Source: an uncultured Gammaproteobacteria bacterium (GTDB lineage: Bacteria > Patescibacteriota > Microgenomatia > Levybacterales > UBA12049). Taken from it: a stretch of DNA of 64,000 bases. The stretch is from assembly GCA_964507055.1 (NCBI GenBank), contig CAZDOJ010000001.1:13210-77209 (forward strand), in the 5' to 3' direction. Positions within the stretch are counted from its first letter, which is position 1; every line of letters starts with the position of its first letter. The translations under genes were made by a program, and so were the position numbers. The notes beneath the pieces are model-generated. The model saw only the letters and a program-made list of their open reading frames with translations, was not told where the DNA came from and made no database searches. Below are positions 1-64,000 of this stretch, one piece after another.

Positions 1-530
1 TGTAGATTGGTAAAGCCATTATCATTGCGGATATCACCGCAGACAGATTGGATCCATGGGTGTAAATTATTAATTCCGAAATTAATATTGATGATGTTCC
101 CACTTGCTGGAGGTGTTGGAGTTACTGCTGAAACAATTCCAAAGTTAAAGCTATTTGATGTTGTATTTCCACTTCCTGTAACGGTCATACAGCGAGTAGG
201 TCCTTGTGTTGTTGTCATGGTATATCCACTTGGAACTGTCGGCATGGCAATACAAAATGTTCCACTGCCATTCATTTGTACATTGTAATTTCCTGAAGCA
301 TTTGTTGTCCCTGCTATTGTCGCTCCAGTGTTTTGATTATTCATTCGTACAGTAGCTCCTGCATATCCAGATTCTCCAGTATCTTTTGTGCCGTTGCTGT
401 TTGTATCTATAAAAACGGAACCAGTATAAATATTTATATTTGTGGCTTGTGCATTTGCCCAATGCACGACCGAAAATCCAACAGAGAAAAGAATAAGAAG
501 ACTTACTGAAAATGAAGCAAAGCGGACCAT
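1..530 (-). CDS. Secreted Cna-B/SdrD-B-like repeat surface protein. The CDS is partial; its C-terminal part lies upstream of the window start.
   Basis: A minus-strand ATG at 530-528 is followed by a signal-peptide-like N-terminus 'MVRFASFSVSLLILFSVGFSVVHWANA'. Next comes a Thr/Asn/Gly-rich segment 'IDTNSNGTKDTGESGYAGATV...TTNASGNYN', typical of SdrD-B/Cna-B-type folds. The reading frame is open to position 1, and the ORF track omits it because it is truncated. Confidence 0.5.
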   Translation of the reverse strand, partial: MVRFASFSVSLLILFSVGFSVVHWANAQATNINIYTGSVFIDTNSNGTKDTGESGYAGATVRMNNQNTGATIAGTTNASGNYNVQMNGSGTFCIAMPTVPSGYTMTTTQGPTRCMTVTGSGNTTSNSFNFGIVSAVTPTPPASGNIININFGINNLHPWIQSVCGDIRNDNGFTNL

Positions 531-581
531 AATGTATTCGTATTATCAGTATAGATTATGTGAAGAAACAATACAAAATAT

Positions 582-1328
582 TTATTGACAGCTTGCTCCT
601 CGTGCTCCGTTTGTGTCACATCCTGGTCCGACCGTAACTTGGAAAGAGGCAGGGGGACCATTCAATGGATACGTAATTGCGTATCCTGGGGGGAGGGAAG
701 TATATGAAATTGTCACTGTTCCAGCAGCAAGGTTGGAAATTGTAAATGTTCCATCGGTATTATTTGTTACAGTTCCTCGGGATGCAGTAATTGATGGTGT
801 TCCATTATAGTTTGCTTCACCATTATCCTTATATCCGTTTTTATTCGTATCACTATAAACTGATCCAGCAATTGTATAGACTACTTGTGATGGTGTAGGC
901 GTTGCTGTTGGTGCTGCTGGTGGAGGGAATCCTACATTCATAATAAGATTGCCACAGTTATTCGGGGTGTTACTACATCCTCCATTTGCTTGAAAACTTT
1001 TTGATTGCGACGTTGTTCTGCCATCAGGTAACCGGACCGTAGCTGTGCATGTCGTAAGAGGCATTTGTCCGAGATTAAAACTTCCTGTGGCATCAACTGT
1101 GGTTGTTCTATTTGCATATCCTGAACAGACAGCAGTTATTGTTGTTCCTATTGCTGGAGTATCTATACCACTGTCATAACTGATGATACTTCCTCCACGC
1201 TCATACCATATACGGCCATAGATTTCATTTGTTGCAGCAAAGGCATATTCAGATGAAAAAATTGCGATGGATAAGGGAAAGAACAATAAAAAGATGAAGG
1301 TGAGTTTCCTTAAATGAAACTTATGCAT
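582..1328 (-). CDS. Secreted SdrD-B/Cna-B-like repeat protein.
   Basis: The N-terminal hydrophobic signal is 'LTFIFLLFFPLSIAIFSSEYAFA'. The body is T/N/G-rich with a 'SDTNKNGYKDNGEANYNGT...TNNTDGTFTISNL' segment characteristic of SdrD B-like Ca-binding domains. Confidence 0.55.
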   Translation of the reverse strand: MHKFHLRKLTFIFLLFFPLSIAIFSSEYAFAATNEIYGRIWYERGGSIISYDSGIDTPAIGTTITAVCSGYANRTTTVDATGSFNLGQMPLTTCTATVRLPDGRTTSQSKSFQANGGCSNTPNNCGNLIMNVGFPPPAAPTATPTPSQVVYTIAGSVYSDTNKNGYKDNGEANYNGTPSITASRGTVTNNTDGTFTISNLAAGTVTISYTSLPPGYAITYPLNGPPASFQVTVGPGCDTNGARGASCQ

Positions 1329-1380
1329 ATAAATATACTAGCATACGTATTGGTATTTACATTTTGTTTCAAAAGGTTTT

Positions 1381-3600
1381 CTATTGTCCTGGTTGTGTGG
1401 ATATTTCTCGGATGAAAAGATTGTAATCAATTTGGTTAACATCATTATCATCGTTTAAGTCAGACTTTACACTCTTTTCCGCCAATGCACAGTTTGCAGC
1501 GGCGGTAAGATCACTGTAGCAATCAAGGATTGAATTGTAGTCAAGGATATCAAGTCTGTTGTCATTATTTACATCTCCTGCGACAAGCGGGATTGATGTG
1601 ATCTTATTCTTTTGTCCCGAATTAATTTTCTGAACACCATTCACTTGTCGTCTCAAATATGTGTCTGCCTTCACCTTCATTGTGTATTGACCACTTGGGA
1701 AACCACTTTGGATAGGGATATCTCCGAGGTAATTTCCAGTGCTTGGATTATAGGTAATTGTTCCTGTTCCACTTGCGATGAGTTGATTATTTAGTGTAAA
1801 CACCTGGACGTCAGCTCCGATTGTTGGATGCTTCGGATCTTTGTTACTCAAGGAGTAGTCATTTGGATTTGTGTTGTCTCCACGATTACCAATCCCATCA
1901 AGGAAGACCGTTACATCAATTGTCGTTGTGTTCTCAGGAAGGTTTGGATCGTATGTATTTGGATTTCTTGGATCACTATCGATATGGCAAACTGGATCTC
2001 CGCCGTCAATTAATCCATCACCATTATTATCTTTAGAATCACCGCATGTATTTCCACCGCCTCGTTCACCATCTTTCTTCGGATCATATGAATTAGGATT
2101 CTTTGGATTGCCATCCGTGTGACATGTTGAATCAGCCGCATCTTTGAATCCATTATTGTCATTATCAATCCCGTCTGAGCATCGTGCCTTATCTGTATTT
2201 CCGAAGTGCTTATCATTTGATTGACTTGCGTTGGTTACATTAATTGCATATCCTGAAGGATCTGTTGGCAATGTTTGTGTCCAACCTGATTTCATTTGTT
2301 GTGACAACTTGTATGAACCGTCACAAAGTCCTGTAAATGTGTAATTTCCATTTGTGTCAGTTGTTGCAGTTTTTGTTCCTGCACTTGAAGTTGCTTGAAT
2401 AGTCCAACCTGAAAGTTTCGGCTCATTTGTATCAAATGCACCATTCATATTTGCATCGCTGAAGACAAACCCACCAAGCAATCCTTTACCGATTAACTTA
2501 GAGATTTCCTGATACACACCATCCAATTCACTTGGAGCAGGGAAGTAGAATTTACCACCTGTGAGCTCTGCAACTTGTCTCATGTAATCAGCAGAGAAGA
2601 ATTTGCTATCACCTTGTGCTGCCTCATCACCCAAACCGATTGTAAAGAAAACTGTCTTATTTGCAGCAAAGCCACTCTTTACGGCAGCCAATGCCTTTGC
2701 TTCACCTTCAGCAGCGGGTACTTGTTGGTTATTACCAATAATGTAATTTGCTTGACCATCTGTAAGCATGACTACAACTTTTTTGACCCCTGGTCGGCCT
2801 TTGGATGTAATTTCTTTATTTGCTTCAGCGATACCACATTCCTGACATGTATTTCCGCTTGCTGTCAGTGCATCGACTTTCGTTTTAATAGAATTGTAAT
2901 CAGTGGTAAGTGTGCTACTTAATGTACTATTTGTTGAGAAAGAAACCATACCTATTCTGGTTGTTTCTTCTTGGCCCGCTACAACATCAATAAAATTCTT
3001 TGCAGCATTCTTTGCTTGAACTAATTTATTTGCTTGTCCCATCGAACCTGATCTATCAATAACGAGGATGACGTCTGTCGTGACATTACCACACGTTGCC
3101 GGAACATCTGTTGAAACCTGTGCTGGCTGAGCAAGAGCATTTTGGCATGTTCGTGCTTCATAGGTTGCGGTTCGTTGTTCTGTTTGTGTAGGAGCGTCGG
3201 TATAATCAACTGTAAATGTCACTGTTCCAGCTGCGACAGAAGTTTTTCCTGAGGGGATAGTACTAGTTTTCGTTTCTTCCGGAGCAATTGTCCCTAGTGA
3301 AACTGTTTTTCCAGTGACTTCATCTTTGGCAGTAACTTCGATAGAACGTGATTTGTCGACATTAGTGTATGAAACGCCAACTTCAACTTCACCAGCAGCT
3401 GTACACTGTGATTGGCTTGATTGGAGAACAACTTGTCCTGAAAGTTCTTGATTTGCTGAAGGTTGTACAACTTGTGCTCGTCCACGAAGTTCTTGTTGCT
3501 CACGGAGATTATTTACAATGAGTGGGAGAACAATCATCGCGTATGCGATTCCCACAACCGTCAATGAAATAACTTTCCTTCTGTCTTTGAATCTTCTCAT
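1381..3600 (-). CDS. Membrane-anchored vWA-domain surface protein with an SdrD-B-like domain, Cys-rich Asp/Asn Ca-binding-type repeats and a C-terminal dockerin-like module.
   Basis: There is an N-terminal TM helix 'ISLTVVGIAYAMIVLPLIV' and a vWA MIDAS motif 'DVILVIDRSGSMG'. 'GGFVFSDANMNGAFDTNEPKLSGWTI...TDTNGNYTF' matches SdrD-B. The repeats 'CSDGIDNDNNGFKDAADSTC' and 'CGDSKDNNGDGLIDGGDPVC' are thrombospondin-type-3-like. The C-terminal paired Ca-loop segments 'DVNNDNRLDILDYNSIL' and 'DLNDDNDVNQIDYNLFI' form a dockerin type I signature. Confidence 0.65.
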   Translation of the reverse strand: MRRFKDRRKVISLTVVGIAYAMIVLPLIVNNLREQQELRGRAQVVQPSANQELSGQVVLQSSQSQCTAAGEVEVGVSYTNVDKSRSIEVTAKDEVTGKTVSLGTIAPEETKTSTIPSGKTSVAAGTVTFTVDYTDAPTQTEQRTATYEARTCQNALAQPAQVSTDVPATCGNVTTDVILVIDRSGSMGQANKLVQAKNAAKNFIDVVAGQEETTRIGMVSFSTNSTLSSTLTTDYNSIKTKVDALTASGNTCQECGIAEANKEITSKGRPGVKKVVVMLTDGQANYIIGNNQQVPAAEGEAKALAAVKSGFAANKTVFFTIGLGDEAAQGDSKFFSADYMRQVAELTGGKFYFPAPSELDGVYQEISKLIGKGLLGGFVFSDANMNGAFDTNEPKLSGWTIQATSSAGTKTATTDTNGNYTFTGLCDGSYKLSQQMKSGWTQTLPTDPSGYAINVTNASQSNDKHFGNTDKARCSDGIDNDNNGFKDAADSTCHTDGNPKNPNSYDPKKDGERGGGNTCGDSKDNNGDGLIDGGDPVCHIDSDPRNPNTYDPNLPENTTTIDVTVFLDGIGNRGDNTNPNDYSLSNKDPKHPTIGADVQVFTLNNQLIASGTGTITYNPSTGNYLGDIPIQSGFPSGQYTMKVKADTYLRRQVNGVQKINSGQKNKITSIPLVAGDVNNDNRLDILDYNSILDCYSDLTAAANCALAEKSVKSDLNDDNDVNQIDYNLFIREISTQPGQ

Positions 3601-3603
3601 ATG

Positions 3604-4812
3604 CTAGTCACCGTTCTGAACGGAGAGTTCTCGTAAGAATAAATTGTAGTCAAAACTATTCACGACACCATTATCATCGATATCAACATTTTCAACTGGT
3701 GTATGTGCTTTACATTCTTCCGTATTAAATTTAGAATTTGCATCTGCGATAGGGAGGGGATTTAATTCTCCATATCCACAATCAAGCATTGCATTGTAAT
3801 CGATGACATTTAAGAAATTATCTCCATTAGAATCACCCGCGACGAGTTGTGTGTCTGGTAATGGATTCTCTTGATCTTTCTGAATCTGCTGAATGCCTGG
3901 AACAAGTCTTCGAAGGTATCGATCGGTTTTGACCTTAATATTGTAGTTGCCAGATTCGATATCTCCCAATCCCATCTTGCCGACAAATGTTCCGGATTCA
4001 CTATCATAGGTAACTGGAGCTGAAGCACTCGCGACAATTTGATTGTCTGTATTAAAAACTTCCACAAGAAGGTTTCTTTGTGGATGGACAGGATTCTTAT
4101 TACTCAAACTATTTCCTGTAGGATTTGGATTATCTCCAGCTGCTCCAACTCCATGCATAAAGAGTGTAAATGTCACAGATGTTCCTGTTATTGTTGGCTG
4201 TGGTACGAGTGTTGCACTTGGTGTGCCAGTTGCTTCACCATTAATGACAATTGTTGCAGGAGTTGTTGAAGAAAGAACATTTTGACTTGCTTGATCGTTT
4301 GCTCCAGAGGAAAGTGCTTGTGACATACTGCCGAACGTAACTGTTGTAGGAGTTCCATTGGTTGGACCAACGGCTGTGAAGTTCACTGTCGCAACTTTTG
4401 TCTTTGTTTGCACTGCTTTTGTAGGATCAGATCCTATACTTACGGATTGGGCAATAGCTTCTGCCGTTGTTACTGGACCTTCAACACTTGAAAAGACTGT
4501 TGAATTTAATGTAATTGGATTTGCAGTGTTGAGTTGGACTTTGGTTGGATCATAGGTGATTTGGTATTTAACGAAGGTAATGAGGTTTGTTCCCGGATCA
4601 ACAGTAATATCGAGGGCGATAGGATCTCCAACATTTTTCGTCAATGGAGCTGCTGTCGTTGATGAAGGCTCAAAAGAAAGCGTTGTAGAGCCTGCTGCTT
4701 TTTGTCGTATGTCTTGTCTTTGAGAAAGTATGGAGATCGTTAATGGGATAGTAAGAAGTACTGCAACAGCAGCGACAATTAGAAAAATTTTCTTCTTATT
4801 TGAAGTGTTCAT
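3604..4812 (-). CDS. Secreted or anchored cohesin-like plus dockerin-like protein.
   Basis: The N-terminal anchor is 'IFLIVAAVAVLLTIPLTISIL'. The central segment 'ALDITVDPGTNLITFVKYQITYDPTKVQL' is cohesin-like. The C-terminal duplicated Ca-binding segments 'DSNGDNFLNVIDYNAML' and 'DIDDNGVVNSFDYNLFL' give a dockerin signature. It is adjacent and same-strand with the previous gene. Confidence 0.5.
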   Translation of the reverse strand: MNTSNKKKIFLIVAAVAVLLTIPLTISILSQRQDIRQKAAGSTTLSFEPSSTTAAPLTKNVGDPIALDITVDPGTNLITFVKYQITYDPTKVQLNTANPITLNSTVFSSVEGPVTTAEAIAQSVSIGSDPTKAVQTKTKVATVNFTAVGPTNGTPTTVTFGSMSQALSSGANDQASQNVLSSTTPATIVINGEATGTPSATLVPQPTITGTSVTFTLFMHGVGAAGDNPNPTGNSLSNKNPVHPQRNLLVEVFNTDNQIVASASAPVTYDSESGTFVGKMGLGDIESGNYNIKVKTDRYLRRLVPGIQQIQKDQENPLPDTQLVAGDSNGDNFLNVIDYNAMLDCGYGELNPLPIADANSKFNTEECKAHTPVENVDIDDNGVVNSFDYNLFLRELSVQNGD

Positions 4813-4952
4813 ATATTACTTTATTTTACGACCGCTAGACACCATAATGCGGCGTAATTTAATCGTATAGAAGAACTAGGTTGGTGTCAAGAAGTTTTTG
4901 CTGTTGGTTTTGTCTCTTTTCAAAGTGCAAGTGACGTGTTACACTTTTCGTG

Positions 4953-5522
4953 ATGATTTTATCTGACGGAGATATCAAAAAAGCCCTCGCCAGCAAGCGA
5001 ATTGTTATCAAGCCAGCTCCCAATTTGGATGAGCAATTAGGTTCGTGTTCTATTGATTTACGCCTTGGAAAAGAATTCCGAGTCTTTGATCACAGCAAAC
5101 ATCCATTCATCGATCCTTCCAAAAAAGACTACAGTAATGAGATAACCAAAGTTGTAAAAGTAAATAAAGATGGAGACTTTATCATGCAGCCTGGCGAATT
5201 TGTTCTTGCTGTAACTTTGGAAAATGTGAAGATTCCATCGGATATGATGGGACGACTTGAGGGACGATCTTCACTTGGTCGTTTGGGATTGGTAGTTCAT
5301 TCAACAGCATCTACTTTTGATGCAGGTTGGGACGGAAAACCAGTACTCGAATTAGGTAATCTTGGGCGAATGGCAATTAAATTAACCCCTGGGATGAGAA
5401 TTTGTGCAATGGTTTTTGAAGAACTGACATCACCAGCTGAAACTCCATATACCAGTAAGAAATTTGCTAAGTACAAATTTCAGCAAGCACCGGAAGAGAG
5501 TAGAATCCACGAGGATAAATAA
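4953..5522 (+). CDS. dcd: dCTP deaminase.
   Basis: 'MILSDGDIKKAL...', 'CSIDLRLG' and 'LELGNLGRMAIKLTPGMRICAMVF' match the dCTP deaminase/dUTPase beta-barrel family. The ORF track begins at a GTG one codon upstream, so the ATG at 4953 was chosen. A 'TGTTACACT' -10 box lies 7 nt upstream. Confidence 0.8.
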   Translation: MILSDGDIKKALASKRIVIKPAPNLDEQLGSCSIDLRLGKEFRVFDHSKHPFIDPSKKDYSNEITKVVKVNKDGDFIMQPGEFVLAVTLENVKIPSDMMGRLEGRSSLGRLGLVVHSTASTFDAGWDGKPVLELGNLGRMAIKLTPGMRICAMVFEELTSPAETPYTSKKFAKYKFQQAPEESRIHEDK

Positions 5523-5600
5523 AGCTTTGTCATTCCGAGTTTATTTCGGAATCTTCGTAAAGTAGATCCTGAAGCAAGTTCAGGATGACATTTTTACTAT

Positions 5601-6281
5601 ATGTCATACAATATCTCACTTGATTTAGACTTCAAAAGAAATCCACATAAAGGGAGATATTTTGCCTTAGAAGGAATTGATGGAAGTGGCAAAACTTACC
5701 AGACAGATGCACTGACTCAGTATTTTCAGAAGAAAGGTAAAGAAGTAATCGTTGCCCGAGAGCCTCGAAAAGAACACGGCGTCCTGCATGAAGTTATTGC
5801 AAACGTGTTACTCGGAAAAATCAAAATGTCTCCATTGGCTTTGCAATACTTATTTACTGCAGATCGTATCCTCAACCAAGAAGAAACAATCATTCCCGCA
5901 CTTAAGGATGGAAAGATCGTCATTGCGGATAGATCATTTTGGTCAATTATCCCGTACGCTTTATCGGATTTGAAATTGGATTTTACGACAGACGCAACCA
6001 ATTTTATGTTGATGGGTCAGGGGATTTTATCGTCGTATCACCAGACAGTCATTCCGGATAAGATTTTATTTTTGGACATTTCAGTTGATACTGCAATGGA
6101 ACGATTGTCCGGCAAATCCGAAGCAAAGGAAATTTATGAGAAGCGAAGTAAAATCGAAAAACATCACAAAGGATATCATTGGCTTCTCGAACATTATGCT
6201 GATCAATTCTCAATAATCGATGGAGAATGTTCACAAAAAGAAGTAACTGAAAAGATTGTTAAGGAATTACGCAACCAATGA
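5601..6281 (+). CDS. tmk: Thymidylate (dTMP) kinase.
   Basis: It has the P-loop 'ALEGIDGSGKTYQ', the DRS/DRY-type motif 'IADRSFWSIIPYA', and a lid region. Confidence 0.75.
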   Translation: MSYNISLDLDFKRNPHKGRYFALEGIDGSGKTYQTDALTQYFQKKGKEVIVAREPRKEHGVLHEVIANVLLGKIKMSPLALQYLFTADRILNQEETIIPALKDGKIVIADRSFWSIIPYALSDLKLDFTTDATNFMLMGQGILSSYHQTVIPDKILFLDISVDTAMERLSGKSEAKEIYEKRSKIEKHHKGYHWLLEHYADQFSIIDGECSQKEVTEKIVKELRNQ

Positions 6282-6967
6282 AGGGAAAATTAATTGTCAT
6301 CGAAGGGATCGATAGTTCAGGAAAAACAACACAGCTCAAACTACTTCAGCAGCATCTCGAAATAAATAAGATTGCATTTCAAACCGTCGACTTCCCGCAA
6401 TACCAAACATCATTTTATGGCAAAATGATTGCGCGTTTTTTACGTGGAGAATTCGGTCCGTTGCATTATGTGAGTCCATACATTATTTCAGTGATCTATG
6501 CACAAGATCGGGGAAGGGCAAAAGAAGAAATGTATCGGTGGTTGGATGAGGGCCAATTCGTTTTATCAAATCGCTATGCTACATCGAGTATGGCTCACCA
6601 GACTGGACGTTTCCCGATTCGTCAACGGAACGCTTTCGTCAAATGGCTTGAGGAATTGGAATATAAAGAAGTAGGGATTCCTCGCGAAGATATTGTTTTG
6701 TTCCTTGATGTTCCAATTAAAACTGCACAAAAATTAATGCGTAATGATAATCGCATTCAAGAGTATAGAAAAGGTGCAAAAAAAGATATGGTAGAAAAGA
6801 ATAAAGAGTACTTACAGCATTCTGCAGATACATACGAGTGGCTCACCAAAAAATTTCCTCACTGGATCCGGATCAAATGTACAAATAAAAAAGGTGAGAT
6901 GAAAAGTCGCGAAGAGATCCATGAACTTATCAAAAAAACACTTGCAAAGAAGGGCATTATCAAGTAG
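6278..6967 (+). CDS. Second thymidylate-kinase-family (d)NMP kinase paralog.
   Basis: It has the P-loop 'VIEGIDSSGKTTQ' and 'LSNRYATSSMAHQ' (a DRY-like motif). It overlaps the upstream tmk by 4 nt, indicating translational coupling. Its substrate specificity is unknown. Confidence 0.6.
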   Translation: MKGKLIVIEGIDSSGKTTQLKLLQQHLEINKIAFQTVDFPQYQTSFYGKMIARFLRGEFGPLHYVSPYIISVIYAQDRGRAKEEMYRWLDEGQFVLSNRYATSSMAHQTGRFPIRQRNAFVKWLEELEYKEVGIPREDIVLFLDVPIKTAQKLMRNDNRIQEYRKGAKKDMVEKNKEYLQHSADTYEWLTKKFPHWIRIKCTNKKGEMKSREEIHELIKKTLAKKGIIK

Positions 6968-6984
6968 AGTAGAGAAATAAATTT

Positions 6985-7524
6985 ATGATCCTCAGTCCCA
7001 AAACATTACTCGAATTGGTTGAAAAAGAAAAGCTTGTTGAAAACCTTTCAGAGCGAGAATTAAGCAATCCTGAAGGAACAGGGTTTGATTTGCGTCTTGG
7101 TGAAGTCTTCAAGATTTCAGGAAGTGCATTTCTCGGCGAGACTCACAGAAAAACTCCAGATATCGAATCAGTCATGGTCTACGATGAAAAAAAACCACAG
7201 GCAATTAAGATTGCACCAGGCGATTTCTTTCTCGTCAAAACAATTGAAAAGATAAATCTTCCAATAGATCTCTCAGCAGTTATTTTGCCAAGAACAACGA
7301 CATTTCGATCAGGACTTTTCATCCGTACGGGTCCAATTCAACCAGGATATTCTGGTGAATTAACATTTGGTTTGAAAAACGAAGGACCTGTGACAGTTGA
7401 AATTGAGATGGGTGCACGTTTTGTCCACCTCATCTTCCACGAAATTAAAGGCGAAGGTAGCCAATACCGCGGCCAATGGCAAGGCGGACGTGTGTCTGCA
7501 ACAAAGGTTGAGAAACAGGTGTAA
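6985..7524 (+). CDS. Second dCTP deaminase/dUTPase-family paralog.
   Basis: The motifs 'GFDLRLGEVFKI' and 'GPIQPGYSGELTFGLKNEG' are diagnostic of the dCTP deaminase/dUTPase fold. It is roughly 30 percent identical to the first dcd. Confidence 0.65.
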   Translation: MILSPKTLLELVEKEKLVENLSERELSNPEGTGFDLRLGEVFKISGSAFLGETHRKTPDIESVMVYDEKKPQAIKIAPGDFFLVKTIEKINLPIDLSAVILPRTTTFRSGLFIRTGPIQPGYSGELTFGLKNEGPVTVEIEMGARFVHLIFHEIKGEGSQYRGQWQGGRVSATKVEKQV

Positions 7525-7577
7525 TTGATTCTTCTAATAAGCGATGCAGTAACTATCGTGCTAGCTTCAATGTTATA

Positions 7578-8303
7578 ATGTATGAGATGGCGGAGCGATT
7601 AACACAAGGTAATCGAATTCAAGATTGGGCAATTGCTTTTAAACATCTTGGATTTAAGGCTCAAGCTGAGAAATTGTCTACAGATAGATTGAAAGGGTTT
7701 CGAGAGTTAGAAAGACTTAATCTTCCTCGTTATCGTAGTACAACACTTCCCTTAACAACTTTCTTAGATGAACCGGAAATGCATTTTAATAAATTAGATG
7801 CTAATAAGTATTGGATAAACCTTCCTCCAATTAATCCATCTCTCCAACGTTTTCGTCAAATTGATCTTTCTCGAAAGGATGTAACAACTTTTATAGAAGA
7901 AAATATTCCTACTCACCAAATATCAAATTATAATTTACATCTTTCAGAATATGTTAAAAATTTATATGGTGGTAACATTGTCGTATCAAAAGATGGTCTA
8001 AATGTTTCTATTGAAATGGGAGATGGAGTGCAAAGTCCGATTGCTACTGGGGAAAAGACACCTACATATATTACTAATAGAGATCCTTTTACTGGCATTT
8101 TTAAATATTCCTTTGAAGATAATGATTTGAGGAGAGCTGTATGGAGAACAATTTCTGCTATTCCACATGATGGAGAAGCTCGAGACATGAAATTTCTGCC
8201 TGGATATTATGAATTTATTTTAGCTCACAGAGATTCTACAAAAGCACTTGAACCAATATTTCTTGATTATAGTTCGAGCTCAATCTATCAAATGTCTGAA
8301 TGA
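7578..8303 (+). CDS. Hypothetical protein embedded in the thymidylate cluster.
   Basis: It is a long ORF in a conserved operon position between the dcd-like gene and thyA. No motif was recognised. Confidence 0.4.
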   Translation: MYEMAERLTQGNRIQDWAIAFKHLGFKAQAEKLSTDRLKGFRELERLNLPRYRSTTLPLTTFLDEPEMHFNKLDANKYWINLPPINPSLQRFRQIDLSRKDVTTFIEENIPTHQISNYNLHLSEYVKNLYGGNIVVSKDGLNVSIEMGDGVQSPIATGEKTPTYITNRDPFTGIFKYSFEDNDLRRAVWRTISAIPHDGEARDMKFLPGYYEFILAHRDSTKALEPIFLDYSSSSIYQMSE

Positions 8304-8352
8304 ATATTTTCCCACTTGAAACATCGCTTCAAAAAAGGTTATAAATAACACT

Positions 8353-9312
8353 ATGAAAGCCCCTATAAAACACCCTGAATACCAATACCTCGATTTGCTC
8401 CAAGAAGTTCTTGATGATGGGATCAAAAATGTCGATCGTGGAACTGGTGCGGTTTCATATAGTGTTTTCGGACGACAGACTCGCTACGATTTGTCCAAAG
8501 GATTTCCACTTTTAACGACAAAGAAAGTGTATTGGAAAGGCGTTTTGCATGAACTGTATTGGTTCATGGCAGGTATGTCCAATATCAAATACCTCGTCGA
8601 TAACAATGTCCACATATGGGATGATTATCCATTCAAGATGTATAGCCAAAAGAATAAAAAACAATTAACCAAAGAAGAATTTGTCGCGAAGATTGCAGAA
8701 GATGATAAGTTCGCGACAAAATGGGGGAATCTTCCAAAGATTTATGGCGAATCGTGGAGACGCTGGCCGACTCGAACAAATAGGACTATTGATCAACTCG
8801 GTTGGGTTATTCAGGAATTAAAAGATGATCCTGATGCACGTAATTTAATTGTGAATTCTTGGAATCCAGAATACCTTTATACGATGGCAACAATCGAAGA
8901 TGCTTCACGATTCCCGATCTGTCACAATATGTATCAAGTCAGTCAAAAGGGTGGCAAATTATCGTTACAATTGTATCAACGAAGTGCAGACCTCTTTCTC
9001 GGAGTTCCATTTAATATCGCAAGTTATGCATTGCTCACAATTATTCTTGCAAAGATTACTGGTTATGAACCAGGCGAGTTCGTTCATACTTTTGGCGATG
9101 CTCATATCTATGAGAATCACATCCCACAAGTGAAAGAAGAATTGTCACGTAAACCAAAAGATTTCCCAACAATTACGATTGATCCGTCTGTGAAGAAACT
9201 TGATGATTTCCGTCCAGAACATGTGACACTCAATAATTATGATCCGCATCCGGTTCTTCGTGGAGAATTGACTGTCGCTGGCGGTTTGTTTGAAGGAAAG
9301 AAAAAGAAATAA
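8353..9312 (+). CDS. thyA: Thymidylate synthase (ThyA type).
   Basis: 'LLTTKKVYWKGVLHELYWFMAG', 'NLIVNSWNP', the catalytic Cys in 'PICHNMYQ' and 'DAHIYENH' are all canonical ThyA motifs. Confidence 0.9.
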   Translation: MKAPIKHPEYQYLDLLQEVLDDGIKNVDRGTGAVSYSVFGRQTRYDLSKGFPLLTTKKVYWKGVLHELYWFMAGMSNIKYLVDNNVHIWDDYPFKMYSQKNKKQLTKEEFVAKIAEDDKFATKWGNLPKIYGESWRRWPTRTNRTIDQLGWVIQELKDDPDARNLIVNSWNPEYLYTMATIEDASRFPICHNMYQVSQKGGKLSLQLYQRSADLFLGVPFNIASYALLTIILAKITGYEPGEFVHTFGDAHIYENHIPQVKEELSRKPKDFPTITIDPSVKKLDDFRPEHVTLNNYDPHPVLRGELTVAGGLFEGKKKK

Positions 9313-9674
9313 TGAAGATATTTATCAGTCATTCCACCAAAGGCAATTTTGAAGAAGAGTTATATATCCCGCTCCAAAATTCTGAACTCAATGATAAGCA
9401 CGAATTGATTTTTCCTCATGAGACAGGCAATGAAATAGAAATAAAAGATGTGATCCGTGATTGTGATTTGGTACTTGCTGAGGTAAGTGATCCGACTTTT
9501 GAGCAAGGTTTGGAACTCGGATGGGCGAGTGGAGCGTATGTTACAACGATTTGCTTTTATAAAAATGGTATAGAGCCATCTCCTTTGTTAGCAAAGGTTT
9601 CTGAAAATATCAATGCGTATGGAACGCTGGAAGATATGGTGAAGAAAGTTCAAGAAGCAGCTGACGCATTATGA
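9312..9674 (+). CDS. Nucleoside 2-deoxyribosyltransferase-like (Rcl/DNPH1-like) protein.
   Basis: 'DCDLVLAEVSDPTFEQGLELGWASGAYVTTICFY' matches the NDT-superfamily pattern (a hydrophobic strand, an acidic residue, a short loop, then the 'ELG.A...gkpvi' pattern). The start overlaps the thyA stop (ATGA). Its location in the dTMP cluster supports a deoxynucleotide function. Confidence 0.5.
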   Translation: MKIFISHSTKGNFEEELYIPLQNSELNDKHELIFPHETGNEIEIKDVIRDCDLVLAEVSDPTFEQGLELGWASGAYVTTICFYKNGIEPSPLLAKVSENINAYGTLEDMVKKVQEAADAL

Positions 9675-10165
9675 TTTCAATTATTGCCGCAATCGATGAT
9701 AAAAGAGGACTAGGGAAAAATGGAGATTTACTTTTCCGCATCAAAGATGATTTACAAAGACTTCGTGTAATCACCAAAGGACATCCTCTTGTCATGGGAC
9801 GAAAAACATTTGATTCATTTCCCGGATTACTTCCAAATCGAACACACATTGTCGTAACTCGGAATCCAAATGCTTATGATAATACTGATATAAAACCACA
9901 TGTTATTGTCTCTTCACTTGAAGAGGGAATTGCTGCAGCGAAGGAAGCTGAAGGATCTGATGAGATCTTTGTATTTGGTGGAGGACAAATCTTTACAGAG
10001 GCAGTCGAGAAAAGTTTAGTGGACCGTTTATATTTAACGATTGTCAAAGGAGATTTCGGAGCCGATACATTCTTCCCAGACTATTCTATGTACACAAAAG
10101 AAATCGAAAAAGAAGAGAAAGAAGGGGAAGGATTCAAGTATACATTTTTAACTTTGGAAAAGTAA
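9671..10165 (+). CDS. folA: Dihydrofolate reductase.
   Basis: 'MISIIAAIDDKRGLGKNGDL', 'LVMGRKTFDS' and 'VFGGGQIF' are DHFR signatures. It overlaps the upstream gene by 4 nt. Confidence 0.8.
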   Translation: MISIIAAIDDKRGLGKNGDLLFRIKDDLQRLRVITKGHPLVMGRKTFDSFPGLLPNRTHIVVTRNPNAYDNTDIKPHVIVSSLEEGIAAAKEAEGSDEIFVFGGGQIFTEAVEKSLVDRLYLTIVKGDFGADTFFPDYSMYTKEIEKEEKEGEGFKYTFLTLEK

Positions 10166-10205
10166 GATATTGTTTTTGTGACAGGCTTTCTGCTATATTT
10201 GTCAC

Positions 10206-11525
10206 ATGATTAACCTCAAGAAAACAGATCCCCAAATTTATGAACTCATAAAGGCTGAAGAAAGACGTCAGAAAGACGTTCTCGAAATGATCCCTTCGGA
10301 GAATTACACATCACAAGCAGTGATGGAAGCTCTTGGTACAGTTCTAACAAATAAATATTCAGAAGGTTATCCAAAGAAACGATACTATCAGGGAAATGCT
10401 GTTGTCGATGAAGTAGAAATCCTTGCACAAGAACGTGTAAAGAAATTGTTTGGTGTGCCGTATGCAAATGTCCAACCATATTCTGGATCTCCTGCAAATG
10501 CTGCAATTCACTTTGCATTGATGGAGCAAGGCGATACGTTAATGGGATTGAAGTTGGCTTTTGGTGGACATTTGACCCATGGAGCGGCAATGAGTTACTC
10601 AAGCCGATTCTTCAAATCTGTGCAATATGAGCTTGGTCCTGACGGCTCACTCGATTACGATGCGATTGAGAAGTTAGCGATGAAGGAAAAGCCAAAAGTT
10701 ATTGTTTGTGGTTTTACAGCATATCCAAGAGCAGTTGATTTTAAACGGTTTGCACAAATCGCAGATAAAGTTGGAGCTTATTTACATGCAGATATCTCTC
10801 ATATAACTGGTTTAATTGTCGCTGGTGTTCATCAAAGTCCAGTTGATTATGCACACGTCATCATGACTACAACCCATAAAAGTCTTCGCGGTCCACGAGG
10901 TGCAATTATTATGGTTACAGAGAAGGGATTAAAAAAGAATCCTGATCTGCCAAAGAAGATTGATAGTGCAATTATTCCCGGATTGCAAGGCGGACCGCAT
11001 GACAATCAGACGGCGGCAATTGCTGTTTCATTAAAAGAGGCAAGTACAGCATCATTCAAAAAATATGGAGCACAAATTGTAAAGAATAGTAAGGCGTTGG
11101 CTGAAGGTTTGAATACATTTGGTTTTGATTTAATAAGCGGCGGATCTGATAATCATCTCATTCTTATCGATTTACGCAATAAAAAAGTAAATGGTGCAGT
11201 AGTTGCTTTGGCACTTGATGTCGCGGGAATAGTTACCAATAAAAATGGTGTACCTTTTGATCCAATGCCTCCATTTTATCCTTCAGGATTACGCTTGGGA
11301 ACTCCAGCTTTAACCACTCGTGGAATGAAAGAAAAAGAAATGAAGCAGGTTGCAATATGGATAAACCAAGTTGTTGAAGAAGTTGGCGATTTGATATTAC
11401 CTGAGGATAAAGAGGAACGGAAGCTTGTTTGGAAAAAGTATAAAGCTGATATTGTAAAGAATAAAGCTCTATTAAAAATTGCAAAAGAGATTAAATCATT
11501 TTGTACAAAATTCCCCGTACCATAA
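10206..11525 (+). CDS. glyA: Serine hydroxymethyltransferase.
   Basis: 'EMIPSENYTS', 'YSEGYPKKRYYQG' and the PLP-lysine region 'VIMTTTHKSLRGPRG' are canonical SHMT motifs. Confidence 0.9.
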   Translation: MINLKKTDPQIYELIKAEERRQKDVLEMIPSENYTSQAVMEALGTVLTNKYSEGYPKKRYYQGNAVVDEVEILAQERVKKLFGVPYANVQPYSGSPANAAIHFALMEQGDTLMGLKLAFGGHLTHGAAMSYSSRFFKSVQYELGPDGSLDYDAIEKLAMKEKPKVIVCGFTAYPRAVDFKRFAQIADKVGAYLHADISHITGLIVAGVHQSPVDYAHVIMTTTHKSLRGPRGAIIMVTEKGLKKNPDLPKKIDSAIIPGLQGGPHDNQTAAIAVSLKEASTASFKKYGAQIVKNSKALAEGLNTFGFDLISGGSDNHLILIDLRNKKVNGAVVALALDVAGIVTNKNGVPFDPMPPFYPSGLRLGTPALTTRGMKEKEMKQVAIWINQVVEEVGDLILPEDKEERKLVWKKYKADIVKNKALLKIAKEIKSFCTKFPVP

Positions 11526-11593
11526 ATCTCAAAAATCATCGTACAGTTGGTAAATAAGAGTACTACCTTGCCGAGACAAGCAGCATAAAATTA

Positions 11594-12544
11594 TTATGAA
11601 GTGCAGATATTGGCTACGATATTTTCAAGAATCTTATCTAAATTGCCTCCGTTGATACTATTAAAGTAATGTGTCTCAGTTGGTGCTGAAGCAACTTCTT
11701 TCATTAATGTTTCAAGATATGGGAAAAGCACTGCATCACTTGGATAACTTGGACTGTAAATATTTACTGAATAGATCCCAACTCCCATTTGCTTGATATC
11801 ACTTGCTATATTTGTCGGAACTCTTGGATCCTGTTCTCTTGCAAAACATCGCTGCTGTGGTGCAGTATTCGGATCAGGTGTTTCAACATAACAGTTTCTT
11901 GGTGGAGGAACTTCTGGTACACCGTCTGTCATAAGAATTAAATTCCACTTATATCCAGGATAAGCTTTTTCATCAAGTTGTTCTGCAATTTTATCCTTGA
12001 CCATAGCCATACCATCTCTTGTTCTCGTGTAACCATCAGGTTTAAGGCCATTAATCGCTTTATCTAATTCAGGTTTTGCGTCTTTGTAATAATTGATTGG
12101 CACTTCTTCTTCCACATCTTTACTAAAAGTATACAAACCTACAACTGATTTCCCTCCAAGGTTTTCGAGAAAATATTTAACGGCTTTTTTCGTATTATCC
12201 ATTTTCCCAGCAAACTTCATTGAACCAGAGGTATCGACTAAAAAGATCATCGCGGAATTCTGTCCACAATTACTTACATTAAATGTTTTTAGCTGAAGAT
12301 TATTATCTGCTGAAGTCTGTGCGTCAGTTGGCATAACTATTCTTTGCTTTGGATAATCTTCTGGATTGAAGTGAGGTTCAAGTGTTGGTGGTCCACCTGG
12401 ACCGTTTGGGTCAACTGGCGTTCCGCCGCCTGAGGCTACAAAAGCTCCCGCGATGACCAGTCCCATGATAAAAAGAATGGAAATAGCATTTGTGCGTGCT
12501 TCTCTATATGGTAGGGGAGGTCTACTTCCTTTGATTTTGCTCAT
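11594..12544 (-). CDS. Membrane-anchored vWA-domain protein.
   Basis: There is an N-terminal TM helix 'ISILFIMGLVIAGAFVA' and a MIDAS motif 'AMIFLVDTSGSMKF'. It is probably co-transcribed with the upstream Hint-domain gene. Confidence 0.6.
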   Translation of the reverse strand: MSKIKGSRPPLPYREARTNAISILFIMGLVIAGAFVASGGGTPVDPNGPGGPPTLEPHFNPEDYPKQRIVMPTDAQTSADNNLQLKTFNVSNCGQNSAMIFLVDTSGSMKFAGKMDNTKKAVKYFLENLGGKSVVGLYTFSKDVEEEVPINYYKDAKPELDKAINGLKPDGYTRTRDGMAMVKDKIAEQLDEKAYPGYKWNLILMTDGVPEVPPPRNCYVETPDPNTAPQQRCFAREQDPRVPTNIASDIKQMGVGIYSVNIYSPSYPSDAVLFPYLETLMKEVASAPTETHYFNSINGGNLDKILENIVANICTS

Positions 12545-12555
12545 AAGAATAACAG

Positions 12556-13407
12556 CTAGAGCTGGCTTCCACCGCTGCTTCCACTTCCGCCGCCACCGCC
12601 GCCTTTATTGTGGGCGAGAACGCCATCTGCGTAGAAGTTATTATGTCCACTTACTTTCTTGAGATTATATGCCTGTACTGGACCAGGGAAATAATCCATC
12701 CTAGTAATCGCGACATATTTTCCTGAATCTTTCAATACTTTGTCTCCGACTTTAAGAGGTTTTACTTTCAATACAGCATTCTCTTGAGCTGTTTTCTCTG
12801 GAGAAATAGATTTCCAACCTTCTGATGTGTACAGTGGATGTTCATTCGTTACACCAAGAACAGTTCCATCAGCGAGTTTGACATTATAATGATGATCGCG
12901 AAGTGGGGCATCCATTTCTTGTACTTTTACTGCAACTTGCTTCTTGCCATCATACCCGATGACACTATCTCCAACTTTTACATCTTCGATATTCTTTTCA
13001 GAATAATCAGCCATTAAGATCTTTGTTCCAGCTACGAAGCATGTGCTTCCACCGCCGCCACCGCCGCCACCACCTGTTGCAGGAGGCTGAGGAGTCGGAG
13101 TTGGAGTTGGGGTTGGTGAAGGAGTCGGTGTTGGTGTAAGTGTGATGCCAGGAAAATCTTCAAGCTGGAGATTTGATTTTCCGTCAGTATCGTCACCACG
13201 TTGGATAATAACTGGTTGACTATCATCTGGGGAAGCAAACTTAGGAGCAGAATTGCCGAGCATCATAACGCCGCCGCCAATGACAATTCCTAGGAAAATG
13301 ATTGCATAGATGGTACCAGCACCTACAGCGCCACGAGATTTTTTAACCTTTAATAAAAGTGCGTTTTTAGGTTTTCGAGCAGTAGTAGTTTTCTTTTTAG
13401 CGGGCAT
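12556..13407 (-). CDS. Membrane-anchored protein with a PT-rich linker, poly-Gly tracts and a Hint (bacterial intein-like, type-B-like BIL) domain.
   Basis: The TM helix is 'GTIYAIIFLGIVIGGGVMMLG'. The linker is 'PTPTPSPTPTPTPTPQPP' followed by G9. Hint block A is 'CFVAGTKILMADY', block B is 'VTNEHPLYT' (a TxxH motif), and the terminal block is 'NNFYADGVLAHN', followed by Lys and then a G/S-rich 16-aa tail. Confidence 0.65.
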   Translation of the reverse strand: MPAKKKTTTARKPKNALLLKVKKSRGAVGAGTIYAIIFLGIVIGGGVMMLGNSAPKFASPDDSQPVIIQRGDDTDGKSNLQLEDFPGITLTPTPTPSPTPTPTPTPQPPATGGGGGGGGGSTCFVAGTKILMADYSEKNIEDVKVGDSVIGYDGKKQVAVKVQEMDAPLRDHHYNVKLADGTVLGVTNEHPLYTSEGWKSISPEKTAQENAVLKVKPLKVGDKVLKDSGKYVAITRMDYFPGPVQAYNLKKVSGHNNFYADGVLAHNKGGGGGGSGSSGGSQL

Positions 13408-13581
13408 AGAAAAGCTCCTACATCCAGATTACTCTGAAAATTATTGCTCTGTCAAGCGACATTTTTCATGATTAAGGGTTGCATCAAGCTCAACTCTCTA
13501 GTATAATGACAGTTATCTTACACATTCAGCAGATATATCCTGAACCCACATATAGCTGAATGGAAGTTGAAGGATATTATT

Positions 13582-14478
13582 ATGAAAGCAGTTAGTTTAG
13601 AAGAATTATTAGAAGCAGGTTGCCACTTTGGCCACCAAGTTTCCCGCCAGAACTCCAAAGCAAAAGAGTATATCTTTGAAGCACGCGATAAAATCCACAT
13701 TATTGATCTTGAAAAAACAAAGGAAGGCCTTGAAGATGCTGGTAAGTTTATTAAAGATGTTGCACGAAAGAACGGTACTATATTAGTACTTGGTACAAAG
13801 CGACAAGCACAGAGTGTTCTCGAAGAAGAAAAAAGTAGATTCTCTAATGACGATCTCGCAGGAATGTATTTCGTTAACAAGCGATGGATCGGTGGAACTT
13901 TGACTAACTACTCAGAAGTTGCAAAGAATTTCAAAAAGTTAAAAGATCTTACATCAAAGTTAAAGGATGCAAAAGAGCGAGCGAAATACACAAAAAAAGA
14001 ATTAAGTGATTGGGATAAAGAACGAGCAAAGCTTGAAGCATTCTATGGTGGAATTGCTGATATGCCGACTGTACCTACAGCATTATTCATTATAGATACA
14101 CATCTCGAACACGTCGCAGCAGGTGAATCACTTAGAGCTGGTATCCCAACTGTGGGTATCACTGATACAAATGCTGATCCAACAATCATTACGTATCCAA
14201 TCCCTGCAAATGACGACGCAGTTGGTTCGTTGAAGCTTATCATTGGCTATATCTTTGATGCATGGGCTGAAGGAAAGAAATTGATTGGTTCTGAAGAACC
14301 AAAGGAAGAAAAGAAAGCAAAAGAAGAAAAACCAGCTGAGAAAAAAGCTGAAGCTAAAGAAACAAAAACTGAAAAAGCAGAAGCAAAGAAACCAGCAGCT
14401 CCAAAAGCTGACAAAAGTGGCGAATCAAAAGCAGGTCCCGTAAAGAAGCCTGCAGCAAAGAAGTCAGAGAAGAAATAG
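13582..14478 (+). CDS. rpsB: 30S ribosomal protein S2 with a Lys/Glu/Ala-rich C-terminal extension.
   Basis: 'LLEAGCHFGHQ' is the S2 N-terminal signature and 'GIPTVGITDTNADP' is conserved in S2. The start was moved to the second in-frame Met to match the S2 N-terminus. The roughly 70-aa KE-rich tail is unusual. Confidence 0.85.
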   Translation: MKAVSLEELLEAGCHFGHQVSRQNSKAKEYIFEARDKIHIIDLEKTKEGLEDAGKFIKDVARKNGTILVLGTKRQAQSVLEEEKSRFSNDDLAGMYFVNKRWIGGTLTNYSEVAKNFKKLKDLTSKLKDAKERAKYTKKELSDWDKERAKLEAFYGGIADMPTVPTALFIIDTHLEHVAAGESLRAGIPTVGITDTNADPTIITYPIPANDDAVGSLKLIIGYIFDAWAEGKKLIGSEEPKEEKKAKEEKPAEKKAEAKETKTEKAEAKKPAAPKADKSGESKAGPVKKPAAKKSEKK

Positions 14479-14517
14479 TTCTTGATTCTTACTTCATAAT
14501 TCTTTATTCTATAACCT

Positions 14518-14973
14518 ATGGCACAACTAGATTTAAAAGCAATCAAAAAATTACGTGATGAAACATCTGCATCAATTGCAGATTGTCGTCGAGCTCTCGA
14601 AGAAGCAAACGGAGATGAGAAAAAAGCTCTTGAATGGCTAAAGAAGAGAGCCGGTGAAATTGCTGCTAAGAAAGCAGATCGCGAAACTTCACAAGGAATT
14701 ATCGAGGCATATATTCATGGTGGTGGTAAAGTTGGAGTTTTAGTTGACCTTGCATGTGAGACTGATTTCGTTGCAAAAACAGATGAATTCAAAGCTCTCG
14801 CAAAAGAAGTTGCTATGCAGGTTGCAGCTATGGATCCAAAAGATGTGGATGATCTTTTGAAGCAAGCATACATTCGTGATGGTTCACAAACAATCGAATC
14901 CCTCGTTAAAGATGCTATTGGTAAAATCGGAGAAAATATCGCAATTAAAAAATTCGTCCGGTTTGAGATCTAA
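14518..14973 (+). CDS. tsf: Elongation factor Ts, short form.
   Basis: 'IKKLRDETSASIADCRRALEEANGD...KALEWLKK' is the EF-Ts UBA-like N-terminal signature. The protein has about 150 aa, as in minimal genomes. Confidence 0.75.
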   Translation: MAQLDLKAIKKLRDETSASIADCRRALEEANGDEKKALEWLKKRAGEIAAKKADRETSQGIIEAYIHGGGKVGVLVDLACETDFVAKTDEFKALAKEVAMQVAAMDPKDVDDLLKQAYIRDGSQTIESLVKDAIGKIGENIAIKKFVRFEI

Positions 14974-14982
14974 ACCTATTTT

Positions 14983-15534
14983 ATGGATCCAGTCTTAACT
15001 ACAACAAAGCAAAAACTCCAAAAGGTTCTCGATGTGCTTCGAGATGATATCGCAACAATTCGTACTGGTCGTGCAGTCCCTTCATTGGTTGAAAACATTA
15101 CTGTTATGGCATATGGTGGTTCAGCCAAACTCAAAGTTATGGAGCTTGCAACAATCGGAACTCCTGACAATCAAACTATTGTTATCACACCATTTGACGC
15201 ATCAACGATTCACGAAATTCAAAAGGGGATTGAGCAGGCAAATGTGGGCTACAACCCAATCATTGATGGCATGTTACTTCGTATTTCTATCCCACCACTT
15301 TCTTTGGAACGTCGACAAGAACTCATTAAAGCAATGAAAGGAAAACTCGAAAACGGTAAAATTATGGTTCGACAAGTTCGTCACGAAATGATTGAAGATA
15401 TGAAGAAGGATTATGAAGGCCGCGAGGACGATATCAAACGATTAGAAAAAGAAGTACAAAAAGCTGTTGATGAAACTATCGAAACTATTGAAGATTGGGG
15501 CAAACAAAAAGAACAAGAACTTCTCCAAATTTAA
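14983..15534 (+). CDS. frr: Ribosome recycling factor.
   Basis: 'TIRTGRAVPSLVENITV', 'ISIPPLSLERRQEL' and 'VRQVRHE' are RRF signatures. It follows tsf directly, with no pyrH between them. Confidence 0.85.
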   Translation: MDPVLTTTKQKLQKVLDVLRDDIATIRTGRAVPSLVENITVMAYGGSAKLKVMELATIGTPDNQTIVITPFDASTIHEIQKGIEQANVGYNPIIDGMLLRISIPPLSLERRQELIKAMKGKLENGKIMVRQVRHEMIEDMKKDYEGREDDIKRLEKEVQKAVDETIETIEDWGKQKEQELLQI

Positions 15535-16838
15535 TCTTCTGTAGGTTCTTTTGCAAACATATCTAAATAAGCAATTGCAGGATCCATGCCTTCTGTTACT
15601 GGTAAAGCTTCAGGTTTCGTTACCCCGAATAGGTTGTTTAGTATATCTTCTATTTTTCCAATAGTAGCTAAGTCTTTAGGTCTTTCCCTCGAAGCATCTA
15701 TACTAACATTGAGCAGCTGACTCAAAGCAAATTGTGCTTTCAGAGCTTCTTCATCAGAACGGCTACTACTTTCTTTAAATTGCTCAAGGTCCTTCATCGC
15801 ATCTTGTACAGTAGCTATTTCCTCACGCCAGGTCTCAAAATAACGTGCTTCCATTAAATGAGTTCCAAAATAGTTTGCTTCATTCTTATTACCTGGAGTG
15901 TCATCTAAACTAAACGTATAATATTTGGTGCCACCTTTTTGAGGCAACTTCTCCCAACTTGCTGATGCACCTCTTGCGTCATTATAACTTGCATAGATGA
16001 ACTCATTTTTAATCTGAATCATTGCGTCATCGTATGAAGTGCCATCTGCCATTACTTCTTCTATCCTTGTACGGAACTTTATATTTGCAGCTCCAACTGC
16101 TTCTTTCTTTTCTTTCCATCCTGGATTGGCATCTGCATATGCGTGCTCTTGTGTTCGCACATCTTCTCCAAAGCGTTCAAATATTTTGGGTAGGTCTTCA
16201 ATGGTTACTTCCTCAGATGTAAATCCATCAAGAATCTTATCAATATTTGGAGCATAGGTATATTCAGGATATGTTTCAAGTGCCTCAAGTTGATCTTCAG
16301 CTTCAGTCTTTTTTACATCTTTAAGAGTTTCATCTCCATCCAACTCTTGTGCCGCTTTCGTTGCTGCTTCAGGATTAAGGAGAGTATCTTTTAAAACAAG
16401 TAATGCTGCTTTATTTGTCTCAGCTATTGCACGTGCCTCTTCATCCTTGGTCTGCATTTGTTGATCAAATCTCGCGATTCGTTGATCCAAGTATGTTTCT
16501 ATTTTGTCTTTGTGAGGTGGGGAAATTTCATGGCCAGCATAGGCATCTAACAAGATTTCTCGTATATCTACCAATCTGCTTTCTTGACGAAGAAACTCCT
16601 TTCTACCAATGACAACATCTTTCTTTTGCTCATCAAGATCTCCAATTTCCGCTTTCACAAGATCGAAAGCATCAATTGCAGTTACTTTATAGCTATCAGT
16701 GAGCTTGGCACTAAAAAGGCCCGCTTGATTATCAAACTTATCCGATCGGAATGATAATCCAGAGTGGTCATATTCCGGGCTTGGTTTTACTTTAGCTTCT
16801 TTTTCGAGAACAATGCGTTCTCCACCAGCTTCACTCAT
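15531..16838 (-). CDS. Hypothetical acidic soluble protein.
   Basis: It is a long 435-aa ORF convergent with frr. It has no TM helix and no recognisable motif. Confidence 0.4.
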   Translation of the reverse strand: MSEAGGERIVLEKEAKVKPSPEYDHSGLSFRSDKFDNQAGLFSAKLTDSYKVTAIDAFDLVKAEIGDLDEQKKDVVIGRKEFLRQESRLVDIREILLDAYAGHEISPPHKDKIETYLDQRIARFDQQMQTKDEEARAIAETNKAALLVLKDTLLNPEAATKAAQELDGDETLKDVKKTEAEDQLEALETYPEYTYAPNIDKILDGFTSEEVTIEDLPKIFERFGEDVRTQEHAYADANPGWKEKKEAVGAANIKFRTRIEEVMADGTSYDDAMIQIKNEFIYASYNDARGASASWEKLPQKGGTKYYTFSLDDTPGNKNEANYFGTHLMEARYFETWREEIATVQDAMKDLEQFKESSSRSDEEALKAQFALSQLLNVSIDASRERPKDLATIGKIEDILNNLFGVTKPEALPVTEGMDPAIAYLDMFAKEPTED

Positions 16839-16937
16839 ACAGTCTTATCGTATCGTACTTCAACCATATGAAGCAAGTGAAGAAAGCTAAATAAACCTAT
16901 TGTGTGCAGAGTTTAAAAACCTGCTATAATTATTTCT

Positions 16938-18122
16938 ATGATCATCACTGCTTTGGTTTTCCTCCTCATTCTCTCTGTTCTCGTACTTATTCATGAAGCC
17001 GGTCATTACTTTGTTGCTAAAAAATTAGGGATCAAAGTTGAAGAGTTTGGTTTTGGTTTTCCACTTACTCCAGCTATTTGGCAGAAAAAAATAGGCGAGA
17101 CAGTCTATTCATTTTACCCTGTTTTAATTGGAGGATTCGTCAAGCTTTACGGAGAAGATGATGCTGGAGGTGGACGAATTGCCGCACCAAAGGATGCAAA
17201 AAAAGGAAAAGATCCTGATGCAAAACGTGCGTTTTTCTCCCGTCCATTGTGGCAGAGAACTGCTGTAGTTGTTGCTGGTGTCTTCATGAATGCCGTGCTT
17301 GCAGCGGTTATTTATTATGTCTTTCTTGGTATGTCAGGTTTTAAGACAGAGCTTCCGCTTATTGGTCAGCATACATTCTTCGGAGCAAATCAAACTGTCC
17401 AGACACAAGTTGTTGTCAGTGAAATTTCTAAGGGTTCACCTGCAGAACAAGCTGGTATAAAACCATTCTCACGAGTTGAAAGCATCAACGGCGTACCGAT
17501 GAAAGATTTAAAGACATTTTCATCAACTATAAAAGAGAATACCGGAAAACCACTACAAATTACGTGGATCGAAGACCAAACAGGGAAGTCGTCAACTGCA
17601 ACTGTTACTCCACGTGTAAATCCTCCAAAGGGTGAAGGTGCATTGGGTGTAGCATTTTTCCCAGTTCAGACTGTGACACTTGCATATGAAACACCAACGC
17701 AAAAAGCATTCTCAGGTATTGTCCATCCAGCAAATCTGATGGCATACAACTTCAATGTCCTTGGTCAATTGATTGGAGTTTCTGTTCGCGAGAAGACTGC
17801 TGAGCCAATTAGCCAAGGTGTCTCTGGTCCTGTTGGTATTTATAATGTTGTAGGAACAATTGTGGATTTGCCTGATGCAAAAGAACGATTTTTACAACTA
17901 CTTAATTTAGCAGGTTTGCTCTCGATTTCATTGGCATTCTTTAATGTGCTCCCAATTCCGGGGCTTGATGGAGGAAGATTATTCTTTATCATTCTTGAAG
18001 GTATCATCGGGAAGAAAGTAAATCCAAAAGTCGAAGGATATTTCCATGCTGTCGGTATGGTTCTTTTGATCGGATTGTTGCTTCTGGTTACGATTAAAGA
18101 TATTACGCAATTGTTTAAATAA
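16938..18122 (+). CDS. rseP: RseP-type site-2 (M50) intramembrane zinc metalloprotease with a PDZ domain.
   Basis: The HExxH motif appears in 'LIHEAGHYFVAKK'. The PDZ-like segment is 'VVVSEISKGSPAEQAGIKPFSRVESINGVP'. The second zinc-ligand region is 'NVLPIPGLDGG'. There are several TM helices. A 'TGCTATAAT' box lies 7 nt before the ATG. Confidence 0.8.
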   Translation: MIITALVFLLILSVLVLIHEAGHYFVAKKLGIKVEEFGFGFPLTPAIWQKKIGETVYSFYPVLIGGFVKLYGEDDAGGGRIAAPKDAKKGKDPDAKRAFFSRPLWQRTAVVVAGVFMNAVLAAVIYYVFLGMSGFKTELPLIGQHTFFGANQTVQTQVVVSEISKGSPAEQAGIKPFSRVESINGVPMKDLKTFSSTIKENTGKPLQITWIEDQTGKSSTATVTPRVNPPKGEGALGVAFFPVQTVTLAYETPTQKAFSGIVHPANLMAYNFNVLGQLIGVSVREKTAEPISQGVSGPVGIYNVVGTIVDLPDAKERFLQLLNLAGLLSISLAFFNVLPIPGLDGGRLFFIILEGIIGKKVNPKVEGYFHAVGMVLLIGLLLLVTIKDITQLFK

Positions 18123-18190
18123 ATCTCCTGGGATCCCCATCAATATTGACTTTGTTTTTCCTATCTGTAAGACTAGATATGAGGGAATTT

Positions 18191-18919
18191 ATGGTTAATG
18201 AAGAGTTAGTTGCTAATATACGCAATCGATTTCAACAAGGTGAGAGACGAAATGAAATTCGCATGTCTTTGATGGAAGAGGGATGGGAAGAAGCTGATGT
18301 AGATAATGCAATTTCTTTTATTCAAAATGAGGCTTTAAAGCAGCTGCCAGGGATTTCTCATATATATAAATTTATTGATCATCTCGATAGTAAAACTTCA
18401 CATTCGTCACCGAAAGTTATAGCTGCAGTTTTAGCAGGATGTTTCGGAGTTTTGCTCATCATCTTTGGAGGACTTTATTATTTCTTGGATCCTCTAGGTT
18501 TTGGTGGTGTTGAACGAGATAAACAAAGGGAAGCAGATATTGTGAAGATCCGTTCTGCGATTGATAAGTATCAAGTGGATAAGAGTGTTTATCCATCTAC
18601 GCTGCAAGAATTACTGCCAAAATATTTACAAGCAATTCCACAGGATCCAGAGACAGGCGGACAATATAGTTACCAAACAATGGACAATAATTATAACTAT
18701 GAACTTTGTGTGAATTTCGAATCAAAAGCACCTCAATGCGTTTCATCATCGATTGATACCTCAGATATTCCTATGGTGATTGCGACGCCAACTCCAGCAG
18801 CGACAGATACCGTAACTTTGCCCGTAGAACCAGATGCATCTGCACCTGCTGAATTAGAAGAAGCACCAATTGTCACAATTGTCCCTGAAGTAACTGGAGA
18901 GGGAAGTTTGGCATTATGA
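18191..18919 (+). CDS. Membrane protein with a type II secretion/type IV pilus pseudopilin-like (GspG-like) domain.
   Basis: The TM helix is 'VIAAVLAGCFGVLLIIFGGLYYF'. It is followed by 'ADIVKIRSAIDKYQVDKSVYPSTLQELLPKYLQAIPQDPETGGQYSY', which matches the GspG/PulG core pattern. The start was moved from the ORF-track TTG to the ATG preceded by 'GAGGGA'. Confidence 0.45.
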   Translation: MVNEELVANIRNRFQQGERRNEIRMSLMEEGWEEADVDNAISFIQNEALKQLPGISHIYKFIDHLDSKTSHSSPKVIAAVLAGCFGVLLIIFGGLYYFLDPLGFGGVERDKQREADIVKIRSAIDKYQVDKSVYPSTLQELLPKYLQAIPQDPETGGQYSYQTMDNNYNYELCVNFESKAPQCVSSSIDTSDIPMVIATPTPAATDTVTLPVEPDASAPAELEEAPIVTIVPEVTGEGSLAL

Positions 18920-19677
18920 TTTCGGCCTCGAATATAGCAAAAAAGCATACCCATTTTCATCACATCAATCAGGGAATTACGGTCGCTCAAGTTACAGATA
19001 ACGTCCAAGGAATTGAACTTGCGAAGAAAATTCTTTACGACATAACGGATGCAAAAACAACAGTATATCTTTCTGGTGGGAAAACACCGAAAGCACTATA
19101 TGAACAGCTCGCTCAAGAAGAACAAATAAAACCGGGTGCGGTTGGAATTGTCGATGAACGGTTTGGAAAAAAGTTTCATGGTCACAGCAATGAGAAAATG
19201 ATCAGAGAAACAGGCTTGATGCGTTATTTGGAAATACTAGATATTCCTTTCTATCCCATTCTCCAAAATGAAACCAGTCGCGAAGAAACAGCAAACCTAT
19301 ACGACGAAAAAGTTCGTCATCTGAACGCAACATTTCATCAAAGTATTGCAATTTTAGGAATAGGTGTAGATGGTCATACATCAAGTCTTGCACCAAATAG
19401 AAAAGATTTTAAGAATCCTATGTTTGATCCGATGCAAAGTCATTTACTTGTTTCAGAGTTTAATGATCCAAAAAGTTTTTATGGTGAGCGAGTTGGAATG
19501 ACATTTCTCGGATTGTCGATGATTGATCTCAATCTTGTTTTAGTCTTTGGTGAAGACAAAAAGGAAGCACTTGATGCGTTGTTTGATGAAGGTCCGGAAG
19601 AAGAAATCCCATCGCGTTTTTTTAAACGTCCCGATATAGCAAATAAAACTCTTTTCATTACCGATCAAAAAGTTTAG
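18916..19677 (+). CDS. pgl: 6-phosphogluconolactonase.
   Basis: 'VYLSGGKTP' and 'AILGIGVDGHTSSLAP' are DevB/Pgl family signatures. It lies immediately upstream of zwf. Confidence 0.7.
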   Translation: MISASNIAKKHTHFHHINQGITVAQVTDNVQGIELAKKILYDITDAKTTVYLSGGKTPKALYEQLAQEEQIKPGAVGIVDERFGKKFHGHSNEKMIRETGLMRYLEILDIPFYPILQNETSREETANLYDEKVRHLNATFHQSIAILGIGVDGHTSSLAPNRKDFKNPMFDPMQSHLLVSEFNDPKSFYGERVGMTFLGLSMIDLNLVLVFGEDKKEALDALFDEGPEEEIPSRFFKRPDIANKTLFITDQKV

Positions 19678-19685
19678 AATAGATA

Positions 19686-21122
19686 ATGATGTCTCCCTTT
19701 GTTTTTGTTATTTTTGGTGCAACAGGCGACCTGGCACAACATAAATTATTACCAGCATTATTCTCTTTATATAAACATGGTCAATTAGGAGAGAAATTTT
19801 ACATCGTTGGTTTTGCACGTCGAGAATTTACTGATGAAGCATATGCACACATGCTTGGTGATGAATTGGAATTTCACAAAGACGAACAGTGGAAAGACTT
19901 TGCAAAGAATATTTATTACCAACAAGGATATTTCGATCAGCCAGAAGGTTATGAGCAATTAATTGAAAAGCTCAATGCGTTTGACACAGAAATTGGTGCC
20001 TGCATTACTCGTGTCTTCTATCTTGCAACGCCACCCGACAATTACGAAAACATCTTATATCATCTTGAATCTACAAAACTTTCAGAAGGTTGTGGTCAAG
20101 GATCTGAAAAATGGACTCGCTTGGCTATAGAGAAACCCTTTGGCAAAGATCTTGATACGGCACGTGCTTTGGATAAGAAGCTTTCAAATATTTTTGAAGA
20201 AAAACAAATTTATCGTGTTGATCATTATCTTGGTAAAGAAACAGTACAAAATATGTTGGCCTTTCGTTTCGCCAACAGTATCTTTGAGCCAGTTTGGAAT
20301 AAACAACATATAGATAATGTGCAAATAACATTTGCTGAAAAGAAAGGAATTGGAACGCGGGGGAAATTCTTTGATGGGGTAGGGATGCTTCGTGACGTTG
20401 CTCAAAATCATTTGCTGCAATTACTTGCGACAGTTGGGATGGAACAGCCAAAAAGTTTCACCAAAGAAAGTGTTCGTGATGAACGTGCAAAAGCTATCAA
20501 GGCAATCCGTCCACTATCAAAAGATGATGTAAAGCAAAATGTCGTTCGTGGACAGTATGAAGGATATAAAAAAGAGAAGGATGTCTCGCCAGCATCACGA
20601 ACAGAAACTTTTGCAGCAATGAAATTGTTCGTTGATACAGAGCGTTTTGCAGACGTTCCATTTTATCTTCGTGCAGGGAAAGAGATTGAACAAAACCTTG
20701 TCGAGATAAAAGTCGTTTTCAAACAAACATGTCATATCTTATTTAAAGAATATGGTTGTCCTGAAACCGGTAATGTCCTCACGATTCGGATCCAACCAGA
20801 TGAAGGAATTAATCTTCAGGTGATGGCAAAAAATCCTGGAACTGAGTTATCGTTGAGTACTGTTGATATGCATTTTTCTTATCATCAAACTTTTGGCCAT
20901 CATGGTGCAGATGCATACGAAAAGATTATGCTCGATATTTTGAAGGGAGACCAAATACTCTTTAATCGATCCGATGAGCTGGATTATTCGTGGTCACTTA
21001 TTTCTCAAATATTAAAAGGTTGGGAAAGTGATGATGATGAGATCTCTCAATACGAAAAAGGGAAATGGGGGCCTCAAGAAGTTTTTGATCTCATTGAAAA
21101 AGACGGGCGAAAATGGTTGTAA
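19686..21122 (+). CDS. zwf: Glucose-6-phosphate 1-dehydrogenase.
   Basis: 'VIFGATGDLAQHKLLPALF', 'RVDHYLGKE' and 'EKPFGKDL' are canonical G6PD motifs. Confidence 0.9.
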   Translation: MMSPFVFVIFGATGDLAQHKLLPALFSLYKHGQLGEKFYIVGFARREFTDEAYAHMLGDELEFHKDEQWKDFAKNIYYQQGYFDQPEGYEQLIEKLNAFDTEIGACITRVFYLATPPDNYENILYHLESTKLSEGCGQGSEKWTRLAIEKPFGKDLDTARALDKKLSNIFEEKQIYRVDHYLGKETVQNMLAFRFANSIFEPVWNKQHIDNVQITFAEKKGIGTRGKFFDGVGMLRDVAQNHLLQLLATVGMEQPKSFTKESVRDERAKAIKAIRPLSKDDVKQNVVRGQYEGYKKEKDVSPASRTETFAAMKLFVDTERFADVPFYLRAGKEIEQNLVEIKVVFKQTCHILFKEYGCPETGNVLTIRIQPDEGINLQVMAKNPGTELSLSTVDMHFSYHQTFGHHGADAYEKIMLDILKGDQILFNRSDELDYSWSLISQILKGWESDDDEISQYEKGKWGPQEVFDLIEKDGRKWL

Positions 21123-21167
21123 GCAATTGGTATTTATTCTCAAGTGTGGTATAACTAATAAGTAATT

Positions 21168-22151
21168 ATGCAAGTAGCGATTTTAGGATTAGGGAAAATG
21201 GGTCGTAATATTACGGAAAAACTCATGAAAGATGGACATCATGTTGTAGTCTGGAATCGTTCAAGAGCTGTTCTTGATGAGATGCGTCAGTCAGAAACAG
21301 ACTACGTAGTGAGTGGCCAATTGATGCTTGCACATACTCTCGAAGAACTTCGTGATATGCTGCAAAAACCCCGAATTATATGGAGTATGCTTCCTGCAGG
21401 TGAACCTACTGAAAGTGTTATGGCACAACTTCTTGAAAGTGTCGTGGAACAAGGTGATGTTGTCATTGATGGGGGAAATGCTTTCTACAAAGATACTGAA
21501 AGAAGAGCACAGCAGTTTCAGCAGAAATCAGTCAAGTATCTTGGCATTGGTGTTTCAGGTGGCGTTATCGGTTTGAATAATGGGTATCCACTTATGGTTG
21601 GCGGTGATCAAACAGGATATGAATATATAACTCCAGTACTCGACAGTCTCGCAAAACCAAATGGTGGACATACCTACTTTGGTCCAGGTGGTGCAGGACA
21701 TTTCGTGAAGATGGTTCACAATGGTATTGAGTACGGCATGATGCAAGCGATCGCTGAAGGATTTGGAGTTCTTGCCAAAAGTGAGTACAAGCCCGACTTG
21801 GTAAAAGTTGGAAATACTTGGCAAAAGGGAAGTATCGTTTCTAGTTTTCTTGTCTGGATGGCTGAAAATGCAATTAGTAAAGATCCAAATCTTAGCCAAT
21901 TCGATGGCTATATTGAAGCAACAGGCGAAGGGAAATGGACAAGCGAGATTGCTAAAGAAATGAAAGTCCCAACACCAGTTCTGGATGCGGCAATTGATTT
22001 TCGTAATCGTTCACAGTTTGACAAAGGCGTGCAAGAGACATATGTTGCAAAACTCGTTGCTGCACTTCGACATGAATTTGGTGGACATGATGTCCACAAA
22101 GATGATCCCCTCGCAGATGGATCAGGAACACCTCCTACACAAACTTCATAA
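21168..22151 (+). CDS. gnd: 6-phosphogluconate dehydrogenase (decarboxylating), short GndA-like form.
   Basis: The NAD(P) Rossmann motif is 'VAILGLGKMGRNI'. 'GGNAFYKDT' and 'GAGHFVKMVHNGIEYG' are 6PGDH signatures. Confidence 0.8.
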   Translation: MQVAILGLGKMGRNITEKLMKDGHHVVVWNRSRAVLDEMRQSETDYVVSGQLMLAHTLEELRDMLQKPRIIWSMLPAGEPTESVMAQLLESVVEQGDVVIDGGNAFYKDTERRAQQFQQKSVKYLGIGVSGGVIGLNNGYPLMVGGDQTGYEYITPVLDSLAKPNGGHTYFGPGGAGHFVKMVHNGIEYGMMQAIAEGFGVLAKSEYKPDLVKVGNTWQKGSIVSSFLVWMAENAISKDPNLSQFDGYIEATGEGKWTSEIAKEMKVPTPVLDAAIDFRNRSQFDKGVQETYVAKLVAALRHEFGGHDVHKDDPLADGSGTPPTQTS

Positions 22152-22391
22152 ATTAGCCTCAAAAATTGACTTACCCAGCTATTTTAGCTACAATAATGAC
22201 ATAAAGCGTCGGAGTTTGGCTTCCTACCAAACAAATTTCATTTTTTGAAACGCTGACTGTGGGTTTACAAGAACGAAGCAGTACGGAAAGCTTGACCGTA
22301 AAAATAAAGAAACTGTAATCGTTTTCAAAGAGAAAACAGAGCCAGTTAGTAAGATTTCTTTAGCAATAAGGAAATAAACCAAGGTGGTACC

Positions 22392-22437
22392 ACGAGATTA
22401 CCTCGTCCTTGAGCAGTAACAAGGAGGGGGTTTTTTT
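22392..22437 (+). terminator. Tandem hairpins plus a T7 run immediately upstream of the GTG-initiated ORF. This is a candidate intrinsic terminator or attenuator that overlaps a Shine-Dalgarno sequence.
   Basis: ACGAG-attac-CTCGT occupies 22392-22406 and CCTTG-agcagtaa-CAAGG occupies 22407-22424, followed by 'AGGGGG' and 'TTTTTTT' at 22431-22437. The motif 'AAGGAGG' sits inside the second stem-to-tail region. Confidence 0.3.
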
Positions 22438-22809
22438 GTGTCTGAAAAATATAGAGGAATAACAATTGAAATTAAATTAACTGGTCCAAATGCTGAAGCA
22501 TTCCTAGCAAAGAATGGAAAGTTCGGAAAAACATTTAGGGATGAAAACGGGCACTATCTTGTCGGAAAATTTTCTGGAAGAAAAAGAAGATCCGTTCTTG
22601 GAACCACTGATATAGTATTTGGTTTGGTTAAAGAAACAGAAAATCGTGAAGTTATTCTTATCGGTGGAATCTTGGGAAATAAAGGTAAGGGGAGGCGGGT
22701 TTCTGTCTCCAATGAAGAGGGAATTGGCACACAGCAATTGAGAAAAGGTATTGATTTAATAGTCCAAACCGATGCACCGGTTGCATTATTTGAAAATAAT
22801 ATACGCTAA
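22438..22809 (+). CDS. Hypothetical small protein (GTG start).
   Basis: It is a 123-aa ORF with a strong SD-like 'AAGGAGGGGG' 8-10 nt upstream, unlike most neighbours. No motif was recognised. Confidence 0.35.
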   Translation: MSEKYRGITIEIKLTGPNAEAFLAKNGKFGKTFRDENGHYLVGKFSGRKRRSVLGTTDIVFGLVKETENREVILIGGILGNKGKGRRVSVSNEEGIGTQQLRKGIDLIVQTDAPVALFENNIR

Positions 22810-22830
22810 TGATTATGCTATACTAACTAC

Positions 22831-24063
22831 ATGAAATATTCGAAATTATATATTAAAACCAGTAAAAATGTTCCTGCAGATGAGACAGCAAAAAATGCAC
22901 AGCTCCTTATTCAAGCTGGATTTGTCTACAAAATAATGGCAGGGGTTTATGCATATTCACCGCTTGGACTACGAGTTCTTGAGAATATCAAAAAGATTGT
23001 TCGCGAAGAGATGAATGCTGTTGATGGTCAAGAGTTGATCATGTCGAGTCTCCAAAATCCGGAGACATGGAAAATTACCACTCGATGGGAAGATGATGTC
23101 GTCGATGTTTGGTTCAAATCCAAACTCAAGGATGACAGCGAAATTGGTCTTGCTTGGTCTCATGAAGAAGCAATTATGGAGATGATGCAGCACTCTATAA
23201 CTAGTTATCGTGATTTGCCAACGAGCGTGTACCAATTTCAGACCAAACTACGAAACGAATTGCGAGCAAAGAGTGGCATCATGCGTGGGCGAGAATTTGT
23301 CATGAAAGATATGTATTCATTGCATGCTTCGGCTAAAGATTTGGATATCTATTATAACAATGTTATTGAGGCTTACAAAAAAGTCTATGATCGATTAGGT
23401 TTTGGTGATGATACCTATGTGACCTTTGCAAGTGGAGGTGCTTTTACTAAATTCAGTCATGAATTCCAAACCATTTGCGATGCTGGTGAAGACATCTTAT
23501 ATATTCATCGAGGCAAAAATATCGCGGTTAATGAAGAAGTGCTTGATGAGGCTGTCAAAGAATTAGGAATTGATAAAAAAGATCTTGAAAAAGTTAAGAG
23601 TGCTGAGGTCGGAAATATTTTCAACTTCGGAACAGAAAAAGCAGAGCAAATGGGAATTACTTTTACTGACAAAGAAGGAAAACAGCAACCAATTTATCTT
23701 GCATCATATGGCATTGGCATCACTCGGGTTATGGGAGTTATTGTCGAGAAGTTTGCTGATGAACGAGGTATCGTGTGGCCAGAGAATGTTGCCCCATATA
23801 AAGTCGATTTAATTTCTATCAAAGCAAACGAAAAAGCTGATGCATTATATAAAAAGCTACAAGATGCTGGAGTAGAAGTGCTTTACGATGATCGAGAAGA
23901 TATCGGTCCAGGAGCAAAGTTTGCCGATGCTGATTTGATTGGTATTCCAGTCCGATTGGTTGTCTCATCAAAAACTGAAGACAAAGTCGAATGGAAGAAG
24001 CGAACTGAAAAAGAGTCTGAATTAATAACTGTTGAAGAAGTCCTCAAACGTCTGAAGAAATAA
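22831..24063 (+). CDS. proS: Prolyl-tRNA synthetase, bacterial-like catalytic core plus anticodon-binding domain, lacking the INS editing domain.
   Basis: The N-terminus 'MKYSKLYIKTSKNVPADETAKNAQLLIQAGFV' matches bacterial ProRS. Class II motifs are present, including motif 2 around 'RNELRAKSGIMRGREFVMKDMYSLH'. The 410-aa length is about 160 aa shorter than editing-proficient ProRS. Confidence 0.85.
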   Translation: MKYSKLYIKTSKNVPADETAKNAQLLIQAGFVYKIMAGVYAYSPLGLRVLENIKKIVREEMNAVDGQELIMSSLQNPETWKITTRWEDDVVDVWFKSKLKDDSEIGLAWSHEEAIMEMMQHSITSYRDLPTSVYQFQTKLRNELRAKSGIMRGREFVMKDMYSLHASAKDLDIYYNNVIEAYKKVYDRLGFGDDTYVTFASGGAFTKFSHEFQTICDAGEDILYIHRGKNIAVNEEVLDEAVKELGIDKKDLEKVKSAEVGNIFNFGTEKAEQMGITFTDKEGKQQPIYLASYGIGITRVMGVIVEKFADERGIVWPENVAPYKVDLISIKANEKADALYKKLQDAGVEVLYDDREDIGPGAKFADADLIGIPVRLVVSSKTEDKVEWKKRTEKESELITVEEVLKRLKK

Positions 24064-24090
24064 CCCTTCGCCTCCGTTCAGGAAATACTC

Positions 24091-24912
24091 CTAAAATAGG
24101 AACGGCAAATTAAATACCTTAATCCAAAAGACTGTATAGATCGCAAAGAAAACGACAGCTCCCACAATATAAAGAACCCGCAGCAATGCTGAGGTCTCAT
24201 GTGGAGCGTTAGCCTGCGAAACTTCTGCTGGCGAAGGTAATGGCTGCGTAAAAACCTGTGCTTGGGGATCTCCGGGGGAAGGATTATAAGGAGTGACTGG
24301 AGCCATTGGGTCTGTATCTGGTGGATTTGCTTGGCTTGAATCAAGTGACGAAAATGCTTGTGGAGATGCTAAATCCGGTTGCGATTCTGTTGGTGCGGGA
24401 GCTGGATTATTGAAGAAAGCTGAAGGAGATCCTGAAGCAGATCCAAAGCTTGAAGATGAAGTAGGTTCAGATACCGGAGCAGGAGCATCTGACGCGAAAA
24501 GTGTTGCCGAAGGATCAGCTGGTTCAGGTGTTGTCGCAGGTGAAGCTGAGACTTGATCAAATGTATCCATAATTGGCGGAGCTGCTGGTTCAGGTGCAGG
24601 CATAGTATTTGAAAGTGTTGGATCTGTAATTGGACTCGCATTTGGTGATGTAGACAAAACGCTATTTGGATCAGAAGCGTTTACAAGTGGATCTGATGCA
24701 GGAGAAGAAAGATCTGTTGTAGGTGGCACGTCTCCAACTGCTGGATTCGGTGGCATCACAGAATCTGCAGGAGTTGGTGTATTTACTGGTGTATCACCAG
24801 GTGTTGTACCTGCAACATCATGTGCCGTTCCCATAATACGGTCATACGTCTCTCGTGCTTTTGGGTCGAGGTGGTTAAGGGCTTTTGGATCCATAAGGTC
24901 TCTTTTAATCAT
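24091..24912 (-). CDS. Pro/Ser/Ala-rich low-complexity protein with a C-terminal TM anchor.
   Basis: It has a compositionally biased P/S/A/T-rich body and a C-terminal hydrophobic helix 'LLRVLYIVGAVVFFAIYTVFWIKVF'. It sits at the boundary between the core region and the island. Confidence 0.45.
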   Translation of the reverse strand: MIKRDLMDPKALNHLDPKARETYDRIMGTAHDVAGTTPGDTPVNTPTPADSVMPPNPAVGDVPPTTDLSSPASDPLVNASDPNSVLSTSPNASPITDPTLSNTMPAPEPAAPPIMDTFDQVSASPATTPEPADPSATLFASDAPAPVSEPTSSSSFGSASGSPSAFFNNPAPAPTESQPDLASPQAFSSLDSSQANPPDTDPMAPVTPYNPSPGDPQAQVFTQPLPSPAEVSQANAPHETSALLRVLYIVGAVVFFAIYTVFWIKVFNLPFLF

Positions 24913-24953
24913 CCCATTTTTCGAACTTTGGTGTCAAGTGTTTCGCTCTATAT

Positions 24954-24982
24954 TTGACGCTTCACAAAACTTCTTCTATAAT
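24954..24982 (+). promoter_or_regulatory. Sigma-70-type promoter for the first island gene: -35 'TTGACG', a 17-nt spacer, then -10 'TATAAT'.
   Basis: TTGACG lies at 24954-24959 and TATAAT at 24977-24982. The ATG at 24992 lies 9 nt downstream, giving a near-leaderless transcript. Confidence 0.55.
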
Positions 24983-24991
24983 CGCAAGATT

Positions 24992-27016
24992 ATGGAAAAG
25001 GATAGATTGTTTTCAAACAGAGATAAGGCTTCTCGAGAAATGTACAAGCAAACACGTAAAGCGATAGGTGGACCTACGCGTATTGATAGTTTATTCGTTG
25101 CGACTACTTTGACTGGAGAGCCCGTCAATTATAGAGAAGATTTTACTCAACCATTGCTTGAAAGTGAGTATCGTAAGGCAGGATTAATCATGCATACGGT
25201 GGAGCATGCAAGAAGTAATCCTCTTACATTGGTCCCTGAGTTAGTGAAGACGAAAGCGTTTGCCATTGATGCAGTAATAATTAATGGTGAAATGCATAAA
25301 GATAATGGCACACATATGGTTGCTGTTGTTCCAACGGATACTGAAGAAGATGGTACAAAGCTTACTGAATATCATGTTATTGATTCTCTCACCGAGGGTG
25401 GTGTTACTTCATATAAGTCAGAAATAGAAGCCTATGAACATATCCAATCACTCTTTGTACCGGAATCTGTCCTCATATCTCTTCACCCGAGTGAAAAAGA
25501 AGTTGAACGAAGAACACATCATGGAGATGAAATTATTACGGAAATGCTTCAGGTTGGGGATAATGCCTTCATAGAGGTTCAGGTTGCAAATGATGATCCT
25601 AGATTTTTTGGAAAGAAAGAATCGGAAGTAACTACTGCTGAAACGCTCGAGCAAGACAAAAAAGCATTGCAAGAAGTGATGCATGCACTTATTGACGATT
25701 TCCATAGCGAAGATCCAAGTCGTAAGCAGTATCTGTATACAGAATTCGCAACCATAGCAGCTCGACACGATATGCGTTACCCTTTGCTCTCTGAAATAGC
25801 GATGGATCATCTCGAGCCAGGTGCTACTCCTAGTTCCGAAGATCTTCAAAATGTACATAAGACTATCGAAACACAGCCAACAGATAATAGTATCGTGGAT
25901 ACACAAATTCCAGCATCAGTACTTCGTTCTGCCAAGCGATTGGTCGCTCATTATGCACAAGAACAAGCAAGTGACCCCTCGTTACGCGTTGTAGATATTG
26001 ATGCTCAAGTATCCTTTATTGATGAACAGGTTGCTCTTTATAACAAATCGCTTTACGATTTAGGTGATCTTTCAGAATATAACCCACGAGAATTTACTGG
26101 AGATGAATTACTAAAAGGAACCAGAGCTGCGTATGAAGAGGCACGAAGAAAGGGCTTGGATGTAATGACACCTGATTCTGAGAATGTCCGAAGTGATGGT
26201 AAGGTCGCGGTAACCTATGGATTCACTACATTTGAAAAAACAGGGAAATGGCGTAAAAAGCAGCAAACCTCGTGGAGATCTGCAATGGTGTTGGTTCTGG
26301 ATACAGAACAAAGAAAGCCTATTATATATGGTGCTCAGGATGGATCTTCTCATGAAATTATGATTGATGGTGTAGGTACGTCTGTTGAAAATTTGACTGT
26401 TGATAGAGCGGTTGCAGTTCATACCAATAATTTAAATATAAAAGAGGTTGAGGTCGAGGGTGGTGCTTCTTTACATTTTGATAGTGGACATCTAGCATAT
26501 GCGACTGTTCGTCCAGAAGCGACAGTTACTTTTGAAAACTCAGTTGTGAATATGGTAAGTTCAGACAAGAATACTCGAACGTATGCACATTATAGTCAGA
26601 TCGGAAGAGTGCAGGTAATAAATGGACTTTTTGATGTAGGTGGTACAGATATTGGCCATTTATATGCGAGCGATGCTAGAGTAAGCGTGTATGGTGACAT
26701 AGTAAAGCTTACTGCTGATAATAAAAATACAGCATTTACACAACAACAAGGAGTGTGCGGAGAATATTATGGACTGAATCAAGCACACATAGTGCACTTT
26801 GCTTCATATCCAGAGAAAGTGACTGCATCTCCTAATACAAGATATTTCGTTGATGACGAAACTGTCCAAATAGATCGTGATGGAAATAGATGTGTATATT
26901 CTAAGGCTTATGATCAATTTCAATATGACAGGGAACACACCATTGATGCGATGCATACGCTAGTAGACTGGTCAGGGCAAAATGATGATGTTGAAGGTCC
27001 CCGAAGATCACTGTGA
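24992..27016 (+). CDS. Tag-bearing island protein 1. It is a hypothetical protein with a beta-helix-like repetitive C-terminal half.
   Basis: It ends 'VDWSGQNDDVEGPRRSL'. The start was moved to the ATG downstream of the promoter, because the ORF track's GTG start would include the promoter itself. Repetitive segments such as 'VEVEGGASLHFDSGHLAYATV' suggest a parallel beta-helix. Confidence 0.6.
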   Translation: MEKDRLFSNRDKASREMYKQTRKAIGGPTRIDSLFVATTLTGEPVNYREDFTQPLLESEYRKAGLIMHTVEHARSNPLTLVPELVKTKAFAIDAVIINGEMHKDNGTHMVAVVPTDTEEDGTKLTEYHVIDSLTEGGVTSYKSEIEAYEHIQSLFVPESVLISLHPSEKEVERRTHHGDEIITEMLQVGDNAFIEVQVANDDPRFFGKKESEVTTAETLEQDKKALQEVMHALIDDFHSEDPSRKQYLYTEFATIAARHDMRYPLLSEIAMDHLEPGATPSSEDLQNVHKTIETQPTDNSIVDTQIPASVLRSAKRLVAHYAQEQASDPSLRVVDIDAQVSFIDEQVALYNKSLYDLGDLSEYNPREFTGDELLKGTRAAYEEARRKGLDVMTPDSENVRSDGKVAVTYGFTTFEKTGKWRKKQQTSWRSAMVLVLDTEQRKPIIYGAQDGSSHEIMIDGVGTSVENLTVDRAVAVHTNNLNIKEVEVEGGASLHFDSGHLAYATVRPEATVTFENSVVNMVSSDKNTRTYAHYSQIGRVQVINGLFDVGGTDIGHLYASDARVSVYGDIVKLTADNKNTAFTQQQGVCGEYYGLNQAHIVHFASYPEKVTASPNTRYFVDDETVQIDRDGNRCVYSKAYDQFQYDREHTIDAMHTLVDWSGQNDDVEGPRRSL

Positions 27017-27052
27017 TCTTTTATTCTTGATAAGTGCTATAATACTACTTTT

Positions 27053-28978
27053 ATGACAGAGCAAAAACGAAATATTGGTCCAGCTGCCGCATTATTAAAG
27101 ACCAATCCTGAACTAATAGCACAATCACCAGAGATTGCAAGACAGCTTATAGCGGATAAAGGATTTGCAGGTGAGGCTATAGCACGTCTTGGAGGAAGGA
27201 GGATGCGTCTTCTTCTTGAAGGTAGTGCAGCCGTTCATAGAAGGGCAATGATGCCTATCTCAGGACTGAGTCGTGTCGATACAGTTGTTCCTCAATATAC
27301 CGGAACGCACGAGGAAAACACGCGTATTGATGAGGGTATAAAGACGGGACGGAAAGCCGTCATTAATGGCGGAAAAGATAGAGAGAAAGCTGAGGTTGGA
27401 GCGATTGATACGTTGCGTCTTCCTGAGTTTAAAGTCCCCGCACAAATAGCAGATACTCCCATTATTATTATTGGTGGCGGTGCAGCAGGTATTATCAGTG
27501 GGCGAAGTCTTCATGAAATGGGATTCACAAATGTGAAAATCTTTGAAAAAGGTAAACCAAACGGTATTTGGAATGCAGATAATGCTGACATTACTGATGG
27601 GTCACGAAATAATCCCTCAAAGATTGTATTTCATCATCGTCACCGAACGAGCTCCTCTATCCCTCCCGTTCCAGGTTCAGGGAGAGAAATTACGAGTTTT
27701 CTTGATGACATGACCAAGGGGCCTTTATTGTCCCAAGAATTGAATATACGCACTGCAGAAGTAACACATATCCAACCTGGAGATCTGCATCATATTGTTC
27801 ATTATCAAACGCCAGAAGGTGAAGCTCGTGCTGCAAGTGCTCCAATTGTGATTAATGCTACTGGAGTGGGAGAGCCTCTCCCTGCAAACCTACCCGGGAC
27901 AATGGAAACTTCAACAAAAGATGCTGGAGTTCGTTGGCAAGAAAAGATTACCCCTCAAATGGCTGAAGAGTATCGAAATAAGTCTATGGTATTAATTGGT
28001 TTGGGAAATAGCACTGCCGAAATGCTCATGCAAATTCAAGCTTATAACGCCCAAGGTTATAATATTGGCTACAAAATACTTACGCATTATCCGCAGGAAG
28101 CTGTGGTCGATCCTACTTCAACCTATAATTTGGAAGGTAGGCACTTTAAAGTTTTTCGTGACTCAAGAAATCTTGGTAGATACGACGGAGATTTGCAGGA
28201 GCCGAGAGACGCATACGTGCAAGCAGTTCAAGGAGGTAAGGTTATGGCTGATGTAACTCGATGGGATAGAATCGGTGATAACGTAATGGTCGAGATGCGG
28301 GACGGATCTTCACAAATAATTCCATGTGATCGCCTCTACACATTGATAGGTTATGGTCAGCCAGTCGAAGTTCTTGAAAAAATGGGTATGACTGTTACAG
28401 ATGCGGATAAAAGGACTGTCGCTGTGGATTATGATGGAGAAGTGCAAAGAGTGCCTGGAGTAGCAGGCCGTGATCGAGTATTTCCTGGTTATTTTGCAAG
28501 TGGATCCGTATTAAAATCATCAACAATGCCAAATGCATCGGTTATTCCTGGAATTTTTTTCCGTACGCCTGACTTACTCCTCGCTGTTACCACCAGAGCA
28601 ATGGAATATCAGATTGCTATTGAAAAATATAAAAAAACAGAGATAGCGGCGAAATTATATGGTCAACAGCCTAAGCCTGAAAATCGAGCAGGTGCACATC
28701 GAGCAACTGATTCAGAAACTATGTTGGACGGCGTTGTTGCTCAATGGATTACTAGTGAACAGTCTATTCAGGAATCTTTACACGATTCTGAGCCTGAACC
28801 AGTGGTCCCAGAAGAAGAGATTTCAGAGCAATCGAAAGAAGAGATCGTTTTTACGAGTGGCATACAAATTAGTGATGGGAAACTCGTATTTGGGCCTCTT
28901 CCAGGATTGGATGATAGAGTAAGTTGGGATATTGAAGCCGGTCCCGAAGATCAAGATCCGCCAAAAAAAACTCTCTAG
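27053..28978 (+). CDS. Tag-bearing island protein 2. It is an FAD/NAD(P)-binding oxidoreductase with two Rossmann folds (flavin monooxygenase or pyridine-nucleotide-disulfide-oxidoreductase-like).
   Basis: The first dinucleotide motif is 'IIIIGGGAAGIISGRS' and the second is 'MVLIGLGNSTAEM'. The divergent tag is '...SWDIEAGPEDQDPPKKTL'. A 'TGCTATAAT' box lies 9 nt before the ATG. Confidence 0.6.
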   Translation: MTEQKRNIGPAAALLKTNPELIAQSPEIARQLIADKGFAGEAIARLGGRRMRLLLEGSAAVHRRAMMPISGLSRVDTVVPQYTGTHEENTRIDEGIKTGRKAVINGGKDREKAEVGAIDTLRLPEFKVPAQIADTPIIIIGGGAAGIISGRSLHEMGFTNVKIFEKGKPNGIWNADNADITDGSRNNPSKIVFHHRHRTSSSIPPVPGSGREITSFLDDMTKGPLLSQELNIRTAEVTHIQPGDLHHIVHYQTPEGEARAASAPIVINATGVGEPLPANLPGTMETSTKDAGVRWQEKITPQMAEEYRNKSMVLIGLGNSTAEMLMQIQAYNAQGYNIGYKILTHYPQEAVVDPTSTYNLEGRHFKVFRDSRNLGRYDGDLQEPRDAYVQAVQGGKVMADVTRWDRIGDNVMVEMRDGSSQIIPCDRLYTLIGYGQPVEVLEKMGMTVTDADKRTVAVDYDGEVQRVPGVAGRDRVFPGYFASGSVLKSSTMPNASVIPGIFFRTPDLLLAVTTRAMEYQIAIEKYKKTEIAAKLYGQQPKPENRAGAHRATDSETMLDGVVAQWITSEQSIQESLHDSEPEPVVPEEEISEQSKEEIVFTSGIQISDGKLVFGPLPGLDDRVSWDIEAGPEDQDPPKKTL

Positions 28979-29135
28979 AATGTCAGGTAGTATCTCTCTT
29001 TTTCATGTTATAATTCCGCCATGCCAAATATCGTGGGAAGAGATTGGAGGGGCATATGAGATGAGGGACCGAGTGGTAATCATAGGACTTTGTAGAACTT
29101 GCAAAAACCATAAAAATATCCTATAATATTAAGCT

Positions 29136-32129
29136 ATGAATAGAAAAGAGGCGCGGGCTTATTTCCGAGATCTTGGAAAAGAGACTCGTATCGATGATGC
29201 AAATGCACGCAGTACCCGGCGTGAATATCTAGCTGGTGAACGTGAGAGTGAAGCTTTTCTAGAAGCACAATCTGTAGTTCGTAAACATGCTACTCGTATT
29301 GGATCAGCTAGAAAATACTTTAGAGATCTAGGTCGAGAATTGCGTGGAATCGATGGCACTTTTCGTAAAGAATATTTAGCTGAAGAAAAAACTACAGAAG
29401 CATATCGAGATGCTCGTAGTATACTTCGCACAGATGCTCAGGAAAAGCATGCTTCCAGATCTGAAGGTGAAGGTCGACCAATCCCTGAAAGAATAGTTAG
29501 AGCTGCAGAACAAACTCCACAAGCTACAGTTACCTCAGATGAAATTGCCGTTCCTATGGATCATAGAGAAGCAATTGATCAGAATCCATCAACAGAAACA
29601 GCCAATCAAGAAACTATTCGGTGGGCATACTCCGTTATTGACGGTTATCGGGCAGCAATTCCTGAAAAAGGTACGAGAAAAGTTAAAACTGAAGCTGCAA
29701 ATGCGTATGTTCGAGAGCAACTGGTTGAGGTTATCCACGATCCTAATAAATTAGAAACAGCATTTGGTATCTGGAAAGCAAACTCAGATGAATCATCATT
29801 CTATCGAAGTGCCAAAGAAAAACTTCCAAGTGTTGTTGGGCGACATTGGGATGAGATCTCACCAAAGATTCTTGGTGAAACCGTAACGAAATATGCCCGT
29901 AACGGATATGTTGCCCAAGAATTTGAAGAATACCTCAAAGGATATTTTGAAGGGCCAAAAACAACGGAAGACAGGGTTGAAGCGTATTATCGATACTGCG
30001 ATGCAGCTCTTGATCTAGCGAATGATCCAGAATCTGTGCGAAAAGCTGTTGAAATTGGAAATTTTGAAACAGATATCATGTCCAGAAGGGGAGAAATGTT
30101 TCAAGATGTCATGTTGATTAATTTTATGGGTGTATATGATCCTCCACTTCGTCAAAAAGCAAGTACAGCTGTAAAATTAGTTATGACGAGTCTAACTCGA
30201 CTTGTAGGATTTGATCGCGATGAAGTGATGCGAAAACATCTAACAGCAATTGAAGCTATGCAGGGTGATCCAAAGTTTAACCATAAAAGACGACATATAC
30301 AAAGACTTTCAGTAAAGGGAAATATGGTAGGTTTTAAAGAGCTTTATGGAGAAGAGATCCCGACGATGGGTAAAGTATTTGGTAATTCAACTGGTTTACC
30401 AACAGATATTTATAGACAAATTATGCATGGCAATACAGATCTTGAAGCAGTCGAAGACCTTGCAGGTGGGCAAGAAGAATGGCTACGAGATCCGCTGGGG
30501 AAAAAGGTTTATGATAAGGTCCTGGGAAGATCTTCTATGGCTGCACATAAGATATATATTGCTGGTGAAATAAACGCAAGTGGTGAAGATGTCGTCTTCT
30601 TAACAAGACAAGTGGACGGAGTCATGTTGGAAGTGGGAATTCCAGCGTCACTCGCAGGTAGTCGAGATGCTATTTTAGAAGCATGCTCAGCTAGTACAGA
30701 AAATATTGCGATGGTAAAAGATGAAGGACTTCCTTTTGTTCCTGTAGAAGGTTTTCATTATGATAATAAACTTATCTATGCTACATATCGAAAAATAGAT
30801 GAAGCAGAAAATACCAACAGACATCCATTGGAAATGCTCAATAATATTGGCTTTCCAGATGTCGCATCTGAAGATTTGGAAGCTGATAATGCTGCACTTG
30901 CGACGCAAATTGTAAATGAACAACGACGATTCTTGAATACAAGAGGATTTAGTATACCTCTTACCCATCCGGCTTTAGCAGATAGAGGATACCAGAATTT
31001 TACTTTCAAGAAAAATCCTGATGACAATCGTGTGACTGATCTTACGATTAAGGTAAGAAATACTGAGATTAAAGTTCGTCTTGATCAGGATTTCCGTTTT
31101 GATTTAGAAGGGATGGAATGCGATGTTCCACAAAGAGAATCGATCCATAATATTATCTTAACAGTCCTTTATCCTGCTCTTTGTGGATTAAGTGCCAAAG
31201 ATCATGATGGCAACGAAACTGATCTTTCGAGAATTTTCCAAACTCGAGTTGGGTATATTGGTTATCTTGGTTCAGGACGAAACTTCACTGATAAAAAGGC
31301 AGAAGAGTTTTTCTCTGTAGAAGGTCGAGACTTATCCACGGTATCAGAACAAAGAAAAAGTATTGATCCGACGGGACAATCGAGAAACTCTAGTTATTGG
31401 GCACCAGTTGAATCTGATGATCCAAATCTTCCACCGGTGCGTTTAAATATTGGCTTGCCTGCAGATAAATTTAAAACCATTGCTCCTGAGGCTGAACAGG
31501 CTGCTTTGGAAGCTGCTACGACAGCGGCATTAGCAAATATTGTTTTTGAGGGGGAAGTTAATGAAAGTACTCCGAGAAGAGAATATGTAAGTCCTTTTGG
31601 TGCAAATGTTATTCCTGATGTGGAAAGACGAGAAATAGAAACAACATTTAAAAGTAATGTGGAAGTTTCTATTAGGAGAGGTGCACGATTAGAAGCAAAC
31701 TTGCATCAGCTAGAATTACAGCAAGCAGAAGATGTAAGTATGATTGACAACTATCCAGAGTTCCATAAAAAGAGAGGTGAACTTGAGAAGGCAATAGAAA
31801 AAAGACATACAAAGATTTTAGAAATGACTACTTCATTAAAAGAGAATAGGGATCTACTAGAGGGTGTGGCAGAGTTATGGACAGACTATCCAGAATTAGC
31901 ATATCTAGAAGGACGCGAGGAAATAAGTGTCACTGAGAAAGCCTTGCTAGTTGCAGCTGCAGATGAATCCAGAACTGCAGCAAATTGGCAGCAAGAAACT
32001 ACTGTTTTTGATGGTACAACTGCTCCAACTTTAGAATCTGATACAACAGAAACTTTTGAAGAAACGAATGGACATATTGATTGGACAGGTGAAGGTGACG
32101 ATCATTCTGGTCCAAATCAAACTCTATAA
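29136..32129 (+). CDS. Tag-bearing island protein 3. It is a large (997 aa) hypothetical protein with an N-terminal tandem 45-aa repeat.
   Basis: It ends 'GHIDWTGEGDDHSGPNQTL'. The N-terminal duplicated unit reads 'ARAYFRDLGKETRIDD...REYLAGERESEAF' and then 'ARKYFRDLGRELRGIDGTFRKEYLAEEKTTEAY'. A TATAAT box lies 8 nt before the ATG. Confidence 0.6.
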   Translation: MNRKEARAYFRDLGKETRIDDANARSTRREYLAGERESEAFLEAQSVVRKHATRIGSARKYFRDLGRELRGIDGTFRKEYLAEEKTTEAYRDARSILRTDAQEKHASRSEGEGRPIPERIVRAAEQTPQATVTSDEIAVPMDHREAIDQNPSTETANQETIRWAYSVIDGYRAAIPEKGTRKVKTEAANAYVREQLVEVIHDPNKLETAFGIWKANSDESSFYRSAKEKLPSVVGRHWDEISPKILGETVTKYARNGYVAQEFEEYLKGYFEGPKTTEDRVEAYYRYCDAALDLANDPESVRKAVEIGNFETDIMSRRGEMFQDVMLINFMGVYDPPLRQKASTAVKLVMTSLTRLVGFDRDEVMRKHLTAIEAMQGDPKFNHKRRHIQRLSVKGNMVGFKELYGEEIPTMGKVFGNSTGLPTDIYRQIMHGNTDLEAVEDLAGGQEEWLRDPLGKKVYDKVLGRSSMAAHKIYIAGEINASGEDVVFLTRQVDGVMLEVGIPASLAGSRDAILEACSASTENIAMVKDEGLPFVPVEGFHYDNKLIYATYRKIDEAENTNRHPLEMLNNIGFPDVASEDLEADNAALATQIVNEQRRFLNTRGFSIPLTHPALADRGYQNFTFKKNPDDNRVTDLTIKVRNTEIKVRLDQDFRFDLEGMECDVPQRESIHNIILTVLYPALCGLSAKDHDGNETDLSRIFQTRVGYIGYLGSGRNFTDKKAEEFFSVEGRDLSTVSEQRKSIDPTGQSRNSSYWAPVESDDPNLPPVRLNIGLPADKFKTIAPEAEQAALEAATTAALANIVFEGEVNESTPRREYVSPFGANVIPDVERREIETTFKSNVEVSIRRGARLEANLHQLELQQAEDVSMIDNYPEFHKKRGELEKAIEKRHTKILEMTTSLKENRDLLEGVAELWTDYPELAYLEGREEISVTEKALLVAAADESRTAANWQQETTVFDGTTAPTLESDTTETFEETNGHIDWTGEGDDHSGPNQTL

Positions 32130-32170
32130 AACTTATAGCAAGGAAAGCATGAGTTTGATATACTTTCACT

Positions 32171-33298
32171 ATGTCAAATCCTGAAAATAGACGGTCAGTA
32201 GAAGTAACAGAACGAACAGCACTTCATTCAGCATTTGCCGCAGCTGCACGAATTCATACCATGGGAGAATCTACTATAGAGAACGCCGGCTTATATCCTT
32301 CTTCGCGGATAGGAAAAAATCGACTTCGCCTCAGACCTGCTCTCGAAATAAGTGCTTCTGAAAAACCAGGAGATCCTCTTTCTCAAACAATTCTCATAAC
32401 ACGTAACGCACGAAAAGGTGAACAAACCATAGGTATTTCTATGAGTCCAGATGGAATAAGAAAATCATTTTTCAAATTGTATGATGAACCCGATTTTGAT
32501 GCGTACAAAGCACGTGCAGACCTCGATAGAGAAGACGCACTTTTTCAAAGAAGTGCAGGTTTGGACCTAATGAGTGATGCAGAAGTCCTTGCAAACATTC
32601 GTGAATTGCGAGGCATTATGGGAAGGGAATGGCCTGCCGATGTGGAGCTTCCAGACAATGAAGGTTCAAAATCTCTTCCAACCCCGGAAACTATTTCGCT
32701 CTTTCAGACTGTCACTTCTGAATTAGCATCACAGCGTCAGACGACACAAACCACTTGGTATGACGGAGGCAAACAATATTTGCTTACAACAATCGAAGAG
32801 AAGGGGAAGGGACCTGTTGAAGTTGTGCTTACACAGCTTGAAAGAGATCTTGATTCGACTTCAGATGAAAAAGTTGTACATACCTGGGAATTTCTCGGAA
32901 AGAAGAATAGATTTTCCTCTATATCTGGGGAATGGGAAGACGATTTAGCTTCGACTAGTAGCATAGAAGGTGATGAATATCATATTCAAGAAGAGATGAG
33001 AGAAAAACAGGGACTTTTTCGTGGTGTTTTTGGAGTAGACAAATTTAAAGCAAGTGAAGCTGAGGTTCAACTTGGATTAACGATATTAGAGCGAAGAGCT
33101 CAAGAGGCTGATCAAGCATTGCAGCAAGCCTTTGATGCGATGAGTGAACCGATACCAGAAAGAGAAGAAGGAGATCCAAATCCAGGCGGAACTCCAACGA
33201 TCGTTTTTGAAGCATCAGATGAAACATTAGAGGGCAAAAATGGAGATATCGATTGGAATGGTGAAGATGACCCTGAGGGTCCGCAAAAGTCGTTGTAG
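32171..33298 (+). CDS. Tag-bearing island protein 4 (family B-related).
   Basis: It ends 'GDIDWNGEDDPEGPQKSL'. It shares the 'G.EWP...LPD' motif ('RGIMGREWPADVELPDNEG') with proteins 6 and 8. Confidence 0.6.
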   Translation: MSNPENRRSVEVTERTALHSAFAAAARIHTMGESTIENAGLYPSSRIGKNRLRLRPALEISASEKPGDPLSQTILITRNARKGEQTIGISMSPDGIRKSFFKLYDEPDFDAYKARADLDREDALFQRSAGLDLMSDAEVLANIRELRGIMGREWPADVELPDNEGSKSLPTPETISLFQTVTSELASQRQTTQTTWYDGGKQYLLTTIEEKGKGPVEVVLTQLERDLDSTSDEKVVHTWEFLGKKNRFSSISGEWEDDLASTSSIEGDEYHIQEEMREKQGLFRGVFGVDKFKASEAEVQLGLTILERRAQEADQALQQAFDAMSEPIPEREEGDPNPGGTPTIVFEASDETLEGKNGDIDWNGEDDPEGPQKSL

Positions 33299-33346
33299 AT
33301 GATTTAGCCCATTGCGATAATCCAATCATGTCTTTATAATGCCCCT

Positions 33347-33679
33347 ATGGTTGAGTCAAGAAGAAGGAGTGAACCGCCTCAAAGAAGAGGTCCATGGCAA
33401 GAGCGTGCTGGCAATATATTGCGATCGGCACGAAATAAATTTTCTGGGGATGTTGGACGCCTAGAGCAGTGCCTCGTTCCTATAAATGATCCCATAACGC
33501 CTGAACCAAAGAATGTCTCCGGTCCAAGTGGATGTCTCATCGATAATTCAGGTAAAACTTCCGAAAGAACTCCACCTCCAGATCTGGGGATATCGATTTG
33601 GGAACAACCACTATCACAGGTTTTTAATATCTTTGATGGTAGCAATGATGGCCAGAGCGGTCCCAGAAGATCTTTATAA
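33347..33679 (+). CDS. Tag-bearing island protein 5 (a small 110-aa protein with a degenerate tag).
   Basis: It ends 'NIFDGSNDGQSGPRRSL' (Trp is missing). It starts 'MVES' from the conserved 'TATAAT-N7-ATGGTTGAG' arrangement. Confidence 0.5.
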   Translation: MVESRRRSEPPQRRGPWQERAGNILRSARNKFSGDVGRLEQCLVPINDPITPEPKNVSGPSGCLIDNSGKTSERTPPPDLGISIWEQPLSQVFNIFDGSNDGQSGPRRSL

Positions 33680-33754
33680 TAGGACATACAGTTTGGTATT
33701 TATAAGTATTTGAGGCAATAGCATATTTTATATTGACATGATATACTCCCAGCT

Positions 33755-35056
33755 ATGTTTAAAGAGAGAGAAAATCGCTTAACCTCAACAAACAAAAAAA
33801 CTCCAATCCGAGATCGAATCGCTTCTCGCGTAGAACAAGCAGTTGATCAAGTAAGGGCAAAAAGAGATTCTCTTGTAGATAGTGCAGTCGTATTTGCTCA
33901 CACATCTCTTGTCGTGGGGGCAGTTACAAAGAATATGCTTCTTCATTCGGATGTTCCTGGTCAAGAGCCTGAACATCGTGAAAAAAAGGAAGTTTCTGAT
34001 ATCGAAAAAGCAATGCAGTTTGCTGAGATAATTCAGGGTCATGAAGTAACTACACGCTATGCAACTGGAACATATCCATTTATCTCTGCTCGTAAAGGAG
34101 CACCGCGTACAGAAATACAATTTGAGGAAAATTCATATGAGAATCATCCGCCGACATTTAGAATAGGGATTCAATTTGAAAAACATAATGGTCATATGCA
34201 GGCAATAGGTGGCATGCGTATCAGAGAAGATGAAGGTGGACAAGTACGAGAGAGTGGAGATTTATCATTACTCTTTGGCAGAGAAGAGGATCCTTCAAAT
34301 CCACCGCCATATATATACCAAGGTTCTGGACTTGAGCGAGAATTAGAATGGATAGCAGCAGATGAATTTAGAACAAGTGCAGGGCATGATATTATGGGGG
34401 AATTCGAAGTTGTAGCAGCACTTAAAAAAACTCAGGAAGGAATGGGAGATGCCTGGCCTCAAGAATTTGTATTACCTGAAGAATCAGAAGAGTTAGGTTC
34501 AACGTCTACTAGCACATTAGATACATTTAAAGCACTTACAAGGACTTTGTCAGCTAAGAATATTGTGATTCATACTTCCTGGGACGAGGACAACATATCT
34601 TACTCACTCAGTACTCATACTTCAACAGAGAACCCCTCAAAAGTTGTAATCAGAAAAACTATTAAAACATTAACTGATGATGGAGTTATCCTCAATGAAA
34701 GTGAAGGTTTAGAAATGGAAGATGGGAATGCTCCAATACTGTCTCAACATAAAAATTATGATACAATCTCCCTTCTTCGCGTGAGAGATCAAGAAGTCAG
34801 GGCTCGCTTGGAAGCAGAGAATGAACTCTACTACGAAGACATAAAGTCACTTATTGATAATGGAGGCTCGGTTGCAGATGCGTCAGCTGTTGCTCGTTTC
34901 CTTGCTCTTCTTGAAACGAAAGTACGCGATATCCAGACAGAGCGGCAAGCGATGCGTATTCTATTTCAACCTGGTTCTTTGGAAGCTGAGAATGAAGGCA
35001 TTGATTGGAATGGAGATACTGATCCCGACCAAGACGGTCCACCTAGGACCCTGTAA
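33755..35056 (+). CDS. Tag-bearing island protein 6 (family B).
   Basis: It ends 'EGIDWNGDTDPDQDGPPRTL'. Its N-terminus 'PIRDRIASRVEQAVDQVRAKRDSLVDSAVVFAHTSLVVGAVTKNMLLHSD' is paralogous to protein 8. It also has 'GMGDAWPQEFVLPEESEE'. Confidence 0.65.
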   Translation: MFKERENRLTSTNKKTPIRDRIASRVEQAVDQVRAKRDSLVDSAVVFAHTSLVVGAVTKNMLLHSDVPGQEPEHREKKEVSDIEKAMQFAEIIQGHEVTTRYATGTYPFISARKGAPRTEIQFEENSYENHPPTFRIGIQFEKHNGHMQAIGGMRIREDEGGQVRESGDLSLLFGREEDPSNPPPYIYQGSGLERELEWIAADEFRTSAGHDIMGEFEVVAALKKTQEGMGDAWPQEFVLPEESEELGSTSTSTLDTFKALTRTLSAKNIVIHTSWDEDNISYSLSTHTSTENPSKVVIRKTIKTLTDDGVILNESEGLEMEDGNAPILSQHKNYDTISLLRVRDQEVRARLEAENELYYEDIKSLIDNGGSVADASAVARFLALLETKVRDIQTERQAMRILFQPGSLEAENEGIDWNGDTDPDQDGPPRTL

Positions 35057-35115
35057 CTTCTAAATATTTCTCCTCACCTTGAAGCTGCGTACGCATAGTG
35101 TTATACTTGTCGTTT

Positions 35116-36297
35116 ATGCGACAAGAGAGAGAACCCTATAACCAACAAGACCCAAAAGCTCGAGCTGGAGGCATCCTTGAAGGTCTACCGCGAAGACGTG
35201 ATGGGCAATCTATTGGCGATTATGTCGTGAATCGTTTGCAAAGGATAGATGATGATGGCACAAGATCTAAGACAATTACTGCACTACATCGTATGGCTGC
35301 AGGTGCTCCAATAAGTTCTCCAAATCAACAAGTCGTAGTTGAAAATGTACTTGGTGTTACGATGGCAATTACTGACTATGGCGTAGATCCTGAGGTTGAT
35401 AAACAGTTACCCAAAGTGATTCAAGTAATGGGGAAAAAGCATGTAGAGATTGTCTCTCGTGAAGAAATCACTGAAAAGACTCATCGCTTACAAGAGGCTG
35501 GTCATGATATTGACCAGATGTATGGACAATGGCTTGGAATTTCGGTGTTGGAACAAGCTCCAAATCCAGATGTCGTGAGTCATACAGGTTTTACATTGCA
35601 TGATATTCATGAAGGACTTGATGCTGAACGTAGGGCTGAGAGTTATATTAAAGATGAAACAAGCCGACGCTTAGATGCTGACGCAATTCCAGGTCAAACA
35701 TATCTTATATTTTCTCTTGATGCAAGTAATAATTTTGGTGAATCACGCAAGAAAGATATAGAAAGTGAAGTGAGTGAAGAACTCGAACCAGGGCGTGCTA
35801 TTAGGCTTATTGCTCTTTATGACAATATATCCCAACTTGTTTCACAGCATCCAACAGTTATTGCAAGAGCACTTATGGAGCAGGTACTTACAGATGAGCA
35901 ACGCAAAATCGTTCTTGAAAAAAGAGCAGCAATTCTTAAAGCAAAAGAAATAACAGATGACATGCATTTACATGATCAGACAATTGAAGATTTTGCACAA
36001 GAGTATACCTTGGATGAGGTTGCAAGTATAAGTGCAGCTGGAGGTTATCGTTTGGAGCTTGTTAAAGCACTTTGCGATACCAGTGGTATAACAAACACAA
36101 GGAACGATTCCTTCGATTTATTACGTGATGCAATGAATAAAGCAGCTTTGGTGATAACTTTTGATGGGAAAAGTATTGGGATTGTTGATCCAGAAGAAAG
36201 ACCATCTCTTGATACGGATCAATCGCTGGGTGAGATTGATCCATTCATTGATTGGGATTCTGATGATGGAATGGATGGCCCACGAAGATCTCTCTAA
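35116..36297 (+). CDS. Tag-bearing island protein 7.
   Basis: It ends 'DPFIDWDSDDGMDGPRRSL'. The start was moved from the ORF-track GTG, which lies inside the 'TGTTATACT' box, to the ATG 7 nt downstream of that box. Confidence 0.6.
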   Translation: MRQEREPYNQQDPKARAGGILEGLPRRRDGQSIGDYVVNRLQRIDDDGTRSKTITALHRMAAGAPISSPNQQVVVENVLGVTMAITDYGVDPEVDKQLPKVIQVMGKKHVEIVSREEITEKTHRLQEAGHDIDQMYGQWLGISVLEQAPNPDVVSHTGFTLHDIHEGLDAERRAESYIKDETSRRLDADAIPGQTYLIFSLDASNNFGESRKKDIESEVSEELEPGRAIRLIALYDNISQLVSQHPTVIARALMEQVLTDEQRKIVLEKRAAILKAKEITDDMHLHDQTIEDFAQEYTLDEVASISAAGGYRLELVKALCDTSGITNTRNDSFDLLRDAMNKAALVITFDGKSIGIVDPEERPSLDTDQSLGEIDPFIDWDSDDGMDGPRRSL

Positions 36298-36347
36298 ACT
36301 ATCCCGTAGTAGCCAATTGAATTCAGATTTGTTACAATACACCGATT

Positions 36348-37661
36348 ATGTCAAGACCCGAGCAAGAATCACAAGGTTTAGAACGGAAAAGACCAATAAG
36401 AGACCGTCTTAAAAATACGGTTTCAGGAATTGCGGAAAAAGGAAGAGGTTTGAAAGATTATGCTGTCGTATTTTCGCGTACAGCTCTTACTGTAGGTTTG
36501 CTTACACGCCACACATTACTTCATAGTTCTGATCGTCCTGATGGCGGATCAGAAAAGCGACCAGAAGCTTTATCCTACGCAGACCAAGCCAGACTATTAG
36601 CCGAACAAATTCACGCAAATGATCCTGTAATGACAGAATCGAATTTGGCATTCTATCCAGCAGCAGCTGTTACTGACGGTGATTATCAAATTGGTGTATC
36701 ATTCTATTCTGAGCCTTCTGCAGAAGAGGATTCAGGATCAATTTCTGTGACAATTGCTTTGGGAGCAGATCGTCCTTTGCCAGAGCGTGAATTACGATTT
36801 GATCCAGATGGAAGGTTAGAATTAGTTAATCATGGGGAATTACGAGATGCTTTAAATCGAAGAGATGAATCTGCAGAATTACAAACAGATTCTCTAACCG
36901 GAGAAGTGACACTTGAAGTTCCAGATGATGTCGATGATGCAGCTTTTCGTGAATACGCAGCAGCGTCTTCAGATAGGATACTCACCAATAATGAAGCACT
37001 CGTATATTTAGGATTTATAAAAGAACAAGTAGGCGATCGGTGGCCAGAAGATTTGGTATTACCTGATGTAACCGAGGATGGAGATTTTCCTGAAGCAATT
37101 GATGATACAAAAAGGCTGTTTACTCGAATTGCTGCTCGATTAGCGGCTCCACGTCCCGAATCAGCTGATGATCCACTATCGCCTAAGTTTGAACGAGTAA
37201 GAACAACCGAATGGATTATCTCTGAAGGCCATCGAGCAGTTCTTGATACACATACGAATGGGAATGGTGAGGTCGACGAAGTTCACCTAAAAACATATGA
37301 GAATGTTCCTACAGAATTTGGTTTTAGCTACGATGAAAGAAAGAAAGTGACTCTTCGGCCAGGAGACACAGAATATGAAGAATCAGTATATGTACATCCT
37401 GCTGACGTCTTTCATCTTACTGAAGCAAATCGAGAAGTGGCAATGGAATTAATGCAGTCATCAAGAAGAATTAGAAATCGAGAAGAACATGATCCTGCTA
37501 CAACGACTCAAATCGGGGAAGTATTTACAGTATTACAGTCCAAAGTTACGAGTTTGCGTGAACAACCTCGTCTTGATGACAATATTGATATAGAAGAACA
37601 AAATGGACATATTGATTGGGATGGACCAGATGATGATAGTGGTCCAAGAAGATCTTTGTAA
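36348..37661 (+). CDS. Tag-bearing island protein 8 (family B).
   Basis: It ends 'GHIDWDGPDDDSGPRRSL'. Its N-terminus 'PIRDRLKNTVSGIAEKGRGLKDYAVVFSRTALTVGLLTRHTLLHSS' is paralogous to protein 6. It also has 'QVGDRWPEDLVLPDVTEDG'. A 'TGTTACAAT' box lies 9 nt before the ATG. Confidence 0.65.
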   Translation: MSRPEQESQGLERKRPIRDRLKNTVSGIAEKGRGLKDYAVVFSRTALTVGLLTRHTLLHSSDRPDGGSEKRPEALSYADQARLLAEQIHANDPVMTESNLAFYPAAAVTDGDYQIGVSFYSEPSAEEDSGSISVTIALGADRPLPERELRFDPDGRLELVNHGELRDALNRRDESAELQTDSLTGEVTLEVPDDVDDAAFREYAAASSDRILTNNEALVYLGFIKEQVGDRWPEDLVLPDVTEDGDFPEAIDDTKRLFTRIAARLAAPRPESADDPLSPKFERVRTTEWIISEGHRAVLDTHTNGNGEVDEVHLKTYENVPTEFGFSYDERKKVTLRPGDTEYEESVYVHPADVFHLTEANREVAMELMQSSRRIRNREEHDPATTTQIGEVFTVLQSKVTSLREQPRLDDNIDIEEQNGHIDWDGPDDDSGPRRSL

Positions 37662-37666
37662 TATAA

Positions 37667-38845
37667 ATGAATACTCCAGAAAATCCACGATATAAAGGAC
37701 CTGATAGATCAGGGAAAGTTGAGAGAGCTCCCCATGTTGAAACACCATTTCAAGAAGCAGTGCGTTTGGCTACAGCACTACATCGTGCAGATCCGAATCG
37801 TATCTATCAAGGATTTGGGAGGTATGACGTATTTTCAGACACGCCTGGTGTTTCAGGTGTACATGAGGTGCATGTGGATCCTTTGGATGTAGATCAGAAA
37901 GGGACGCATGGGTTCGTCTTTCCTTTCGATGAAGAAGTTGAAGGAGAACAAGTTGTCGGATCTGTACGATTTTTTATCAAAGATGGGTTGATGCATGCTG
38001 ATCCTACAAAGATTTGGGAAGCAAATGCTATGCGTGCATTAGACGAGGAGTTCGGACCCGATCATGTGGATGAGTTGGGTTTTCCTGAGCAATCTGGTGC
38101 TTCAGAGAGGTTTGTTGCGGAATCTCAAGTCCTTGCATCTGTTCAAGCGGAATGGGAGAACCATTTTCAAACAGCCGCGAGTGCACTTGCCCTTGGCTCA
38201 GTTCGAGAAGTATTAAATCAGATAAAAGCCACGTATAGTGAATTGCTTCCAAAAGAATTAGGTTTTGATGATATAGATGTATCCGCTCTCGATTATGATA
38301 GCGTCATAGCTCATGTAGGTCTAGCAGCTGAACACCTTGTGATATCAACGATACATTATAGCGAATGGCACGATGGACAAAATACCTATAATCTTACAAC
38401 GGAAAAAGATAAAACTGGAGCAGTGACAGATATTAGCTTCAAACACGCACACCGAATGGCGGATGATATGGCGGTCACGCATACTATTCGTGATTGGACA
38501 TTTACTGCTGATGGAGAATATTGTGCTGGATCGTATCAACAATTAGCTCCTTTTGCGGAGTATCTTGAAGATCCTGCTCAACTCCAAATGGTTTCGGCTC
38601 ACAACAAAACGCAGATGGACGAGCGAATCCGAGAAGCAGATCTTGGTGAAGATATTGCTGACACGCTACAAATACAAGCAGGAATTGATTTGCTGAAAGA
38701 TCCAAAACATTTTAAAATTCTCCAACCAGTACTTAATAAAGGAGATGTACTTTTTCCCGAAGAAGAATCCTTAGATCAGCGGCATGAACAGATTGATTGG
38801 AGTGGAGAGGATGATCAAGATATTGGTCCACATAGATCGTTATAA
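37667..38845 (+). CDS. Tag-bearing island protein 9.
   Basis: It ends 'EQIDWSGEDDQDIGPHRSL'. The ATG lies only 5 nt after the upstream stop. Confidence 0.6.
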   Translation: MNTPENPRYKGPDRSGKVERAPHVETPFQEAVRLATALHRADPNRIYQGFGRYDVFSDTPGVSGVHEVHVDPLDVDQKGTHGFVFPFDEEVEGEQVVGSVRFFIKDGLMHADPTKIWEANAMRALDEEFGPDHVDELGFPEQSGASERFVAESQVLASVQAEWENHFQTAASALALGSVREVLNQIKATYSELLPKELGFDDIDVSALDYDSVIAHVGLAAEHLVISTIHYSEWHDGQNTYNLTTEKDKTGAVTDISFKHAHRMADDMAVTHTIRDWTFTADGEYCAGSYQQLAPFAEYLEDPAQLQMVSAHNKTQMDERIREADLGEDIADTLQIQAGIDLLKDPKHFKILQPVLNKGDVLFPEEESLDQRHEQIDWSGEDDQDIGPHRSL

Positions 38846-38846
38846 T

Positions 38847-39899
38847 ATGGTAGAAGCATACAGAAATAATAAGGAGCGTAATAAAAAACCTTTCACTATG
38901 GTACTTCTTGATCACGGTGCTGCTCGTCCTTCCGAAATAGCAGTTTGGAAAAATCATATTGTGACCCTTCTCAATAGAGATCCTTCTCATCATGGGAAAA
39001 TAGTAGTCTTCACAGAAAATGCTGCCGGCACAATCAGCAACGCTAATCGTGTGCAAAATAAAATTCGTAACGGGAAACTACCTACAAAAGCTTCCATTGA
39101 AGCAGGCCTTGAAGAGATTGCCGCAGCTGGAAGAATATTAAATGTTCCTGAAGCAGAAGCACACGCTATCGCACAAGAGGGACTTGAAGAAGGATTTGAT
39201 GGTGCAATTTTTCCCATACTTGATGATCTTCACCGGGAGCATGGAGAAAGAGTCGTTTGGATAGATGAAGCACATCCTTTATCAACGCATGAGAAAGGTA
39301 TAGCCTTCTTGGATACTGGATTTTTTATAGATCCTCCTTACGGGACGACTTCTCAATCCGAAATTGCTGATTGGTATCGTGAGAATTTTCGAAAAAACTC
39401 AGAATTTGATAGAGAGCGAGAAAATAATATAAGCCAAGCTTTGGCTGAACAGCTCGATGATCCCAATATTATTGGTGGCGTCGGGGTGATGGGATATTTC
39501 CATACCCGCGTTGTTCATAATTTGGCACGAAATGGCTATGCGGCTCGCAATGTTTTTCCAGAAAGAGAAGGAAGAAACTTTCACTTTAGTCCTAATACCT
39601 ATCTGCATAGAATGATTCATTTCTTTCCAGATCGTCAAATTACCGATGCAGATGTCCAAGATGCTTTAAGTGTAGGTCAATATACTGGGACTTTACTAAG
39701 AAGTGAAGGACGTGATCCTGCGACATTGAGTATTCAAGAAAGAAACAAAGTAGGCAATGAAATTTTGCATATCAGAGGGAAAGCACGTCAACGAGAGCTT
39801 CAGATATTTGATTCATCAGAAGCACTTGGAGATCATAATGATGAAATTGATTGGGCTGGGAATGATGAGCCTGATGAGGGACCTAAAAGGTCTCTTTAA
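38847..39899 (+). CDS. Tag-bearing island protein 10 (family A, 'VVFTENA'/'GWVGAxHTG' family).
   Basis: It ends 'DEIDWAGNDEPDEGPKRSL'. The start was set at the 'ATGGTAGAA' (MVEA...) conserved among family starts, 1 nt after the upstream stop (TAAtATG). The family motifs 'KKPFTMVLLDHG', 'GKIVVFTENAAG' and 'GGVGVMGYFHTRVVHNLARNGY' are present. Confidence 0.6.
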   Translation: MVEAYRNNKERNKKPFTMVLLDHGAARPSEIAVWKNHIVTLLNRDPSHHGKIVVFTENAAGTISNANRVQNKIRNGKLPTKASIEAGLEEIAAAGRILNVPEAEAHAIAQEGLEEGFDGAIFPILDDLHREHGERVVWIDEAHPLSTHEKGIAFLDTGFFIDPPYGTTSQSEIADWYRENFRKNSEFDRERENNISQALAEQLDDPNIIGGVGVMGYFHTRVVHNLARNGYAARNVFPEREGRNFHFSPNTYLHRMIHFFPDRQITDADVQDALSVGQYTGTLLRSEGRDPATLSIQERNKVGNEILHIRGKARQRELQIFDSSEALGDHNDEIDWAGNDEPDEGPKRSL

Positions 39900-39960
39900 T
39901 GGCCTATAATAGTTTTATTTTTAATCATTTCATGGTATAATCCCAAAAGACAAGCCATCC

Positions 39961-41019
39961 TTGTCCCATTTTTTTATGAATAATATTGAAGGTGCTCCCA
40001 AGAAAAGAGTAGAACATCGTGAGGTGGATCCACGAAAAAAACCTATTGATCTTTTCTTTTTACCTCATCATGAGGATATGTATCACGTGCTTGATCCATG
40101 GGAAGAAAAAATACGTAATACACTCGCAGAAAAACCTACCGGCAAACTTGTTGTTTTTACAGAACTAGCAACTGGACGAAGAGATATGAGCGATCGTGTA
40201 CGTGGGCTTGTATCCAATGGTGTTTCTCCCAGTGACGCATATGCACAAGCAATAATATCACGGTTGCGTGAAGCTGGAGATGACGGTACAGATAGTGAAC
40301 TTGAAAATATTGCGTTACGAAGTCTCTCTGGATTTGTAGGAGAATCATCCATGAGACTTGACGGAATTGTCCGTGATTTTCCTGGAAGGATAGACTGGAT
40401 AATTGAAGGTCGTCGCGATGATCAAGAATTACCTGAAGATGACGAAGATGTAAAGGCTGCGTACACATTTCTGACGACAAGAGTTGATGGAGTTCCTAGT
40501 GACGACCATATTGATATTTATCGAGAATCACTTGCAACAATTTCCCATAGCGATCGTGTGCGGGATCGGTATATCGCGGAGCAAATTGCAGAGACACTTG
40601 AAAATCCTGATACTATTGGTGTTGCTGGGTGGGTGGGCACCAAACACACAGCAATCAGTCATAAATTAAAAGCAGACGGCTATACAATTAATCGAACATT
40701 TCCACAGTTAGAGGATGGAGTATTGGTATTTGCACCGATAACAACTCTTATACGAGAAGCCGAGTATCATCCAAGGAGAGAAATTCCCAAAGAAGATATT
40801 ATCGTGACAACCGCTCTTGCCAACCCAGTTTTTGATTTCGATCCGAATGCATCCGATCAGCAATTTTTTAAGAATGCACATACATGGATGACAGAGAAAA
40901 AAGCAGAACTCACGTTACAAGAAGAGCTTGGCAGTGATCAACCATTATCAGAAATTGATCCGTCCGTTAACTGGGATGGGACAGAGGATCCTGATTCCGG
41001 TCCACGTCAGAGCCTTTAA
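39961..41019 (+). CDS. Tag-bearing island protein 11 (family A).
   Basis: It ends 'PSVNWDGTEDPDSGPRQSL'. It has 'RKKPIDLFFLPHH', 'GKLVVFTELA' and 'GVAGWVGTKHTAISHKLKADGY'. Confidence 0.65.
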   Translation: MSHFFMNNIEGAPKKRVEHREVDPRKKPIDLFFLPHHEDMYHVLDPWEEKIRNTLAEKPTGKLVVFTELATGRRDMSDRVRGLVSNGVSPSDAYAQAIISRLREAGDDGTDSELENIALRSLSGFVGESSMRLDGIVRDFPGRIDWIIEGRRDDQELPEDDEDVKAAYTFLTTRVDGVPSDDHIDIYRESLATISHSDRVRDRYIAEQIAETLENPDTIGVAGWVGTKHTAISHKLKADGYTINRTFPQLEDGVLVFAPITTLIREAEYHPRREIPKEDIIVTTALANPVFDFDPNASDQQFFKNAHTWMTEKKAELTLQEELGSDQPLSEIDPSVNWDGTEDPDSGPRQSL

Positions 41020-41054
41020 TTGCTTTTTGTGCCCAATTTGTTACAATACCGCCT

Positions 41055-42089
41055 ATGTCACACTTTGAAAGAGAACCTATAAAAAGAACAGAACGACTTG
41101 ATCCAAGGCAGAAGCCGACGACACTTTTTTTTATCAACCATAATGAGGCTGATCATACGCCACTTGTACCTTGGAAAAATCACCTTGAAAACCGTTTGCA
41201 GGACTTACCGAAAGGGAAAAAGATTGCGGTATTCACTGAAAGTGTTATCACAAGTACTGAAGTCGCTCAAGCCACGCAGGAACGAGTTGCCGATGGTATG
41301 AGTCCAACTGAAGCATATGTACATTCTGTATATGATCAATTGCTTCCAGGTATGCCACGCACTGACAAAACTCTGGAGCTTGTACATGATCATGTCCGAG
41401 CTCAGAATTCTTTTATAGCAGCATCTCGGGATATACTTGATGAATTAGCCCAACGCTATCCCGGAATCCATTGGATTGAAGAATCACATGATGCAACAGA
41501 GCGTGACCGTATCGTAGAGAGTGCAAAAGATTTTTTTACCATGCTTGATGTTCGAACTGATCCTCAAAGCCAAACATTGGATGAAAAAAAAGAGGTGATA
41601 GAGAATTTTGGAGCAAGGCAGCAGATGCGTGATCAAAGCATTGCAGGACTTATTACTGGAGCACTTGAAGAAGATGATGTTGTAGAAAGTATTGGTTGGG
41701 TTGGAGCGGATCATACAGGTATTTCTCATGCTTTAGTGCGAGATGGATATACAGCAAATAGAGTCTTCCCACATAGGCAAGGAGGGACCTTCTATTTTGA
41801 ACCATTAACTACATTGTGGAAAACGGCAAACATTCGAGAACTTACCGATGAAGAAGTAGAAGTATCACTTCAAGCAGACCGAAACCTCGCAGTTCCATTG
41901 AGTGTTGGAAGACAAGCTGATATTCAAGCCGCACATCGGATGATTAAAGTAGCAACCCAGCTGAGACAGCGAAGTAATCAAAGGCAAGAACCACCATCAA
42001 TAGATTCAAGTGAAACTTCTTTGCCTCAAACTGCTATTGACTGGGCTAGTGAAGAAGAAGGTCCCACAGAACCACGAAGAACTTTATAG
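41055..42089 (+). CDS. Tag-bearing island protein 12 (family A).
   Basis: It ends 'TAIDWASEEEGPTEPRRTL'. It has 'RQKPTTLFFINHN', 'KKIAVFTESV' and 'SIGWVGADHTGISHALVRDGY'. A 'TGTTACAAT' box lies 7 nt before the ATG. Confidence 0.65.
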   Translation: MSHFEREPIKRTERLDPRQKPTTLFFINHNEADHTPLVPWKNHLENRLQDLPKGKKIAVFTESVITSTEVAQATQERVADGMSPTEAYVHSVYDQLLPGMPRTDKTLELVHDHVRAQNSFIAASRDILDELAQRYPGIHWIEESHDATERDRIVESAKDFFTMLDVRTDPQSQTLDEKKEVIENFGARQQMRDQSIAGLITGALEEDDVVESIGWVGADHTGISHALVRDGYTANRVFPHRQGGTFYFEPLTTLWKTANIRELTDEEVEVSLQADRNLAVPLSVGRQADIQAAHRMIKVATQLRQRSNQRQEPPSIDSSETSLPQTAIDWASEEEGPTEPRRTL

Positions 42090-42116
42090 TCAAAATGAAT
42101 TTGGTATAATCCCCAC

Positions 42117-43289
42117 ATGGTAGAACATGTTGATTCCTCTCGAACCGGAAAAAAACCACGCAAACCTTTTACACAATTTCTTGTCTCTCATAGTGACGAT
42201 AAACTTGATCAGCTCTCTGGATGGGCTAATGCACTTCAGCGATCGCTTGAAGAAAATCCAGATAAGAAAGTTGTAGTTTTTACAGAAAATGCTAAGGGAG
42301 TTAAAGCAGATTCAGAAAAACTAACAGAAAAGGTTCTGGAAGGTATGCTGCCATCTGATGCATATGCTGCTGTAGCAACAGAAAATATGAGTTCATACTT
42401 TGCAAAGAATAGTACTCGTGTAGGTGTTACAAGACAACGTCGGATTATTAAAAAAGAGGCAGAAAAAGCTAGAGATCAGATTGGAGGAGGATTTTTTGGT
42501 AGATCATTTCAACTTCTTGATGCTATTGCAGCTGAATATCCGGGCAGAATAGTATTCATAAGTGAATGGGAACCAGAGCTCGCAAATCAATTAGATACAC
42601 AACAGAAAACTCGAGAATTAGGTATCGGTTTTCGAAGAGAATTGGGATTGCAGACTCGGGCTGAAAAAGCTGCTTCTGCACGAGAGTTCTTTCTATTCCA
42701 GGCAGATAATGCAAATGCCAGAGAAGAGTCTGCTGCACAAGTTCTGACGGATGCCTTAGACCGCGATGACGTTGCTGCAGGAGTTGGCTGGATGGGAGCC
42801 GCACATACTGGACTTGTACATCGATTGCAGGCAAATCATGATGTACGCATGATTATGCCAGGAAAGGTTGGAAGAGATTTTGTATATACGCCTGAGAATG
42901 CACTTATTCGTGAACGACTATTTCATCCGGATCGTGATATTGATTTGGATGAAGCATACGAGGCTGTACAGATAGAAAGAAGAGTAAGAAGACAGTATCC
43001 AATTTTCCATTTGGGGATTGTTTTAGAAAGTAAATGGGGTATAAATCCATTTCATAATAAGCAGAGAAAAGCTGAAATTGATCAAGAAATTAGTAGAAGA
43101 GCTCAGGTTGAATTCCAAGCTTTTCGAGCAGGCCGAAATGAGTATGCCCAAGATCAAAACACAATAGTAGCTCTTCCCAATGCATCAGCGATTGTACAAG
43201 ACAATGAAGTGTCACTAAGAGATATGAACTCTGGTCTTGATTGGGATGGTTCAGACGGTCCAGATCAAGATTATCGAAAAACATTGTAA
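42117..43289 (+). CDS. Tag-bearing island protein 13 (family A).
   Basis: It ends 'SGLDWDGSDGPDQDYRKTL'. It has 'KKPRKPFTQFLVSHSD', 'KKVVVFTENA' and 'GVGWMGAAHTGLVHRLQANHD'. A 'TGGTATAAT' box lies 6 nt before 'ATGGTAGAA'. Confidence 0.65.
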   Translation: MVEHVDSSRTGKKPRKPFTQFLVSHSDDKLDQLSGWANALQRSLEENPDKKVVVFTENAKGVKADSEKLTEKVLEGMLPSDAYAAVATENMSSYFAKNSTRVGVTRQRRIIKKEAEKARDQIGGGFFGRSFQLLDAIAAEYPGRIVFISEWEPELANQLDTQQKTRELGIGFRRELGLQTRAEKAASAREFFLFQADNANAREESAAQVLTDALDRDDVAAGVGWMGAAHTGLVHRLQANHDVRMIMPGKVGRDFVYTPENALIRERLFHPDRDIDLDEAYEAVQIERRVRRQYPIFHLGIVLESKWGINPFHNKQRKAEIDQEISRRAQVEFQAFRAGRNEYAQDQNTIVALPNASAIVQDNEVSLRDMNSGLDWDGSDGPDQDYRKTL

Positions 43290-43319
43290 TTATTATTTAA
43301 AAAGAATATAATCCCGTCA

Positions 43320-44513
43320 ATGACTGAACGATCTGCAAAATCACCTGCTCAGGTGGAAGGGGCCGTGGCTCCAGATGGCAAGAAAAAACCTGTTTCCCTT
43401 TTCTTTGTTTCGCATCATCCTGCACAAGGATACCAGCTCGACGGATGGAGAAGAAAGATAGAAGATATCCTTGATTCTACTCCAAAAGGAAAAGTTGTAG
43501 TTTTTACAGAGAATGCTGGGCAAAGCCATAGGCATTCCAATCTTACTCGACAAAATGTTGCTAATGGTGATCTACCATCAGATGCCGTTGAAAAAAGTTT
43601 CCGAGAACTAAATGATCATTATCGAAGTCATGGGGTTGAATGGGCCTTGAGTGATGAGAGAGTAGCAGAACTTCTTGAGAAAGGAACAAAAACATTTACT
43701 GGCATATCGACAGCTATACTTGATGATATTGCTGCTCGTTATCCTGGAAGAATAGATCTCGTTGAGGAATGGGAAAGTCGCAAAGGACATCAACTTGAAC
43801 ATGATCTCTACAAAAAGGATACTCCTCAGCGAAATACAACCCTAAGTGCTGTTATGTCTTTATTTCCTCAAGGACGTAGAATTTTGGCTGCTGAGGGTCG
43901 AGAAAAATTGGCATCCGAAGCTGCAATATACCGTGAACGTGAGGAAACATCTGCACGAATTATTAGTGATGCATTAGAACAACCCGATACTATTGCGGCG
44001 GTTGGCTGGATGGGTGCAATACATACTGGACTGAGCCATGAGCTCACTCGAGAGGGTCATCCAGTAATGCGTGTATTTCCAGAGCGAGTAGATGGAGAGC
44101 CATATCTTTTTCCGCCAGGACATACGCTCCTTCGTGCCAAGCGTTTTGATCCGGATAAAGAATTAACTGATGATGAGATCGTAACGGCTGAGCAGGCTGA
44201 TCTGAAGGGAATGCATAAACAATTTGGTGATCCACGGATCAATCCAATTGGTTTTTTTATGCGGTATAAGTCTCAAAAAGAAGAAGTACGCTCAGGAAAA
44301 GCACAGGCTTCTATTCGATATGCTCAAGAATGGTATAGACGAAAAATGGGCAAACAGGCATCAAATGAAGAGCAAGTAAGTACAAATAGACAACTTCAAG
44401 AATCAGTTACGGTTGCCCCAGATATAGCAGAGCCCCCACTTGGCGATCTGAATTCCGATATAGATTGGGGAGAGTCTGGACCCGATGCAAATGGACCAAA
44501 ACGGTCACTCTAA
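43320..44513 (+). CDS. Tag-bearing island protein 14 (family A).
   Basis: It ends 'SDIDWGESGPDANGPKRSL'. It has 'KKKPVSLFFVSHH', 'GKVVVFTENA' and 'AVGWMGAIHTGLSHELTREGH'. Confidence 0.65.
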   Translation: MTERSAKSPAQVEGAVAPDGKKKPVSLFFVSHHPAQGYQLDGWRRKIEDILDSTPKGKVVVFTENAGQSHRHSNLTRQNVANGDLPSDAVEKSFRELNDHYRSHGVEWALSDERVAELLEKGTKTFTGISTAILDDIAARYPGRIDLVEEWESRKGHQLEHDLYKKDTPQRNTTLSAVMSLFPQGRRILAAEGREKLASEAAIYREREETSARIISDALEQPDTIAAVGWMGAIHTGLSHELTREGHPVMRVFPERVDGEPYLFPPGHTLLRAKRFDPDKELTDDEIVTAEQADLKGMHKQFGDPRINPIGFFMRYKSQKEEVRSGKAQASIRYAQEWYRRKMGKQASNEEQVSTNRQLQESVTVAPDIAEPPLGDLNSDIDWGESGPDANGPKRSL

Positions 44514-44556
44514 GCCTGTAATAGTTAAATAGTATATTTTTTGTTATAATCCTTCG

Positions 44557-46401
44557 ATGGTAGAACAATCAAGAAGAATTGCACCACAGGGAAGTCGTAC
44601 TTTTCGTGGTACAGATGTGTCCGCAATGCATGCAGAAATGCAAGGTATCCTTACGGCTTCGAGAGATAATGATCCGCATGCCTCCACAATAGACTCATAT
44701 AGAAAGATTGCTGATGCACTTCCTCTACGGGTTCCAGCTGCTACATACCAAGCCGTTAGTGAATCTATCAATAATCCTGATCCCGTGATTTCAAAAGCTG
44801 GGAAGGAAGTTTTTACTTGGCTAAATATAAAGACTGTAATTTCAGTTGCAGAAAGATATTCGGGAGAAGGTTTGGGAGATGTTGAAGATTTCGCTCAGGA
44901 AGGGGTTACTATCCTTTATGAAAATGTAGACACAATTCATCAGAGGGCAGATAGTTCTATGTATACTTATCGTTTGGCTGAAGAGGCTCTGACTAATAGT
45001 ATTGCTCGTGAGCATGGATTTAGTGTTACTATGAGCGAAAATAGAGTTGCATTACCTATTGGTCAGACCGTGACTGAATTATTTGATAATGCTCCCTTAG
45101 GGGTTGATGAAGTAGGGCTTGAAAGGCAAGCAGTAGTATTAGCACAGAAATTTGGAATTACTGAAGATGCTGCATTTAAATATCTCTCAAGGAGGAGTGC
45201 ATTGCAGCCAATTCACGAAAGTAAGATGCAGCCAGAACGTGAGGATACAGAGGTAATAGAAGATATTATGGTTTTAGATGAGCTTCTGAGGATGCTTCCT
45301 GAAAGGAATGAACAAATGCTGCGGATGAGATTTGGGAATGGTTTTACACTAGATGAAATTGCCCAACGCTACAACCTGGTTCCTGAACGTGCTCGTCAAA
45401 TAATTGCTAAAACAATTAAATCATTACAGCATGAGCAAGTTATCGATTTTGTTACAGGGGGAGTTAAACCCGCATCTCGAAGTCAGCGAATAATGACATC
45501 AGATGGAGAAGAGGGGCAGGATATTGAAGATGTCATCCGCGAAAAGCGTTTGGCTGGATATGGTGAATCTGGATCAGGTTCGTGGGCTGAATCTAGAAAG
45601 GAATTGGCTAATATTGCACATGCATTCTTAGCTGAGCCGCAAATTGGGTATCCGGAAATTGCAAATAGGCTTGGAATTACAGTAGATAAAGTAATTTATA
45701 GTGTACAAACTCTTCGTTCAAAATATTTGTTACCAGATGCTAATGCAGGTAAGCATGCAAAAATAACTCCCGATGATGGCAACAGAACATTGCAGGAAAG
45801 ACTACATTCACGATATGAAAGACAAGAATCCGAGATTGTAGTTCCGCCAATTCAGGGGGAAAGAGAAACAAGTACTATCCCAGCAATTGAGGACACTTCT
45901 TCTAAATCGAAACCACCATCAGAAAGAACACTTCGTGCTTTAATTTTGCAAAAACAAGCGTGGAAGTTACAGCAAGAAGACGGAAAAACGTACGATGAGA
46001 TTTCTGAAATACTCAATGTTAGTCTAGGATCCATACGAAGATATCTTCAAAACGAACGGCGAGACCTTGGTCTTGCAAATCAGACGAATGTCGGACGTCC
46101 TAAAGATCCTGAGGTGCAAGCTAGAAGAGCCGTTTTGGCTGAGAGAATTAAAGCTGGTGAGCCTCTTAGAGTTCATGGATTTGCTAAAGAGTTTGGTACT
46201 ACTGTAGGTACTATAAATTTTGATATACGTGAAATTTTGAGTGGATATCATACTTCTTCATCAGAGACAACAATATTTTCTCAAGAAGAACATGCTTCGC
46301 AACAGCCTAAACTTGAGGAGCCAGAGGTTACGATCGCTGATGTAGCTGTCGATTGGGATGGTACCGATGATCCTGAAGCAGGTCCTCAACGAACTTTATA
46401 A
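44557..46401 (+). CDS. Tag-bearing island protein 15. It is a sigma-70-family-like protein (regions 2 and 4) with a roughly 330-aa C-terminal extension that contains an extra HTH.
   Basis: The region-2-like segment is 'ISVAERYSGEGLGDVEDFAQEGVTILYENVDTIH...SMYTYRLAEEALTNSIAR'. The region-4-like segment is 'LDELLRMLPERNEQMLRMRFGNGFTLDEIAQRYNLVPERARQIIAKTIKSL'. The extra HTH is 'KTYDEISEILNVSLGSIRRYL'. It ends 'VAVDWDGTDDPEAGPQRTL'. A 'TGTTATAAT' box lies 6 nt before 'ATGGTAGAA'. Confidence 0.65.
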   Translation: MVEQSRRIAPQGSRTFRGTDVSAMHAEMQGILTASRDNDPHASTIDSYRKIADALPLRVPAATYQAVSESINNPDPVISKAGKEVFTWLNIKTVISVAERYSGEGLGDVEDFAQEGVTILYENVDTIHQRADSSMYTYRLAEEALTNSIAREHGFSVTMSENRVALPIGQTVTELFDNAPLGVDEVGLERQAVVLAQKFGITEDAAFKYLSRRSALQPIHESKMQPEREDTEVIEDIMVLDELLRMLPERNEQMLRMRFGNGFTLDEIAQRYNLVPERARQIIAKTIKSLQHEQVIDFVTGGVKPASRSQRIMTSDGEEGQDIEDVIREKRLAGYGESGSGSWAESRKELANIAHAFLAEPQIGYPEIANRLGITVDKVIYSVQTLRSKYLLPDANAGKHAKITPDDGNRTLQERLHSRYERQESEIVVPPIQGERETSTIPAIEDTSSKSKPPSERTLRALILQKQAWKLQQEDGKTYDEISEILNVSLGSIRRYLQNERRDLGLANQTNVGRPKDPEVQARRAVLAERIKAGEPLRVHGFAKEFGTTVGTINFDIREILSGYHTSSSETTIFSQEEHASQQPKLEEPEVTIADVAVDWDGTDDPEAGPQRTL

Positions 46402-46442
46402 TTTATCTTTCCGCCTCATCCTATGGTATAATCTTGCCCAAT

Positions 46443-48695
46443 ATGATTGAACGGAGACCTCAAATGAAATCGGCAGTCTTTACCGGAGATGTTGATGGCA
46501 TTGATCCTTATGGTACATTGGCAGAATATGTAAAAGTTATTGATACTGTGGCTGCGATTCGCACTCCAGAAGATCGTATTCAGGCAAGACATGTATTACG
46601 TCGGATGATTATTGGATTTCCTCCTCACATTTCTCCCGCAGCTTTCATTAAAAATGAACATGCAGAGCTTGCTCTTACAGATGAAGAGCGAAGGATACAA
46701 GAACAAGATACAATTGATAGAAAAGCCAAACAAGAAGCAATTGATGCAGATATTGCTTCAGGTACATATCCTTGGCAAGCACATGCACGGCATAATGAAG
46801 AAAGCAGAGTCAATACACATCTCATTGGGTTTTACGGAGATGAAGCTTTACAACCACTCTATGGACCTCCTTATTTTGAATCAACTCACGGACAAAAAGA
46901 AGTCCATTTAATACATTTGGATATCAAGCCAGTTGAGGGAGAAGTGCGAAAGAGTGCACATTGGGATGCGTTACCAGAAGATCTTCGAGAACAGTTTGAG
47001 GGAGGATCAATCCCAATCACCGGAACGACTGACCTTTATGCATTAACAGATGAGGAATTAGACAACCTTGCAGTGTCCGAAGATCCATTCAAAATGCAAA
47101 AGCATATAAAAAAGAAACTTGCTCAAGCGGATGATGGATATTATGTTTTGTATTATAGTGATTTCCGCAATCCAGGAGGGAGAACTGGTGTCCTCATGCA
47201 ATCAAGGGATGGAGATATGCAACCTGTGACCACGAAAATTGGTGATGATGAATTTCTCATTGAAGCCAAATCGATAGGGACAAAATATGGTGGATTTGGA
47301 GGAAAGCATCGTCGTCAAAGTGGAAATGATGTCATTACGGGTGGGGGGACTGCTAGAGAATCCGTACGTGAAATTGAGCGCTTGGAAGAGACTGAATTTC
47401 ATGATGGTCCTCAACCAGTTGGTGCTATAACATTTCGCAACGAGGAAGGTGAAGATCAAGGTGTACTGCTTCGACTTACACCGTCAACTGTTCGTGCTGC
47501 TTTTACTATGCCAGATGCATATCCGAAAATTGATTCCCCTGATATTGCAAAGCGGGTTTTCGATATGTATACACAATTATTGGCTGATCAAACGCTTGGA
47601 GAAAATCCTTATATTATAGGTGCTCAATCTTCACATACGGAAAATATCCTCATTTGGAAAGATACGTATGGCTATACAGACTCAGCAGATAAAGCAGCTT
47701 TTCATGATGGTTCAGTGGTGAGTTATGAGAAGGACTTCAAGTTGCGTACGCCTAAAGAGTTTCTCATAGAATACATTGGGCTCGTAGGATATATTCCTGG
47801 AAGGAGCAAGGTAGAAAAACAATACTTTATTGATGGGCTTACTCGAGCTTTTGCCTCTCATGGCAAAAATATTGACCTCCATCCTGAAGATTATGATTTT
47901 GAGATTGCCGAAAAGCTTTGGGCAGAAGGGGGAATTGCATATTCTGTATTTAAGGCTAGAAGAGAACGAGGATTTGTGGCAGATGGAGTACTTAAAGATT
48001 TTACTGATTATGCTGCAAAGGTGAGAGATATATTTGGCGAAAAAGCAATGGGTTCTGAAGAATCATTTAAGCAGAGGATGGAAGATATGGTTGCAACTGT
48101 GAAGAAACAGCTTCTTGAGAAAAGAAATAAAACCAGTGACATTGACGCCCAAAGAGAAATCAATAGTATATTAGCAGAACTCGGAGGAAATAATTTTTTG
48201 AATGGAAGTAATGGATATGATCTCATTTCGAATACGTTTTCACAAAATCATGGAGAAACACAGGAAGATAATGAGCTTATTCAAAACGCTGAAGATATTA
48301 AGACGATACAACAGCTATTTTTCATACATGAATTATATTTCGATCATGAAAGTGATGTAGTATCTGGTGCGTTGAAAAGTTGCCCTGAAGAAGAACGTGA
48401 AAATGTTGAAGATGCAAAAGCGGAGGTTGGTCGAAAACTAGATGAAGCATTTATACTTCGCACGCCAGAAGGACTTTATCGAGCTCTAACAGATGCGGAA
48501 TATGTGCGAGAGTTGATAACAATGGAGGTATATTCACAAGGCTCAGAATTATCTACAGATATTGAAGCTCATCCCGAACAAGTGATCTTCGATCCACGAC
48601 AATATGGATCATCGACTGAGTTTTTTTTAGCTGATGCCCAGATAGACTGGGCTGGAATAGAAGATCCTGATCCTGGATCACAACGAACGCTTTAG
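46443..48695 (+). CDS. Tag-bearing island protein 16 (753-aa hypothetical).
   Basis: It ends 'AQIDWAGIEDPDPGSQRTL'. The ORF track starts at an upstream TTG, so the ATG at 46443 was chosen, 10 nt after 'TGGTATAAT'. Confidence 0.6.
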   Translation: MIERRPQMKSAVFTGDVDGIDPYGTLAEYVKVIDTVAAIRTPEDRIQARHVLRRMIIGFPPHISPAAFIKNEHAELALTDEERRIQEQDTIDRKAKQEAIDADIASGTYPWQAHARHNEESRVNTHLIGFYGDEALQPLYGPPYFESTHGQKEVHLIHLDIKPVEGEVRKSAHWDALPEDLREQFEGGSIPITGTTDLYALTDEELDNLAVSEDPFKMQKHIKKKLAQADDGYYVLYYSDFRNPGGRTGVLMQSRDGDMQPVTTKIGDDEFLIEAKSIGTKYGGFGGKHRRQSGNDVITGGGTARESVREIERLEETEFHDGPQPVGAITFRNEEGEDQGVLLRLTPSTVRAAFTMPDAYPKIDSPDIAKRVFDMYTQLLADQTLGENPYIIGAQSSHTENILIWKDTYGYTDSADKAAFHDGSVVSYEKDFKLRTPKEFLIEYIGLVGYIPGRSKVEKQYFIDGLTRAFASHGKNIDLHPEDYDFEIAEKLWAEGGIAYSVFKARRERGFVADGVLKDFTDYAAKVRDIFGEKAMGSEESFKQRMEDMVATVKKQLLEKRNKTSDIDAQREINSILAELGGNNFLNGSNGYDLISNTFSQNHGETQEDNELIQNAEDIKTIQQLFFIHELYFDHESDVVSGALKSCPEEERENVEDAKAEVGRKLDEAFILRTPEGLYRALTDAEYVRELITMEVYSQGSELSTDIEAHPEQVIFDPRQYGSSTEFFLADAQIDWAGIEDPDPGSQRTL

Positions 48696-48707
48696 AAATG
48701 TCAGGTT
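48691..48707 (+). repeat. Conserved intergenic element 'TTTAGAAATGTCAGGTT' that overlaps the stop codon.
   Basis: It recurs nearly identically at 50764-50780, and a related 'CTAGAATGTCAGGTAG' lies at about 28974-28989. It always sits directly after a tag-encoding 3' end and about 30 nt before the next -10 box. Confidence 0.5.
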
Positions 48708-48722
48708 TGTTGAGCTAAATTT

Positions 48723-48731
48723 TGCTATAAT
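48723..48731 (+). promoter_or_regulatory. Extended -10 'TGCTATAAT', 6 nt upstream of the ATG at 48738 (leaderless arrangement).
   Basis: It is representative of the island's promoters. The same arrangement occurs at 42102-42110, 44542-44550, 50796-50804 and 53562-53570 (TGnTATAAT-N6-ATG). Coordinates are approximate to +/-1 nt. Confidence 0.5.
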
Positions 48732-48737
48732 CCCCGA

Positions 48738-50768
48738 ATGAAAGAACTACTCAGAGCGAGAAAATCATTTTTGAGAGGAGAACCCCTCCGTCATAATCCT
48801 GGTGATGATGATCGGACCCAGGATAAATTTGCTAACGTACCACATGGTGGTCCCCAAAAAGAAGGAAGATTACCAGGAGAAAGAATTAGTGATCAACAGC
48901 GTGATGAGGTGCTATCCGGAGTTCTCAATAGTGAAGTAAAGATGCTCGTTTTGGCGGGAATGGTTCTGGACCCTGAAGTATACACTGCTGGAGATCTCGA
49001 TAGTATGATACGGGATATGCAACGTGGACAAAAAGGTTGGAATTTAAGTAGCAACATAGCATTCGGGTACTGTCTCAATTCTTTCGATGGGATTGGACTA
49101 GTCGCAAAAAGTGAACCTGTAAACGATCGGACGACCTTGGGATTTAAAGCAACACAAAGAGGCAAAGACACGTTACCAGTTATTGGACATCTCTTGGATT
49201 TCTCACTGAAACATCCAGATATAGCTTTGCGGCGTGTCTTTTCAACAACTGCTTCTCCTTCAAAGGCCACGGCTGAAGGCGAACAAGCTGGAGACTATAA
49301 AGTCCGTGCTCCCAAAAGACGATTTCGTATTCTTAAAGCACTCGTCGAGAACGAGGGGCCACTACGTGAGTCAGATATGCGAAAGCTTGTAAATAATTCA
49401 TCTGTTGAGTTGCATCTGGAAAGCCTTCATAACATTGGGCTTATAACTTATGAGAACACAAGAGTTGGTGCAGATCATATCACCTATACAGTTATTCCAG
49501 ATGCTATCTCTGATGTTCATGCTCTGCCTTCTATTCCAACGTCAACCGATAACCAGCTGCAATTACGTGCAGCATATATTACCTCAAAACTTTCGGGTGA
49601 AATTTCTCCAAAAGATGTATATGAACGATTAGTCGCTTTATTCCCACAATATAAAGAACGGGATCCTCGTGGTACAGAAAAGGTAATAAATAGAAAGCTC
49701 CATCACATGTCAATGCATGGATTTATAGAAAAAGGGAAACGCACAATAGACCGAAAAACAGATATCTCAGTAACTGAAGAACAGCGAGAAACTATAGCTG
49801 AGATCGTGGGAATTATTGATGCATTTCAGGCAGGAGATCCGACATTCTTAGCAGAAGGAGAACAGAAAGCTCGACGAATTATCCAAAATCCTGAGGCAGC
49901 AGCTACTCTTATGCGTAAGGCTCAGGAAAGTTCGCATACAGCTCTTGCTCTTGGTCAAGCAGAATTGAAGAGAAGATTAGTGACTTTTGCTGAACAAAGC
50001 GAAGGTCCGATAACAAGTGTGCTTGCTGCTGAATATCTGGAGCATCGTGTGGGTAAAAGTTATGCTGGTGCGATATTACGAGAACTTGCAAGAGAAGGAA
50101 AGATACAGGTTGAATCACGGGGTCAAGTTATAAGATATGGTCCTGTCGCTCCGCAGGAACAAGAGATCCCTTTGCCTGAAGATAAGCGAGGTTTAGAACA
50201 AGTTGCAGTTACGGTAAATGCGGAGATTAAGCCATTTGCTGATGGTATCAAGTTGCTTCTTGCTGCATATGCTTCACATACCGATCCTCAGTCAGAATCA
50301 GCTCTTGAAGTAATGGATCAAATTCGTTCTGTACGAGCACTGCCTGAATATGCACATCTCATTTCGAAACGTGATCAGATAGAACAACGGCTTGCTGTTA
50401 TTGCATCAGAAGAGGCTGGTATCGAGTTAGCGAATGAAGAACCCGTTGTAGAAACAGAAGTTGAGATGCAAGAAAATACGGAGGTTGTTCTGAAACCCCA
50501 AAATAGTCCAAAATCGAAGACAGTTGAGCTTCGTGAGCGAATTCAAGCCTTTAAGGATTTAGGAGTATCTGATTCTAGCGAAATTGCACAATGGATGGGT
50601 GTAAGTAGATCTACCATCACAAGACATATTCGGCAGATGCAAGCACAAGAAACACAAGAAGAACCCATACTTCCTGCAGTTGAAGATCAGCCATTAAGTG
50701 CATTAGATGCTGGGATTGATTGGAGTGGAGATGATGATCCTGATCCCGGTTTACAAAGAACACTTTAG
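48738..50768 (+). CDS. Tag-bearing island protein 17 (family C). It is a DNA-binding-like protein with a winged-helix-like segment and a C-terminal HTH.
   Basis: It ends 'AGIDWSGDDDPDPGLQRTL'. The N-terminal roughly 130 aa are paralogous to protein 18 ('...VLNSEVKMLVLAGMVLDPEVYTAGDL...GYCLNSFDGIGLVAKSE'). It has 'RRFRILKALVENEGPLRESDMRKLV' and the HTH 'SEIAQWMGVSRSTITRHIRQM'. Confidence 0.65.
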   Translation: MKELLRARKSFLRGEPLRHNPGDDDRTQDKFANVPHGGPQKEGRLPGERISDQQRDEVLSGVLNSEVKMLVLAGMVLDPEVYTAGDLDSMIRDMQRGQKGWNLSSNIAFGYCLNSFDGIGLVAKSEPVNDRTTLGFKATQRGKDTLPVIGHLLDFSLKHPDIALRRVFSTTASPSKATAEGEQAGDYKVRAPKRRFRILKALVENEGPLRESDMRKLVNNSSVELHLESLHNIGLITYENTRVGADHITYTVIPDAISDVHALPSIPTSTDNQLQLRAAYITSKLSGEISPKDVYERLVALFPQYKERDPRGTEKVINRKLHHMSMHGFIEKGKRTIDRKTDISVTEEQRETIAEIVGIIDAFQAGDPTFLAEGEQKARRIIQNPEAAATLMRKAQESSHTALALGQAELKRRLVTFAEQSEGPITSVLAAEYLEHRVGKSYAGAILRELAREGKIQVESRGQVIRYGPVAPQEQEIPLPEDKRGLEQVAVTVNAEIKPFADGIKLLLAAYASHTDPQSESALEVMDQIRSVRALPEYAHLISKRDQIEQRLAVIASEEAGIELANEEPVVETEVEMQENTEVVLKPQNSPKSKTVELRERIQAFKDLGVSDSSEIAQWMGVSRSTITRHIRQMQAQETQEEPILPAVEDQPLSALDAGIDWSGDDDPDPGLQRTL

Positions 50769-50810
50769 AAATGTCAGGTTCACTACAATGAAGTTTGTTA
50801 TAATCCCCAA

Positions 50811-53528
50811 ATGAAAGAACGATTTCGAGAAAGACGTATACAAAGGGAGGTTTTACGACATCATCCTGATCCGGGCGAACAGGATAAATTTTCGCAAGGT
50901 GGAGCACATCCTGAAGTTCCTGGTGAACGGAGAGAAAGAGTATCGACACAGAAGATTGATGAACTCCTGGCAGGAGTGTTTAATAATGAATCCAAGATGA
51001 TTGTCCTTGGTGGGATGATCCTCAATCCTCACTGGTATTCAGATCAGCAGCTTCATGATATGACAATGCGGATGCAACGAGGAGAGCGAGGATGGGGCAT
51101 TGGAAATCACATTCCCTTTGGTTACTGTCAGGATTCTTTTGATGATATCGGACTTGTTGCAAAAAATGAAATCGATGGGGCTCGCGATAGTTTAAAATAT
51201 CATGTGACCCAAGATGGTATTAGTGCACTTCCTGCTATTGGTCATCTACTTTCGTTTGTTGAAGAATCAGGCATCTCTTTGCATAGAACTTTCTCAACAA
51301 CGAGTACTCCTTCTTCAGCAGCGAGTATTGATTCTGAGGAAGAACATAATGATGATCGTGACATACGAAAACGTGCACCAAAGACAAGGTATAGAATTTT
51401 TAAACAATTACTTGCTCATGAAGGACCAATACAAAAAGTTGATTTACAAGAAAATCTCAACGTGAATGGGAGTTCTCTCGGGCACCATTTAAGAAACCTC
51501 AGTATTGAAGGTATGCTTGACTATCAAAGCTATTATGATGGTGAACCACTCGCTGTTACATATCGCATCAATGCAGATGCTTTTCAAAAGATAAACTATG
51601 ATGATCTTCCACGAGATGCAAGATCAACGATTACAACGATTACGAGACGAGTTGCTTTTATTGCTGCTCATATGGAAGGGACTGTTACTCCTGCTAAAGT
51701 GCATGAAAAATTGCTTGCTCTGTATCCTCAATATGCAGAGAGAACTGAGGGTCATGTTCGAAGCAGCGTGAATCGTGCCTTAACGCATCTTGCAAAACAT
51801 GAGTATCTACAGCGAGGAGAGATCTCTGCAGATCGTCCTTCATTAATCTCTTTAACTGATGAGCAGCGAGAAAGAATGCAACAACTTGTAACGATCATCG
51901 ATACATTCCAATCAGGTGATCCCGAATTCTTAGCACAAGGTGAGCAAAAAGCCCGCGAAATTTTAAATGATCCTCAAAGAGTAGCACGATTAATGAGACA
52001 CGCACAAGAAAATTCTAGAATAGCATTAGCTTTGGGGCCTGCGGAGTTAAAACAGATGATCATCGAAATCATTAAAGATAGTGACACACCATTATCCGGA
52101 GCGAGAATTGTGCCGTTGATGGACCATCGGATTGGACAGCCGTATGCAACAGCTTTATTAAAGCAATTATATGATGGTGGTGAAATAGCCTTGGTAAGTG
52201 AAGGAAGATCAAAATGGTATGGAAAACTTCAAGAAACAGGAGGTGTTGACGCATTACCCGAAGATAGAGATGGGTTAAGATCATCACTGCAACAAGTTAC
52301 TGCTGAATTTCAGCCATACGAAAATGGCCTGGGGCTTTTATTTGCTGCTTTAGACACGCATGATCCAGCGTCAGCAGATGCCCGAGAGGTTTTAAATCAG
52401 ATTGAATATGTCCGCATGGATCCTGAATATCGAAGACTTAAAGGTAGAATCGACACTATACAAGATAGGCTGGAGAGTTTCGCTGATGAAATTGAAGATG
52501 AAGCAGTTGCGGACGAAACTCAGGTTAGAAAAAGAACACCACGCCAAAGTTCGGTCGTCATTCGCCAACGGATAGATGCTTTTAGGGATTTAGGGATTAC
52601 CAATCAAAGCGAAATTGCACGTTGGATGGGCTTCTCTCCTGATAGTTTGAAATATCATTTCCAGTCGATGGACGATACGCTTAATAGAGCAATATCTCCT
52701 GAGCGAATGGCAAAAATTGATATATCCAGAGCATTGCGTGATCAGGATCAATTAACTCCCGCACAAATTGCAGAACGGATGGGTACCACTGAGAGTACAG
52801 CTCGTGCATATCTCGAACTTGCAGATGATGCTGAAAGGCTTGCAAATCAACGCGAAGTAACTTCTCCTTATCAAGATCGCCTTGTTAGAGTCCGCGAAAT
52901 GGAAGAAGAGTGGGGTGACATGATGCAAGTTACACCGATGGTTCATCAAATGGCTGCGGAGTTAGGCCTATCTGTTGCATCGATCCATAATTATCGAAGA
53001 GAACTTTTTGCGACACGTGCTCGAGCAGCAAGAGTACGGGAAGGCCAAATAGAACAGGTCCGAGCGATGACTGAAGAGTTACAGCAGCTTCCTAACCAAG
53101 AACGTGTATTAGTGATTGCTGAAAGACTAGGATTAAATCGATCAACTGTATATCGCTTTCAAGATAAAGCATTTGGAGTTGCAGAGCAAAGAAAAGTAGG
53201 AATTGCTGAGCGACGTGCACGGGTTGCCCAGCGTTCAGAAGAGCTTCGTGCAATGGGAATCCCTATAAAAGAAGCTGCAAAAGTTATTGCTGAAGAAGAA
53301 GGTGTCTCTCCTGGGACGATAATGTTGGACAGAAGAGCTTTATTACAATCACAGCGAGAAGCCACACAAGCAGAAAATCTATCATCTTCTGTAGAAGAAA
53401 CCATTGTTTATGAGGCAGATCATAGCTTGCCTGATCTTTCGTCAGAGCAATCATTAAATACCTTCAATGAAACAATTGACTGGTCTGGTGAAGATGATCC
53501 GGATATTGGACAACACAGGACACTTTAG
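50811..53528 (+). CDS. Tag-bearing island protein 18 (family C). It is a 905-aa protein with five tandem HTH-like repeats.
   Basis: It ends 'ETIDWSGEDDPDIGQHRTL'. The repeated HTHs are 'SEIARWMGFSPDSLKYHFQSM', 'QIAERMGTTESTARAYLELA', 'QMAAELGLSVASIHNYRREL', 'VIAERLGLNRSTVYRFQDKA' and 'KVIAEEEGVSPGTIMLDRRAL'. Confidence 0.65.
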   Translation: MKERFRERRIQREVLRHHPDPGEQDKFSQGGAHPEVPGERRERVSTQKIDELLAGVFNNESKMIVLGGMILNPHWYSDQQLHDMTMRMQRGERGWGIGNHIPFGYCQDSFDDIGLVAKNEIDGARDSLKYHVTQDGISALPAIGHLLSFVEESGISLHRTFSTTSTPSSAASIDSEEEHNDDRDIRKRAPKTRYRIFKQLLAHEGPIQKVDLQENLNVNGSSLGHHLRNLSIEGMLDYQSYYDGEPLAVTYRINADAFQKINYDDLPRDARSTITTITRRVAFIAAHMEGTVTPAKVHEKLLALYPQYAERTEGHVRSSVNRALTHLAKHEYLQRGEISADRPSLISLTDEQRERMQQLVTIIDTFQSGDPEFLAQGEQKAREILNDPQRVARLMRHAQENSRIALALGPAELKQMIIEIIKDSDTPLSGARIVPLMDHRIGQPYATALLKQLYDGGEIALVSEGRSKWYGKLQETGGVDALPEDRDGLRSSLQQVTAEFQPYENGLGLLFAALDTHDPASADAREVLNQIEYVRMDPEYRRLKGRIDTIQDRLESFADEIEDEAVADETQVRKRTPRQSSVVIRQRIDAFRDLGITNQSEIARWMGFSPDSLKYHFQSMDDTLNRAISPERMAKIDISRALRDQDQLTPAQIAERMGTTESTARAYLELADDAERLANQREVTSPYQDRLVRVREMEEEWGDMMQVTPMVHQMAAELGLSVASIHNYRRELFATRARAARVREGQIEQVRAMTEELQQLPNQERVLVIAERLGLNRSTVYRFQDKAFGVAEQRKVGIAERRARVAQRSEELRAMGIPIKEAAKVIAEEEGVSPGTIMLDRRALLQSQREATQAENLSSSVEETIVYEADHSLPDLSSEQSLNTFNETIDWSGEDDPDIGQHRTL

Positions 53529-53576
53529 TAGCAGCCTGTAGTAGAATTTTGAGCCTAAATTTGGTATAATCCGCAA

Positions 53577-56027
53577 ATGGTAGAACAAAGAGGACCAACT
53601 TCAGAAAAAGTTGTGACTGCAAACGGCCGTCAAGAACGTCGTAAGGGCCCGAAAAAGCGTGTAACGATGATCCACCTCATCCATACTGATGCTGCTGCTG
53701 AGGAGCATCTCACCCCATTTGAACAAGGTATTCGTGATGCCGTCCAAAGAAATCCTGAGCTTACTAAAAAAATTGGTGTATTCATGGAAGATACATCTAT
53801 GACAGCTGCTCAAACAGCTTTTATAAATGCTAAGATTTCAGCAGGCTCCCTTCCTTCAGAAGCAATGCTTGACTGGCATGTTAAGGAGTATCAGGAGCGT
53901 GAAAATGGGGCAGAACCATATGCGGAGGATGTTAAGAGACTTGGAGAAGTTCTTTCAACAGGATTTTATGGTAGAGCCAGAGAAATCGCAGATAGAACTT
54001 TTGCTGAATACCCAGGAAAACTTTTTCTTATTTCAGAAGGTCATGCTGAGCACACGCATGTTCATATTGATAAAGGACCACAACCGCAAACGAAACGAAG
54101 GGGGTTTTTCCCGAAACGCAAGGCTGAGGGACCCGCTCCTAAGAGCGAAGAAGAAATGTTGGAGGCAATGAAAGAGAGGATTGTGTCTTTATCATCCAGC
54201 CTTCGAGCTCGTGATACTAAGATAGTCCAAAATATCGACGAGGCACTGGCAAGAGATGACGTTGCTGAAGTGGTTGGATGGGTTGGGGCAGTACATACTC
54301 CCGTAGGGCATGAGTTAAGTAGGAAATATACAGTGAAGCGTATCTTTCCCGATAAGCAAGATGGTGTTTTTTTCTATTCTCCGGGACAACAGCTTACAAG
54401 GAAGGCAACAATGGATCCGGAATATATTCCTACTCATGCAGAAATTACTCAAACCCGTTTGTCTCACCAAGCCGCTCTTTCTGAGCTGAAAGCTGAAGGA
54501 GCAATCCCAGCAACCTATGACCGGCAGGGGCATGATGGTGCTATATCTCAACAAATAATTAGACGTGAATACGATTGGATGAAGAGGCAAAATACCCCTG
54601 AAGCTACTCCCAGGTTGGCAACTGTTGATATAGTGGCTCAAACTCTACGAGATCGGGAACAAGATTATGCGAGGATTAAGGCAGAAGAAGCCCGAGCTGC
54701 ACATCCGGACTATCCGTTTACACTGCGTATACAACCCGATCAACCAGAATGGGCGATTTTGAAAGCTGCAGGGATGTCTGCTGAAAAGATTAATTCAGGT
54801 ACATTTACTCGACAGGAATTACTCGATGCCGGCTTCTTATTCAAAAACACACTGAATTCAGGAGAAAAAGGAATTATAAGTGGAAAGATACCAGATCCAG
54901 AAGATCCAGAAAAAGAAATTGATTTTACAGGACGGAAGTTGTTAACGAGAGCGGAGGTAGAAATGGTATATGCGTATCAGCAACAACATCCTGAAGTTTA
55001 TGGACTACAAGGTCATGATATCGATGAAGTACGAAATGATATGTTGAGTTTCATGCGTGAAGCTGTGCGTACCGATCCCTTTGAATATAATAATGATTTT
55101 CTTCGTAAAGCACTTCCTTATGATCGAGCTCAAATGGGTTGGGAAATGGACTGGGAACAAGATGAGGCAGATCTGATAGAAAAATTCTGGAGAGCTGAAG
55201 AAAAGAAATATGTGCGAAGTGATCAAGATCCAGAAAAAACGAGAGATTCGAAATGGAGAGCCGCTTGGATACGTGTGAGAGAGAATTTTGCTCGAACACA
55301 ACTTGCTGATCTCTATACTTTGAAAGATGAAGGTACTAAAACTGCTTATTTTAACCGTAAAGAGGTGCGTGGTATCACAACAGAAACGAAAAATATGGTA
55401 CGTGGAGGAAGTGTTTTAAACGAGCCTTCGCCTTTTCTTGATAGTGGATTTTTCTTTGGTCGTAATATTGATATAGATCTTTGGATGAAAGAACAGACTG
55501 GTGATACTGAGGGCGTACACAGAAGGCTCAACGTAGTAAATGTCCATCTTATCGGTGCTCATCCAGAATTCCCGGGTTTTAGTGAAATGGGCACTCAAGG
55601 TTGGGATCAGCGATATATGACTCCAGGAGAATATGTACGAGAGCTCTATCCAGAAGATGAGGCAGTTCGTACCGCAGTACAGACTCAAGAAGCCACACTG
55701 GCTGCACAAGTCTTACATATAGATAAAATCATTAAAGAATCACATGTGCGATTACTAGCAGCTGTTAAAAAATGGGATGCGGAACGAGGAATATTAGGTC
55801 TAAAAGAAATTTTCAAGCGACCTGCATCAGAGTATGCTCCTCAGGCTAAAAATATTGTTGAAGGTGAAGACTATGGAGAAGCGTTACGGGTAGATTCCAC
55901 GGAAACAACAGTTGCGTCAGGAATGCCACAATTGAGCTCTGATAACACACCGCTTGCTGAGATTGATTTACAGATTGATTGGGGAGGAGAAGGAGATCCA
56001 GATCTTGGTGCACATAAGTCTCTATAA
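53577..56027 (+). CDS. Tag-bearing island protein 19 (family A with a roughly 450-aa C-terminal extension).
   Basis: It ends 'LQIDWGGEGDPDLGAHKSL'. It has 'KKIGVFMEDT', 'SLPSEAMLDW' and 'VVGWVGAVHTPVGHELSRKY'. A 'TGGTATAAT' box lies 6 nt before 'ATGGTAGAA'. Confidence 0.65.
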   Translation: MVEQRGPTSEKVVTANGRQERRKGPKKRVTMIHLIHTDAAAEEHLTPFEQGIRDAVQRNPELTKKIGVFMEDTSMTAAQTAFINAKISAGSLPSEAMLDWHVKEYQERENGAEPYAEDVKRLGEVLSTGFYGRAREIADRTFAEYPGKLFLISEGHAEHTHVHIDKGPQPQTKRRGFFPKRKAEGPAPKSEEEMLEAMKERIVSLSSSLRARDTKIVQNIDEALARDDVAEVVGWVGAVHTPVGHELSRKYTVKRIFPDKQDGVFFYSPGQQLTRKATMDPEYIPTHAEITQTRLSHQAALSELKAEGAIPATYDRQGHDGAISQQIIRREYDWMKRQNTPEATPRLATVDIVAQTLRDREQDYARIKAEEARAAHPDYPFTLRIQPDQPEWAILKAAGMSAEKINSGTFTRQELLDAGFLFKNTLNSGEKGIISGKIPDPEDPEKEIDFTGRKLLTRAEVEMVYAYQQQHPEVYGLQGHDIDEVRNDMLSFMREAVRTDPFEYNNDFLRKALPYDRAQMGWEMDWEQDEADLIEKFWRAEEKKYVRSDQDPEKTRDSKWRAAWIRVRENFARTQLADLYTLKDEGTKTAYFNRKEVRGITTETKNMVRGGSVLNEPSPFLDSGFFFGRNIDIDLWMKEQTGDTEGVHRRLNVVNVHLIGAHPEFPGFSEMGTQGWDQRYMTPGEYVRELYPEDEAVRTAVQTQEATLAAQVLHIDKIIKESHVRLLAAVKKWDAERGILGLKEIFKRPASEYAPQAKNIVEGEDYGEALRVDSTETTVASGMPQLSSDNTPLAEIDLQIDWGGEGDPDLGAHKSL

Positions 56028-56078
56028 CTTGAATATAAGGCTAAATTCAACTATAATACCCCGATACATTAGATAACT

Positions 56079-57275
56079 ATGACTGAGACACGAAAACCAA
56101 GAGAACCCTTCAAATTGAGTAAGCCAGTGAACCCAGCATACAGAGCAGCTTCAAAAAGATGGTCAGACCATCCAACGGCTGTAGACTTCACCAATTATGC
56201 TGACTACCACTGGGTTGAGAAATTTAATGAACATTCCAGAGCTGGAAATAAAATTGCAGCATTAGGATGGTTGCTGGCAGGACAAACCCGAAAGTCATTT
56301 ATGACCCGATATGATATCGTAGGTCGAAATGAAGTTGCTCCTCGGATGAGTGATGCTCAAAAGCAGACAATCAGTCGTTTTGAAACAGTCCAAAAAGTAA
56401 CAAATATCATAAAACGTGCACTTGAAGATAGTGAGACAAAAAAGCGTAGACCAAAGGAGCCACTTAGACATAGAATTGCTCGGTATAAGGATGTTTTTGA
56501 TTCAGCGAGAGCAAAAAGAAGAGAGAGAATCGATAATGGAGGAGGACTTTTTAATACGGCATTTTCTACATTTGTTCCAGATAAAGGAATTGAAAATGCA
56601 TATAAGAGTAAAGTAGCACGGCAATATGGACCATCTGATGAGGAGTCTGCTCAACAAGGGGTGGCTGAAAAAGAACCTAAAAACACTTTTGATATAGGTC
56701 ACGGATTGACCGTAGACTTTGATCAAGCTCGAGATGCTGGACTTGATGCCGTAGAAGGTAGATTGGGGCCGATAACTGGAAATGAGACTAACCAGGAACT
56801 AAATGCTCGAAAAGCAATCGCTGCAGAAGCAAGAAAAAAGGATATTCAAGGCCAATTAGATAAACAGCGTGCAGATTTTGATGCTGGACGTGAAAGTCAG
56901 GGGCTTGATCCAGTAGATCATGCAGGAGAACCAGATGCTGATGCTGCAATAGCAAAATACCTCGAAGCAAAAAAGACAACGTCGGAGACTCCGCAAGCTT
57001 CTGTACCGGATATGAAGGGTGTAAAAATAACAATGCCAGGATTTCTCAAAAGAGATCCTGATCGAAATAAAACCTTTGAGGAACGTACACTTGCAGAAGT
57101 TGCTAAACGTGTTGCAGAAGCCGAAGCTGCGAAACAGGCTTCAGTTTCCCAAAATCGAAATGGTATGCCTGAGTTATCAGATGATCAAAATGTGCCGCTA
57201 TCGACTCTGGATGAAAGTGTACAATGGGATGGCTCTGACAGTCCACGTGGGGTCGATGGGCCAAAGATGCGATAA
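56079..57275 (+). CDS. Island protein 20 with a degenerate tag. It is a basic, Lys/Arg-rich hypothetical protein.
   Basis: It ends 'ESVQWDGSDSPRGVDGPKMR'. It is the last plus-strand gene of the array and is convergent with the minus-strand operon, with a 4-nt gap. Confidence 0.55.
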   Translation: MTETRKPREPFKLSKPVNPAYRAASKRWSDHPTAVDFTNYADYHWVEKFNEHSRAGNKIAALGWLLAGQTRKSFMTRYDIVGRNEVAPRMSDAQKQTISRFETVQKVTNIIKRALEDSETKKRRPKEPLRHRIARYKDVFDSARAKRRERIDNGGGLFNTAFSTFVPDKGIENAYKSKVARQYGPSDEESAQQGVAEKEPKNTFDIGHGLTVDFDQARDAGLDAVEGRLGPITGNETNQELNARKAIAAEARKKDIQGQLDKQRADFDAGRESQGLDPVDHAGEPDADAAIAKYLEAKKTTSETPQASVPDMKGVKITMPGFLKRDPDRNKTFEERTLAEVAKRVAEAEAAKQASVSQNRNGMPELSDDQNVPLSTLDESVQWDGSDSPRGVDGPKMR

Positions 57276-57279
57276 CTTC

Positions 57280-58797
57280 TTAAAGTGTTTTCGGTAGATC
57301 TTGATCAGGTTCATCTTCTCCAGCAAAATCAACTGCATCGGTAGGTATTCCATGCTCTGACGCAAAGAATATAGGCATAGCAGCTTTCGTTATCTGAATT
57401 TGTTCTGGTTTTTCTGTAACCTTTGGTTTTGGAGTAATTTCGTCTATCATACCTAATTTTTCTGCTTCATCGCGAAGAGATGGTGCACCTAATGCTTGTG
57501 TGATCGCTGATGAAGACGTATCAATTACTTCTTCAGGCTCTCCAGAAGCTCGAATTTGCTCAACAGGAATACCTCCAATTTCAGTAATTTCATGTGCATA
57601 GCGTAATGTCCCATCAAGATTTTCAATAATTGCAGGTTGTGTCTCTACTTGAGTTTCGGGCTTTAGGCGGATTCTTTTATATTCGTATTGTTTTATCTTT
57701 TTAGGCCTTAGTCGTCCTTTGAGATATCGCTTGATGCGTCCTTCTTCGCCTGCTTCTTGATCTTCAGCTCTGGCTATCTCAGCAACTTCTTTTGTTCCAT
57801 CGTTCAGTGGTCGCCCTGCTATAATTCCTTGTGTCGAAGGTGGTGTAAATCCATTTTCTGTATAGAGCTGCTTCATTCTCGCCGCGTATGTTTTGTCTAC
57901 TTCTTCAGCCTGGCCGTAATCTCCTTGCAAATCAAAACCGAGCATTCTACGAAACTCATCACGTCTCCGTTCAACAATATTTGAAAGATTATCATCTAAT
58001 TCGATGGATGGATTTCCGCCTTTTATCGTTTCGCCTAGTTCAGGGATTTGGGCCATCCATGCATCATGAGCTCTTGCTGCTTCAGGGTGAAAGAGACGAT
58101 TATATCCATTCCATGGAGCAGCTTCGATAGCTGCAACCCATTTTTGGATTATTGCACGACGCTCCATGTATTCAGTGCGAAGTCGGTCACGATCTGCGAT
58201 CTCTTCAGCACTTGAACCAAGCGGATCCCATGGAATAAATGCGACAGTACCTGTAGCTCTGGATTTTCCATTTTTTCTTGGACCAAATAACACACCTCGC
58301 TGATGATCGGGATTTGCAACCGGACATCGACAGGAATAGGTACATACTTTTACTTCACTCTTGGGAATTATTTTATCAGGGGAGATATATACTTTTGCTT
58401 CATCAGTTAGTTCATCAAGGAGCTCTGTTGCAATACTGAGGGAGTCTGTTATCCCGGCTGCCATATCTTGCTCAGTTAATAAGTCCTTGGCTTCAAGTAC
58501 TGCCTGTTTGCCGAGGCGAAGTTCATGCCTTGTCGGTTCTGTTGAAGTTTCAGTGGCCGTTTTTTCTATATCCGTAGGGGAAATACCATGCAGCATTGCA
58601 GCAGTTACAAGTCCATCAGTTGCGAGTCTTCTTGCATCTGGATCATCAATCTGTTGAGCACTAACTAACGCAAAAGAAATAGGAAGCACATATCTATCTG
58701 CAAGTTCTCTCTCAGATTGAGCTGTCCGCTCTCGTGAAGCAGCTGGAATTCCATCCGGATGTGGATGTCTTGGTCGGAATCTATCAGGAGTGTTCAT
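57280..58797 (-). CDS. Tag-bearing protein 21 (minus strand), translationally coupled to the upstream VirD4-like ATPase.
   Basis: It ends 'DAVDFAGEDEPDQDLPKTL'. Its ATG lies 1 nt after the TAG stop of the ATPase gene. It has a Cys cluster 'CTYSCRCPVANPDHQRG'. Confidence 0.6.
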   Translation of the reverse strand: MNTPDRFRPRHPHPDGIPAASRERTAQSERELADRYVLPISFALVSAQQIDDPDARRLATDGLVTAAMLHGISPTDIEKTATETSTEPTRHELRLGKQAVLEAKDLLTEQDMAAGITDSLSIATELLDELTDEAKVYISPDKIIPKSEVKVCTYSCRCPVANPDHQRGVLFGPRKNGKSRATGTVAFIPWDPLGSSAEEIADRDRLRTEYMERRAIIQKWVAAIEAAPWNGYNRLFHPEAARAHDAWMAQIPELGETIKGGNPSIELDDNLSNIVERRRDEFRRMLGFDLQGDYGQAEEVDKTYAARMKQLYTENGFTPPSTQGIIAGRPLNDGTKEVAEIARAEDQEAGEEGRIKRYLKGRLRPKKIKQYEYKRIRLKPETQVETQPAIIENLDGTLRYAHEITEIGGIPVEQIRASGEPEEVIDTSSSAITQALGAPSLRDEAEKLGMIDEITPKPKVTEKPEQIQITKAAMPIFFASEHGIPTDAVDFAGEDEPDQDLPKTL

Positions 58798-58798
58798 A

Positions 58799-61700
58799 CT
58801 ACTTACCTAACTTTGGTGGCCCATCGTCTTTGCCTTTTTCATTTTTCTTTTCCATTTCATTGTAAAGTTCAACTTCTTGCTCCATAGTAAGTGGTGCATC
58901 TAATTCAGGACGAGGTTTTGGTTCAATTGCTGTTGTTTGTCCTCCAAGTACTTGTTTATCCGTTGGTGTGATATTTTGCGTTGGCTTAACTGTCTCTCCT
59001 TCAATAACAAATGAATCAGGTCTTCTTGCTAGTTCTCCACGTGGTTTTGGTCCAAGTCTTGGCCGTAGTGCTTCTATCTGTTTTGCAGTGACCAACTCAA
59101 CAAAGATTGGTCTACCATTTTTAAGTGCTACAATTCCTGTAAAGTCAGGCAATCTTGTAATATCTTCAGGTCTGACGATTGGTTCCCGTACGTCCTCATC
59201 AGTTTTTGTTGTTACAGTGATTTCTGGAATTCTTTGGCTTGGGTTCGTCGTCCTACTTATCTCTCCGCCTTTTCCTCGAGTAGTCGTTGTGCTGCGAGGC
59301 GTTCTATGTGCTGGAGTTGTTGCTTTACTTTCTTTTGTTACGGTACGAGTATGTTGTCCGAAATATGCACTAAATTCGTCAACAGTGGCTTTGTCATCAA
59401 GATTTGGGAGGAGTAATCTACCACCATGACTGTTACTTCTTACTGTAACATATCCATCTTGGGTCCAAATTCTTCGAGCCTGTCCACCATCTTGTATTGC
59501 CCCGAGATATTGCTGCCATCTCTTTCGAGAAAGTGCTAAGAATTGATCGTAGTTACGAATTGGTGCAATATGAGGCAATTCGTCCAGAGCTCCAAGCATT
59601 CGTGGTCCCATAGGTAATCCTTCGACACCGCGTCTTTCTGAATTTTCACCATGTGCTCTAAAATGTGTCATAAGATGTGCAAGGAAGAGCCCTCGGTATC
59701 GTTCTTGATCTGATTCGTGAGCCATCATATAAAGTGATGGACGATTTTCAAAGGTATCATCACTATACATAGTATTGGGATCAATTTCATGTACTTTCGT
59801 TGCATCTTGCACTTTTGGATCTGTCCAAGGTTCAAGTGCTTGGCGTGCCATTGTAATAGCTGATCGTGCGTTTTCTGCACCCGTTCGTAAACCTTCTTTT
59901 AAGTCGAGAAGTGCATTCCATGCCTGGACTGAATCTGATCGGAGTGCCAGACCTTCTCTAATTTTTTCTTGGTCACCGTAAGCTGCACCCTCAGCAATTA
60001 TTCTTCGTGCTTCACCTTCCTGCCATACACAGAATCCAGCAAGTTTTGGTAGGGGACTAAGTTGTCCTTTGATTGTAAAGCGTTGAGCGGCTTCAAGAAC
60101 GTGACCCATATGTCGGGGAGATTCCATATTATATCGTCCGTTGATATACAGTAATGGAGTCATCAACATACGTGCTTGACTATGCCAATAGTCCATATTG
60201 GAGTCGCTATCATTACCTTTGCTTATTCCACTGATAAGTTCGTTTGCAATTTTCATTGACTCAGACCATGTCCGTGTATGTTCAAGTGGATTCCATCGAT
60301 GGGTGCCTTCTCCTGAAGTATCAAGCGGATCCCATCTGTATACATCTCCATGAGAACGAGCCCAACCTTCAGTTTTTTTCCAGATTTCACTTCCAACAGC
60401 TGTTGATATCACCAGACCTCGTCTTGCGAGAATATTTGGAACAATGATTGATTCTGATTTACCTTGTCCTGTTGGTCCAACAACAAGTCCATGTCCACCT
60501 TCTCCTCCAGCAATGAGTCTTCCGCTACTTCGTCCCCAGATGATCCTGTCTCCGAGTTTATCTATGTTTCTGCTTGCGAAATAATCTTGTCTAGACATTT
60601 CTCTTCGTGTAGGCCAACCATATTCTGGATCTCCACGTCGACTTCTGCGACGCATTGCACGTGTATCATCGATCATCTGTTGGACGACAAAATCAACCCC
60701 ATCTCTCATTGCTCTCATAATTTCTGACTGGCTTCTGAATTCTGTTTGTTCAGTTATTCTTGTAGGACCATCGATATCTGGCATTCGTTCAGGGCGGGGA
60801 ATAACTCGTGTTCTTAGATGTTGAGGTTCTCTTCTTGTTGGGTTTGTTGAGGCTTCAGTAACCACTGGCTTTGCGTTGTCAGGGTGAGCTGGTTCTTTAC
60901 CCGTAGCGGGGACCACCAATACACCATTAACAAATTTCAGTTTTTCTGTTTGCTCCTCAACGGGAATATTTGGTGTACCGTCGAGTGGGATCGTACCTCG
61001 AATTTTGTCGGGAGTTAATGTGCTGAGGTCTTCTCCTGCAGGTACAATAATAAGATTCCCTTCATGAACAACAAGTCGTGCATTTGGGATTGAGCGTCGT
61101 TCTGTCCAGTGTACTTCGACTGTCTCAGCTTTTTCTCCACCGGACCAAAGGCGAATAGTTGTGTGCTCATTAACTTTTGTTTCAAAATACGTACCTTCCT
61201 CAGTTGACCTCTTTATTGCATTCTCACTGATTTCTCTCCATTTTTCATTGTAATCCTTCACAACTTGAGTAGCTGGTGCTTCCATCCGTGATCCTACTTT
61301 TTGCAATTCTTTTTGTACATCAGCAGCGAAAAGATCTAGATCTGGAAGTTCCTCTATATTTGGTAAACTAGGATCTTGATTTACTTTTGTTACTGTGCCT
61401 TGTAAGTCTTTCGTGGTGGAATTTTGTGTAAGCCTAATACCAAACTCAAGCGTTTCCCATTCTTTTTGTGTGAGGGGTCCTGATTTTTCTTTTAATCGTT
61501 CGGTTAAACCTGTGAGATCTGTTTCTATATGAGCAAGTATCGTAAATGCTGCATTTTGTCTTTGCACCTGGGTTCTGATTTCCTCTGGAATCGCTTCTAC
61601 CGGAAGATCTGATAATCGTTCAATAAGTTGATAATCAATATATTTAATGAGGACATTTCCCAATACTTTCTTTTCTGTTTCGGTTAGAGATTTTAGATCT

Positions 61701-62551
61701 CGTTGCATTTCATCTTCTGGAAGTGCAATTTCATCAGCAGTAGTTTCTTCAGCACCAGAAGGGTATGAAGGTGGTATCTTTCTATCTTCGACGGGAGCAC
61801 CTTCGGCTGAAACAGTTTGTTTCTGTGTTCCAGTTGTTTGTTCTTCTGAGCCGACTTTTTCAGTAACAGGAGCTTCTGTTGTCGAAATATCTTCTGTGCG
61901 GATTGTAGTTTGCAGGCCTGTATCTATCGTTGCTTGCTGATCTGTATCATCCGTAGATTCTCTACTACTGGAACCTGTTTGATGATCACTTCCTGTAGTA
62001 TCCTGCTCTGTGTCTGAACGATCATTCCCATGTGCATCGTCCTGACTAGATGTATCTTGTCTATCTGTCTGTTGGCTGTCTTCATTCGCTGTTTCTTGTT
62101 GTTCGGTTCTGACCTGATTTCTTTCAGTTTCTATTTGTGGTTGCTGAGGAACTTCATCACGAATAAAGGCTTGTTGTGTAAGAATACCTGCTCGTATATT
62201 AGATATTGGGTCTCGATCTCGTCCTAAGTAATTCTCATTTAAATTGGTCTGTAATTCTCCCGGGTTAGTTTGTGCAATGTCATACAGAGCAGATCCAATT
62301 TGATCAACTGTTTCTATTTCTGGGTTTCCAGTTAGTGTCCGAGCAATGTCTACATATGCAGCTTTAAGTGGAGCTTCTGCTCGTATAATTTGTTCTGCTG
62401 AGGGCCTATCTTTTCCGATAGATTTTGTGGCTTGTCTGCGAATATCTCCCAATACGAAAGAATTAATCCGTGCAATCCCAGCAGTTCTTGGATCAACTGC
62501 TTGATCTTTATGTTCATCTCCTGGTCTGCCAATTGGCCTTTCTGCTGCCAT
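58799..62551 (-). CDS. VirD4/TraG-like type IV coupling protein (T4CP)-family P-loop ATPase. It is atypical: it has no TM helices and carries a 650-aa acidic low-complexity N-terminal extension.
   Basis: The Walker A region is 'GLVVGPTGQGKSESIIVPNIL', compared with the VirD4 pattern 'GPTRSGKGVG.VIPNLL'. The downstream segment is 'GDVYRWDPLD....RWNPLE', compared with the VirD4 pattern 'v.fDP......fNPL'. The Walker-B-like segment is 'MLGALDELPHIAPI', compared with 'LLDEF..LG'. 'RKRWQQYLGAIQ' and the C-terminal 'EDITRLPDFTGIVALKNGRPIFV' are also present. A 'TGTTATAAT' box lies about 30 nt upstream on the minus strand. Confidence 0.7.
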   Translation of the reverse strand: MAAERPIGRPGDEHKDQAVDPRTAGIARINSFVLGDIRRQATKSIGKDRPSAEQIIRAEAPLKAAYVDIARTLTGNPEIETVDQIGSALYDIAQTNPGELQTNLNENYLGRDRDPISNIRAGILTQQAFIRDEVPQQPQIETERNQVRTEQQETANEDSQQTDRQDTSSQDDAHGNDRSDTEQDTTGSDHQTGSSSRESTDDTDQQATIDTGLQTTIRTEDISTTEAPVTEKVGSEEQTTGTQKQTVSAEGAPVEDRKIPPSYPSGAEETTADEIALPEDEMQRDLKSLTETEKKVLGNVLIKYIDYQLIERLSDLPVEAIPEEIRTQVQRQNAAFTILAHIETDLTGLTERLKEKSGPLTQKEWETLEFGIRLTQNSTTKDLQGTVTKVNQDPSLPNIEELPDLDLFAADVQKELQKVGSRMEAPATQVVKDYNEKWREISENAIKRSTEEGTYFETKVNEHTTIRLWSGGEKAETVEVHWTERRSIPNARLVVHEGNLIIVPAGEDLSTLTPDKIRGTIPLDGTPNIPVEEQTEKLKFVNGVLVVPATGKEPAHPDNAKPVVTEASTNPTRREPQHLRTRVIPRPERMPDIDGPTRITEQTEFRSQSEIMRAMRDGVDFVVQQMIDDTRAMRRRSRRGDPEYGWPTRREMSRQDYFASRNIDKLGDRIIWGRSSGRLIAGGEGGHGLVVGPTGQGKSESIIVPNILARRGLVISTAVGSEIWKKTEGWARSHGDVYRWDPLDTSGEGTHRWNPLEHTRTWSESMKIANELISGISKGNDSDSNMDYWHSQARMLMTPLLYINGRYNMESPRHMGHVLEAAQRFTIKGQLSPLPKLAGFCVWQEGEARRIIAEGAAYGDQEKIREGLALRSDSVQAWNALLDLKEGLRTGAENARSAITMARQALEPWTDPKVQDATKVHEIDPNTMYSDDTFENRPSLYMMAHESDQERYRGLFLAHLMTHFRAHGENSERRGVEGLPMGPRMLGALDELPHIAPIRNYDQFLALSRKRWQQYLGAIQDGGQARRIWTQDGYVTVRSNSHGGRLLLPNLDDKATVDEFSAYFGQHTRTVTKESKATTPAHRTPRSTTTTRGKGGEISRTTNPSQRIPEITVTTKTDEDVREPIVRPEDITRLPDFTGIVALKNGRPIFVELVTAKQIEALRPRLGPKPRGELARRPDSFVIEGETVKPTQNITPTDKQVLGGQTTAIEPKPRPELDAPLTMEQEVELYNEMEKKNEKGKDDGPPKLGK

Positions 62552-62697
62552 ATTTTTGGTATATGTGTAAGAAATGATGATTATAACATAGGATATGATT
62601 AATGAAAAGCTTGGTAGATTAATGTGATCAAAAAATCATACAGAAATCATACATCCTGTAGTAGTATTTTTACCAGTTTTTTGATAAAATATCCACC

Positions 62698-64000
62698 ATG
62701 GAGCCTAGAGAACCGAGAGGTTTCCGCAGAATTGCGGACAGATTATTATCTCCTGAACTACAGCGAGGAGATCCAAGAGGAAAAGCATTTACCATGGTAA
62801 ATGGTGGCCACGATGTTGAGGACATACCGCAGCTTAACCATTGGCGTGCACATGTTCGCACAGCATTGTCTATTACACCTACTGGGAAAAAAGTGATGCT
62901 TTATTTAGAGTCTGGAGCACTTACCACATTGCAATCTGAACGAATACAGCAATTAACCGATCAAGGTATGACATTGACTGATGCCGAAGCACAATTACGC
63001 TACGAAACTATAAATACTGGGGGACGTAAGTCTCGAAAAGATGCTGATAAGTGGAGGCCTGCATTGCGTCAACAGATACGAAGAGAACGTGAAGAAAACA
63101 GACAAACTTACCTTCTTGAAGTTCGAGATCAGGTAGATGCTCTGATCAGAGAATATCCAAATCGATTTGTTGTCACTTTAGAAGGACAAAGTGATGAAGT
63201 TCTTGATGCAAATAGTACATTTCAAGATGAAATTGAAGCACCTATTCCTACAAATGTGCGGTCTGGGCGTTTGATATCAGATCGGCGGGCACAGTTGGAA
63301 GACTGGGCAGCGAATCAAAAAGTTCGTGAAACTAAAATTGTTAAAGATATTACATCAGCAATGTCCAGAAAAGACGTACATGTTGGAGTAGGCTTACAAG
63401 GTGCATGGCATCACGGTGGCGTTGATGTTCAAGTTCGAGAAAATCTTCGTTTGCCTGATGATGTTTCGGGAAGAATTGTGACAAGTTCTTTTGCAGAATC
63501 TCACATGCCAGTTCAAGAGCGTGGACAGATTCTCTATCCGTTAAATCCTCAACTTGACCTCATGAGAAGAATTATTAATGGTGAAGCGATAAGTGATAAC
63601 GAGATTAGATTTGCGATAGAGGCAGAAACAATTGATTTTAATCAGATGACTCCTGAAGACGCTATCTTGAGAGGCACACGTCCGGAGGCCGATTCCTATC
63701 TCTCTGACTTTACAGCCGACACAATGGTGATCGGAGGAGTATATCCAACTGGAAAAAGTCCTGAATATTATAGAGATCAACAGCGATATGTTCGATTAAA
63801 AATGGCTTTGAATCAAGAAACCACGCAATTAAGGGCAGTATCTCCAAAGCAACAAGAAACGCAAGGAGATGATACTTCTTCATTGCATATACATGATTCC
63901 TCTGTGCGTGCACGGACCTATAGCGGATCTCCTGAGGACTATTCTTTATTATCTTTGTCGACACGCCAAACCATGGTTGCTATGGCAGGAGGAAGCGAAG
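62698..64000 (+). CDS. Family A paralog, divergent from the ATPase gene. The CDS is partial and continues past the window end.
   Basis: 'KAFTMVNGGHDVEDIPQLNHWRAHVRTALSITPTGKKVMLYLESGALTTLQSERIQQLTDQGMTLTDAEAQLRYE' aligns to the family A N-terminus. 'GVGLQGAWHHGGVDVQVREN' aligns to 'GWVGAxHTG'. The C-terminal tag region is not in the window. A 'TGATAAAAT' box lies 8 nt before the ATG. Confidence 0.55.
   Translation, partial: MEPREPRGFRRIADRLLSPELQRGDPRGKAFTMVNGGHDVEDIPQLNHWRAHVRTALSITPTGKKVMLYLESGALTTLQSERIQQLTDQGMTLTDAEAQLRYETINTGGRKSRKDADKWRPALRQQIRREREENRQTYLLEVRDQVDALIREYPNRFVVTLEGQSDEVLDANSTFQDEIEAPIPTNVRSGRLISDRRAQLEDWAANQKVRETKIVKDITSAMSRKDVHVGVGLQGAWHHGGVDVQVRENLRLPDDVSGRIVTSSFAESHMPVQERGQILYPLNPQLDLMRRIINGEAISDNEIRFAIEAETIDFNQMTPEDAILRGTRPEADSYLSDFTADTMVIGGVYPTGKSPEYYRDQQRYVRLKMALNQETTQLRAVSPKQQETQGDDTSSLHIHDSSVRARTYSGSPEDYSLLSLSTRQTMVAMAGGSE

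What the first reader, a model, noticed from the sequence alone, without database searches (positions are those of the whole stretch)
12556..13407. A stand-alone Hint/bacterial-intein-like (BIL) domain in a membrane-anchored, poly-Gly-flanked protein, in an operon with a vWA protein
The protein has Hint blocks A ('CFVAGTKILMADY', Cys1), B ('TNEHPLYT') and the terminal 'FYADGVLAHN'. There is no homing-endonuclease insert. After the HN the +1 residue is Lys, not Cys, Ser or Thr, which is the signature of type-B BIL domains. Type-B BIL domains typically perform N- or C-terminal cleavage or non-canonical ligation, not splicing. It is flanked by G9 and G6SGSSGGS spacers and a PT linker behind a TM anchor. 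BIL domains are associated with variable secreted or surface proteins. The Hint-mediated step could release or attach the N-terminal surface segment. The downstream partner (11594-12544) is a vWA protein.
Basis: partly seen in the sequence, partly recalled or inferred. Interest (0 to 1): 0.6.

Follow-up and report, generated by a model that had tools for sequence, protein, structure and literature searches.

The report
Self-removing Hint insert in stalk protein
The gene encodes a small membrane-anchored "stalk" protein of a Levybacteria-type (candidate phyla radiation) bacterium, with an intact intein-like (type-A-like BIL/Hint) self-processing domain inserted in its glycine-rich tail; this is a new example of a known kind of element, not a new mechanism.

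Summary
ORF 13407..12556 (-) encodes 283 aa: basic N-terminus, one TM helix, an invariant NLQLxxF motif, a PT linker, G9-S-T, a 145-aa mini-Hint domain (C123...H266-N267), then K268 and a 15-aa Gly/Ser tail. A MIDAS-intact, membrane-anchored vWA gene follows 11 nt downstream.

The interpretation needs three corrections.

1. The domain is type-A-like, not type-B. It has a terminal His-Asn and no +1 nucleophile. PT-HINT scores above its Pfam cut-off and Hint_2 below. The closest structures are Tetrahymena BIL2 and the C. thermocellum BIL.

2. It is not really stand-alone. The conserved unit is stalk + vWA. Five syntenic species carry the same stalk gene without the Hint, others carry two Hints, and 28-nt GGN repeats flank the Hint-coding segment.

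3. The catalytic residues and K268 are invariant in 44 orthologues, and dN/dS is about 0.05. The domain is therefore maintained, not decaying.

Most likely mechanism (inferred, not shown): thioester formation at T122-C123, Asn267 cyclisation, then rejoining of the flanks by amine attack, or plain cleavage.

The same C...HN-K-G clade is abundant in CPR bacteria, DPANN archaea and phage contigs, often as head-to-tail arrays. Interest is moderate.

The parts
12556..13407 (-). Whole gene for the stalk-plus-Hint protein, 283 aa, stop codon TAG at 12556-12558.
   Evidence: The identical protein P0001 occurs on 11-12 public contigs.
13415..13419 (-). Shine-Dalgarno-like AGGAG, 7 nt upstream of the ATG. 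A weak sigma-70-like site lies at 13469-13440.
   Evidence: Read from the sequence. The promoter scan found 6 sites against 5.6 expected from shuffles, so the promoter is not established.
13321..13407 (-). Basic N-terminus (aa 1-29, K/R-rich), presumably cytoplasmic.
   Evidence: Sequence and alignment A1. The topology is inferred from the positive-inside rule.
13258..13320 (-). Single transmembrane helix, aa 30-50.
   Evidence: The AF2 model gives a helix at 30-50. The hydrophobic segment is conserved in the 44 orthologues.
13153..13173 (-). Motif N79-L-Q-L-x-x-F85, shared with the vWA partner.
   Evidence: L80, Q81, L82 and F85 are invariant in the 44 orthologues. The motif occurs only twice in the six-frame translation of the window, once in each of the two operon proteins.
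13075..13143 (-). Pro/Thr linker, aa 89-111.
   Evidence: The AF2 model predicts it as disordered.
13042..13074 (-). N-terminal flank of the Hint: G9 (aa 112-120) then S121-T122. T122 is the -1 residue.
   Evidence: Across the wider clade the -1 residue is mostly S, T, G or C.
12607..13041 (-). Mini-Hint (BIL-like) domain, aa 123-267. Catalytic positions: Cys123 (Cys1), block B T187-x-x-H190 (12838-12849), terminal H266-N267 (12607-12612).
   Evidence: Pfam, AF2 pLDDT >90, Foldseek. C123, T187, H190, H266 and N267 are invariant. dN/dS is 0.045-0.14.
12559..12606 (-). C-terminal flank (C-extein): invariant K268, near-invariant G269, then a Gly/Ser tail ending in Q-L.
   Evidence: Tails have a median length of 16 aa and are 71% G+S; 38 of 50 end in [AGQS][LMRIK].
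13044..13071 (.). Upstream copy of a 28-nt GGN-rich direct repeat that flanks the Hint-coding segment.
   Evidence: Family D1, 82% identical to the reference copy at 12576-12603.
12576..12603 (.). Downstream (reference) copy of the same direct repeat.
   Evidence: The two copies lie 468 nt apart, which is roughly the size of the Hint cassette.
11594..12544 (-). Partner gene for a membrane-anchored vWA protein, 316 aa. It has a TM helix at aa 20-37, the NLQLKTF motif at aa 82-88 (12281-12301), MIDAS residues D104-x-S106-x-S108, T173 and D207, and four conserved Cys.
   Evidence: Pfam VWA 4.7e-18, alignment A2, AF2 pLDDT 82.6. It starts 11 nt after the Hint gene's stop codon.

Best explanation
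What it is. The gene encodes a small N-in/C-out membrane-anchored, largely disordered 'stalk' protein: a TM helix, the NLQLxxF motif, a PT linker and a Gly-rich tail. In Levybacteria-type CPR bacteria this protein is the conserved operon partner of a membrane-anchored, MIDAS-competent vWA protein. A 145-aa endonuclease-free Hint domain of the type-A bacterial-intein-like (BIL / pre-toxin-HINT) kind is inserted in the Gly-rich tail.

How it probably works (all steps inferred, none observed). After export, the Hint folds. Cys123 performs an N-to-S acyl shift, making a thioester at T122-C123. Asn267, assisted by His266, cyclises and breaks the N267-K268 bond. The freed amine of the Lys268-led tail (alpha or epsilon) then attacks the thioester. 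The Hint domain is released. The stalk regains a short Gly/Ser tail and closely resembles the Hint-less orthologues. Plain N- and/or C-terminal cleavage without ligation is the likely side reaction or alternative outcome.

Origin. The Hint is a long-resident, selectively maintained but dispensable passenger of the stalk gene. It is lost or duplicated through the GGN repeats that flank it.
For: Shown:
- Hint fold and motifs.
- The catalytic set C123, T187, H190, H266, N267 plus K268 is invariant in 44 orthologues that are 48-79% identical to the window protein.
- dN/dS of the Hint is 0.045 against L008 and 0.05-0.14 against more distant orthologues.
- C123 is the only Cys in the protein, so no disulphide can trap it outside the cell.
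- Type-A character: terminal HN, no +1 Cys/Ser/Thr, PT-HINT above cut-off and Hint_2 below; nearest structures are BIL2, UmbC1 HINT and the C. thermocellum BIL.
- Stalk and vWA lie between rpsB and glyA in every locus where that flank is held; in L006/L007/L013 other genes separate the pair from rpsB.
- Among the loci from the species-level genome collection, 7 carry one Hint and 5 (L033-L036, L038) carry none. The protein search adds the Hint-less P0068 and the two-Hint forms P0002, P0006, P0009, P0013.
- Hint presence is patchy on the vWA tree.
- Stalk Hints are nearly monophyletic, which points to vertical descent with losses.
- GGN direct repeats flank the cassette.
- C-exteins keep the terminal motif seen in Hint-less tails: AL/AM/AR/GL endings and GIGY. 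This argues that the tail is rejoined rather than discarded.

From the literature:
- Type A BILs splice by thioester formation, Asn cyclisation and amine attack, although cleavage products dominate (PMC4031507).
- Type-A Hint domains are also variably present among MafB orthologues (PMC4524018).
Against: - No biochemical data exist, so ligation versus cleavage is unresolved.
- The Hint-less orthologues are not exact 'spliced' sequences. They carry short non-Gly inserts at the junction (SHAP, NNAPDK, NQQPQT).
- The strict invariance of K268-G269, and strong purifying selection on a domain the operon can do without, hint at a function beyond self-removal.
- About 4% of clade members have Arg at +1. 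An epsilon-amine role therefore cannot be universal.
- The vWA NJ tree is a quick distance tree without support values.
Confidence: 0.6

Rival explanations
1. Cleavage only. The Hint performs N- and/or C-terminal autocleavage without rejoining the flanks. The stalk ends at T122, and the Hint domain (with or without the tail) is shed from the cell surface. The released Hint or the trimmed stalk would be the functional product.
For: Cleavage products dominate for characterised type A BILs (PMC4031507; PMC7765530). The C-extein is short and of low complexity. In tandem arrays the 'exteins' between Hints shrink to 1-3 residues, which makes sense for a self-cleaving polyprotein.
Against: 38 of 50 tails keep a conserved terminal dipeptide that some Hint-less orthologues also have. 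This is hard to explain if the tail were discarded. The invariant K268-G269 suggests a role for the +1 residue.
Confidence: 0.22
2. Trans-ligation. The T122-C123 thioester is resolved by an outside nucleophile: a Lys of the vWA partner, a cell-envelope amine or a host-cell surface molecule. The stalk's C-terminus would become covalently attached to that target, as BIL2 attaches ubl4 to lysines or Hedgehog attaches cholesterol.
For: The closest solved relative, BIL2, forms K(epsilon-NH2)-C-terminus isopeptide bonds onto other proteins (PMC8616854; structural match). The operon partner is an extracellular MIDAS adhesin-type domain. Both proteins share an invariant NLQLxxF motif that is disordered in the monomer models, which is compatible with the two docking. 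CPR bacteria are typically host-attached (general knowledge).
Against: Hint-less orthologues keep the operon, so the stalk-vWA function does not need the chemistry. No adduct-recognition region follows the Hint; there are only 15 Gly/Ser-rich residues. Two-Hint variants are not explained by this model. There is no direct evidence.
Confidence: 0.1
3. One reading: a type-B BIL domain that performs atypical cleavage.
For: Hint_2 gives sub-threshold hits in 21 of 44 members. The +1 residue is not a nucleophile.
Against: [quoted passage not shown] Here the block-G HN is invariant. Hint_2 is below its cut-off and matches only the N-terminal 60 residues. The nearest structures are type-A-side BILs.
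Confidence: 0.03
4. A catalytically idle Hint fold kept as a structural or binding module at the tip of the stalk. Alternatively, a canonical class-1 intein.
For: Hint-related folds without processing activity exist; the AXH module is one, and Pfam AXH gives sub-threshold hits here. Hint-less alleles of the host protein exist, as they do for inteins.
Against: Every catalytic residue is invariant across 44 orthologues, and nearly so across 361 clade domains: Cys1 in 338 of 340 and HN in 314 of 324. There is no +1 Cys/Ser/Thr and no endonuclease, and the host is not a conserved housekeeping protein, so it is not a canonical intein.
Confidence: 0.05

Closest known systems
Type A bacterial intein-like (BIL) domains / Pfam PT-HINT (PF07591). 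Examples: C. thermocellum BIL (PDB 2LWY), Neisseria MafB Hint, Streptomyces UmbC1 HINT (PDB 8W20).
   Same: About 140 aa, no endonuclease. N-terminal Cys, block B TxxH, C-terminal His-Asn, no +1 Cys/Ser/Thr. Located in secreted or surface, lineage-variable proteins. Variably present among orthologues, as in MafB. PT-HINT scores above its cut-off. Profile E-values are 2e-12 to 7e-11 against 8W20 and 2LWY. Foldseek against 2LWY gives E 5e-11, TM 0.85.
   Different: Invariant Lys-Gly at +1/+2 (UmbC1 has N-D there). Gly-rich flanks on both sides. No toxin or functional domain downstream, only a 15-residue tail. The clade forms head-to-tail arrays with 1-3-residue linkers. Distribution is in CPR bacteria, DPANN archaea and phage contigs.
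BIL2 of the Tetrahymena thermophila BUBL1 polyubiquitin-like locus (PDB 6Y75 / 6TMM).
   Same: Best sequence and structure match: 28% identity, rmsd 1.8 A, TM 0.84-0.87, and a shared ...F(F/Y)A(N/D)GVLAHN C-terminal block. Its chemistry ends in an amide or isopeptide bond to a lysine amine, not to a +1 thiol or hydroxyl.
   Different: It is eukaryotic and intracellular, flanked by ubiquitin-like domains that are the cargo. Here the flanks are a membrane stalk and a Gly/Ser tail. No Zn-site or substrate information is available for the window protein.
Canonical mini-inteins (for example gp41-1, Ssp/Npu DnaB, Mtu RecA splicing domain).
   Same: Same Hint fold (Foldseek E 1e-9 to 1e-7). Cys1, block B His and terminal HN are present. 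Host-protein alleles without the insert exist.
   Different: No +1 Cys/Ser/Thr, so no branched-ester intermediate can form. The host is a non-housekeeping, low-complexity surface protein. The insertion lies in a disordered Gly-rich tail rather than a conserved active-site motif.
Eukaryotic VWA-Vint proteins and Hedgehog Hog domains.
   Same: [quoted passage not shown] The general idea of a thioester resolved by a non-protein or foreign nucleophile also applies (Hedgehog).
   Different: In Vint proteins the vWA domain is fused N-terminally to a divergent Hint that lacks the C-terminal motifs, and the protein is intracellular. Here the vWA is a separate downstream gene, and the Hint has full intein-type C-terminal motifs. 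There is no sterol- or adduct-recognition region. Pfam Vint and Pfam Hint both score below their cut-offs.

Membership tests
Hint (Hedgehog/intein) superfamily | Horseshoe-shaped all-beta Hint fold with blocks A, B, F and G. | tested here: met
   AF2 pLDDT is >90 over residues 121-270. Foldseek finds 69 PDB matches at E<=1e-3, and all 50 listed are inteins, BILs or Hedgehog domains. Pfam Hom_end_hint and PT-HINT score above their cut-offs.
Type A BIL / PT-HINT | N-terminal Cys/Ser nucleophile and block B Thr-x-x-His. | tested here: met
   C123, T187 and H190 are invariant in 44 orthologues.
Type A BIL / PT-HINT | C-terminal His-Asn retained (similarity to intein block G). | tested here: met
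   H266-N267 are invariant. HN is present in 314 of 324 clade domains. The definition comes from PMC4031507.
Type A BIL / PT-HINT | No Cys/Ser/Thr at the +1 position of the C-flank. | tested here: met
   K268 is invariant. Across the clade, +1 is K in 254 and R in 14 of 324 domains.
Type A BIL / PT-HINT | Profile membership (PF07591 at or above its gathering score). | tested here: met
   32.1 bits against a cut-off of 27.7, covering profile positions 9-130 of 137. 41 of 44 orthologues match at E<=1e-3. Equating PF07591 with type A BILs rests on my own knowledge plus the MafB statement in PMC4524018.
Type A BIL / PT-HINT | Located in non-conserved secreted or surface proteins, with variable presence among homologues. 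| tested here: met
   The host is a lineage-restricted membrane-anchored stalk protein with no Pfam family. Hint-less orthologues exist. Other clade members sit in proteins containing Ig-like, fn3, LTD and CarboxypepD_reg domains.
Type A BIL / PT-HINT | Autocatalytic cleavage or splicing activity. | not testable with these tools
   Needs expression and mass spectrometry. Only inferred here, from the invariant catalytic residues and dN/dS of about 0.05.
Type B BIL / Pfam Hint_2 | C-terminal motif unlike intein block G (no conserved HN), and profile membership in PF13403. | tested here: not met
   HN is invariant. Hint_2 scores 22.5 bits, below its cut-off of 28.4, and matches only profile positions 1-62 of 147.
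Canonical (class 1) intein | +1 Cys/Ser/Thr that forms the branched intermediate. | tested here: not met
   The +1 residue is Lys in all 44 orthologues.
Canonical (class 1) intein | Insert-free alleles of a recognisable host protein exist. | tested here: met
   L033-L036, L038 and P0068 are the same stalk protein in the same synteny without the Hint.
Hedgehog/Hog | Adduct (sterol) recognition region C-terminal to the Hint, and a Gly-Cys junction. | tested here: not met
   Only 16 residues follow N267, and they are Gly/Ser-rich. The junction is Thr-Cys. Pfam Hint (PF01079) scores 28.6, below its cut-off of 29.7.
VWA-Vint | vWA and a Vint-type Hint fused in one polypeptide, with the Hint lacking intein C-terminal motifs. 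| tested here: not met
   The two are separate genes, and the order is Hint then vWA. Pfam Vint scores 25.3, below its cut-off of 27. The terminal HN is present.

The most novel reading that the evidence does not exclude
The C...HN-K-G Hint clade may be a distinct, functional class of extracellular 'lysine-resolving' Hint domains used by ultra-small episymbionts (CPR, DPANN) and their phages. In this reading, the invariant +1 Lys epsilon-amine, or a Lys or amine on a partner such as the co-encoded vWA protein or on a host-cell surface, captures the N-terminal thioester. The result would be ATP-independent isopeptide crosslinks. In this locus that would covalently couple the membrane stalk to its target. 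In the tandem arrays it would create multi-thioester 'covalent adhesin' or self-polymerising polyproteins.
Probability: 0.1. Interest if true: 0.8.

Novelty: new member of a known kind. Interest (0 to 1): 0.4.

Why it matters
On the ordinary reading, this locus extends type-A-like BIL domains to candidate-phyla-radiation bacteria. It also offers a clean natural experiment on what a BIL does to its host protein: orthologous operons carry zero, one or two Hint copies in an otherwise identical small surface protein.

The locus also exposes a very large, uncharacterised Hint clade. There are 2,219 cluster representatives at E<=1e-10. Cys1 and HN are nearly universal, and Lys-Gly follows the terminal HN in most members. 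The domains have Gly-rich flanks and often form head-to-tail arrays of up to nine copies. The clade is shared by CPR bacteria, DPANN archaea and phage contigs.

If the +1 Lys proves to be the nucleophile, these compact 145-aa domains would be natural amide or isopeptide ligases that work outside the cell. That would be of interest for protein engineering and for understanding how episymbionts build or attach their surfaces.

Tried and rejected
- Type-B BIL label. Rejected on the C-terminal motif and on Pfam scores.
- Canonical intein. Rejected because +1 is Lys, there is no endonuclease, and the host is a low-complexity surface protein.
- Hedgehog-like or Vint-like membership. Rejected because there is no adduct-recognition region, the genes are separate, and the profile scores are sub-threshold.
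- Pilin-like (type IV or Flp/TadE) reading of the N-terminal 'KG..DAGTVYG' segment. Considered from memory. No Pfam or NCBIfam support was found, so it was dropped.
- Family for the stalk N-terminal region or the vWA pre-domain. Pfam found nothing.
- PHROGs annotation for the Hint protein. Only families of unknown function matched.
- Promoter/terminator scan. Not above the shuffled background for promoters.
- Literature search for Hint/BIL domains in CPR or DPANN. None of the 15 listed papers contained 'intein-like' or 'Hint domain'.
- Primary BIL papers (Dassa 2004, Chiarini 2021). Not held in the library. Whether the +1 residue of BIL2 is Lys could therefore not be checked.
- Whether K268 lies near C123 in the model.
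- Whether NLQLxxF docks onto the vWA fold. In both monomer models the motif has pLDDT <50, and no complex prediction was available.
Full report
OBSERVATION

The ORF on the minus strand from 13407 to 12556 is real and encodes 283 aa. Its layout, in order:
- a Lys/Arg-rich N-terminus (aa 1-29);
- one hydrophobic helix (aa 30-50, helix in the AF2 model);
- a short acidic segment;
- the motif N79-LQL-xx-F85;
- a Pro/Thr linker (aa 89-111);
- G9 (aa 112-120), then S121-T122;
- a 145-aa domain from C123 to N267;
- K268, G6, SGSSGGSQL.

C123 is the only cysteine in the protein.

The next gene begins 11 nt after the stop codon (12544 to 11594). It encodes a 316-aa protein with an N-terminal TM helix and a vWA domain (Pfam VWA 4.7e-18). 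Its MIDAS residues D104, S106, S108, T173 and D207, and four cysteines, are conserved in 41 homologues.

IS IT A HINT DOMAIN?

Yes, beyond reasonable doubt.
- Pfam Hom_end_hint (43.6 bits) and PT-HINT (32.1 bits, covering positions 9-130 of 137) both exceed their curated cut-offs.
- The single sequence finds the BIL2 domain of the Tetrahymena BUBL1 locus in the PDB at 6.5e-7 over residues 123-266.
- A profile of 44 orthologues raises this to 3.3e-13. It also finds the HINT domain of the Streptomyces umbrella-toxin protein UmbC1 (8W20, 1.9e-12) and the Clostridium thermocellum BIL domain (2LWY, 6.6e-11) (the identity of 8W20 comes from PMC11062931).
- An AlphaFold2 model built on the orthologue alignment has pLDDT >90 over 121-270 and is disordered elsewhere apart from the TM helix.
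- Foldseek places the model next to BIL2 (E 7e-14, TM 0.84-0.87, rmsd 1.8 A, 28% identity), then 2LWY (5e-11), then mini-inteins and Hedgehog.
- There is no room for a homing endonuclease.

WHICH KIND OF HINT DOMAIN?

The literature says the reverse. [quoted passage not shown] Here HN is invariant. PT-HINT matches 41 of 44 orthologues. Hint_2 matches only 21, is below its cut-off in the window protein, and is restricted to the N-terminal 60 residues. The domain is therefore type-A-like.

WHAT THE RELATIVES SHOW

A word-indexed search found 48 full-length relatives of 241-320 aa with the same architecture; the named ones are Candidatus Levybacteria/Levyibacteriota. In an alignment of 44 of them (48-79% identical to the window protein), these positions are invariant: C123, T187, H190, H266, N267 and K268, plus L80, Q81, L82 and F85. 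G269 is nearly invariant.

Nei-Gojobori dN/dS for the Hint segment is 0.045 against the closest orthologue (L008) and 0.05-0.14 against more distant ones. That is as low as or lower than for the stalk segment. The domain is under strong purifying selection.

The gene pair, and its position between rpsB and glyA, are conserved. In L006/L007/L013 other genes separate the pair from rpsB.

THE KEY RESULT

In five further species (L033, L034, L035, L036, L038) and in P0068, the syntenic gene upstream of the vWA gene encodes the same stalk protein without any Hint domain. An example is ...TPTPVPPSNGGGGGGGGGGSHAPQGGGSGGGGGSTGGSGL. Four other relatives carry two Hint domains in tandem (P0002, P0006, P0009, P0013).

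- On a distance tree of the vWA partners, Hint-less and Hint-bearing loci are interleaved in both main clades.
- The stalk-borne Hint domains are almost monophyletic: 54 domains plus three outsiders. They diverge in step with the rest of the operon.
- The simplest history is one old acquisition followed by several losses and duplications.
- The Hint-coding segment is flanked by 28-nt GGN-rich direct repeats (13044-13071 and 12576-12603). These are an obvious substrate for such deletions and duplications.

The conserved functional unit is therefore stalk + vWA, and the Hint is a dispensable but maintained insert. Variable presence is also reported for the type-A Hint of MafB toxins (PMC4524018).

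MECHANISM (INFERRED, NOT SHOWN)

By the positive-inside rule the Hint is extracytoplasmic. With all catalytic residues intact, the expected chemistry is:
1. an N-to-S acyl shift at T122-C123;
2. succinimide formation at N267, breaking the N267-K268 bond;
3. resolution of the thioester, either by the amine of the K268-led tail (ligation, the type-A BIL route) or by water (cleavage).

Three observations make me lean towards ligation.
- The predicted spliced tail (G9-ST-K-G6-SGSSGGSQL, 28 residues) matches the Hint-less tails in length and composition.
- 38 of 50 C-exteins end in the same small-residue-plus-L/M/R/I/K dipeptide, as do the Hint-less L033 (GL) and L036 (AM). Some share a GIGY motif with Hint-less L038 and P0068. 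This conservation would be pointless in a discarded peptide.
- K268-G269 are invariant. BIL2, the nearest solved relative, ends its reaction in a lysine isopeptide bond (PMC8616854).

Against over-reading the Lys: about 4% of clade members have Arg at +1. The Hint-less orthologues are also not exact 'spliced' sequences; they carry short SHAP, NNAPDK or NQQPQT inserts.

THE WIDER CLADE

An exhaustive HMMER search of 1.84 billion cluster representatives gave 7,454 hits at E<=1e-3, 2,219 at <=1e-10 and 219 at <=1e-30. Among the 221 proteins fetched up to that point (the 150 best of that search plus the hits), I delimited 361 domains:
- Cys1 in 338 of 340;
- HN in 314 of 324;
- +1 is K in 254 and R in 14;
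- +2 is G in 178;
- 87 of 218 proteins have two to seven copies, with linkers between adjacent copies as short as K, KG, KGG, KC or RC.

One archaeal locus (L029) has nine copies in a row. Hosts are surface-type proteins with Ig-like, fn3, LTD and CarboxypepD_reg domains or a C39 peptidase. They come from Woesearchaeota, Nanoarchaeota, Roizmanbacteria, Microgenomates and Saccharibacteria.

The same clade occurs on 120 IMG/VR viral contigs, typically as one to three copies near the C-terminus of ORFs of roughly 480-1,300 aa, some cut by contig ends; +1 is K in 77 of 92.

I found no paper in the held library linking Hint/BIL domains to CPR or DPANN. This is weak evidence of absence only.

RIVAL READINGS

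- Cleavage-only shedding is the main rival.
- Trans-ligation to the vWA partner, the envelope or a host surface is chemically plausible and is the most novel reading. It is weakened by the Hint-less orthologues and by the lack of any adduct-recognition region.
- Type-B BIL, canonical intein, Hedgehog-like, Vint-like and idle structural domain readings each fail a tested defining feature (see the membership table).

VERDICT

Its classification (type B) is wrong, and 'stand-alone' is only partly right, because the flanks are a recognisable host protein.

This is a new member of a known kind, a type-A-like BIL domain. It has two features worth follow-up: the invariant Lys-Gly after HN, and the clade's head-to-tail arrays in episymbiont and phage proteins. 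Interest is moderate (0.4).

Noticed in passing
window 13153-13173 (-) and 12281-12301 (-): The motif NLQLxxF is invariant in both operon proteins: stalk aa 79-85 and vWA aa 82-88. In each it lies roughly 30-45 residues after the TM helix. These are its only two occurrences in the six-frame translation of the window. Both AF2 monomer models leave it at pLDDT <50. That suggests a strand that folds on docking, or a shared recognition site.
   Followed up: partly
L029 2-5209; P0077, P0085 (protein ids): Head-to-tail arrays of the same Hint clade: nine copies in L029, seven in P0077. Adjacent domains are separated by only 1-3 residues (K, KG, KGG, KC, RC). The proteins come from MAGs labelled as DPANN or other archaea, or from unlabelled metagenome clusters.
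   Followed up: partly
L039-L118 (IMG/VR viral contigs): 120 viral contigs encode relatives of this Hint clade at 32-43% identity. They typically have one to three copies near the C-terminus of ORFs of roughly 480-1,300 aa, some cut by contig ends. Cys1 is present in 116 of 116 domains. The +1 residue is K in 77 and R in 8 of 92. PHROGs gives no function.
   Followed up: partly
window 12576-12603 and 13044-13071: 28-nt GGN-rich direct repeats (82% identical) bracket the Hint-coding segment. They are a plausible substrate for the Hint losses and duplications seen among orthologues.
   Followed up: partly
window 1384-3603 (-): A second, larger vWA protein of 740 aa (VWA 5.5e-18 plus an SdrD_B-like domain). 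It lacks the NLQL motif.
   Followed up: partly
window 12467-12544 (-): Public gene calls start the vWA protein at an internal Met, giving 290 aa. The conserved N-terminal residues (GSRPP... and the TM helix) support the 316-aa start at 12544, 11 nt after the Hint stop. No obvious Shine-Dalgarno sequence precedes it, which suggests translational coupling.
   Followed up: partly
P0097, P0113, P0119, P0050 (protein ids): These are non-stalk proteins. The Hints of P0097, P0113 and P0119 nest inside the stalk-Hint clade; P0050 is cut at its N-terminus and was not placed in the tree. In P0113 and P0119 the Hint sits directly after a signal peptide. In all four a large Cys-rich region follows the Hint, and in P0050, P0113 and P0119 it ends in a dockerin-like segment. 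The functional cargo is therefore the C-extein.
   Followed up: no
window 14518-14973 (+): The EF-Ts ORF is only 151 aa. The same short length (150-151 aa) is seen in the orthologous loci L001 and L004.
   Followed up: no
window 15531-16838 (-): A 435-aa acidic ORF with no Pfam match is conserved in synteny between frr and the M50 peptidase gene (435 aa in L001, 372-374 aa in L004/L005).
   Followed up: no
L008, L013, L032, L035 (record titles): Several public MAG records that carry close orthologues of this Levybacteria-type operon are titled 'uncultured Gammaproteobacteria'. One is the 1.61-Mb chromosome OZ246394.1, whose orthologue is 89% identical. These look like automatic mislabels.
   Followed up: no

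Follow-up and report, generated by a model that had tools for sequence, protein, structure and literature searches.

Thirty-four genes whose products share a C-terminal tag lie, together with a gene for a VirD4-family coupling-protein-like ATPase, at window-equivalent positions 24992 to 79834. The window is the whole stretch of DNA that was analysed, 64,000 nucleotides long; the array was followed beyond it on contigs L001 and L085 of the same strain. It measures 54.8 kb, ~4.2% of the 1.32-Mb contig. Of the tagged genes, 21 lie to one side of the VirD4-family gene and 13 to the other, without a single untagged interrupter. Housekeeping genes border the 34-gene array at both ends, with an aaRS gene and a gene for a 273-aa protein on the left, and DHH, HIT, rpsU, ybeY, dnaX and recR on the right. 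The window also codes for pseudopilin-like and many surface proteins.

The part of the array seen in the window is as follows.

24992..27016, plus strand: T01, 674 aa, tagged (…LVDWSGQNDDVEGPRRSL); body kin to T26 only
27053..28978, plus strand: T02, 641 aa, flavin/pyridine-nucleotide oxidoreductase-like (Pyr_redox_3, 40 bits); degenerate tag (SWDIEAGPEDQDPPKKTL; tag HMM E 4e-6)
29136..32129, plus strand: T03, 997 aa, orphan body, tagged
32171..33298, plus strand: T04, 375 aa, family B, tagged
33347..33679, plus strand: T05, 110 aa, degenerate tag without W (FDGSNDGQSGPRRSL)
33755..35056, plus strand: T06, 433 aa, family B, tagged
35116..36297, plus strand: T07, 393 aa, tagged
36348..37661, plus strand: T08, 437 aa, family B, tagged
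37667..38845, plus strand: T09, 392 aa, weakly family B, tagged
38847..39899, plus strand: T10, ~350 aa, family A (TIKI-superfamily hydrolase-like), tagged
39976..41019, plus strand: T11, 347 aa, family A, tagged
41055..42089, plus strand: T12, 344 aa, family A, tagged
42117..43289, plus strand: T13, 390 aa, family A, tagged
43320..44513, plus strand: T14, 397 aa, family A, modelled
44557..46401, plus strand: T15, 614 aa, sigma-70-family, regions 2-4 at residues 37-294, extra sigma4-like HTH, tagged
46443..48695, plus strand: T16, ~750 aa, orphan body, tagged
48738..50768, plus strand: T17, 676 aa, multi-wHTH, paralog of T18 (40-43% identity), tagged
50811..53528, plus strand: T18, 905 aa, multi-HTH, 230-aa insertion relative to T17, tag still extreme C-terminal
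53577..56027, plus strand: T19, 816 aa, N-terminal family-A domain plus ~500 more residues, tagged
56079..57275, plus strand: T20, 398 aa, basic orphan, degenerate tag ending in …DGPKMR
57280..58797, minus strand: T21, 505 aa, orphan, degenerate tag (VDFAGEDEPDQDLPKTL)
58799..62551, minus strand: VirD4-family coupling-protein-like ATPase, 1250 aa, no TM helix, no tag
62698..64000 (window part), plus strand: T22, 527 aa, first 434 residues in the window, family-A-related N-terminal domain; tag read from contig L001 (…IDWAGENDPDTGPRRTL)

The start of T07 was reassigned from GTG 35098 to ATG 35116, which lies 8 nt after a TGnTATACT box, and a TATAAT sequence is found 9 nt upstream of the T01 ATG at 24992. 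The T21 ATG comes 1 nt after the stop codon of the ATPase gene, so these two genes form an operon.

An original prediction made from the window described a 39-kb array of 21-22 proteins. Translation bears out the tail on all 21 of the ORFs it named (20 plus-strand ORFs at 24992..57275 and the minus-strand ORF at 57280-58797), each ending in the quoted motif with the four degenerate versions included, but the array runs past both the ATPase gene and the end of the window. Beyond the ATPase are 13 further plus-strand tagged genes (T22-T34, contigs L001 and L085), the first of which starts at window position 62698. The predicted CPR setting also holds, as the source organism belongs to the CPR/Patescibacteria. 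The best explanation is a species-specific 55-kb island on a Patescibacteria chromosome (Microgenomatia, Levybacteria-like). The genes flanking it are mostly 85-98% identical to those of a congeneric genome. The island itself may be missing from that relative, because a word-indexed protein search gave no close homolog of the ATPase even though the proteins of the congeneric genome are in the database.

A strict C-terminal tag confined to the array

The tag spans ~33 residues, reading P-x-L ... (S/P)-L-x-x-(L/I)-(D/N)-x-x-[IV]-D-W-x-G-x-x-D-P-D-x-G-P-x-R-[ST]-L, and its core can be summarised as [IV]DWxGx[DE]DPDxGPxR[ST]L-COOH. The motif first recognised in the last 16-19 residues is retained, while the conserved module proves to be longer. 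It occupies the extreme C terminus in 34 of 34 proteins and ends in R/K at -2, S/T at -1 and L at 0 in 32 of them; a literal W-x-G is present in 22. Net charge averages -3.3 over the last 20 residues and -4.7 over the core that precedes R-[ST]-L. All six leucine codons are used for the terminal Leu and the longest DNA word shared between tags has a median of 7 nt, indicating that the tag is held by selection on the peptide and not by DNA repeats. It stays at the very end of the protein despite large upstream indels and added domains (T17/T18, T19 and T22).

A tag HMM was used to search every six-frame ORF of 40 aa or more in ~105 kb (the window with contigs L085 and L087). In this search 33 tagged ORFs score between E = 5e-14 and 4e-6, the 34th, T22, being in L001. 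The next best match has E = 7.3, with none in 25 kb of housekeeping genes and none in the ATPase; this gap excludes a chance origin. An exhaustive HMMER search with the tag profile against 1.84 billion cluster representatives (E<=1e-3) gave 21 matches, every one aligned at the extreme C terminus. Three of these, encoded outside the window and L001, map to the same 1,318,932-bp contig in the continuation of the array, and the other 18 agree with array proteins by sequence or length. No tag from outside the array was found among these representatives, and none turned up when JGI metagenomes and IMG/VR were scanned at the DNA level. The profile and HMM searches both confine the tag to the array and do not place it on housekeeping proteins genome-wide. 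The tag is modular and strictly C-terminal, as originally described, and is exclusively linked to this ATPase gene as well.

Over the tails there is no Pfam or NCBIfam match and no homology to BID or XVIPCD, and their acidic character is unlike the basic Arg-rich tails of the Agrobacterium/Bartonella type. Sortase or exosortase-type sorting signals, which combine an N-terminal signal peptide with a motif, TM helix and basic tail at the C terminus, were considered and rejected, as hydrophobic segments are absent from all tagged proteins. An encapsulin cargo-loading peptide was also rejected: Pfam matches for genes in ~107 kb include no encapsulin or HK97-fold family, and a shell protein gene was not found beside the cargo genes.

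Diverse soluble proteins carry the tag

BLAST connects 13 of the 34 bodies into one set that holds families A and B, and sorts the others into four HTH/sigma proteins, a family of three, one pair and 12 singletons; overall, the bodies form at least 14 unrelated groups. The view of the bodies as unrelated is mostly right, with these joined sets as the exception. Divergence has taken the paralogs down to 23-33% identity, and orphans make up the majority of the bodies, which, judged from sequence, is the pattern of an effector repertoire. Lengths range from 110 to 997 aa and folds are diverse. In no tagged protein does any 19-residue window exceed a Kyte-Doolittle mean of 1.65, where neighbouring membrane or secreted proteins reach 1.9-2.9. 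The scan agrees with the earlier statement that N-terminal signal peptides and hydrophobic segments are missing, and the 34 proteins, which all lack signal peptides and TM segments, do not qualify as Sec substrates.

Family A comprises nine predicted TIKI-superfamily hydrolases in which a 2His/2Glu(+Arg) set is conserved. Pfam models of the superfamily give no sequence-level match to the family. In the structural model of T14 the core has the TIKI/ChaN/Ere alpha/beta fold with the conserved His/Glu residues as its predicted catalytic residues. In the same model the C-terminal ~100 residues that bear the tag are of low confidence, placing the tag in what appears to be a flexible, low-pLDDT tail. 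The TIKI/TraB/ChaN/erythromycin-esterase superfamily includes the toxin domains RRSP, PMT-C1/C2 and HopBA1. For family A, the C-terminal tag is new to this superfamily.

An exposed and disordered tail, as modelled for family A, could instead mark proteins for conditional proteolysis or sequestration by an adaptor, its acidic stretch and hydrophobic end serving as a degron or quality-control tag that restrains dangerous enzymes. C-terminal degrons are common in bacteria, and the predicted hydrolases have no immunity-like genes beside them in the array, a point that also weighs against export. Such a role is nevertheless very unlikely: known C-terminal degrons fall far short of the specificity of a 33-residue consensus with Trp and Gly-Pro, the island holds no protease or adaptor gene, and a degron would not account for a tag linked exclusively to a T4CP. 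The original prediction also read the last three residues as a class-I PDZ ligand. This does not stand, as that pattern needs S/T at -2 with a hydrophobic residue at 0 and the tails, ending in (R/K)-(S/T)-L, have it at -1.

A divergent VirD4-family ATPase without a membrane anchor

The product of 58799-62551 matches Pfam T4SS-DNA_transf at 101.8 bits (cutoff 20.1), TraG-D_C at 39 (22) and TrwB_AAD_bind at 35.2 (20.5). The proposed check for an FtsK/HerA protein came out in favour of a coupling protein, with no other ATPase family, FtsK_SpoIIIE included, found by Pfam at E<=0.01. The best NCBIfam models are a VirD4-like CD1115 family and VirD4/TraG, all below their equivalog cutoffs, and the sole database homologs are VirD4 proteins of ordinary conjugative clusters. 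By sequence definition, the ATPase is a very divergent VirD4-family coupling protein (T4CP). Walker A (GPTGQGKS) lies at residue 692, and LGALDELP at ~985-994 aligns with LLVLDECA of the homologs as Walker B. Between these motifs, residues ~780-985 are predicted to be helical, with two insertions relative to the homologs (AF2 mean pLDDT 37); they are a candidate for the all-alpha domain that T4CPs carry within the NTPase domain.

The NTPase (660-1160) follows a 660-residue soluble N-terminal extension made up of an N-terminal domain (1-130), an acidic disordered region (140-290), a helical and beta region (290-560) and an Arg-rich linker (550-660). T4CPs are usually anchored by two N-terminal TM helices. 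Here the anchor is absent, with a 19-residue Kyte-Doolittle maximum of 1.34 at the Walker A strand, and the polar extension takes the place of the hydrophobic N-terminal segments of the nearest homologs (P0030 and P0031).

The missing helices count against export and are among the features that suggest a cytoplasmic hub, in which an exapted, soluble VirD4-like ATPase would gather tagged proteins inside the cell. The N-terminal extension or the Arg-rich linker would bind the tail for assembly, ATP-dependent remodelling or regulation, and the target of the tagged sigma factor and HTH proteins would be the genome of the bacterium itself. Sigma factors and HTH proteins are ordinary cytoplasmic regulators, which also weighs against export, and the array has no channel genes nearby. 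Exaptation of T4CPs has been raised as a possibility in the CPR literature (PMC12102498). A hub is still unlikely, as a common cytoplasmic dock is hard to explain for nine TIKI-type hydrolases, a flavoenzyme and ~20 orphans, and the fast divergence of the paralogs resembles an arms race with an external target. We know of no precedent for a T4CP serving as a nonsecretory hub.

The search for VirB homologs suggested with the original prediction yielded nothing within the ~107 kb scanned around the locus, where VirB4, VirB6, VirB3, VirB8, VirB1 and pilin are all missing, and this counts against export. In Patescibacteria, T4SSs are widespread, relaxase-less and without known substrates, and only 148 of 5,713 T4CP genes are near virB4, making distance from the channel genes the norm in the phylum (PMC12102498). 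A further point against export is that in the one CPR species tested genetically the T4SS is essential and the T4CP is dispensable (PMC12102498).

Proposed export and comparison with known systems

The favoured reading, held with moderate confidence, is type IV export to a host cell, with the tail docking each tagged protein on the ATPase. It is established that T4SS signals at the C terminus are received by T4CPs. The island would encode a client repertoire of 34 soluble proteins plus the ATPase that receives them. The flexible client tail would present its last ~33 residues as a linear docking peptide with a Leu/Asp turn, a Trp (missing in T05), an Asp-rich stretch, Gly-Pro, Arg-(Ser/Thr)-Leu and a free carboxylate. 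It would bind a single receptor, the VirD4-family coupling protein encoded mid-array, candidate sites being the putative all-alpha region, the Arg-rich linker or the unique 660-residue N-terminal extension. The ATPase would pass clients to a type IV secretion channel whose genes lie in another part of the genome, and because it has no membrane anchor it would need a partner to recruit it to that channel. Clients would leave the cell, and their most probable destination would be the episymbiont's bacterial or archaeal host. The predicted cargo includes nine TIKI-superfamily hydrolases, a sigma-70-like factor, several multi-HTH DNA-binding proteins, a flavoenzyme and many orphans, a set that could cut host proteins and re-programme host transcription. 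Counted against export is that the island may not be core to the organism's lifestyle.

Export of a different kind is improbable, though it deserves comparison. The tail would then be a cargo-loading or secretion signal for non-T4SS machinery (a vesicle, a compartment, a pilus-associated route or a CPR-specific system), and the ATPase would act only as a chaperone or unfoldase or be linked by co-inheritance. A short, portable C-terminal tail is found in encapsulin cargo-loading peptides and T1SS/T7SS signals, and the literal W-x-G and the pseudopilin-like and surface proteins of the window would fit. However, encapsulin shell, ABC/T1SS, EssC/EccC and contractile-injection genes are absent by Pfam in ~107 kb, and the T4CP is the only machinery gene within the array. 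Type VII (WXG100 with EssC/EccC) systems share with the array a W-x-G motif, a C-terminal tail and an ATPase of the FtsK-HerA superfamily. EssC/EccC are multi-domain FtsK_SpoIIIE proteins, while the array ATPase is a single-NTPase VirD4-family protein that FtsK_SpoIIIE does not match. The clients were rejected as type VII substrates: they vary in size and fold where WXG100 proteins are helical hairpins of ~100 aa, and they carry W-x-G in a disordered tail.

For type IV export through the VirD4-family ATPase, one close parallel is the Bartonella virB/virD4/bep locus, where effectors likewise expanded by duplication and domain shuffling, are encoded with the coupling-protein gene and share a C-terminal signal, there read by VirD4 (PMC6519360, PMC8714903). 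In Bartonella the signal consists of a folded BID domain of ~100 aa together with a positively charged tail, whereas the array has a ~33-aa acidic linear motif. The 7-10 Beps also derive from one ancestor, in contrast to the 34 proteins and at least 14 body types of the array, and have adjacent virB channel genes and a membrane-anchored VirD4, neither of which is found here.

Xanthomonas X-Tfes resemble the array in joining unrelated enzymatic bodies to one conserved C-terminal module, the XVIPCD, which binds the VirD4 all-alpha domain, is required for interbacterial T4SS delivery and depends on exposed hydrophobic and acidic residues (PMC8740702). That module, ~120 residues long, pairs a folded ααβββ core with a Gln-rich tail and occurs in >350 species, while the array tag is short and found in one genome. 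X-Tfes are scattered in the genome and have immunity genes; the array is clustered without them.

The tag also resembles the E-block of Legionella Dot/Icm, where acidic Glu-rich tails are bound by the DotL partner DotM, the signal is unstructured and C-terminal, basic patches of the coupling complex recognise it and binding needs a ~25-residue peptide (PMC5802825). The array tag is likewise acidic, C-terminal and, in the model, unstructured. The E-block is a loose compositional feature, whereas the tag follows a strict positional consensus that is rich in Asp, contains W and GP and finishes with R-[ST]-L. Homologs of DotM, DotN and IcmSW were not seen.

A fuller version of type IV export has the anchor-less, extended ATPase of an ultra-small CPR episymbiont reading the ~33-residue signal and all 34 proteins being injected into a prokaryotic host, where the sigma-70-like factor and the multi-HTH DNA binders would take over transcription and the nine TIKI-type cargo proteins would act as proteases or esterases. 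This version is tentative and, taken whole, doubtful. If true, a Patescibacterial T4SS would for the first time have an effector repertoire and a consensus-type translocation signal assigned to it, and the sigma factor would be the first bacterial one to be secreted. The array offers the first plausible, testable list of proteins that CPR bacteria with tiny genomes might deliver to their hosts.

Extent and expression of the tagged array

The locus is an array of genes (T01–T34) whose proteins end in a common acidic C-terminal tag, arranged around a single gene for a VirD4-family coupling-protein-like ATPase. Its main features, in window coordinates, are the following:

24091 to 24912, minus strand: orphan 273-aa protein bordering the array on the left
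24992 to 79834 (window-equivalent): the whole array, 54.8 kb
24992 to 57275, plus strand: 20 successive tagged genes, T01–T20
57280 to 58797, minus strand: tagged gene T21
58799 to 62551, minus strand: the ATPase gene
62698, plus strand: start of T22, the first tagged gene past the ATPase

ORF translation across 24.9–62.6 kb bears out the original prediction that 20 successive plus-strand genes and one minus-strand gene carry the tail, including degenerate versions at all four sites it named (genes at 27053, 33347, 56079, and 57280). The end point it gave was too early, as the array runs on beyond both the ATPase and the window. In the same strain (Logan SRR14271340 contig, 100 kb; stretches L001 and L085, which carry the continuation), 13 further tagged plus-strand genes lie beyond the ATPase; therefore, the whole array comprises 34 tagged genes and one ATPase gene and occupies 4.2% of its 1,318,932-bp contig; assemblies of SRR14271340, SRR14271332, and SRR14271359 contain this contig too. 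Housekeeping genes flank it on the left (thyA, folA, glyA, rpsB, tsf, frr, rseP, pgl, zwf, gnd, and a class-II aaRS) and on the right (a DHH protein, HIT, rpsU, ybeY, dnaX, ybaB, prs, and recR). Neither Rfam nor a tRNA scan gave anything in the window, and between-sample strain polymorphism amounted to zero differences.

G+C content is slightly higher in the array (0.41–0.43 in window 24000–64000) than in positions 1–24000 (0.38–0.41). GC skew is steadily positive over the plus-strand genes, and its sign flips at the two minus-strand genes. T20 (plus) and T21 (minus) converge with their ends 4 nt apart (57275–57280), leaving no space for a terminator between them. A single nucleotide lies between the stop codon of the ATPase gene and the start of T21.

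A TATAAT-like −10 box ends 6–11 nt before the ATG in 22 of the 35 array genes, 13 of these with a TG extension (TGnTATAAT), against a background of 5% of random ATGs at that spacing. No Shine-Dalgarno sequence precedes the −10-box genes (array spacers in window 24913–56078 plus flank genes). Such close spacing points to leaderless mRNAs, with most array genes independently transcribed. The same start style is found in housekeeping genes of the window (glyA, 10206; rseP, 16938; the aaRS gene, 22831; gnd, 21168; zwf, 19686; thyA, 8353), which implies that leaderless mRNAs are the general expression style of this genome.

The tag and its clients

Alignment of the 34 tails defines a module of ~33 residues that begins with P-x-L and continues as (S/P)-L-x-x-(L/I)-(D/N)-x-x-[IV]-D-W-x-G-x-x-D-P-D-x-G-P-x-R-[ST]-L. 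In the genes of the original prediction the end pattern is [IV]-D-W-x-G-x-[DE]-D-P-[DE]-x-G-P-x-[RK]-[ST]-L-stop. The Trp and the [ST]-L terminus are each present in 32 of the 34 tags, and the last 20 residues have a mean net charge of −3.3. The suggested match to a class-I PDZ ligand was incorrect, since S/T stands at −1 and R/K at −2. A function as a degron is decidedly improbable.

The tag is maintained as a peptide. All six codons are used for the terminal Leu (CTC 9, TTA 8, CTT 7, CTA 4, TTG 3, and CTG 2), and the longest DNA word common to two tags has a median of 7 nt; thus, selection has acted on the peptide through saturating synonymous change. The same codon evidence rules out a DNA repeat. 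The tag sits at the extreme C terminus whatever the upstream body: It is still terminal in T18, where 230 residues are inserted compared with T17, and in T19 and T22, which have hundreds of extra residues after the family-A domain. A tag HMM run on six-frame ORFs of the window, L085, and L087 (a further stretch) recovered the members at E = 5e-14 to 4e-6, with the next match at 7.3, and found no cryptic copy of the tag in any of these ORFs.

The bodies upstream of the tag had been described as unrelated. This holds for the 12 singletons and several separate groups found by BLAST (the HTH/sigma proteins T15, T17, T18, and T34; the group T29, T30, and T32; and the pair T01/T26), but 13 bodies form one linked set made up of family A (TIKI-superfamily hydrolase-like) and family B, a second paralog set. 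The predicted sigma-70-like factor, multi-HTH proteins, and flavin oxidoreductase are all present. T15 aligns to RpoD/SigA regions 2–4 and has additional σ4-like HTHs, T17 and T18 are multi-wHTH proteins, and T02 is the flavin oxidoreductase. As predicted, no client has a signal peptide, nor does any contain a membrane segment. For the remaining clients, Pfam, NCBIfam, PHROGs, PADLOC, and PDB gave no match. PADLOC, applied to the ATPase with nine of its neighbors, gave weak CARF/HTH-type noise on T17 only, hence no sign of a known defense system, and PHROGs on ten orphans gave one weak transcription-activator match, on T34, hence no phage signal.

Outside the array the tag was not found. A profile built from window sequences only was used in an exhaustive HMMER search of 1.84 billion cluster representatives and matched 21 proteins at E<=1e-3, every one at its last residues. 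Eighteen match proteins known from the window or L001 (10 sequences were retrieved, 7 of them array proteins; the remainder match by length), and the other three (P0014, P0020, and P0024) are encoded on this 1.32-Mb contig and are T28, T31, and T32 of the continuation. The representatives stand for 50%-identity clusters and could hide close sister-species orthologs of tagged proteins; the 90% clusters checked contain this strain only. A word-indexed search with the tag alignment gave seven unscored candidates from a query that was probably too short. At the DNA level, the tag alignment found no tag in either JGI metagenomes or IMG/VR, and a T17/T18 alignment had no match in the JGI metagenomes.

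The ATPase and the export model

The ATPase (1250 residues) scores above threshold for T4SS-DNA_transf (101.8 bits), TraG-D_C, and TrwB_AAD_bind in Pfam and matches no other ATPase family, in agreement with the predicted VirD4/TraG-like identity; NCBIfam likewise returns VirD4/TraG models. Both Walker motifs are intact, A as GPTGQGKS (residue 692) and B as LDELP. The only detectable homologs, at 24–30% identity, are VirD4 proteins from ordinary conjugative clusters, which also encode TrbL, a VirB4-like ATPase, and a TrwC relaxase. Unlike these homologs, which have the usual N-terminal membrane helices, the ATPase has no hydrophobic segment at all. It carries instead a 660-residue N-terminal extension in which a small domain is followed by 150 acidic, disordered residues (net charge about −24) and then by a helical/β region that leads into a linker rich in Arg. 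No family or PDB entry matched this extension; phmmer searches of PDB with the ATPase, T31, and T02 gave no matches, and weak-threshold Pfam searches of the N-terminal parts, T21, and other orphans gave nothing credible. An AF2 model of residues 285–1250, with three distant homologs as input, had a mean pLDDT of 37.

This is the sole coupling-protein gene in the array and the only recognizable machine part of the island. Coupling proteins are known receptors of C-terminal flexible T4SS signals (PMC8740702, PMC5802825, PMC8714903, PMC6519360): XVIPCD attaches to the all-alpha domain of VirD4 (PMC8740702), DotM in the DotL complex recognizes acidic tails rich in Glu (PMC5802825), and Bartonella Beps, which use a BID domain with a basic tail, are encoded with virD4 (PMC8714903, PMC6519360). 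Patescibacterial T4SSs are near-universal, relaxase-less, and without known substrate, with type IV coupling protein (T4CP) genes mostly far from virB4 (PMC12102498), and the T4SS is essential to epibiotic growth in the one patescibacterial species tested (PMC12102498, PMC12857230). Taken together, these points favor a model in which the tail would dock the 34 clients on the ATPase for type IV export toward a host. It is the best-supported model, with about an even chance of being right.

Several points weaken it: the ATPase lacks a membrane anchor, about 107 kb at the locus contain no gene for a T4SS channel, the only CPR species studied genetically could do without its T4CP (PMC12102498), and the island may be absent from a sister species. 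Among the rival readings, a soluble ATPase acting as a non-secretory cytoplasmic hub is unlikely, and there is a similarly small chance that the tail is a signal for some other export or packaging route.

The organism, its sister genome, and wider meaning

The SHMT encoded in the window shares 90% identity with its counterpart in MAG OZ246394.1, a record mislabeled Gammaproteobacteria, and 74–79% with those of Candidatus Levyibacteriota MAGs, with the next matches in Curtiss-, Davies-, and Woykebacteria. On these identities, the organism is a Patescibacteria/CPR bacterium of Microgenomatia. The sister genome (GCA_965230895.1/OZ246394.1) is a congeneric 1.61-Mb chromosome, labeled "uncultured Gammaproteobacteria" and clearly Patescibacteria, that co-occurs in the same sample series (SRR14271365). 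Its positions 18390–39280, compared with window 2564–24429, are syntenic with the left flank (window 3604–24912), mostly at 85–98% amino-acid identity. Synteny reaches the array-bordering gene, and the sister stretch compared ends ~0.5 kb short of the array junction. The sister proteins are in the collection searched with the full-length ATPase, where the word-indexed search, which also missed the self-match for a fragment query, returned only the ATPase itself; this suggests that the sister species may lack the island.

The flank has features of its own. The 273-aa border protein has one C-terminal hydrophobic segment (Kyte-Doolittle mean 2.41, residue 246) and is kept in the sister genome, at 83% identity across the portion compared; conceivably, it might serve the anchor-less ATPase as a membrane partner. 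Between frr and rseP lies an orphan gene of 435 aa (15531–16838, minus strand) that is only 26% identical to its positional counterpart among neighbors above 90%, and is either very fast-evolving or replaced. A nucleotide-metabolism cluster (4950–11525) with two dCTP-deaminase-like and two thymidylate-kinase-like genes adjoins thyA, folA, and glyA; in the sister genome, a NUDIX gene takes the place of hyp241 (7578–8303), and tmk2 has no counterpart. EF-Ts has only 151 residues (14518–14973), as in the sister genome. Membrane-anchored VWA, SdrD_B-repeat, and cohesin-domain proteins and a Hint-domain protein with an N-terminal TM helix (window 582–4812 and 11594–13407; L087 10799–16694) probably form a surface or adhesion apparatus.

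Patescibacteria account for a large part of bacterial diversity. As a kind of system, coupling-protein substrates with a C-terminal tag are already known. What is new is the signal, a strict linear, acidic consensus with its Trp and terminal R-[ST]-L that occurs in no other organism searched. The repertoire is also new in its size and its tight clustering, as are the T4CP with an N-terminal extension and no anchor, the phylum, and a σ70-like factor among the clients. Thirty-four proteins with one precise C-terminal peptide around a coupling-protein gene provide a concrete, falsifiable list of candidate substrates and a candidate signal, and the tag is short enough for synthesis, mutation, and reporter fusion. 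If it is a T4SS signal, it would be an unusually clean linear consensus motif, unlike signals that consist of a folded domain or of biased charge. Should export be disproved, a soluble homolog of VirD4 serving 34 clients as their hub would give this ATPase family a new function. Export of the sigma and HTH clients would show one bacterium taking over the transcription of another.

Follow-up and report, generated by a model that had tools for sequence, protein, structure and literature searches.

The gene array in the 64,000-nt window (the whole stretch of DNA analysed), which is part of a Saccharibacteria (TM7, Patescibacteria) genome of about 40% GC, is best explained as a set of separate leaderless transcription units driven by sigma-70 promoters, a reading from sequence to which we assign a probability of about 0.75. 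It is preferred because the promoter boxes are non-random, resemble sigma-70 elements, are spaced so as to put the transcription start at the A of the ATG or up to 3 nt before it and are not accompanied by Shine-Dalgarno (SD) sequences. The array, hereafter the island, runs for 38 kb from about 24.95 kb past the right end of the window and is composed of fast-evolving orphan genes, co-directional and separated by gaps of 27-75 nt. It includes tandem paralog families A (six or seven members), B (two) and C (three), with only 27-40% protein identity between paralogs, and it is adjoined by a gene on the minus strand encoding a VirD4-type coupling protein (58799-62551(-); PF02534 at 5e-29, also PF12696 and PF10412).

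In 16 of the 20 plus-strand island genes the ATG is preceded by a TATAAT-like hexamer whose end lies 6-10 nt away (mode 6; Table 1). The twelve boxes listed in the first-pass annotation (24977, 27035, 29122, 36330, 41039, 42102, 43307, 44542, 46424, 48723, 50796 and 53562) were all recovered as TGnTATAAT, TATAAT or TGTTACAAT with an ATG 6-10 nt downstream, and four more precede the starts at 32171, 33347, 33755 and 35116. Allowing one mismatch at most in the hexamer and spacers of 5-10 nt, 2000 dinucleotide shuffles gave 1.77 +/- 1.25 boxed genes (maximum 8), which bears out the enrichment over shuffled sequence; exact TATAAT occurs at 11 of the 20 genes, compared with 0.24 in shuffles. Such a box precedes just 29 of 729 internal ATGs. 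Across the window, 13 of 32 plus-strand TATAAT sites have, 6-10 nt further on, an ATG opening a reading frame of at least 100 aa, and on the minus strand this holds for none of 28; control hexamers of the same composition showed no 6-10 nt peak before ORF-opening ATGs in the window, where the spacer profile of the box is a single peak at 6-10 nt and every box-linked start is ATG. The reported lack of SD sequences also held, since AGGA, GGAG or GAGG was present within -20 to -3 at 0 of 20 island starts, versus 3 of 24 core genes by the automated count. Furthermore, structure is weaker over the first 40 nt of the predicted mRNAs than in internal windows (-3.36 vs -4.63 kcal/mol, p ~0.02). No terminator-like site was seen on the plus strand between box-bearing island genes, the sole intergenic one on that strand in the island being at 39949-39965, upstream of the exceptional gene 39976.

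Table 1. Promoters and start sites of the island, the adjoining genes and three core genes.
Feature	Coordinates (strand)	Promoter and start	Remarks
Island gene	24954..24994 (+)	TTGACG-17-TATAAT, no TGn, 9-nt spacer, ATG 24992	L089 ortholog keeps TATAAT (+7) and MEKDRLFSNRD start
Island gene	27035..27055 (+)	TGcTATAAT, 9-nt spacer, ATG 27053	
Collapsed cassette	28979..29095 (+)	AATGTCAGGT-N20-TATAAT-N6-ATG	24-codon frame MPNIVGRDWRGI*DEGPSGNHRTL*; start and C-terminal tail only, TGA in frame
Island gene	29099..29138 (+)	TTGCAA-17-TATAAT, no TGn, 8-nt spacer, ATG 29136	L089/L091 orthologs: TATAAT (+9), flanks diverged
Island gene	32156..32173 (+)	TGaTATACT, 6-nt spacer, ATG 32171	
Island gene	33312..33349 (+)	TTGCGA-17-TATAAT, no TGn, 6-nt spacer, ATGGTTGAG 33347	
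Island gene	33739..33757 (+)	TGaTATACT, 7-nt spacer, ATG 33755	
Island gene	35079..35118 (+)	TTGAAG-17-TGtTATACT, 8-nt spacer, ATG 35116	Not GTG 35098; independent gene call gives same start
Island gene	36303..36350 (+)	CCCGTAGTAG-N20-TACAAT (TGt), 9-nt spacer, ATG 36348	Heads three-gene coupled unit
Island gene	37659..37669 (+)	Stop TAA, 5 nt, ATG 37667	No box, no SD; start coupled to preceding stop
Island gene	38843..38849 (+)	Stop TAA, 1 nt, ATGGTAGAA 38847	Coupled start
Island gene	39936..39978 (+)	TGgTATAAT, 34-nt spacer, ATG 39976	Exception: hairpin 39949-39965 and T-run
Island gene	41039..41057 (+)	TGtTACAAT, 7-nt spacer, ATG 41055	
Island gene	42102..42119 (+)	TGgTATAAT-CCCCAC-ATGGTAGAA	
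Island gene	43284..43322 (+)	TTGTAA-17-TATAAT, no TGn, 7-nt spacer, ATG 43320	
Island gene	44515..44559 (+)	CCTGTAATAG-N20-TATAAT (TGt)-CCTTCG-ATGGTAGAACAA	Product sigma-70-like
Island gene	46424..46445 (+)	TGgTATAAT, 10-nt spacer, ATG 46443	Predicted leader 2-3 nt
Island gene	48697..48740 (+)	AATGTCAGGT-N19-TATAAT (TGc)-CCCCGA-ATGAAAGAA	
Island gene	50770..50813 (+)	AATGTCAGGT-N19-TATAAT (TGt)-CCCCAA-ATGAAAGAA	
Island gene	53535..53579 (+)	CCTGTAGTAG-N20-TATAAT (TGg)-CCGCAA-ATGGTAGAACAA	Same cassette at L089 18216-18269
Island gene	56029..56081 (+)	TTGAAT-17-TATAAT, 21 nt before ATG 56079	Exception: short SD-less leader
Coupling protein gene	62552..62608 (-)	TTTTCA-17-TGtTATAAT, 28 nt before ATG 62551	Exception: leadered, no SD
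Gene at 62698	62655..62700 (+)	CCTGTAGTAG-N20-TAAAAT (TGa), 7-nt spacer, ATG 62698	Family A; runs off window; has C-terminal tail (P0049)
dcd (PF22769)	4937..4955 (+)	TGtTACACT, 7-nt spacer, ATG 4953	
rseP (PF02163)	16922..16940 (+)	TGcTATAAT, 7-nt spacer	
proS	22816..22833 (+)	TGcTATACT, 6-nt spacer	Same box in L005

The boxes follow the logic of sigma-70 promoters, in which the -35 element is dispensable with TGn and needed without it. TGn stands one base upstream of the hexamer in 12 of 16 island promoters (13 of 17 when that of gene 62698 is included), and TTGnnn lies at exactly 17 bp in all four promoters without TGn versus 2 of 13 with it (hypergeometric p ~0.006); full -35/-10 matches showed no overall enrichment. 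Among the promoters of relatives, 88 of 177 carry TGn. Transcription typically starts 7 bp after the -10 element (PMC12641261). Six promoters have spacers of 8-10 nt, from which leaders of 1-4 nt may result. Because RNA polymerase favours a purine at initiation, starts about 7 bp after the -10 element and finds the hexamer 6-10 nt from the ATG, the 5' end of each mRNA would be the A of the AUG or lie 1-3 nt before it, in keeping with the start point that had been predicted from box spacing.

Under this leaderless reading, each of the 16 boxed plus-strand genes, as well as the gene at 62698, would be its own transcription unit with a housekeeping-sigma promoter, and translation would do without SD pairing, the 5'-terminal AUG presumably being recognised directly. 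In unboxed genes whose start comes 1-5 nt behind a stop, translation would rely on termination-reinitiation. Boxes are absent at all genes starting at most 5 nt after a stop or overlapping it (3600, 6278, 9312, 9671, 18916, 37667 and 58797), and the starts at 37667, 38847, 58797, 6278, 9312, 9671 and 18916, which lie 1-5 nt after or overlap a stop and have no SD, resemble known termination-reinitiation coupling. Since there are almost no terminators, read-through polycistronic RNA likely coexists with the individual transcripts. Roughly half of the core genes here that head an operon, and about one gene in four in related Saccharimonadia, would follow the same logic.

The extension of leaderless expression to the whole genome, as first proposed, proved overstated, given that core genes and 80 related loci mix leaderless, SD-led and coupled starts. 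The boxes of dcd, rseP and proS were confirmed at 7, 7 and 6 nt. Upstream of proS there is, however, also a T-box-controlled promoter, from which a transcript with a long leader may arise for at least this one "leaderless" gene. By the automated rule 5 of 24 core genes are boxed and 3 of 24 have an SD; on manual inspection, a box precedes about 10 of 17 operon-first core genes, and the remaining core genes are tightly coupled internal genes or SD-led (rpsB; a Hint-domain gene with AGGAG). In the window, the box is found at 19 of 34 first genes versus 1 of 10 internal ones. Among the 80 Saccharimonadia loci, which surround one gene (proS), include repeated orthologs and are not independent, 27% of operon-first genes (219/820) have a box and 30% an SD 4-mer, while the box occurs at 23 of 334 internal genes. 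Spacers of 5-9 nt are the most frequent for these SD 4-mers. In the same 80 loci, TATAAT is followed at 6-10 nt by an ORF-opening ATG in 95 of 745 cases, control hexamers being flat, and box-anchored starts (ATG 121, GTG 0, TTG 4) differ from SD-anchored ones (ATG 318, GTG 25, TTG 14; Fisher p = 0.01).

Island promoters are a distinct subclass, TTTGnTATAAT with a C-rich discriminator: C occupies 36 of 64 discriminator positions in the island versus 4 of 44 in core genes (p = 3e-7) and 3-17% in relatives (177 promoters). Subsets of them also carry an island-specific upstream 10-mer at fixed spacing, either CCYGTARTAG-N20 or AATGTCAGGT-N19. All four exact CCYGTARTAG sites in the window, where about 0.5 exact matches are expected, lie 20 nt upstream of an island -10, as does the single site in L089. 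The earlier statement that the island conforms to the rest of the genome is therefore half right, the island being an outlier in promoter type and in box density (14/20 vs 5/24 core genes by the automated rule). Evidence for the subclass outside the source genome comes from one 21-kb locus and one 3-kb contig, and the fact that another species conserves it in its orthologous island speaks for shared control of the array and not for leftover duplication; the promoters are apparently co-regulated. The hexamer is retained, with diverged flanks, in orthologous islands of two other metagenome assemblies, and orthologs of genes 24992 and 29136 in L089/L091 (41-53% protein identity) retain TATAAT at +7 to +9 between differing flanks. 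The suggestion that the island is long-resident is probably correct on the grounds of synteny, with a same-locus orthologous island in L089 and, in part, in L005; conforming promoters are no evidence of residence, as the same architecture would come with any donor belonging to this phylum.

Several other explanations were weighed against leaderless units. Chance matches in AT-rich intergenic DNA are refuted by the 16 boxes observed against 1.8 +/- 1.3 in shuffles; a GC content near 40% and TAA stops that add TA-rich strings, as at 38847, would favour them, but not the single spacer peak or the flat profile of the control hexamers. One or a few long polycistronic operons, with weak or silent boxes and translation by, for example, 70S scanning or S1 binding to AT-rich upstream sequence, would agree with the co-directional genes, their short gaps, the lack of terminator-like sites between boxed genes and the tight coupling that is clear at 37667, 38847 and 58797. 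This is nevertheless improbable, as it does not account for a near-consensus extended -10 at a fixed 6-10 nt before 16 of the 20 starts, for the way TGn and -35 compensate for each other, for a hexamer conserved in orthologs or for boxes being missing precisely where start and stop are coupled. The position of the motif where a ribosome-binding site would be, together with the missing SD, could also indicate a non-SD ribosome-binding or enhancer signal on leadered mRNAs, in the style of GeneMarkS-2 "group B" (Bacteroidota). The group-B motif, however, also precedes internal operon genes (PMC6028130), where the present box is rare (see the counts above); ribosome binding makes no use of a TGn placed exactly as in an extended -10 or of a TTG at -35, and the relatives plainly use SD sequences, all of which makes such a signal very unlikely.

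The annotation had further proposed that promoter, start and first codons were duplicated as a unit, citing five genes with MVE starts. All five read as described, but TATAAT-N6-ATGGTAGAA is found at 42117, 44557 and 53577 only; 33347 has TATAAT-N6-ATGGTTGAG, and the supposed box of 38847 is a TATAAT overlapping the stop codon of the preceding gene (TTA-TAA-t-ATG), which with zero spacing cannot place a start site at its ATG. A cassette of about 65 bp is indeed shared across genes, namely the non-homologous 44557 and 53577 and one gene in another species (L089 18216-18269), although not as a relic of recent duplication. That the promoter/ATGGTAGAA cassette is a passive tandem-duplication remnant devoid of regulatory meaning would fit the tandem arrangement of families A, B and C and the junctions before 48738 and 50811, alike from stop codon to codon 5. 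We consider it unlikely, as neutral intergenic DNA should be randomised between paralogs this divergent, so that the similarity must be kept by selection or gene conversion, and as the sharing crosses homology; the MxE start is a protein-family trait, common also in distant family A homologs.

Bacterial leaderless genes are recognised by a Pribnow box placed 6-8 nt from the start codon, and in GeneMarkS-2 "group C" genomes leaderless starts coexist with SD-led and internal genes (PMC6028130). The island resembles that group (Actinobacteria, Deinococcus-Thermus; M. tuberculosis, D. deserti) in its operon-first boxes without SD, but differs in an AT-rich genome, heavy use of the extended -10, starts that are almost only ATG and a 20-gene array with roughly one promoter per gene. 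Gram-positive extended -10 promoters share TGnTATAAT, the T-rich upstream sequence (TTTGn) and a dispensable -35, whereas Terrabacteria discriminators are AG- or AT-rich (PMC12641261) and that of the island is C-rich. The one Saccharibacteria start-site set cited, that of N. lyticus with 188 sites from RNA-seq, has been described as imprecise (PMC12641261). A literature search found no published statement of leaderless expression in Saccharibacteria or Patescibacteria; what is new is the lineage, the mechanism being already known.

Nearly all island products end in the tail IDWxGxxDxDxGPxR[ST]L-COOH, while those of L089 all carry a different one (SIAxQE..K[ST]K vs IDWxG..GPxR[ST]L), and the island looks like a candidate array of type IV secretion substrates. 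Type IV effectors with a shared C-terminal signal for the coupling protein are known as Xanthomonas XVIPCD and Legionella Dot/Icm repertoires. As in these, many unrelated proteins share one C-terminal tail and are encoded beside a VirD4-type ATPase; unlike them, the island tail is short (~20 aa), the set differs by species and the organism is a monoderm epibiont. [quoted passage not shown] The ~23 orphan proteins beside the coupling protein which it marks are probably co-regulated.

More tentatively, the island may be a regulon of such substrates built from modular cassettes, each with a leaderless promoter, an ATG, variable cargo and a species-specific C-terminal secretion tail, a possibility we hold to be less than even. 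The C-rich discriminator would then predict short-lived open complexes responsive to the initiating ATP, the operator-like 10-mers at their fixed distance could be recognised by sigma-like or HTH proteins encoded in the island, and the whole repertoire could be switched on at once, e.g. upon host contact. Conserved promoters and tail-coding ends would serve as recombination handles by which cargo genes are expanded, shuffled and deleted, the same process would have left the empty cassette at 28979-29095, and the tail would co-evolve with the coupling protein.

The TGnTATAAT-N6-ATG unit appears to be used by a large share of Saccharibacteria genes and nearly all island genes. Saccharibacteria have become genetically tractable only recently. 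Until now their expression cassettes were taken over blindly from tuf and rpsJ (PMC10633639), and this minimal unit, with no ribosome-binding site, is a candidate for a compact promoter design. The array also cautions that co-directional genes need not equal an operon. Box geometry moreover helps to correct start-codon calls at 24992, 35116, 38847, 46443 and L089 2153. Upstream of ATG 56079, a weak TACATT at +8 is an alternative box, and upstream of ATG 39976, a TTG at position 39961 matches, in alignment, the MSHF start of the paralog at 41055.

A TATAAT-like -10 hexamer with at most one mismatch, ending 5-10 nt 5' of the ATG, precedes 16 of the 20 plus-strand genes of the island, the orphan-gene array beginning at ~24.95 kb, against 1.77 +/- 1.25 genes when the upstream regions of these genes are dinucleotide-shuffled. 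The exact TATAAT is found at 11/20 genes versus 0.24 in the shuffles; among internal ATGs, the share with a box of this kind is only 4%. The enrichment proposed in the first-pass annotation is thus borne out, the sequence it described is present at every one of its coordinates, and four more island genes share the arrangement. It had also noted the lack of Shine-Dalgarno (SD) sequences, and no SD-like 4-mer occurs at any island start. One box has to be withdrawn: at 38847 the supposedly spaced TATAAT is in fact the last sense codon and stop of the upstream gene (TTA-TAA-t), and since it abuts the ATG with zero spacer it cannot position a start site there. The spacer between box and ATG has a single peak (6 nt, n=7; 7 nt, n=3; 8 nt, n=2; 9 nt, n=3; 10 nt, n=1). 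Anchoring the count on the motif instead of on gene calls gave the same answer, as 13 of the 32 plus-strand TATAAT in the window are followed after 6-10 nt by the opening ATG of a long ORF; control hexamers of the same composition gave nothing at that distance in the window.

The island boxes behave as promoters rather than as a ribosome signal or a product of chance. TG occupies the extended -10 position in 12/16 of them, and the genes whose boxes are devoid of TGn (24992, 29136, 33347 and 43320, named by ATG position) carry, without exception, a TTGnnn at a distance of exactly 17 bp on the 5' side, versus only 2/13 among TGn promoters; sigma-70 promoters would be expected to compensate in just this way. 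If the box were instead a ribosome-binding signal, it would occur on internal genes too (PMC6028130), from which it is largely missing. It is absent from genes that overlap the preceding stop codon or begin 1-5 nt beyond it (3600, 6278, 9312, 9671, 18916, 37667 and 58797), and in 80 related loci the box stands before 27% of operon-first genes versus 7% of internal ones. Box-anchored starts are ATG in 121/125 cases and never GTG, while 11% of SD-anchored starts are non-ATG (p = 0.01). Moreover, orthologs retain the hexamer while the neighbouring sequence changes: the spacer is 9 nt in g24992 and 7 nt in its ortholog in the related locus L089 (41% identity, both starting MEKDRLFSNRD), and 8 nt in g29136 versus 9 nt in its orthologs in L089 and L091.

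Transcription typically starts 7 bp past the -10 element, at a purine (PMC12641261), so that a 6-nt spacer puts +1 at the A of the ATG and spacers of 9-10 nt predict leaders of 2-3 nt. A promoter of its own would give each gene a translatable 5'-terminal AUG; over their first 40 nt, the predicted mRNAs have slightly less structure than internal windows do. No plus-strand terminator-like sites were found between the box-bearing island genes, and read-through RNA therefore probably exists too; neither intrinsic terminators nor classical -35/-10 promoters were enriched over shuffles in the island. Judging from sequence, a leaderless, one-promoter-per-gene architecture is the best explanation of the boxes, with a probability of roughly 0.75. 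Leaderless expression is itself a known mechanism (GeneMarkS-2 group C). The mechanism is apparently undescribed for Saccharibacteria, and no direct statement on how Saccharibacteria, Patescibacteria or CPR use leaderless or SD starts turned up in literature searches.

The extension of this mode to the whole genome, as originally stated, was too strong. Part of the core (the first 24.9 kb of the window) has the box; the island represents the extreme. By an automated rule, a box precedes 5/24 core genes and an SD 3/24, compared with 14/20 and 0/20 in the island, and counting by hand gave a box at ~10/17 operon-first core genes. Both rpsB and the Hint-domain gene are leadered; the latter is the window's most clear-cut case of an SD-led gene, and the organism is therefore also able to use the canonical mode. 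Across 1.4 Mb of related loci, an ORF-opening ATG lies 6-10 nt after 95/745 TATAAT, and SD 4-mers are sharply peaked at spacers of 5-9 nt. Among 79 proS starts in relatives, 26 are of the leaderless type and 33 of the SD type; in Saccharimonadia (loci L005-L084), for example, TGgTATAAT-N8-ATG is seen in some and TACAAT...GGAG-N6-ATG in others. This alternation shows that the initiation mode has switched frequently in evolution. The Saccharibacterial lineage is a mixture of start types.

A T-box leader lies ahead of proS, holding a conserved GGUGGUACCACG box and a terminator hairpin with AGGAGG in its 3' arm, and is preceded by a canonical promoter (TTGACT-17-TACAAT). Between the leader and proS lies a 123-aa ORF, 61% conserved in L005; in the related loci L043 and L046, a T-box motif lies directly ~100 nt from proS. 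The gene may have a T-box-controlled leadered transcript in addition to its own leaderless promoter. Scans of the window with Rfam at the gathering threshold and for tRNAs gave no matches.

The island promoters are a distinct, conserved subclass. Over the first four positions 3' of the hexamer, C makes up 36/64 in the island (TATAAT-CCCC) versus 4/44 in core promoters of the window (p = 3e-7); in 177 leaderless promoters of relatives, C accounts for 3-17% at those positions, which are A-rich instead, and Terrabacteria discriminators are reported to be A-rich (PMC12641261). CC-type discriminators are also present in L089 and L091. Furthermore, the window contains four exact matches to CCYGTARTAG (36303, 44515, 53535 and 62655) versus ~0.5 expected by calculation, each of them separated from an island -10 downstream by exactly 20 nt. 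L089 has one copy, likewise at 20 nt, with TGcTATAATccgtcaATGGTAGAGCAA after it; this is the cassette of promoter, start and first codons also seen at 53577 and 44557. Another element, AATGTCAGGT, is found at 28979, 48697 and 50770, and at 12081 of L005, right after a stop codon and 19-20 nt 5' of TATAAT. With their fixed distances, both elements look like operator or activator sites, and it may be speculated that a sigma-70-like protein and two multi-HTH proteins of the island could read them. A metagenome scan for CCYGTARTAG-N17-TGnTAYAAT stayed at background level (92 matches, 6 with ATG and ORF, 0 island-like).

Pfam domains were detected in only 5/22 island products, namely a flavin oxidoreductase, the sigma-70-like protein, two HTH proteins and the coupling protein. 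Nearly all products (genes 24992-58797 and 62698-64000), whatever their fold, end in a ~20-aa tail, [IV]DWxGxxDxDxGPx[RK][ST]L-COOH; in the orthologous island of L089, every product ends in SIAxQE...K[ST]K-COOH instead. The tail types differ even between the clear orthologs g29136 and h7423 (53% identity), and the tail thus changes collectively from one species to another, which, together with the adjoining VirD4-type coupling protein, makes it a candidate secretion signal. The sigma-70-like protein, which has regions 2 and 4 as well as additional HTH domains, and the two large multi-HTH proteins carry the same tail. These DNA-binding proteins may be among the putative secreted set, or possibly regulators of the island promoters. 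The promoter subclass marks a candidate secretion-substrate array.

Coordinates of features in the window
Feature	Position	Strand	Details
Core genes	1-24.9 kb		dcd, thyA, glyA, rpsB-tsf-frr, rseP, pentose-phosphate enzymes, proS
Hint-domain protein gene	12556-13407	-	TTGACA-17-TAATCT, ~21-nt leader, AGGAG 8 nt before ATG
T-box leader	22168-22437		Rfam RF00230, 36 bits, E = 1e-6, full model length, below gathering score 93
ORF between T-box leader and proS	22438-22809		123 aa
Conserved left flank of island (window, L005, L089)	24091-24912	-	Proline/serine/threonine-rich protein, C-terminal hydrophobic anchor
Orphan genes of island	24992-57275	+	20 genes; further two minus-strand, one at 62698
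Empty cassette	28979-29095		Promoter, ATG and 24 codons
Family A genes	38847-44513, 53577-54536, 62698-		Homologs P0002-P0150
Sigma-70-like protein gene	44557-46401
Two multi-HTH protein genes	48738-53528
VirD4/TraG-type coupling protein gene	58799-62551	-	PF02534, 5e-29

When species-representative genomes were searched with ProS, nearly all matches were Saccharibacteria/Saccharimonadia assemblies, and the nearest was OZ246394.1 (L005; 94% ProS identity), whose 1.61 Mb chromosome is large for Saccharibacteria. Many assemblies that are clearly Saccharibacterial by ProS identity and synteny are titled otherwise, for example Gammaproteobacteria, Bdellovibrionales, Nevskiaceae or Chloroflexi. Nucleotide similarity between the window and L005 ends at 24941; L005 has a 34%-identical g29136 homolog at the same position, and in L089 the orthologous island adjoins the same flanking gene, so the locus is ancestral and fast-evolving. 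The view that the island is long-resident stands on these same-locus homologs, and not on the conformity of its promoters with those of the core, an argument that fails. In word-indexed protein searches, g42117 retrieved only itself, a 22-sequence profile two proteins and g29136 three, which limits comparative footprints to L089 and L091. Identical copies of the window occur on Logan metagenome contigs, one >1 Mb; contigs that encode the same proteins match the window at 100% identity, leaving no polymorphism to use.

The cassette does recur, as had been proposed; its duplication as a unit holds only in part. Identities are 27-32% in family A (38847, 39976, 41055, 42117, 43320, 53577 and the 62698 gene), 40% in family B (48738 and 50811) and 23-27% in family C. 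By these sequences the paralog families are old, and neutral intergenic DNA would not survive such divergence. The cassette is nevertheless common to the non-homologous genes 44557 and 53577 and to another species, which argues that selection or gene conversion keeps the copies alike. An MxE start, with glutamate at residue 3, was considered as a leaderless translation signal and rejected: in relatives, E at positions 2-3 is seen in 12% of starts anchored on a box and 11% of those anchored on an SD, and distant family A homologs also often begin in this way, the commonest N-termini among 150 representatives being MER, MTE, MSE, MKE and MVE. The MxE start belongs to the proteins themselves and is not general to leaderless genes.

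Family A has 211 representatives at E <= 1e-3 among 1.84 billion protein clusters, of which only a few carry either tail type. Its invariant His/Glu positions are H25, E57, H230 and H235 (g42117 numbering), and its AlphaFold model (pLDDT 71) lacks any significant neighbour in the PDB and bears only a weak resemblance to ChaN. An empty cassette, comprising start and C-terminal tail only in the frame MPNIVGRDWRGI*DEGPSGNHRTL*, broken by TGA, looks like a gene body lost via recombination between conserved ends. The standard arrangement is missing at g39976 (39900-39978), where two TATAAT boxes and a terminator-like hairpin (39949-39965) with a T7 run stand immediately 5' of the ATG. Upstream, ATGGTATAA at 39931-39939 resembles a mutated ATGGTAGAA, and the ATG of paralog 41055 (MSHF...) lines up with a TTG at 39961; g39976 may be decaying or attenuated.
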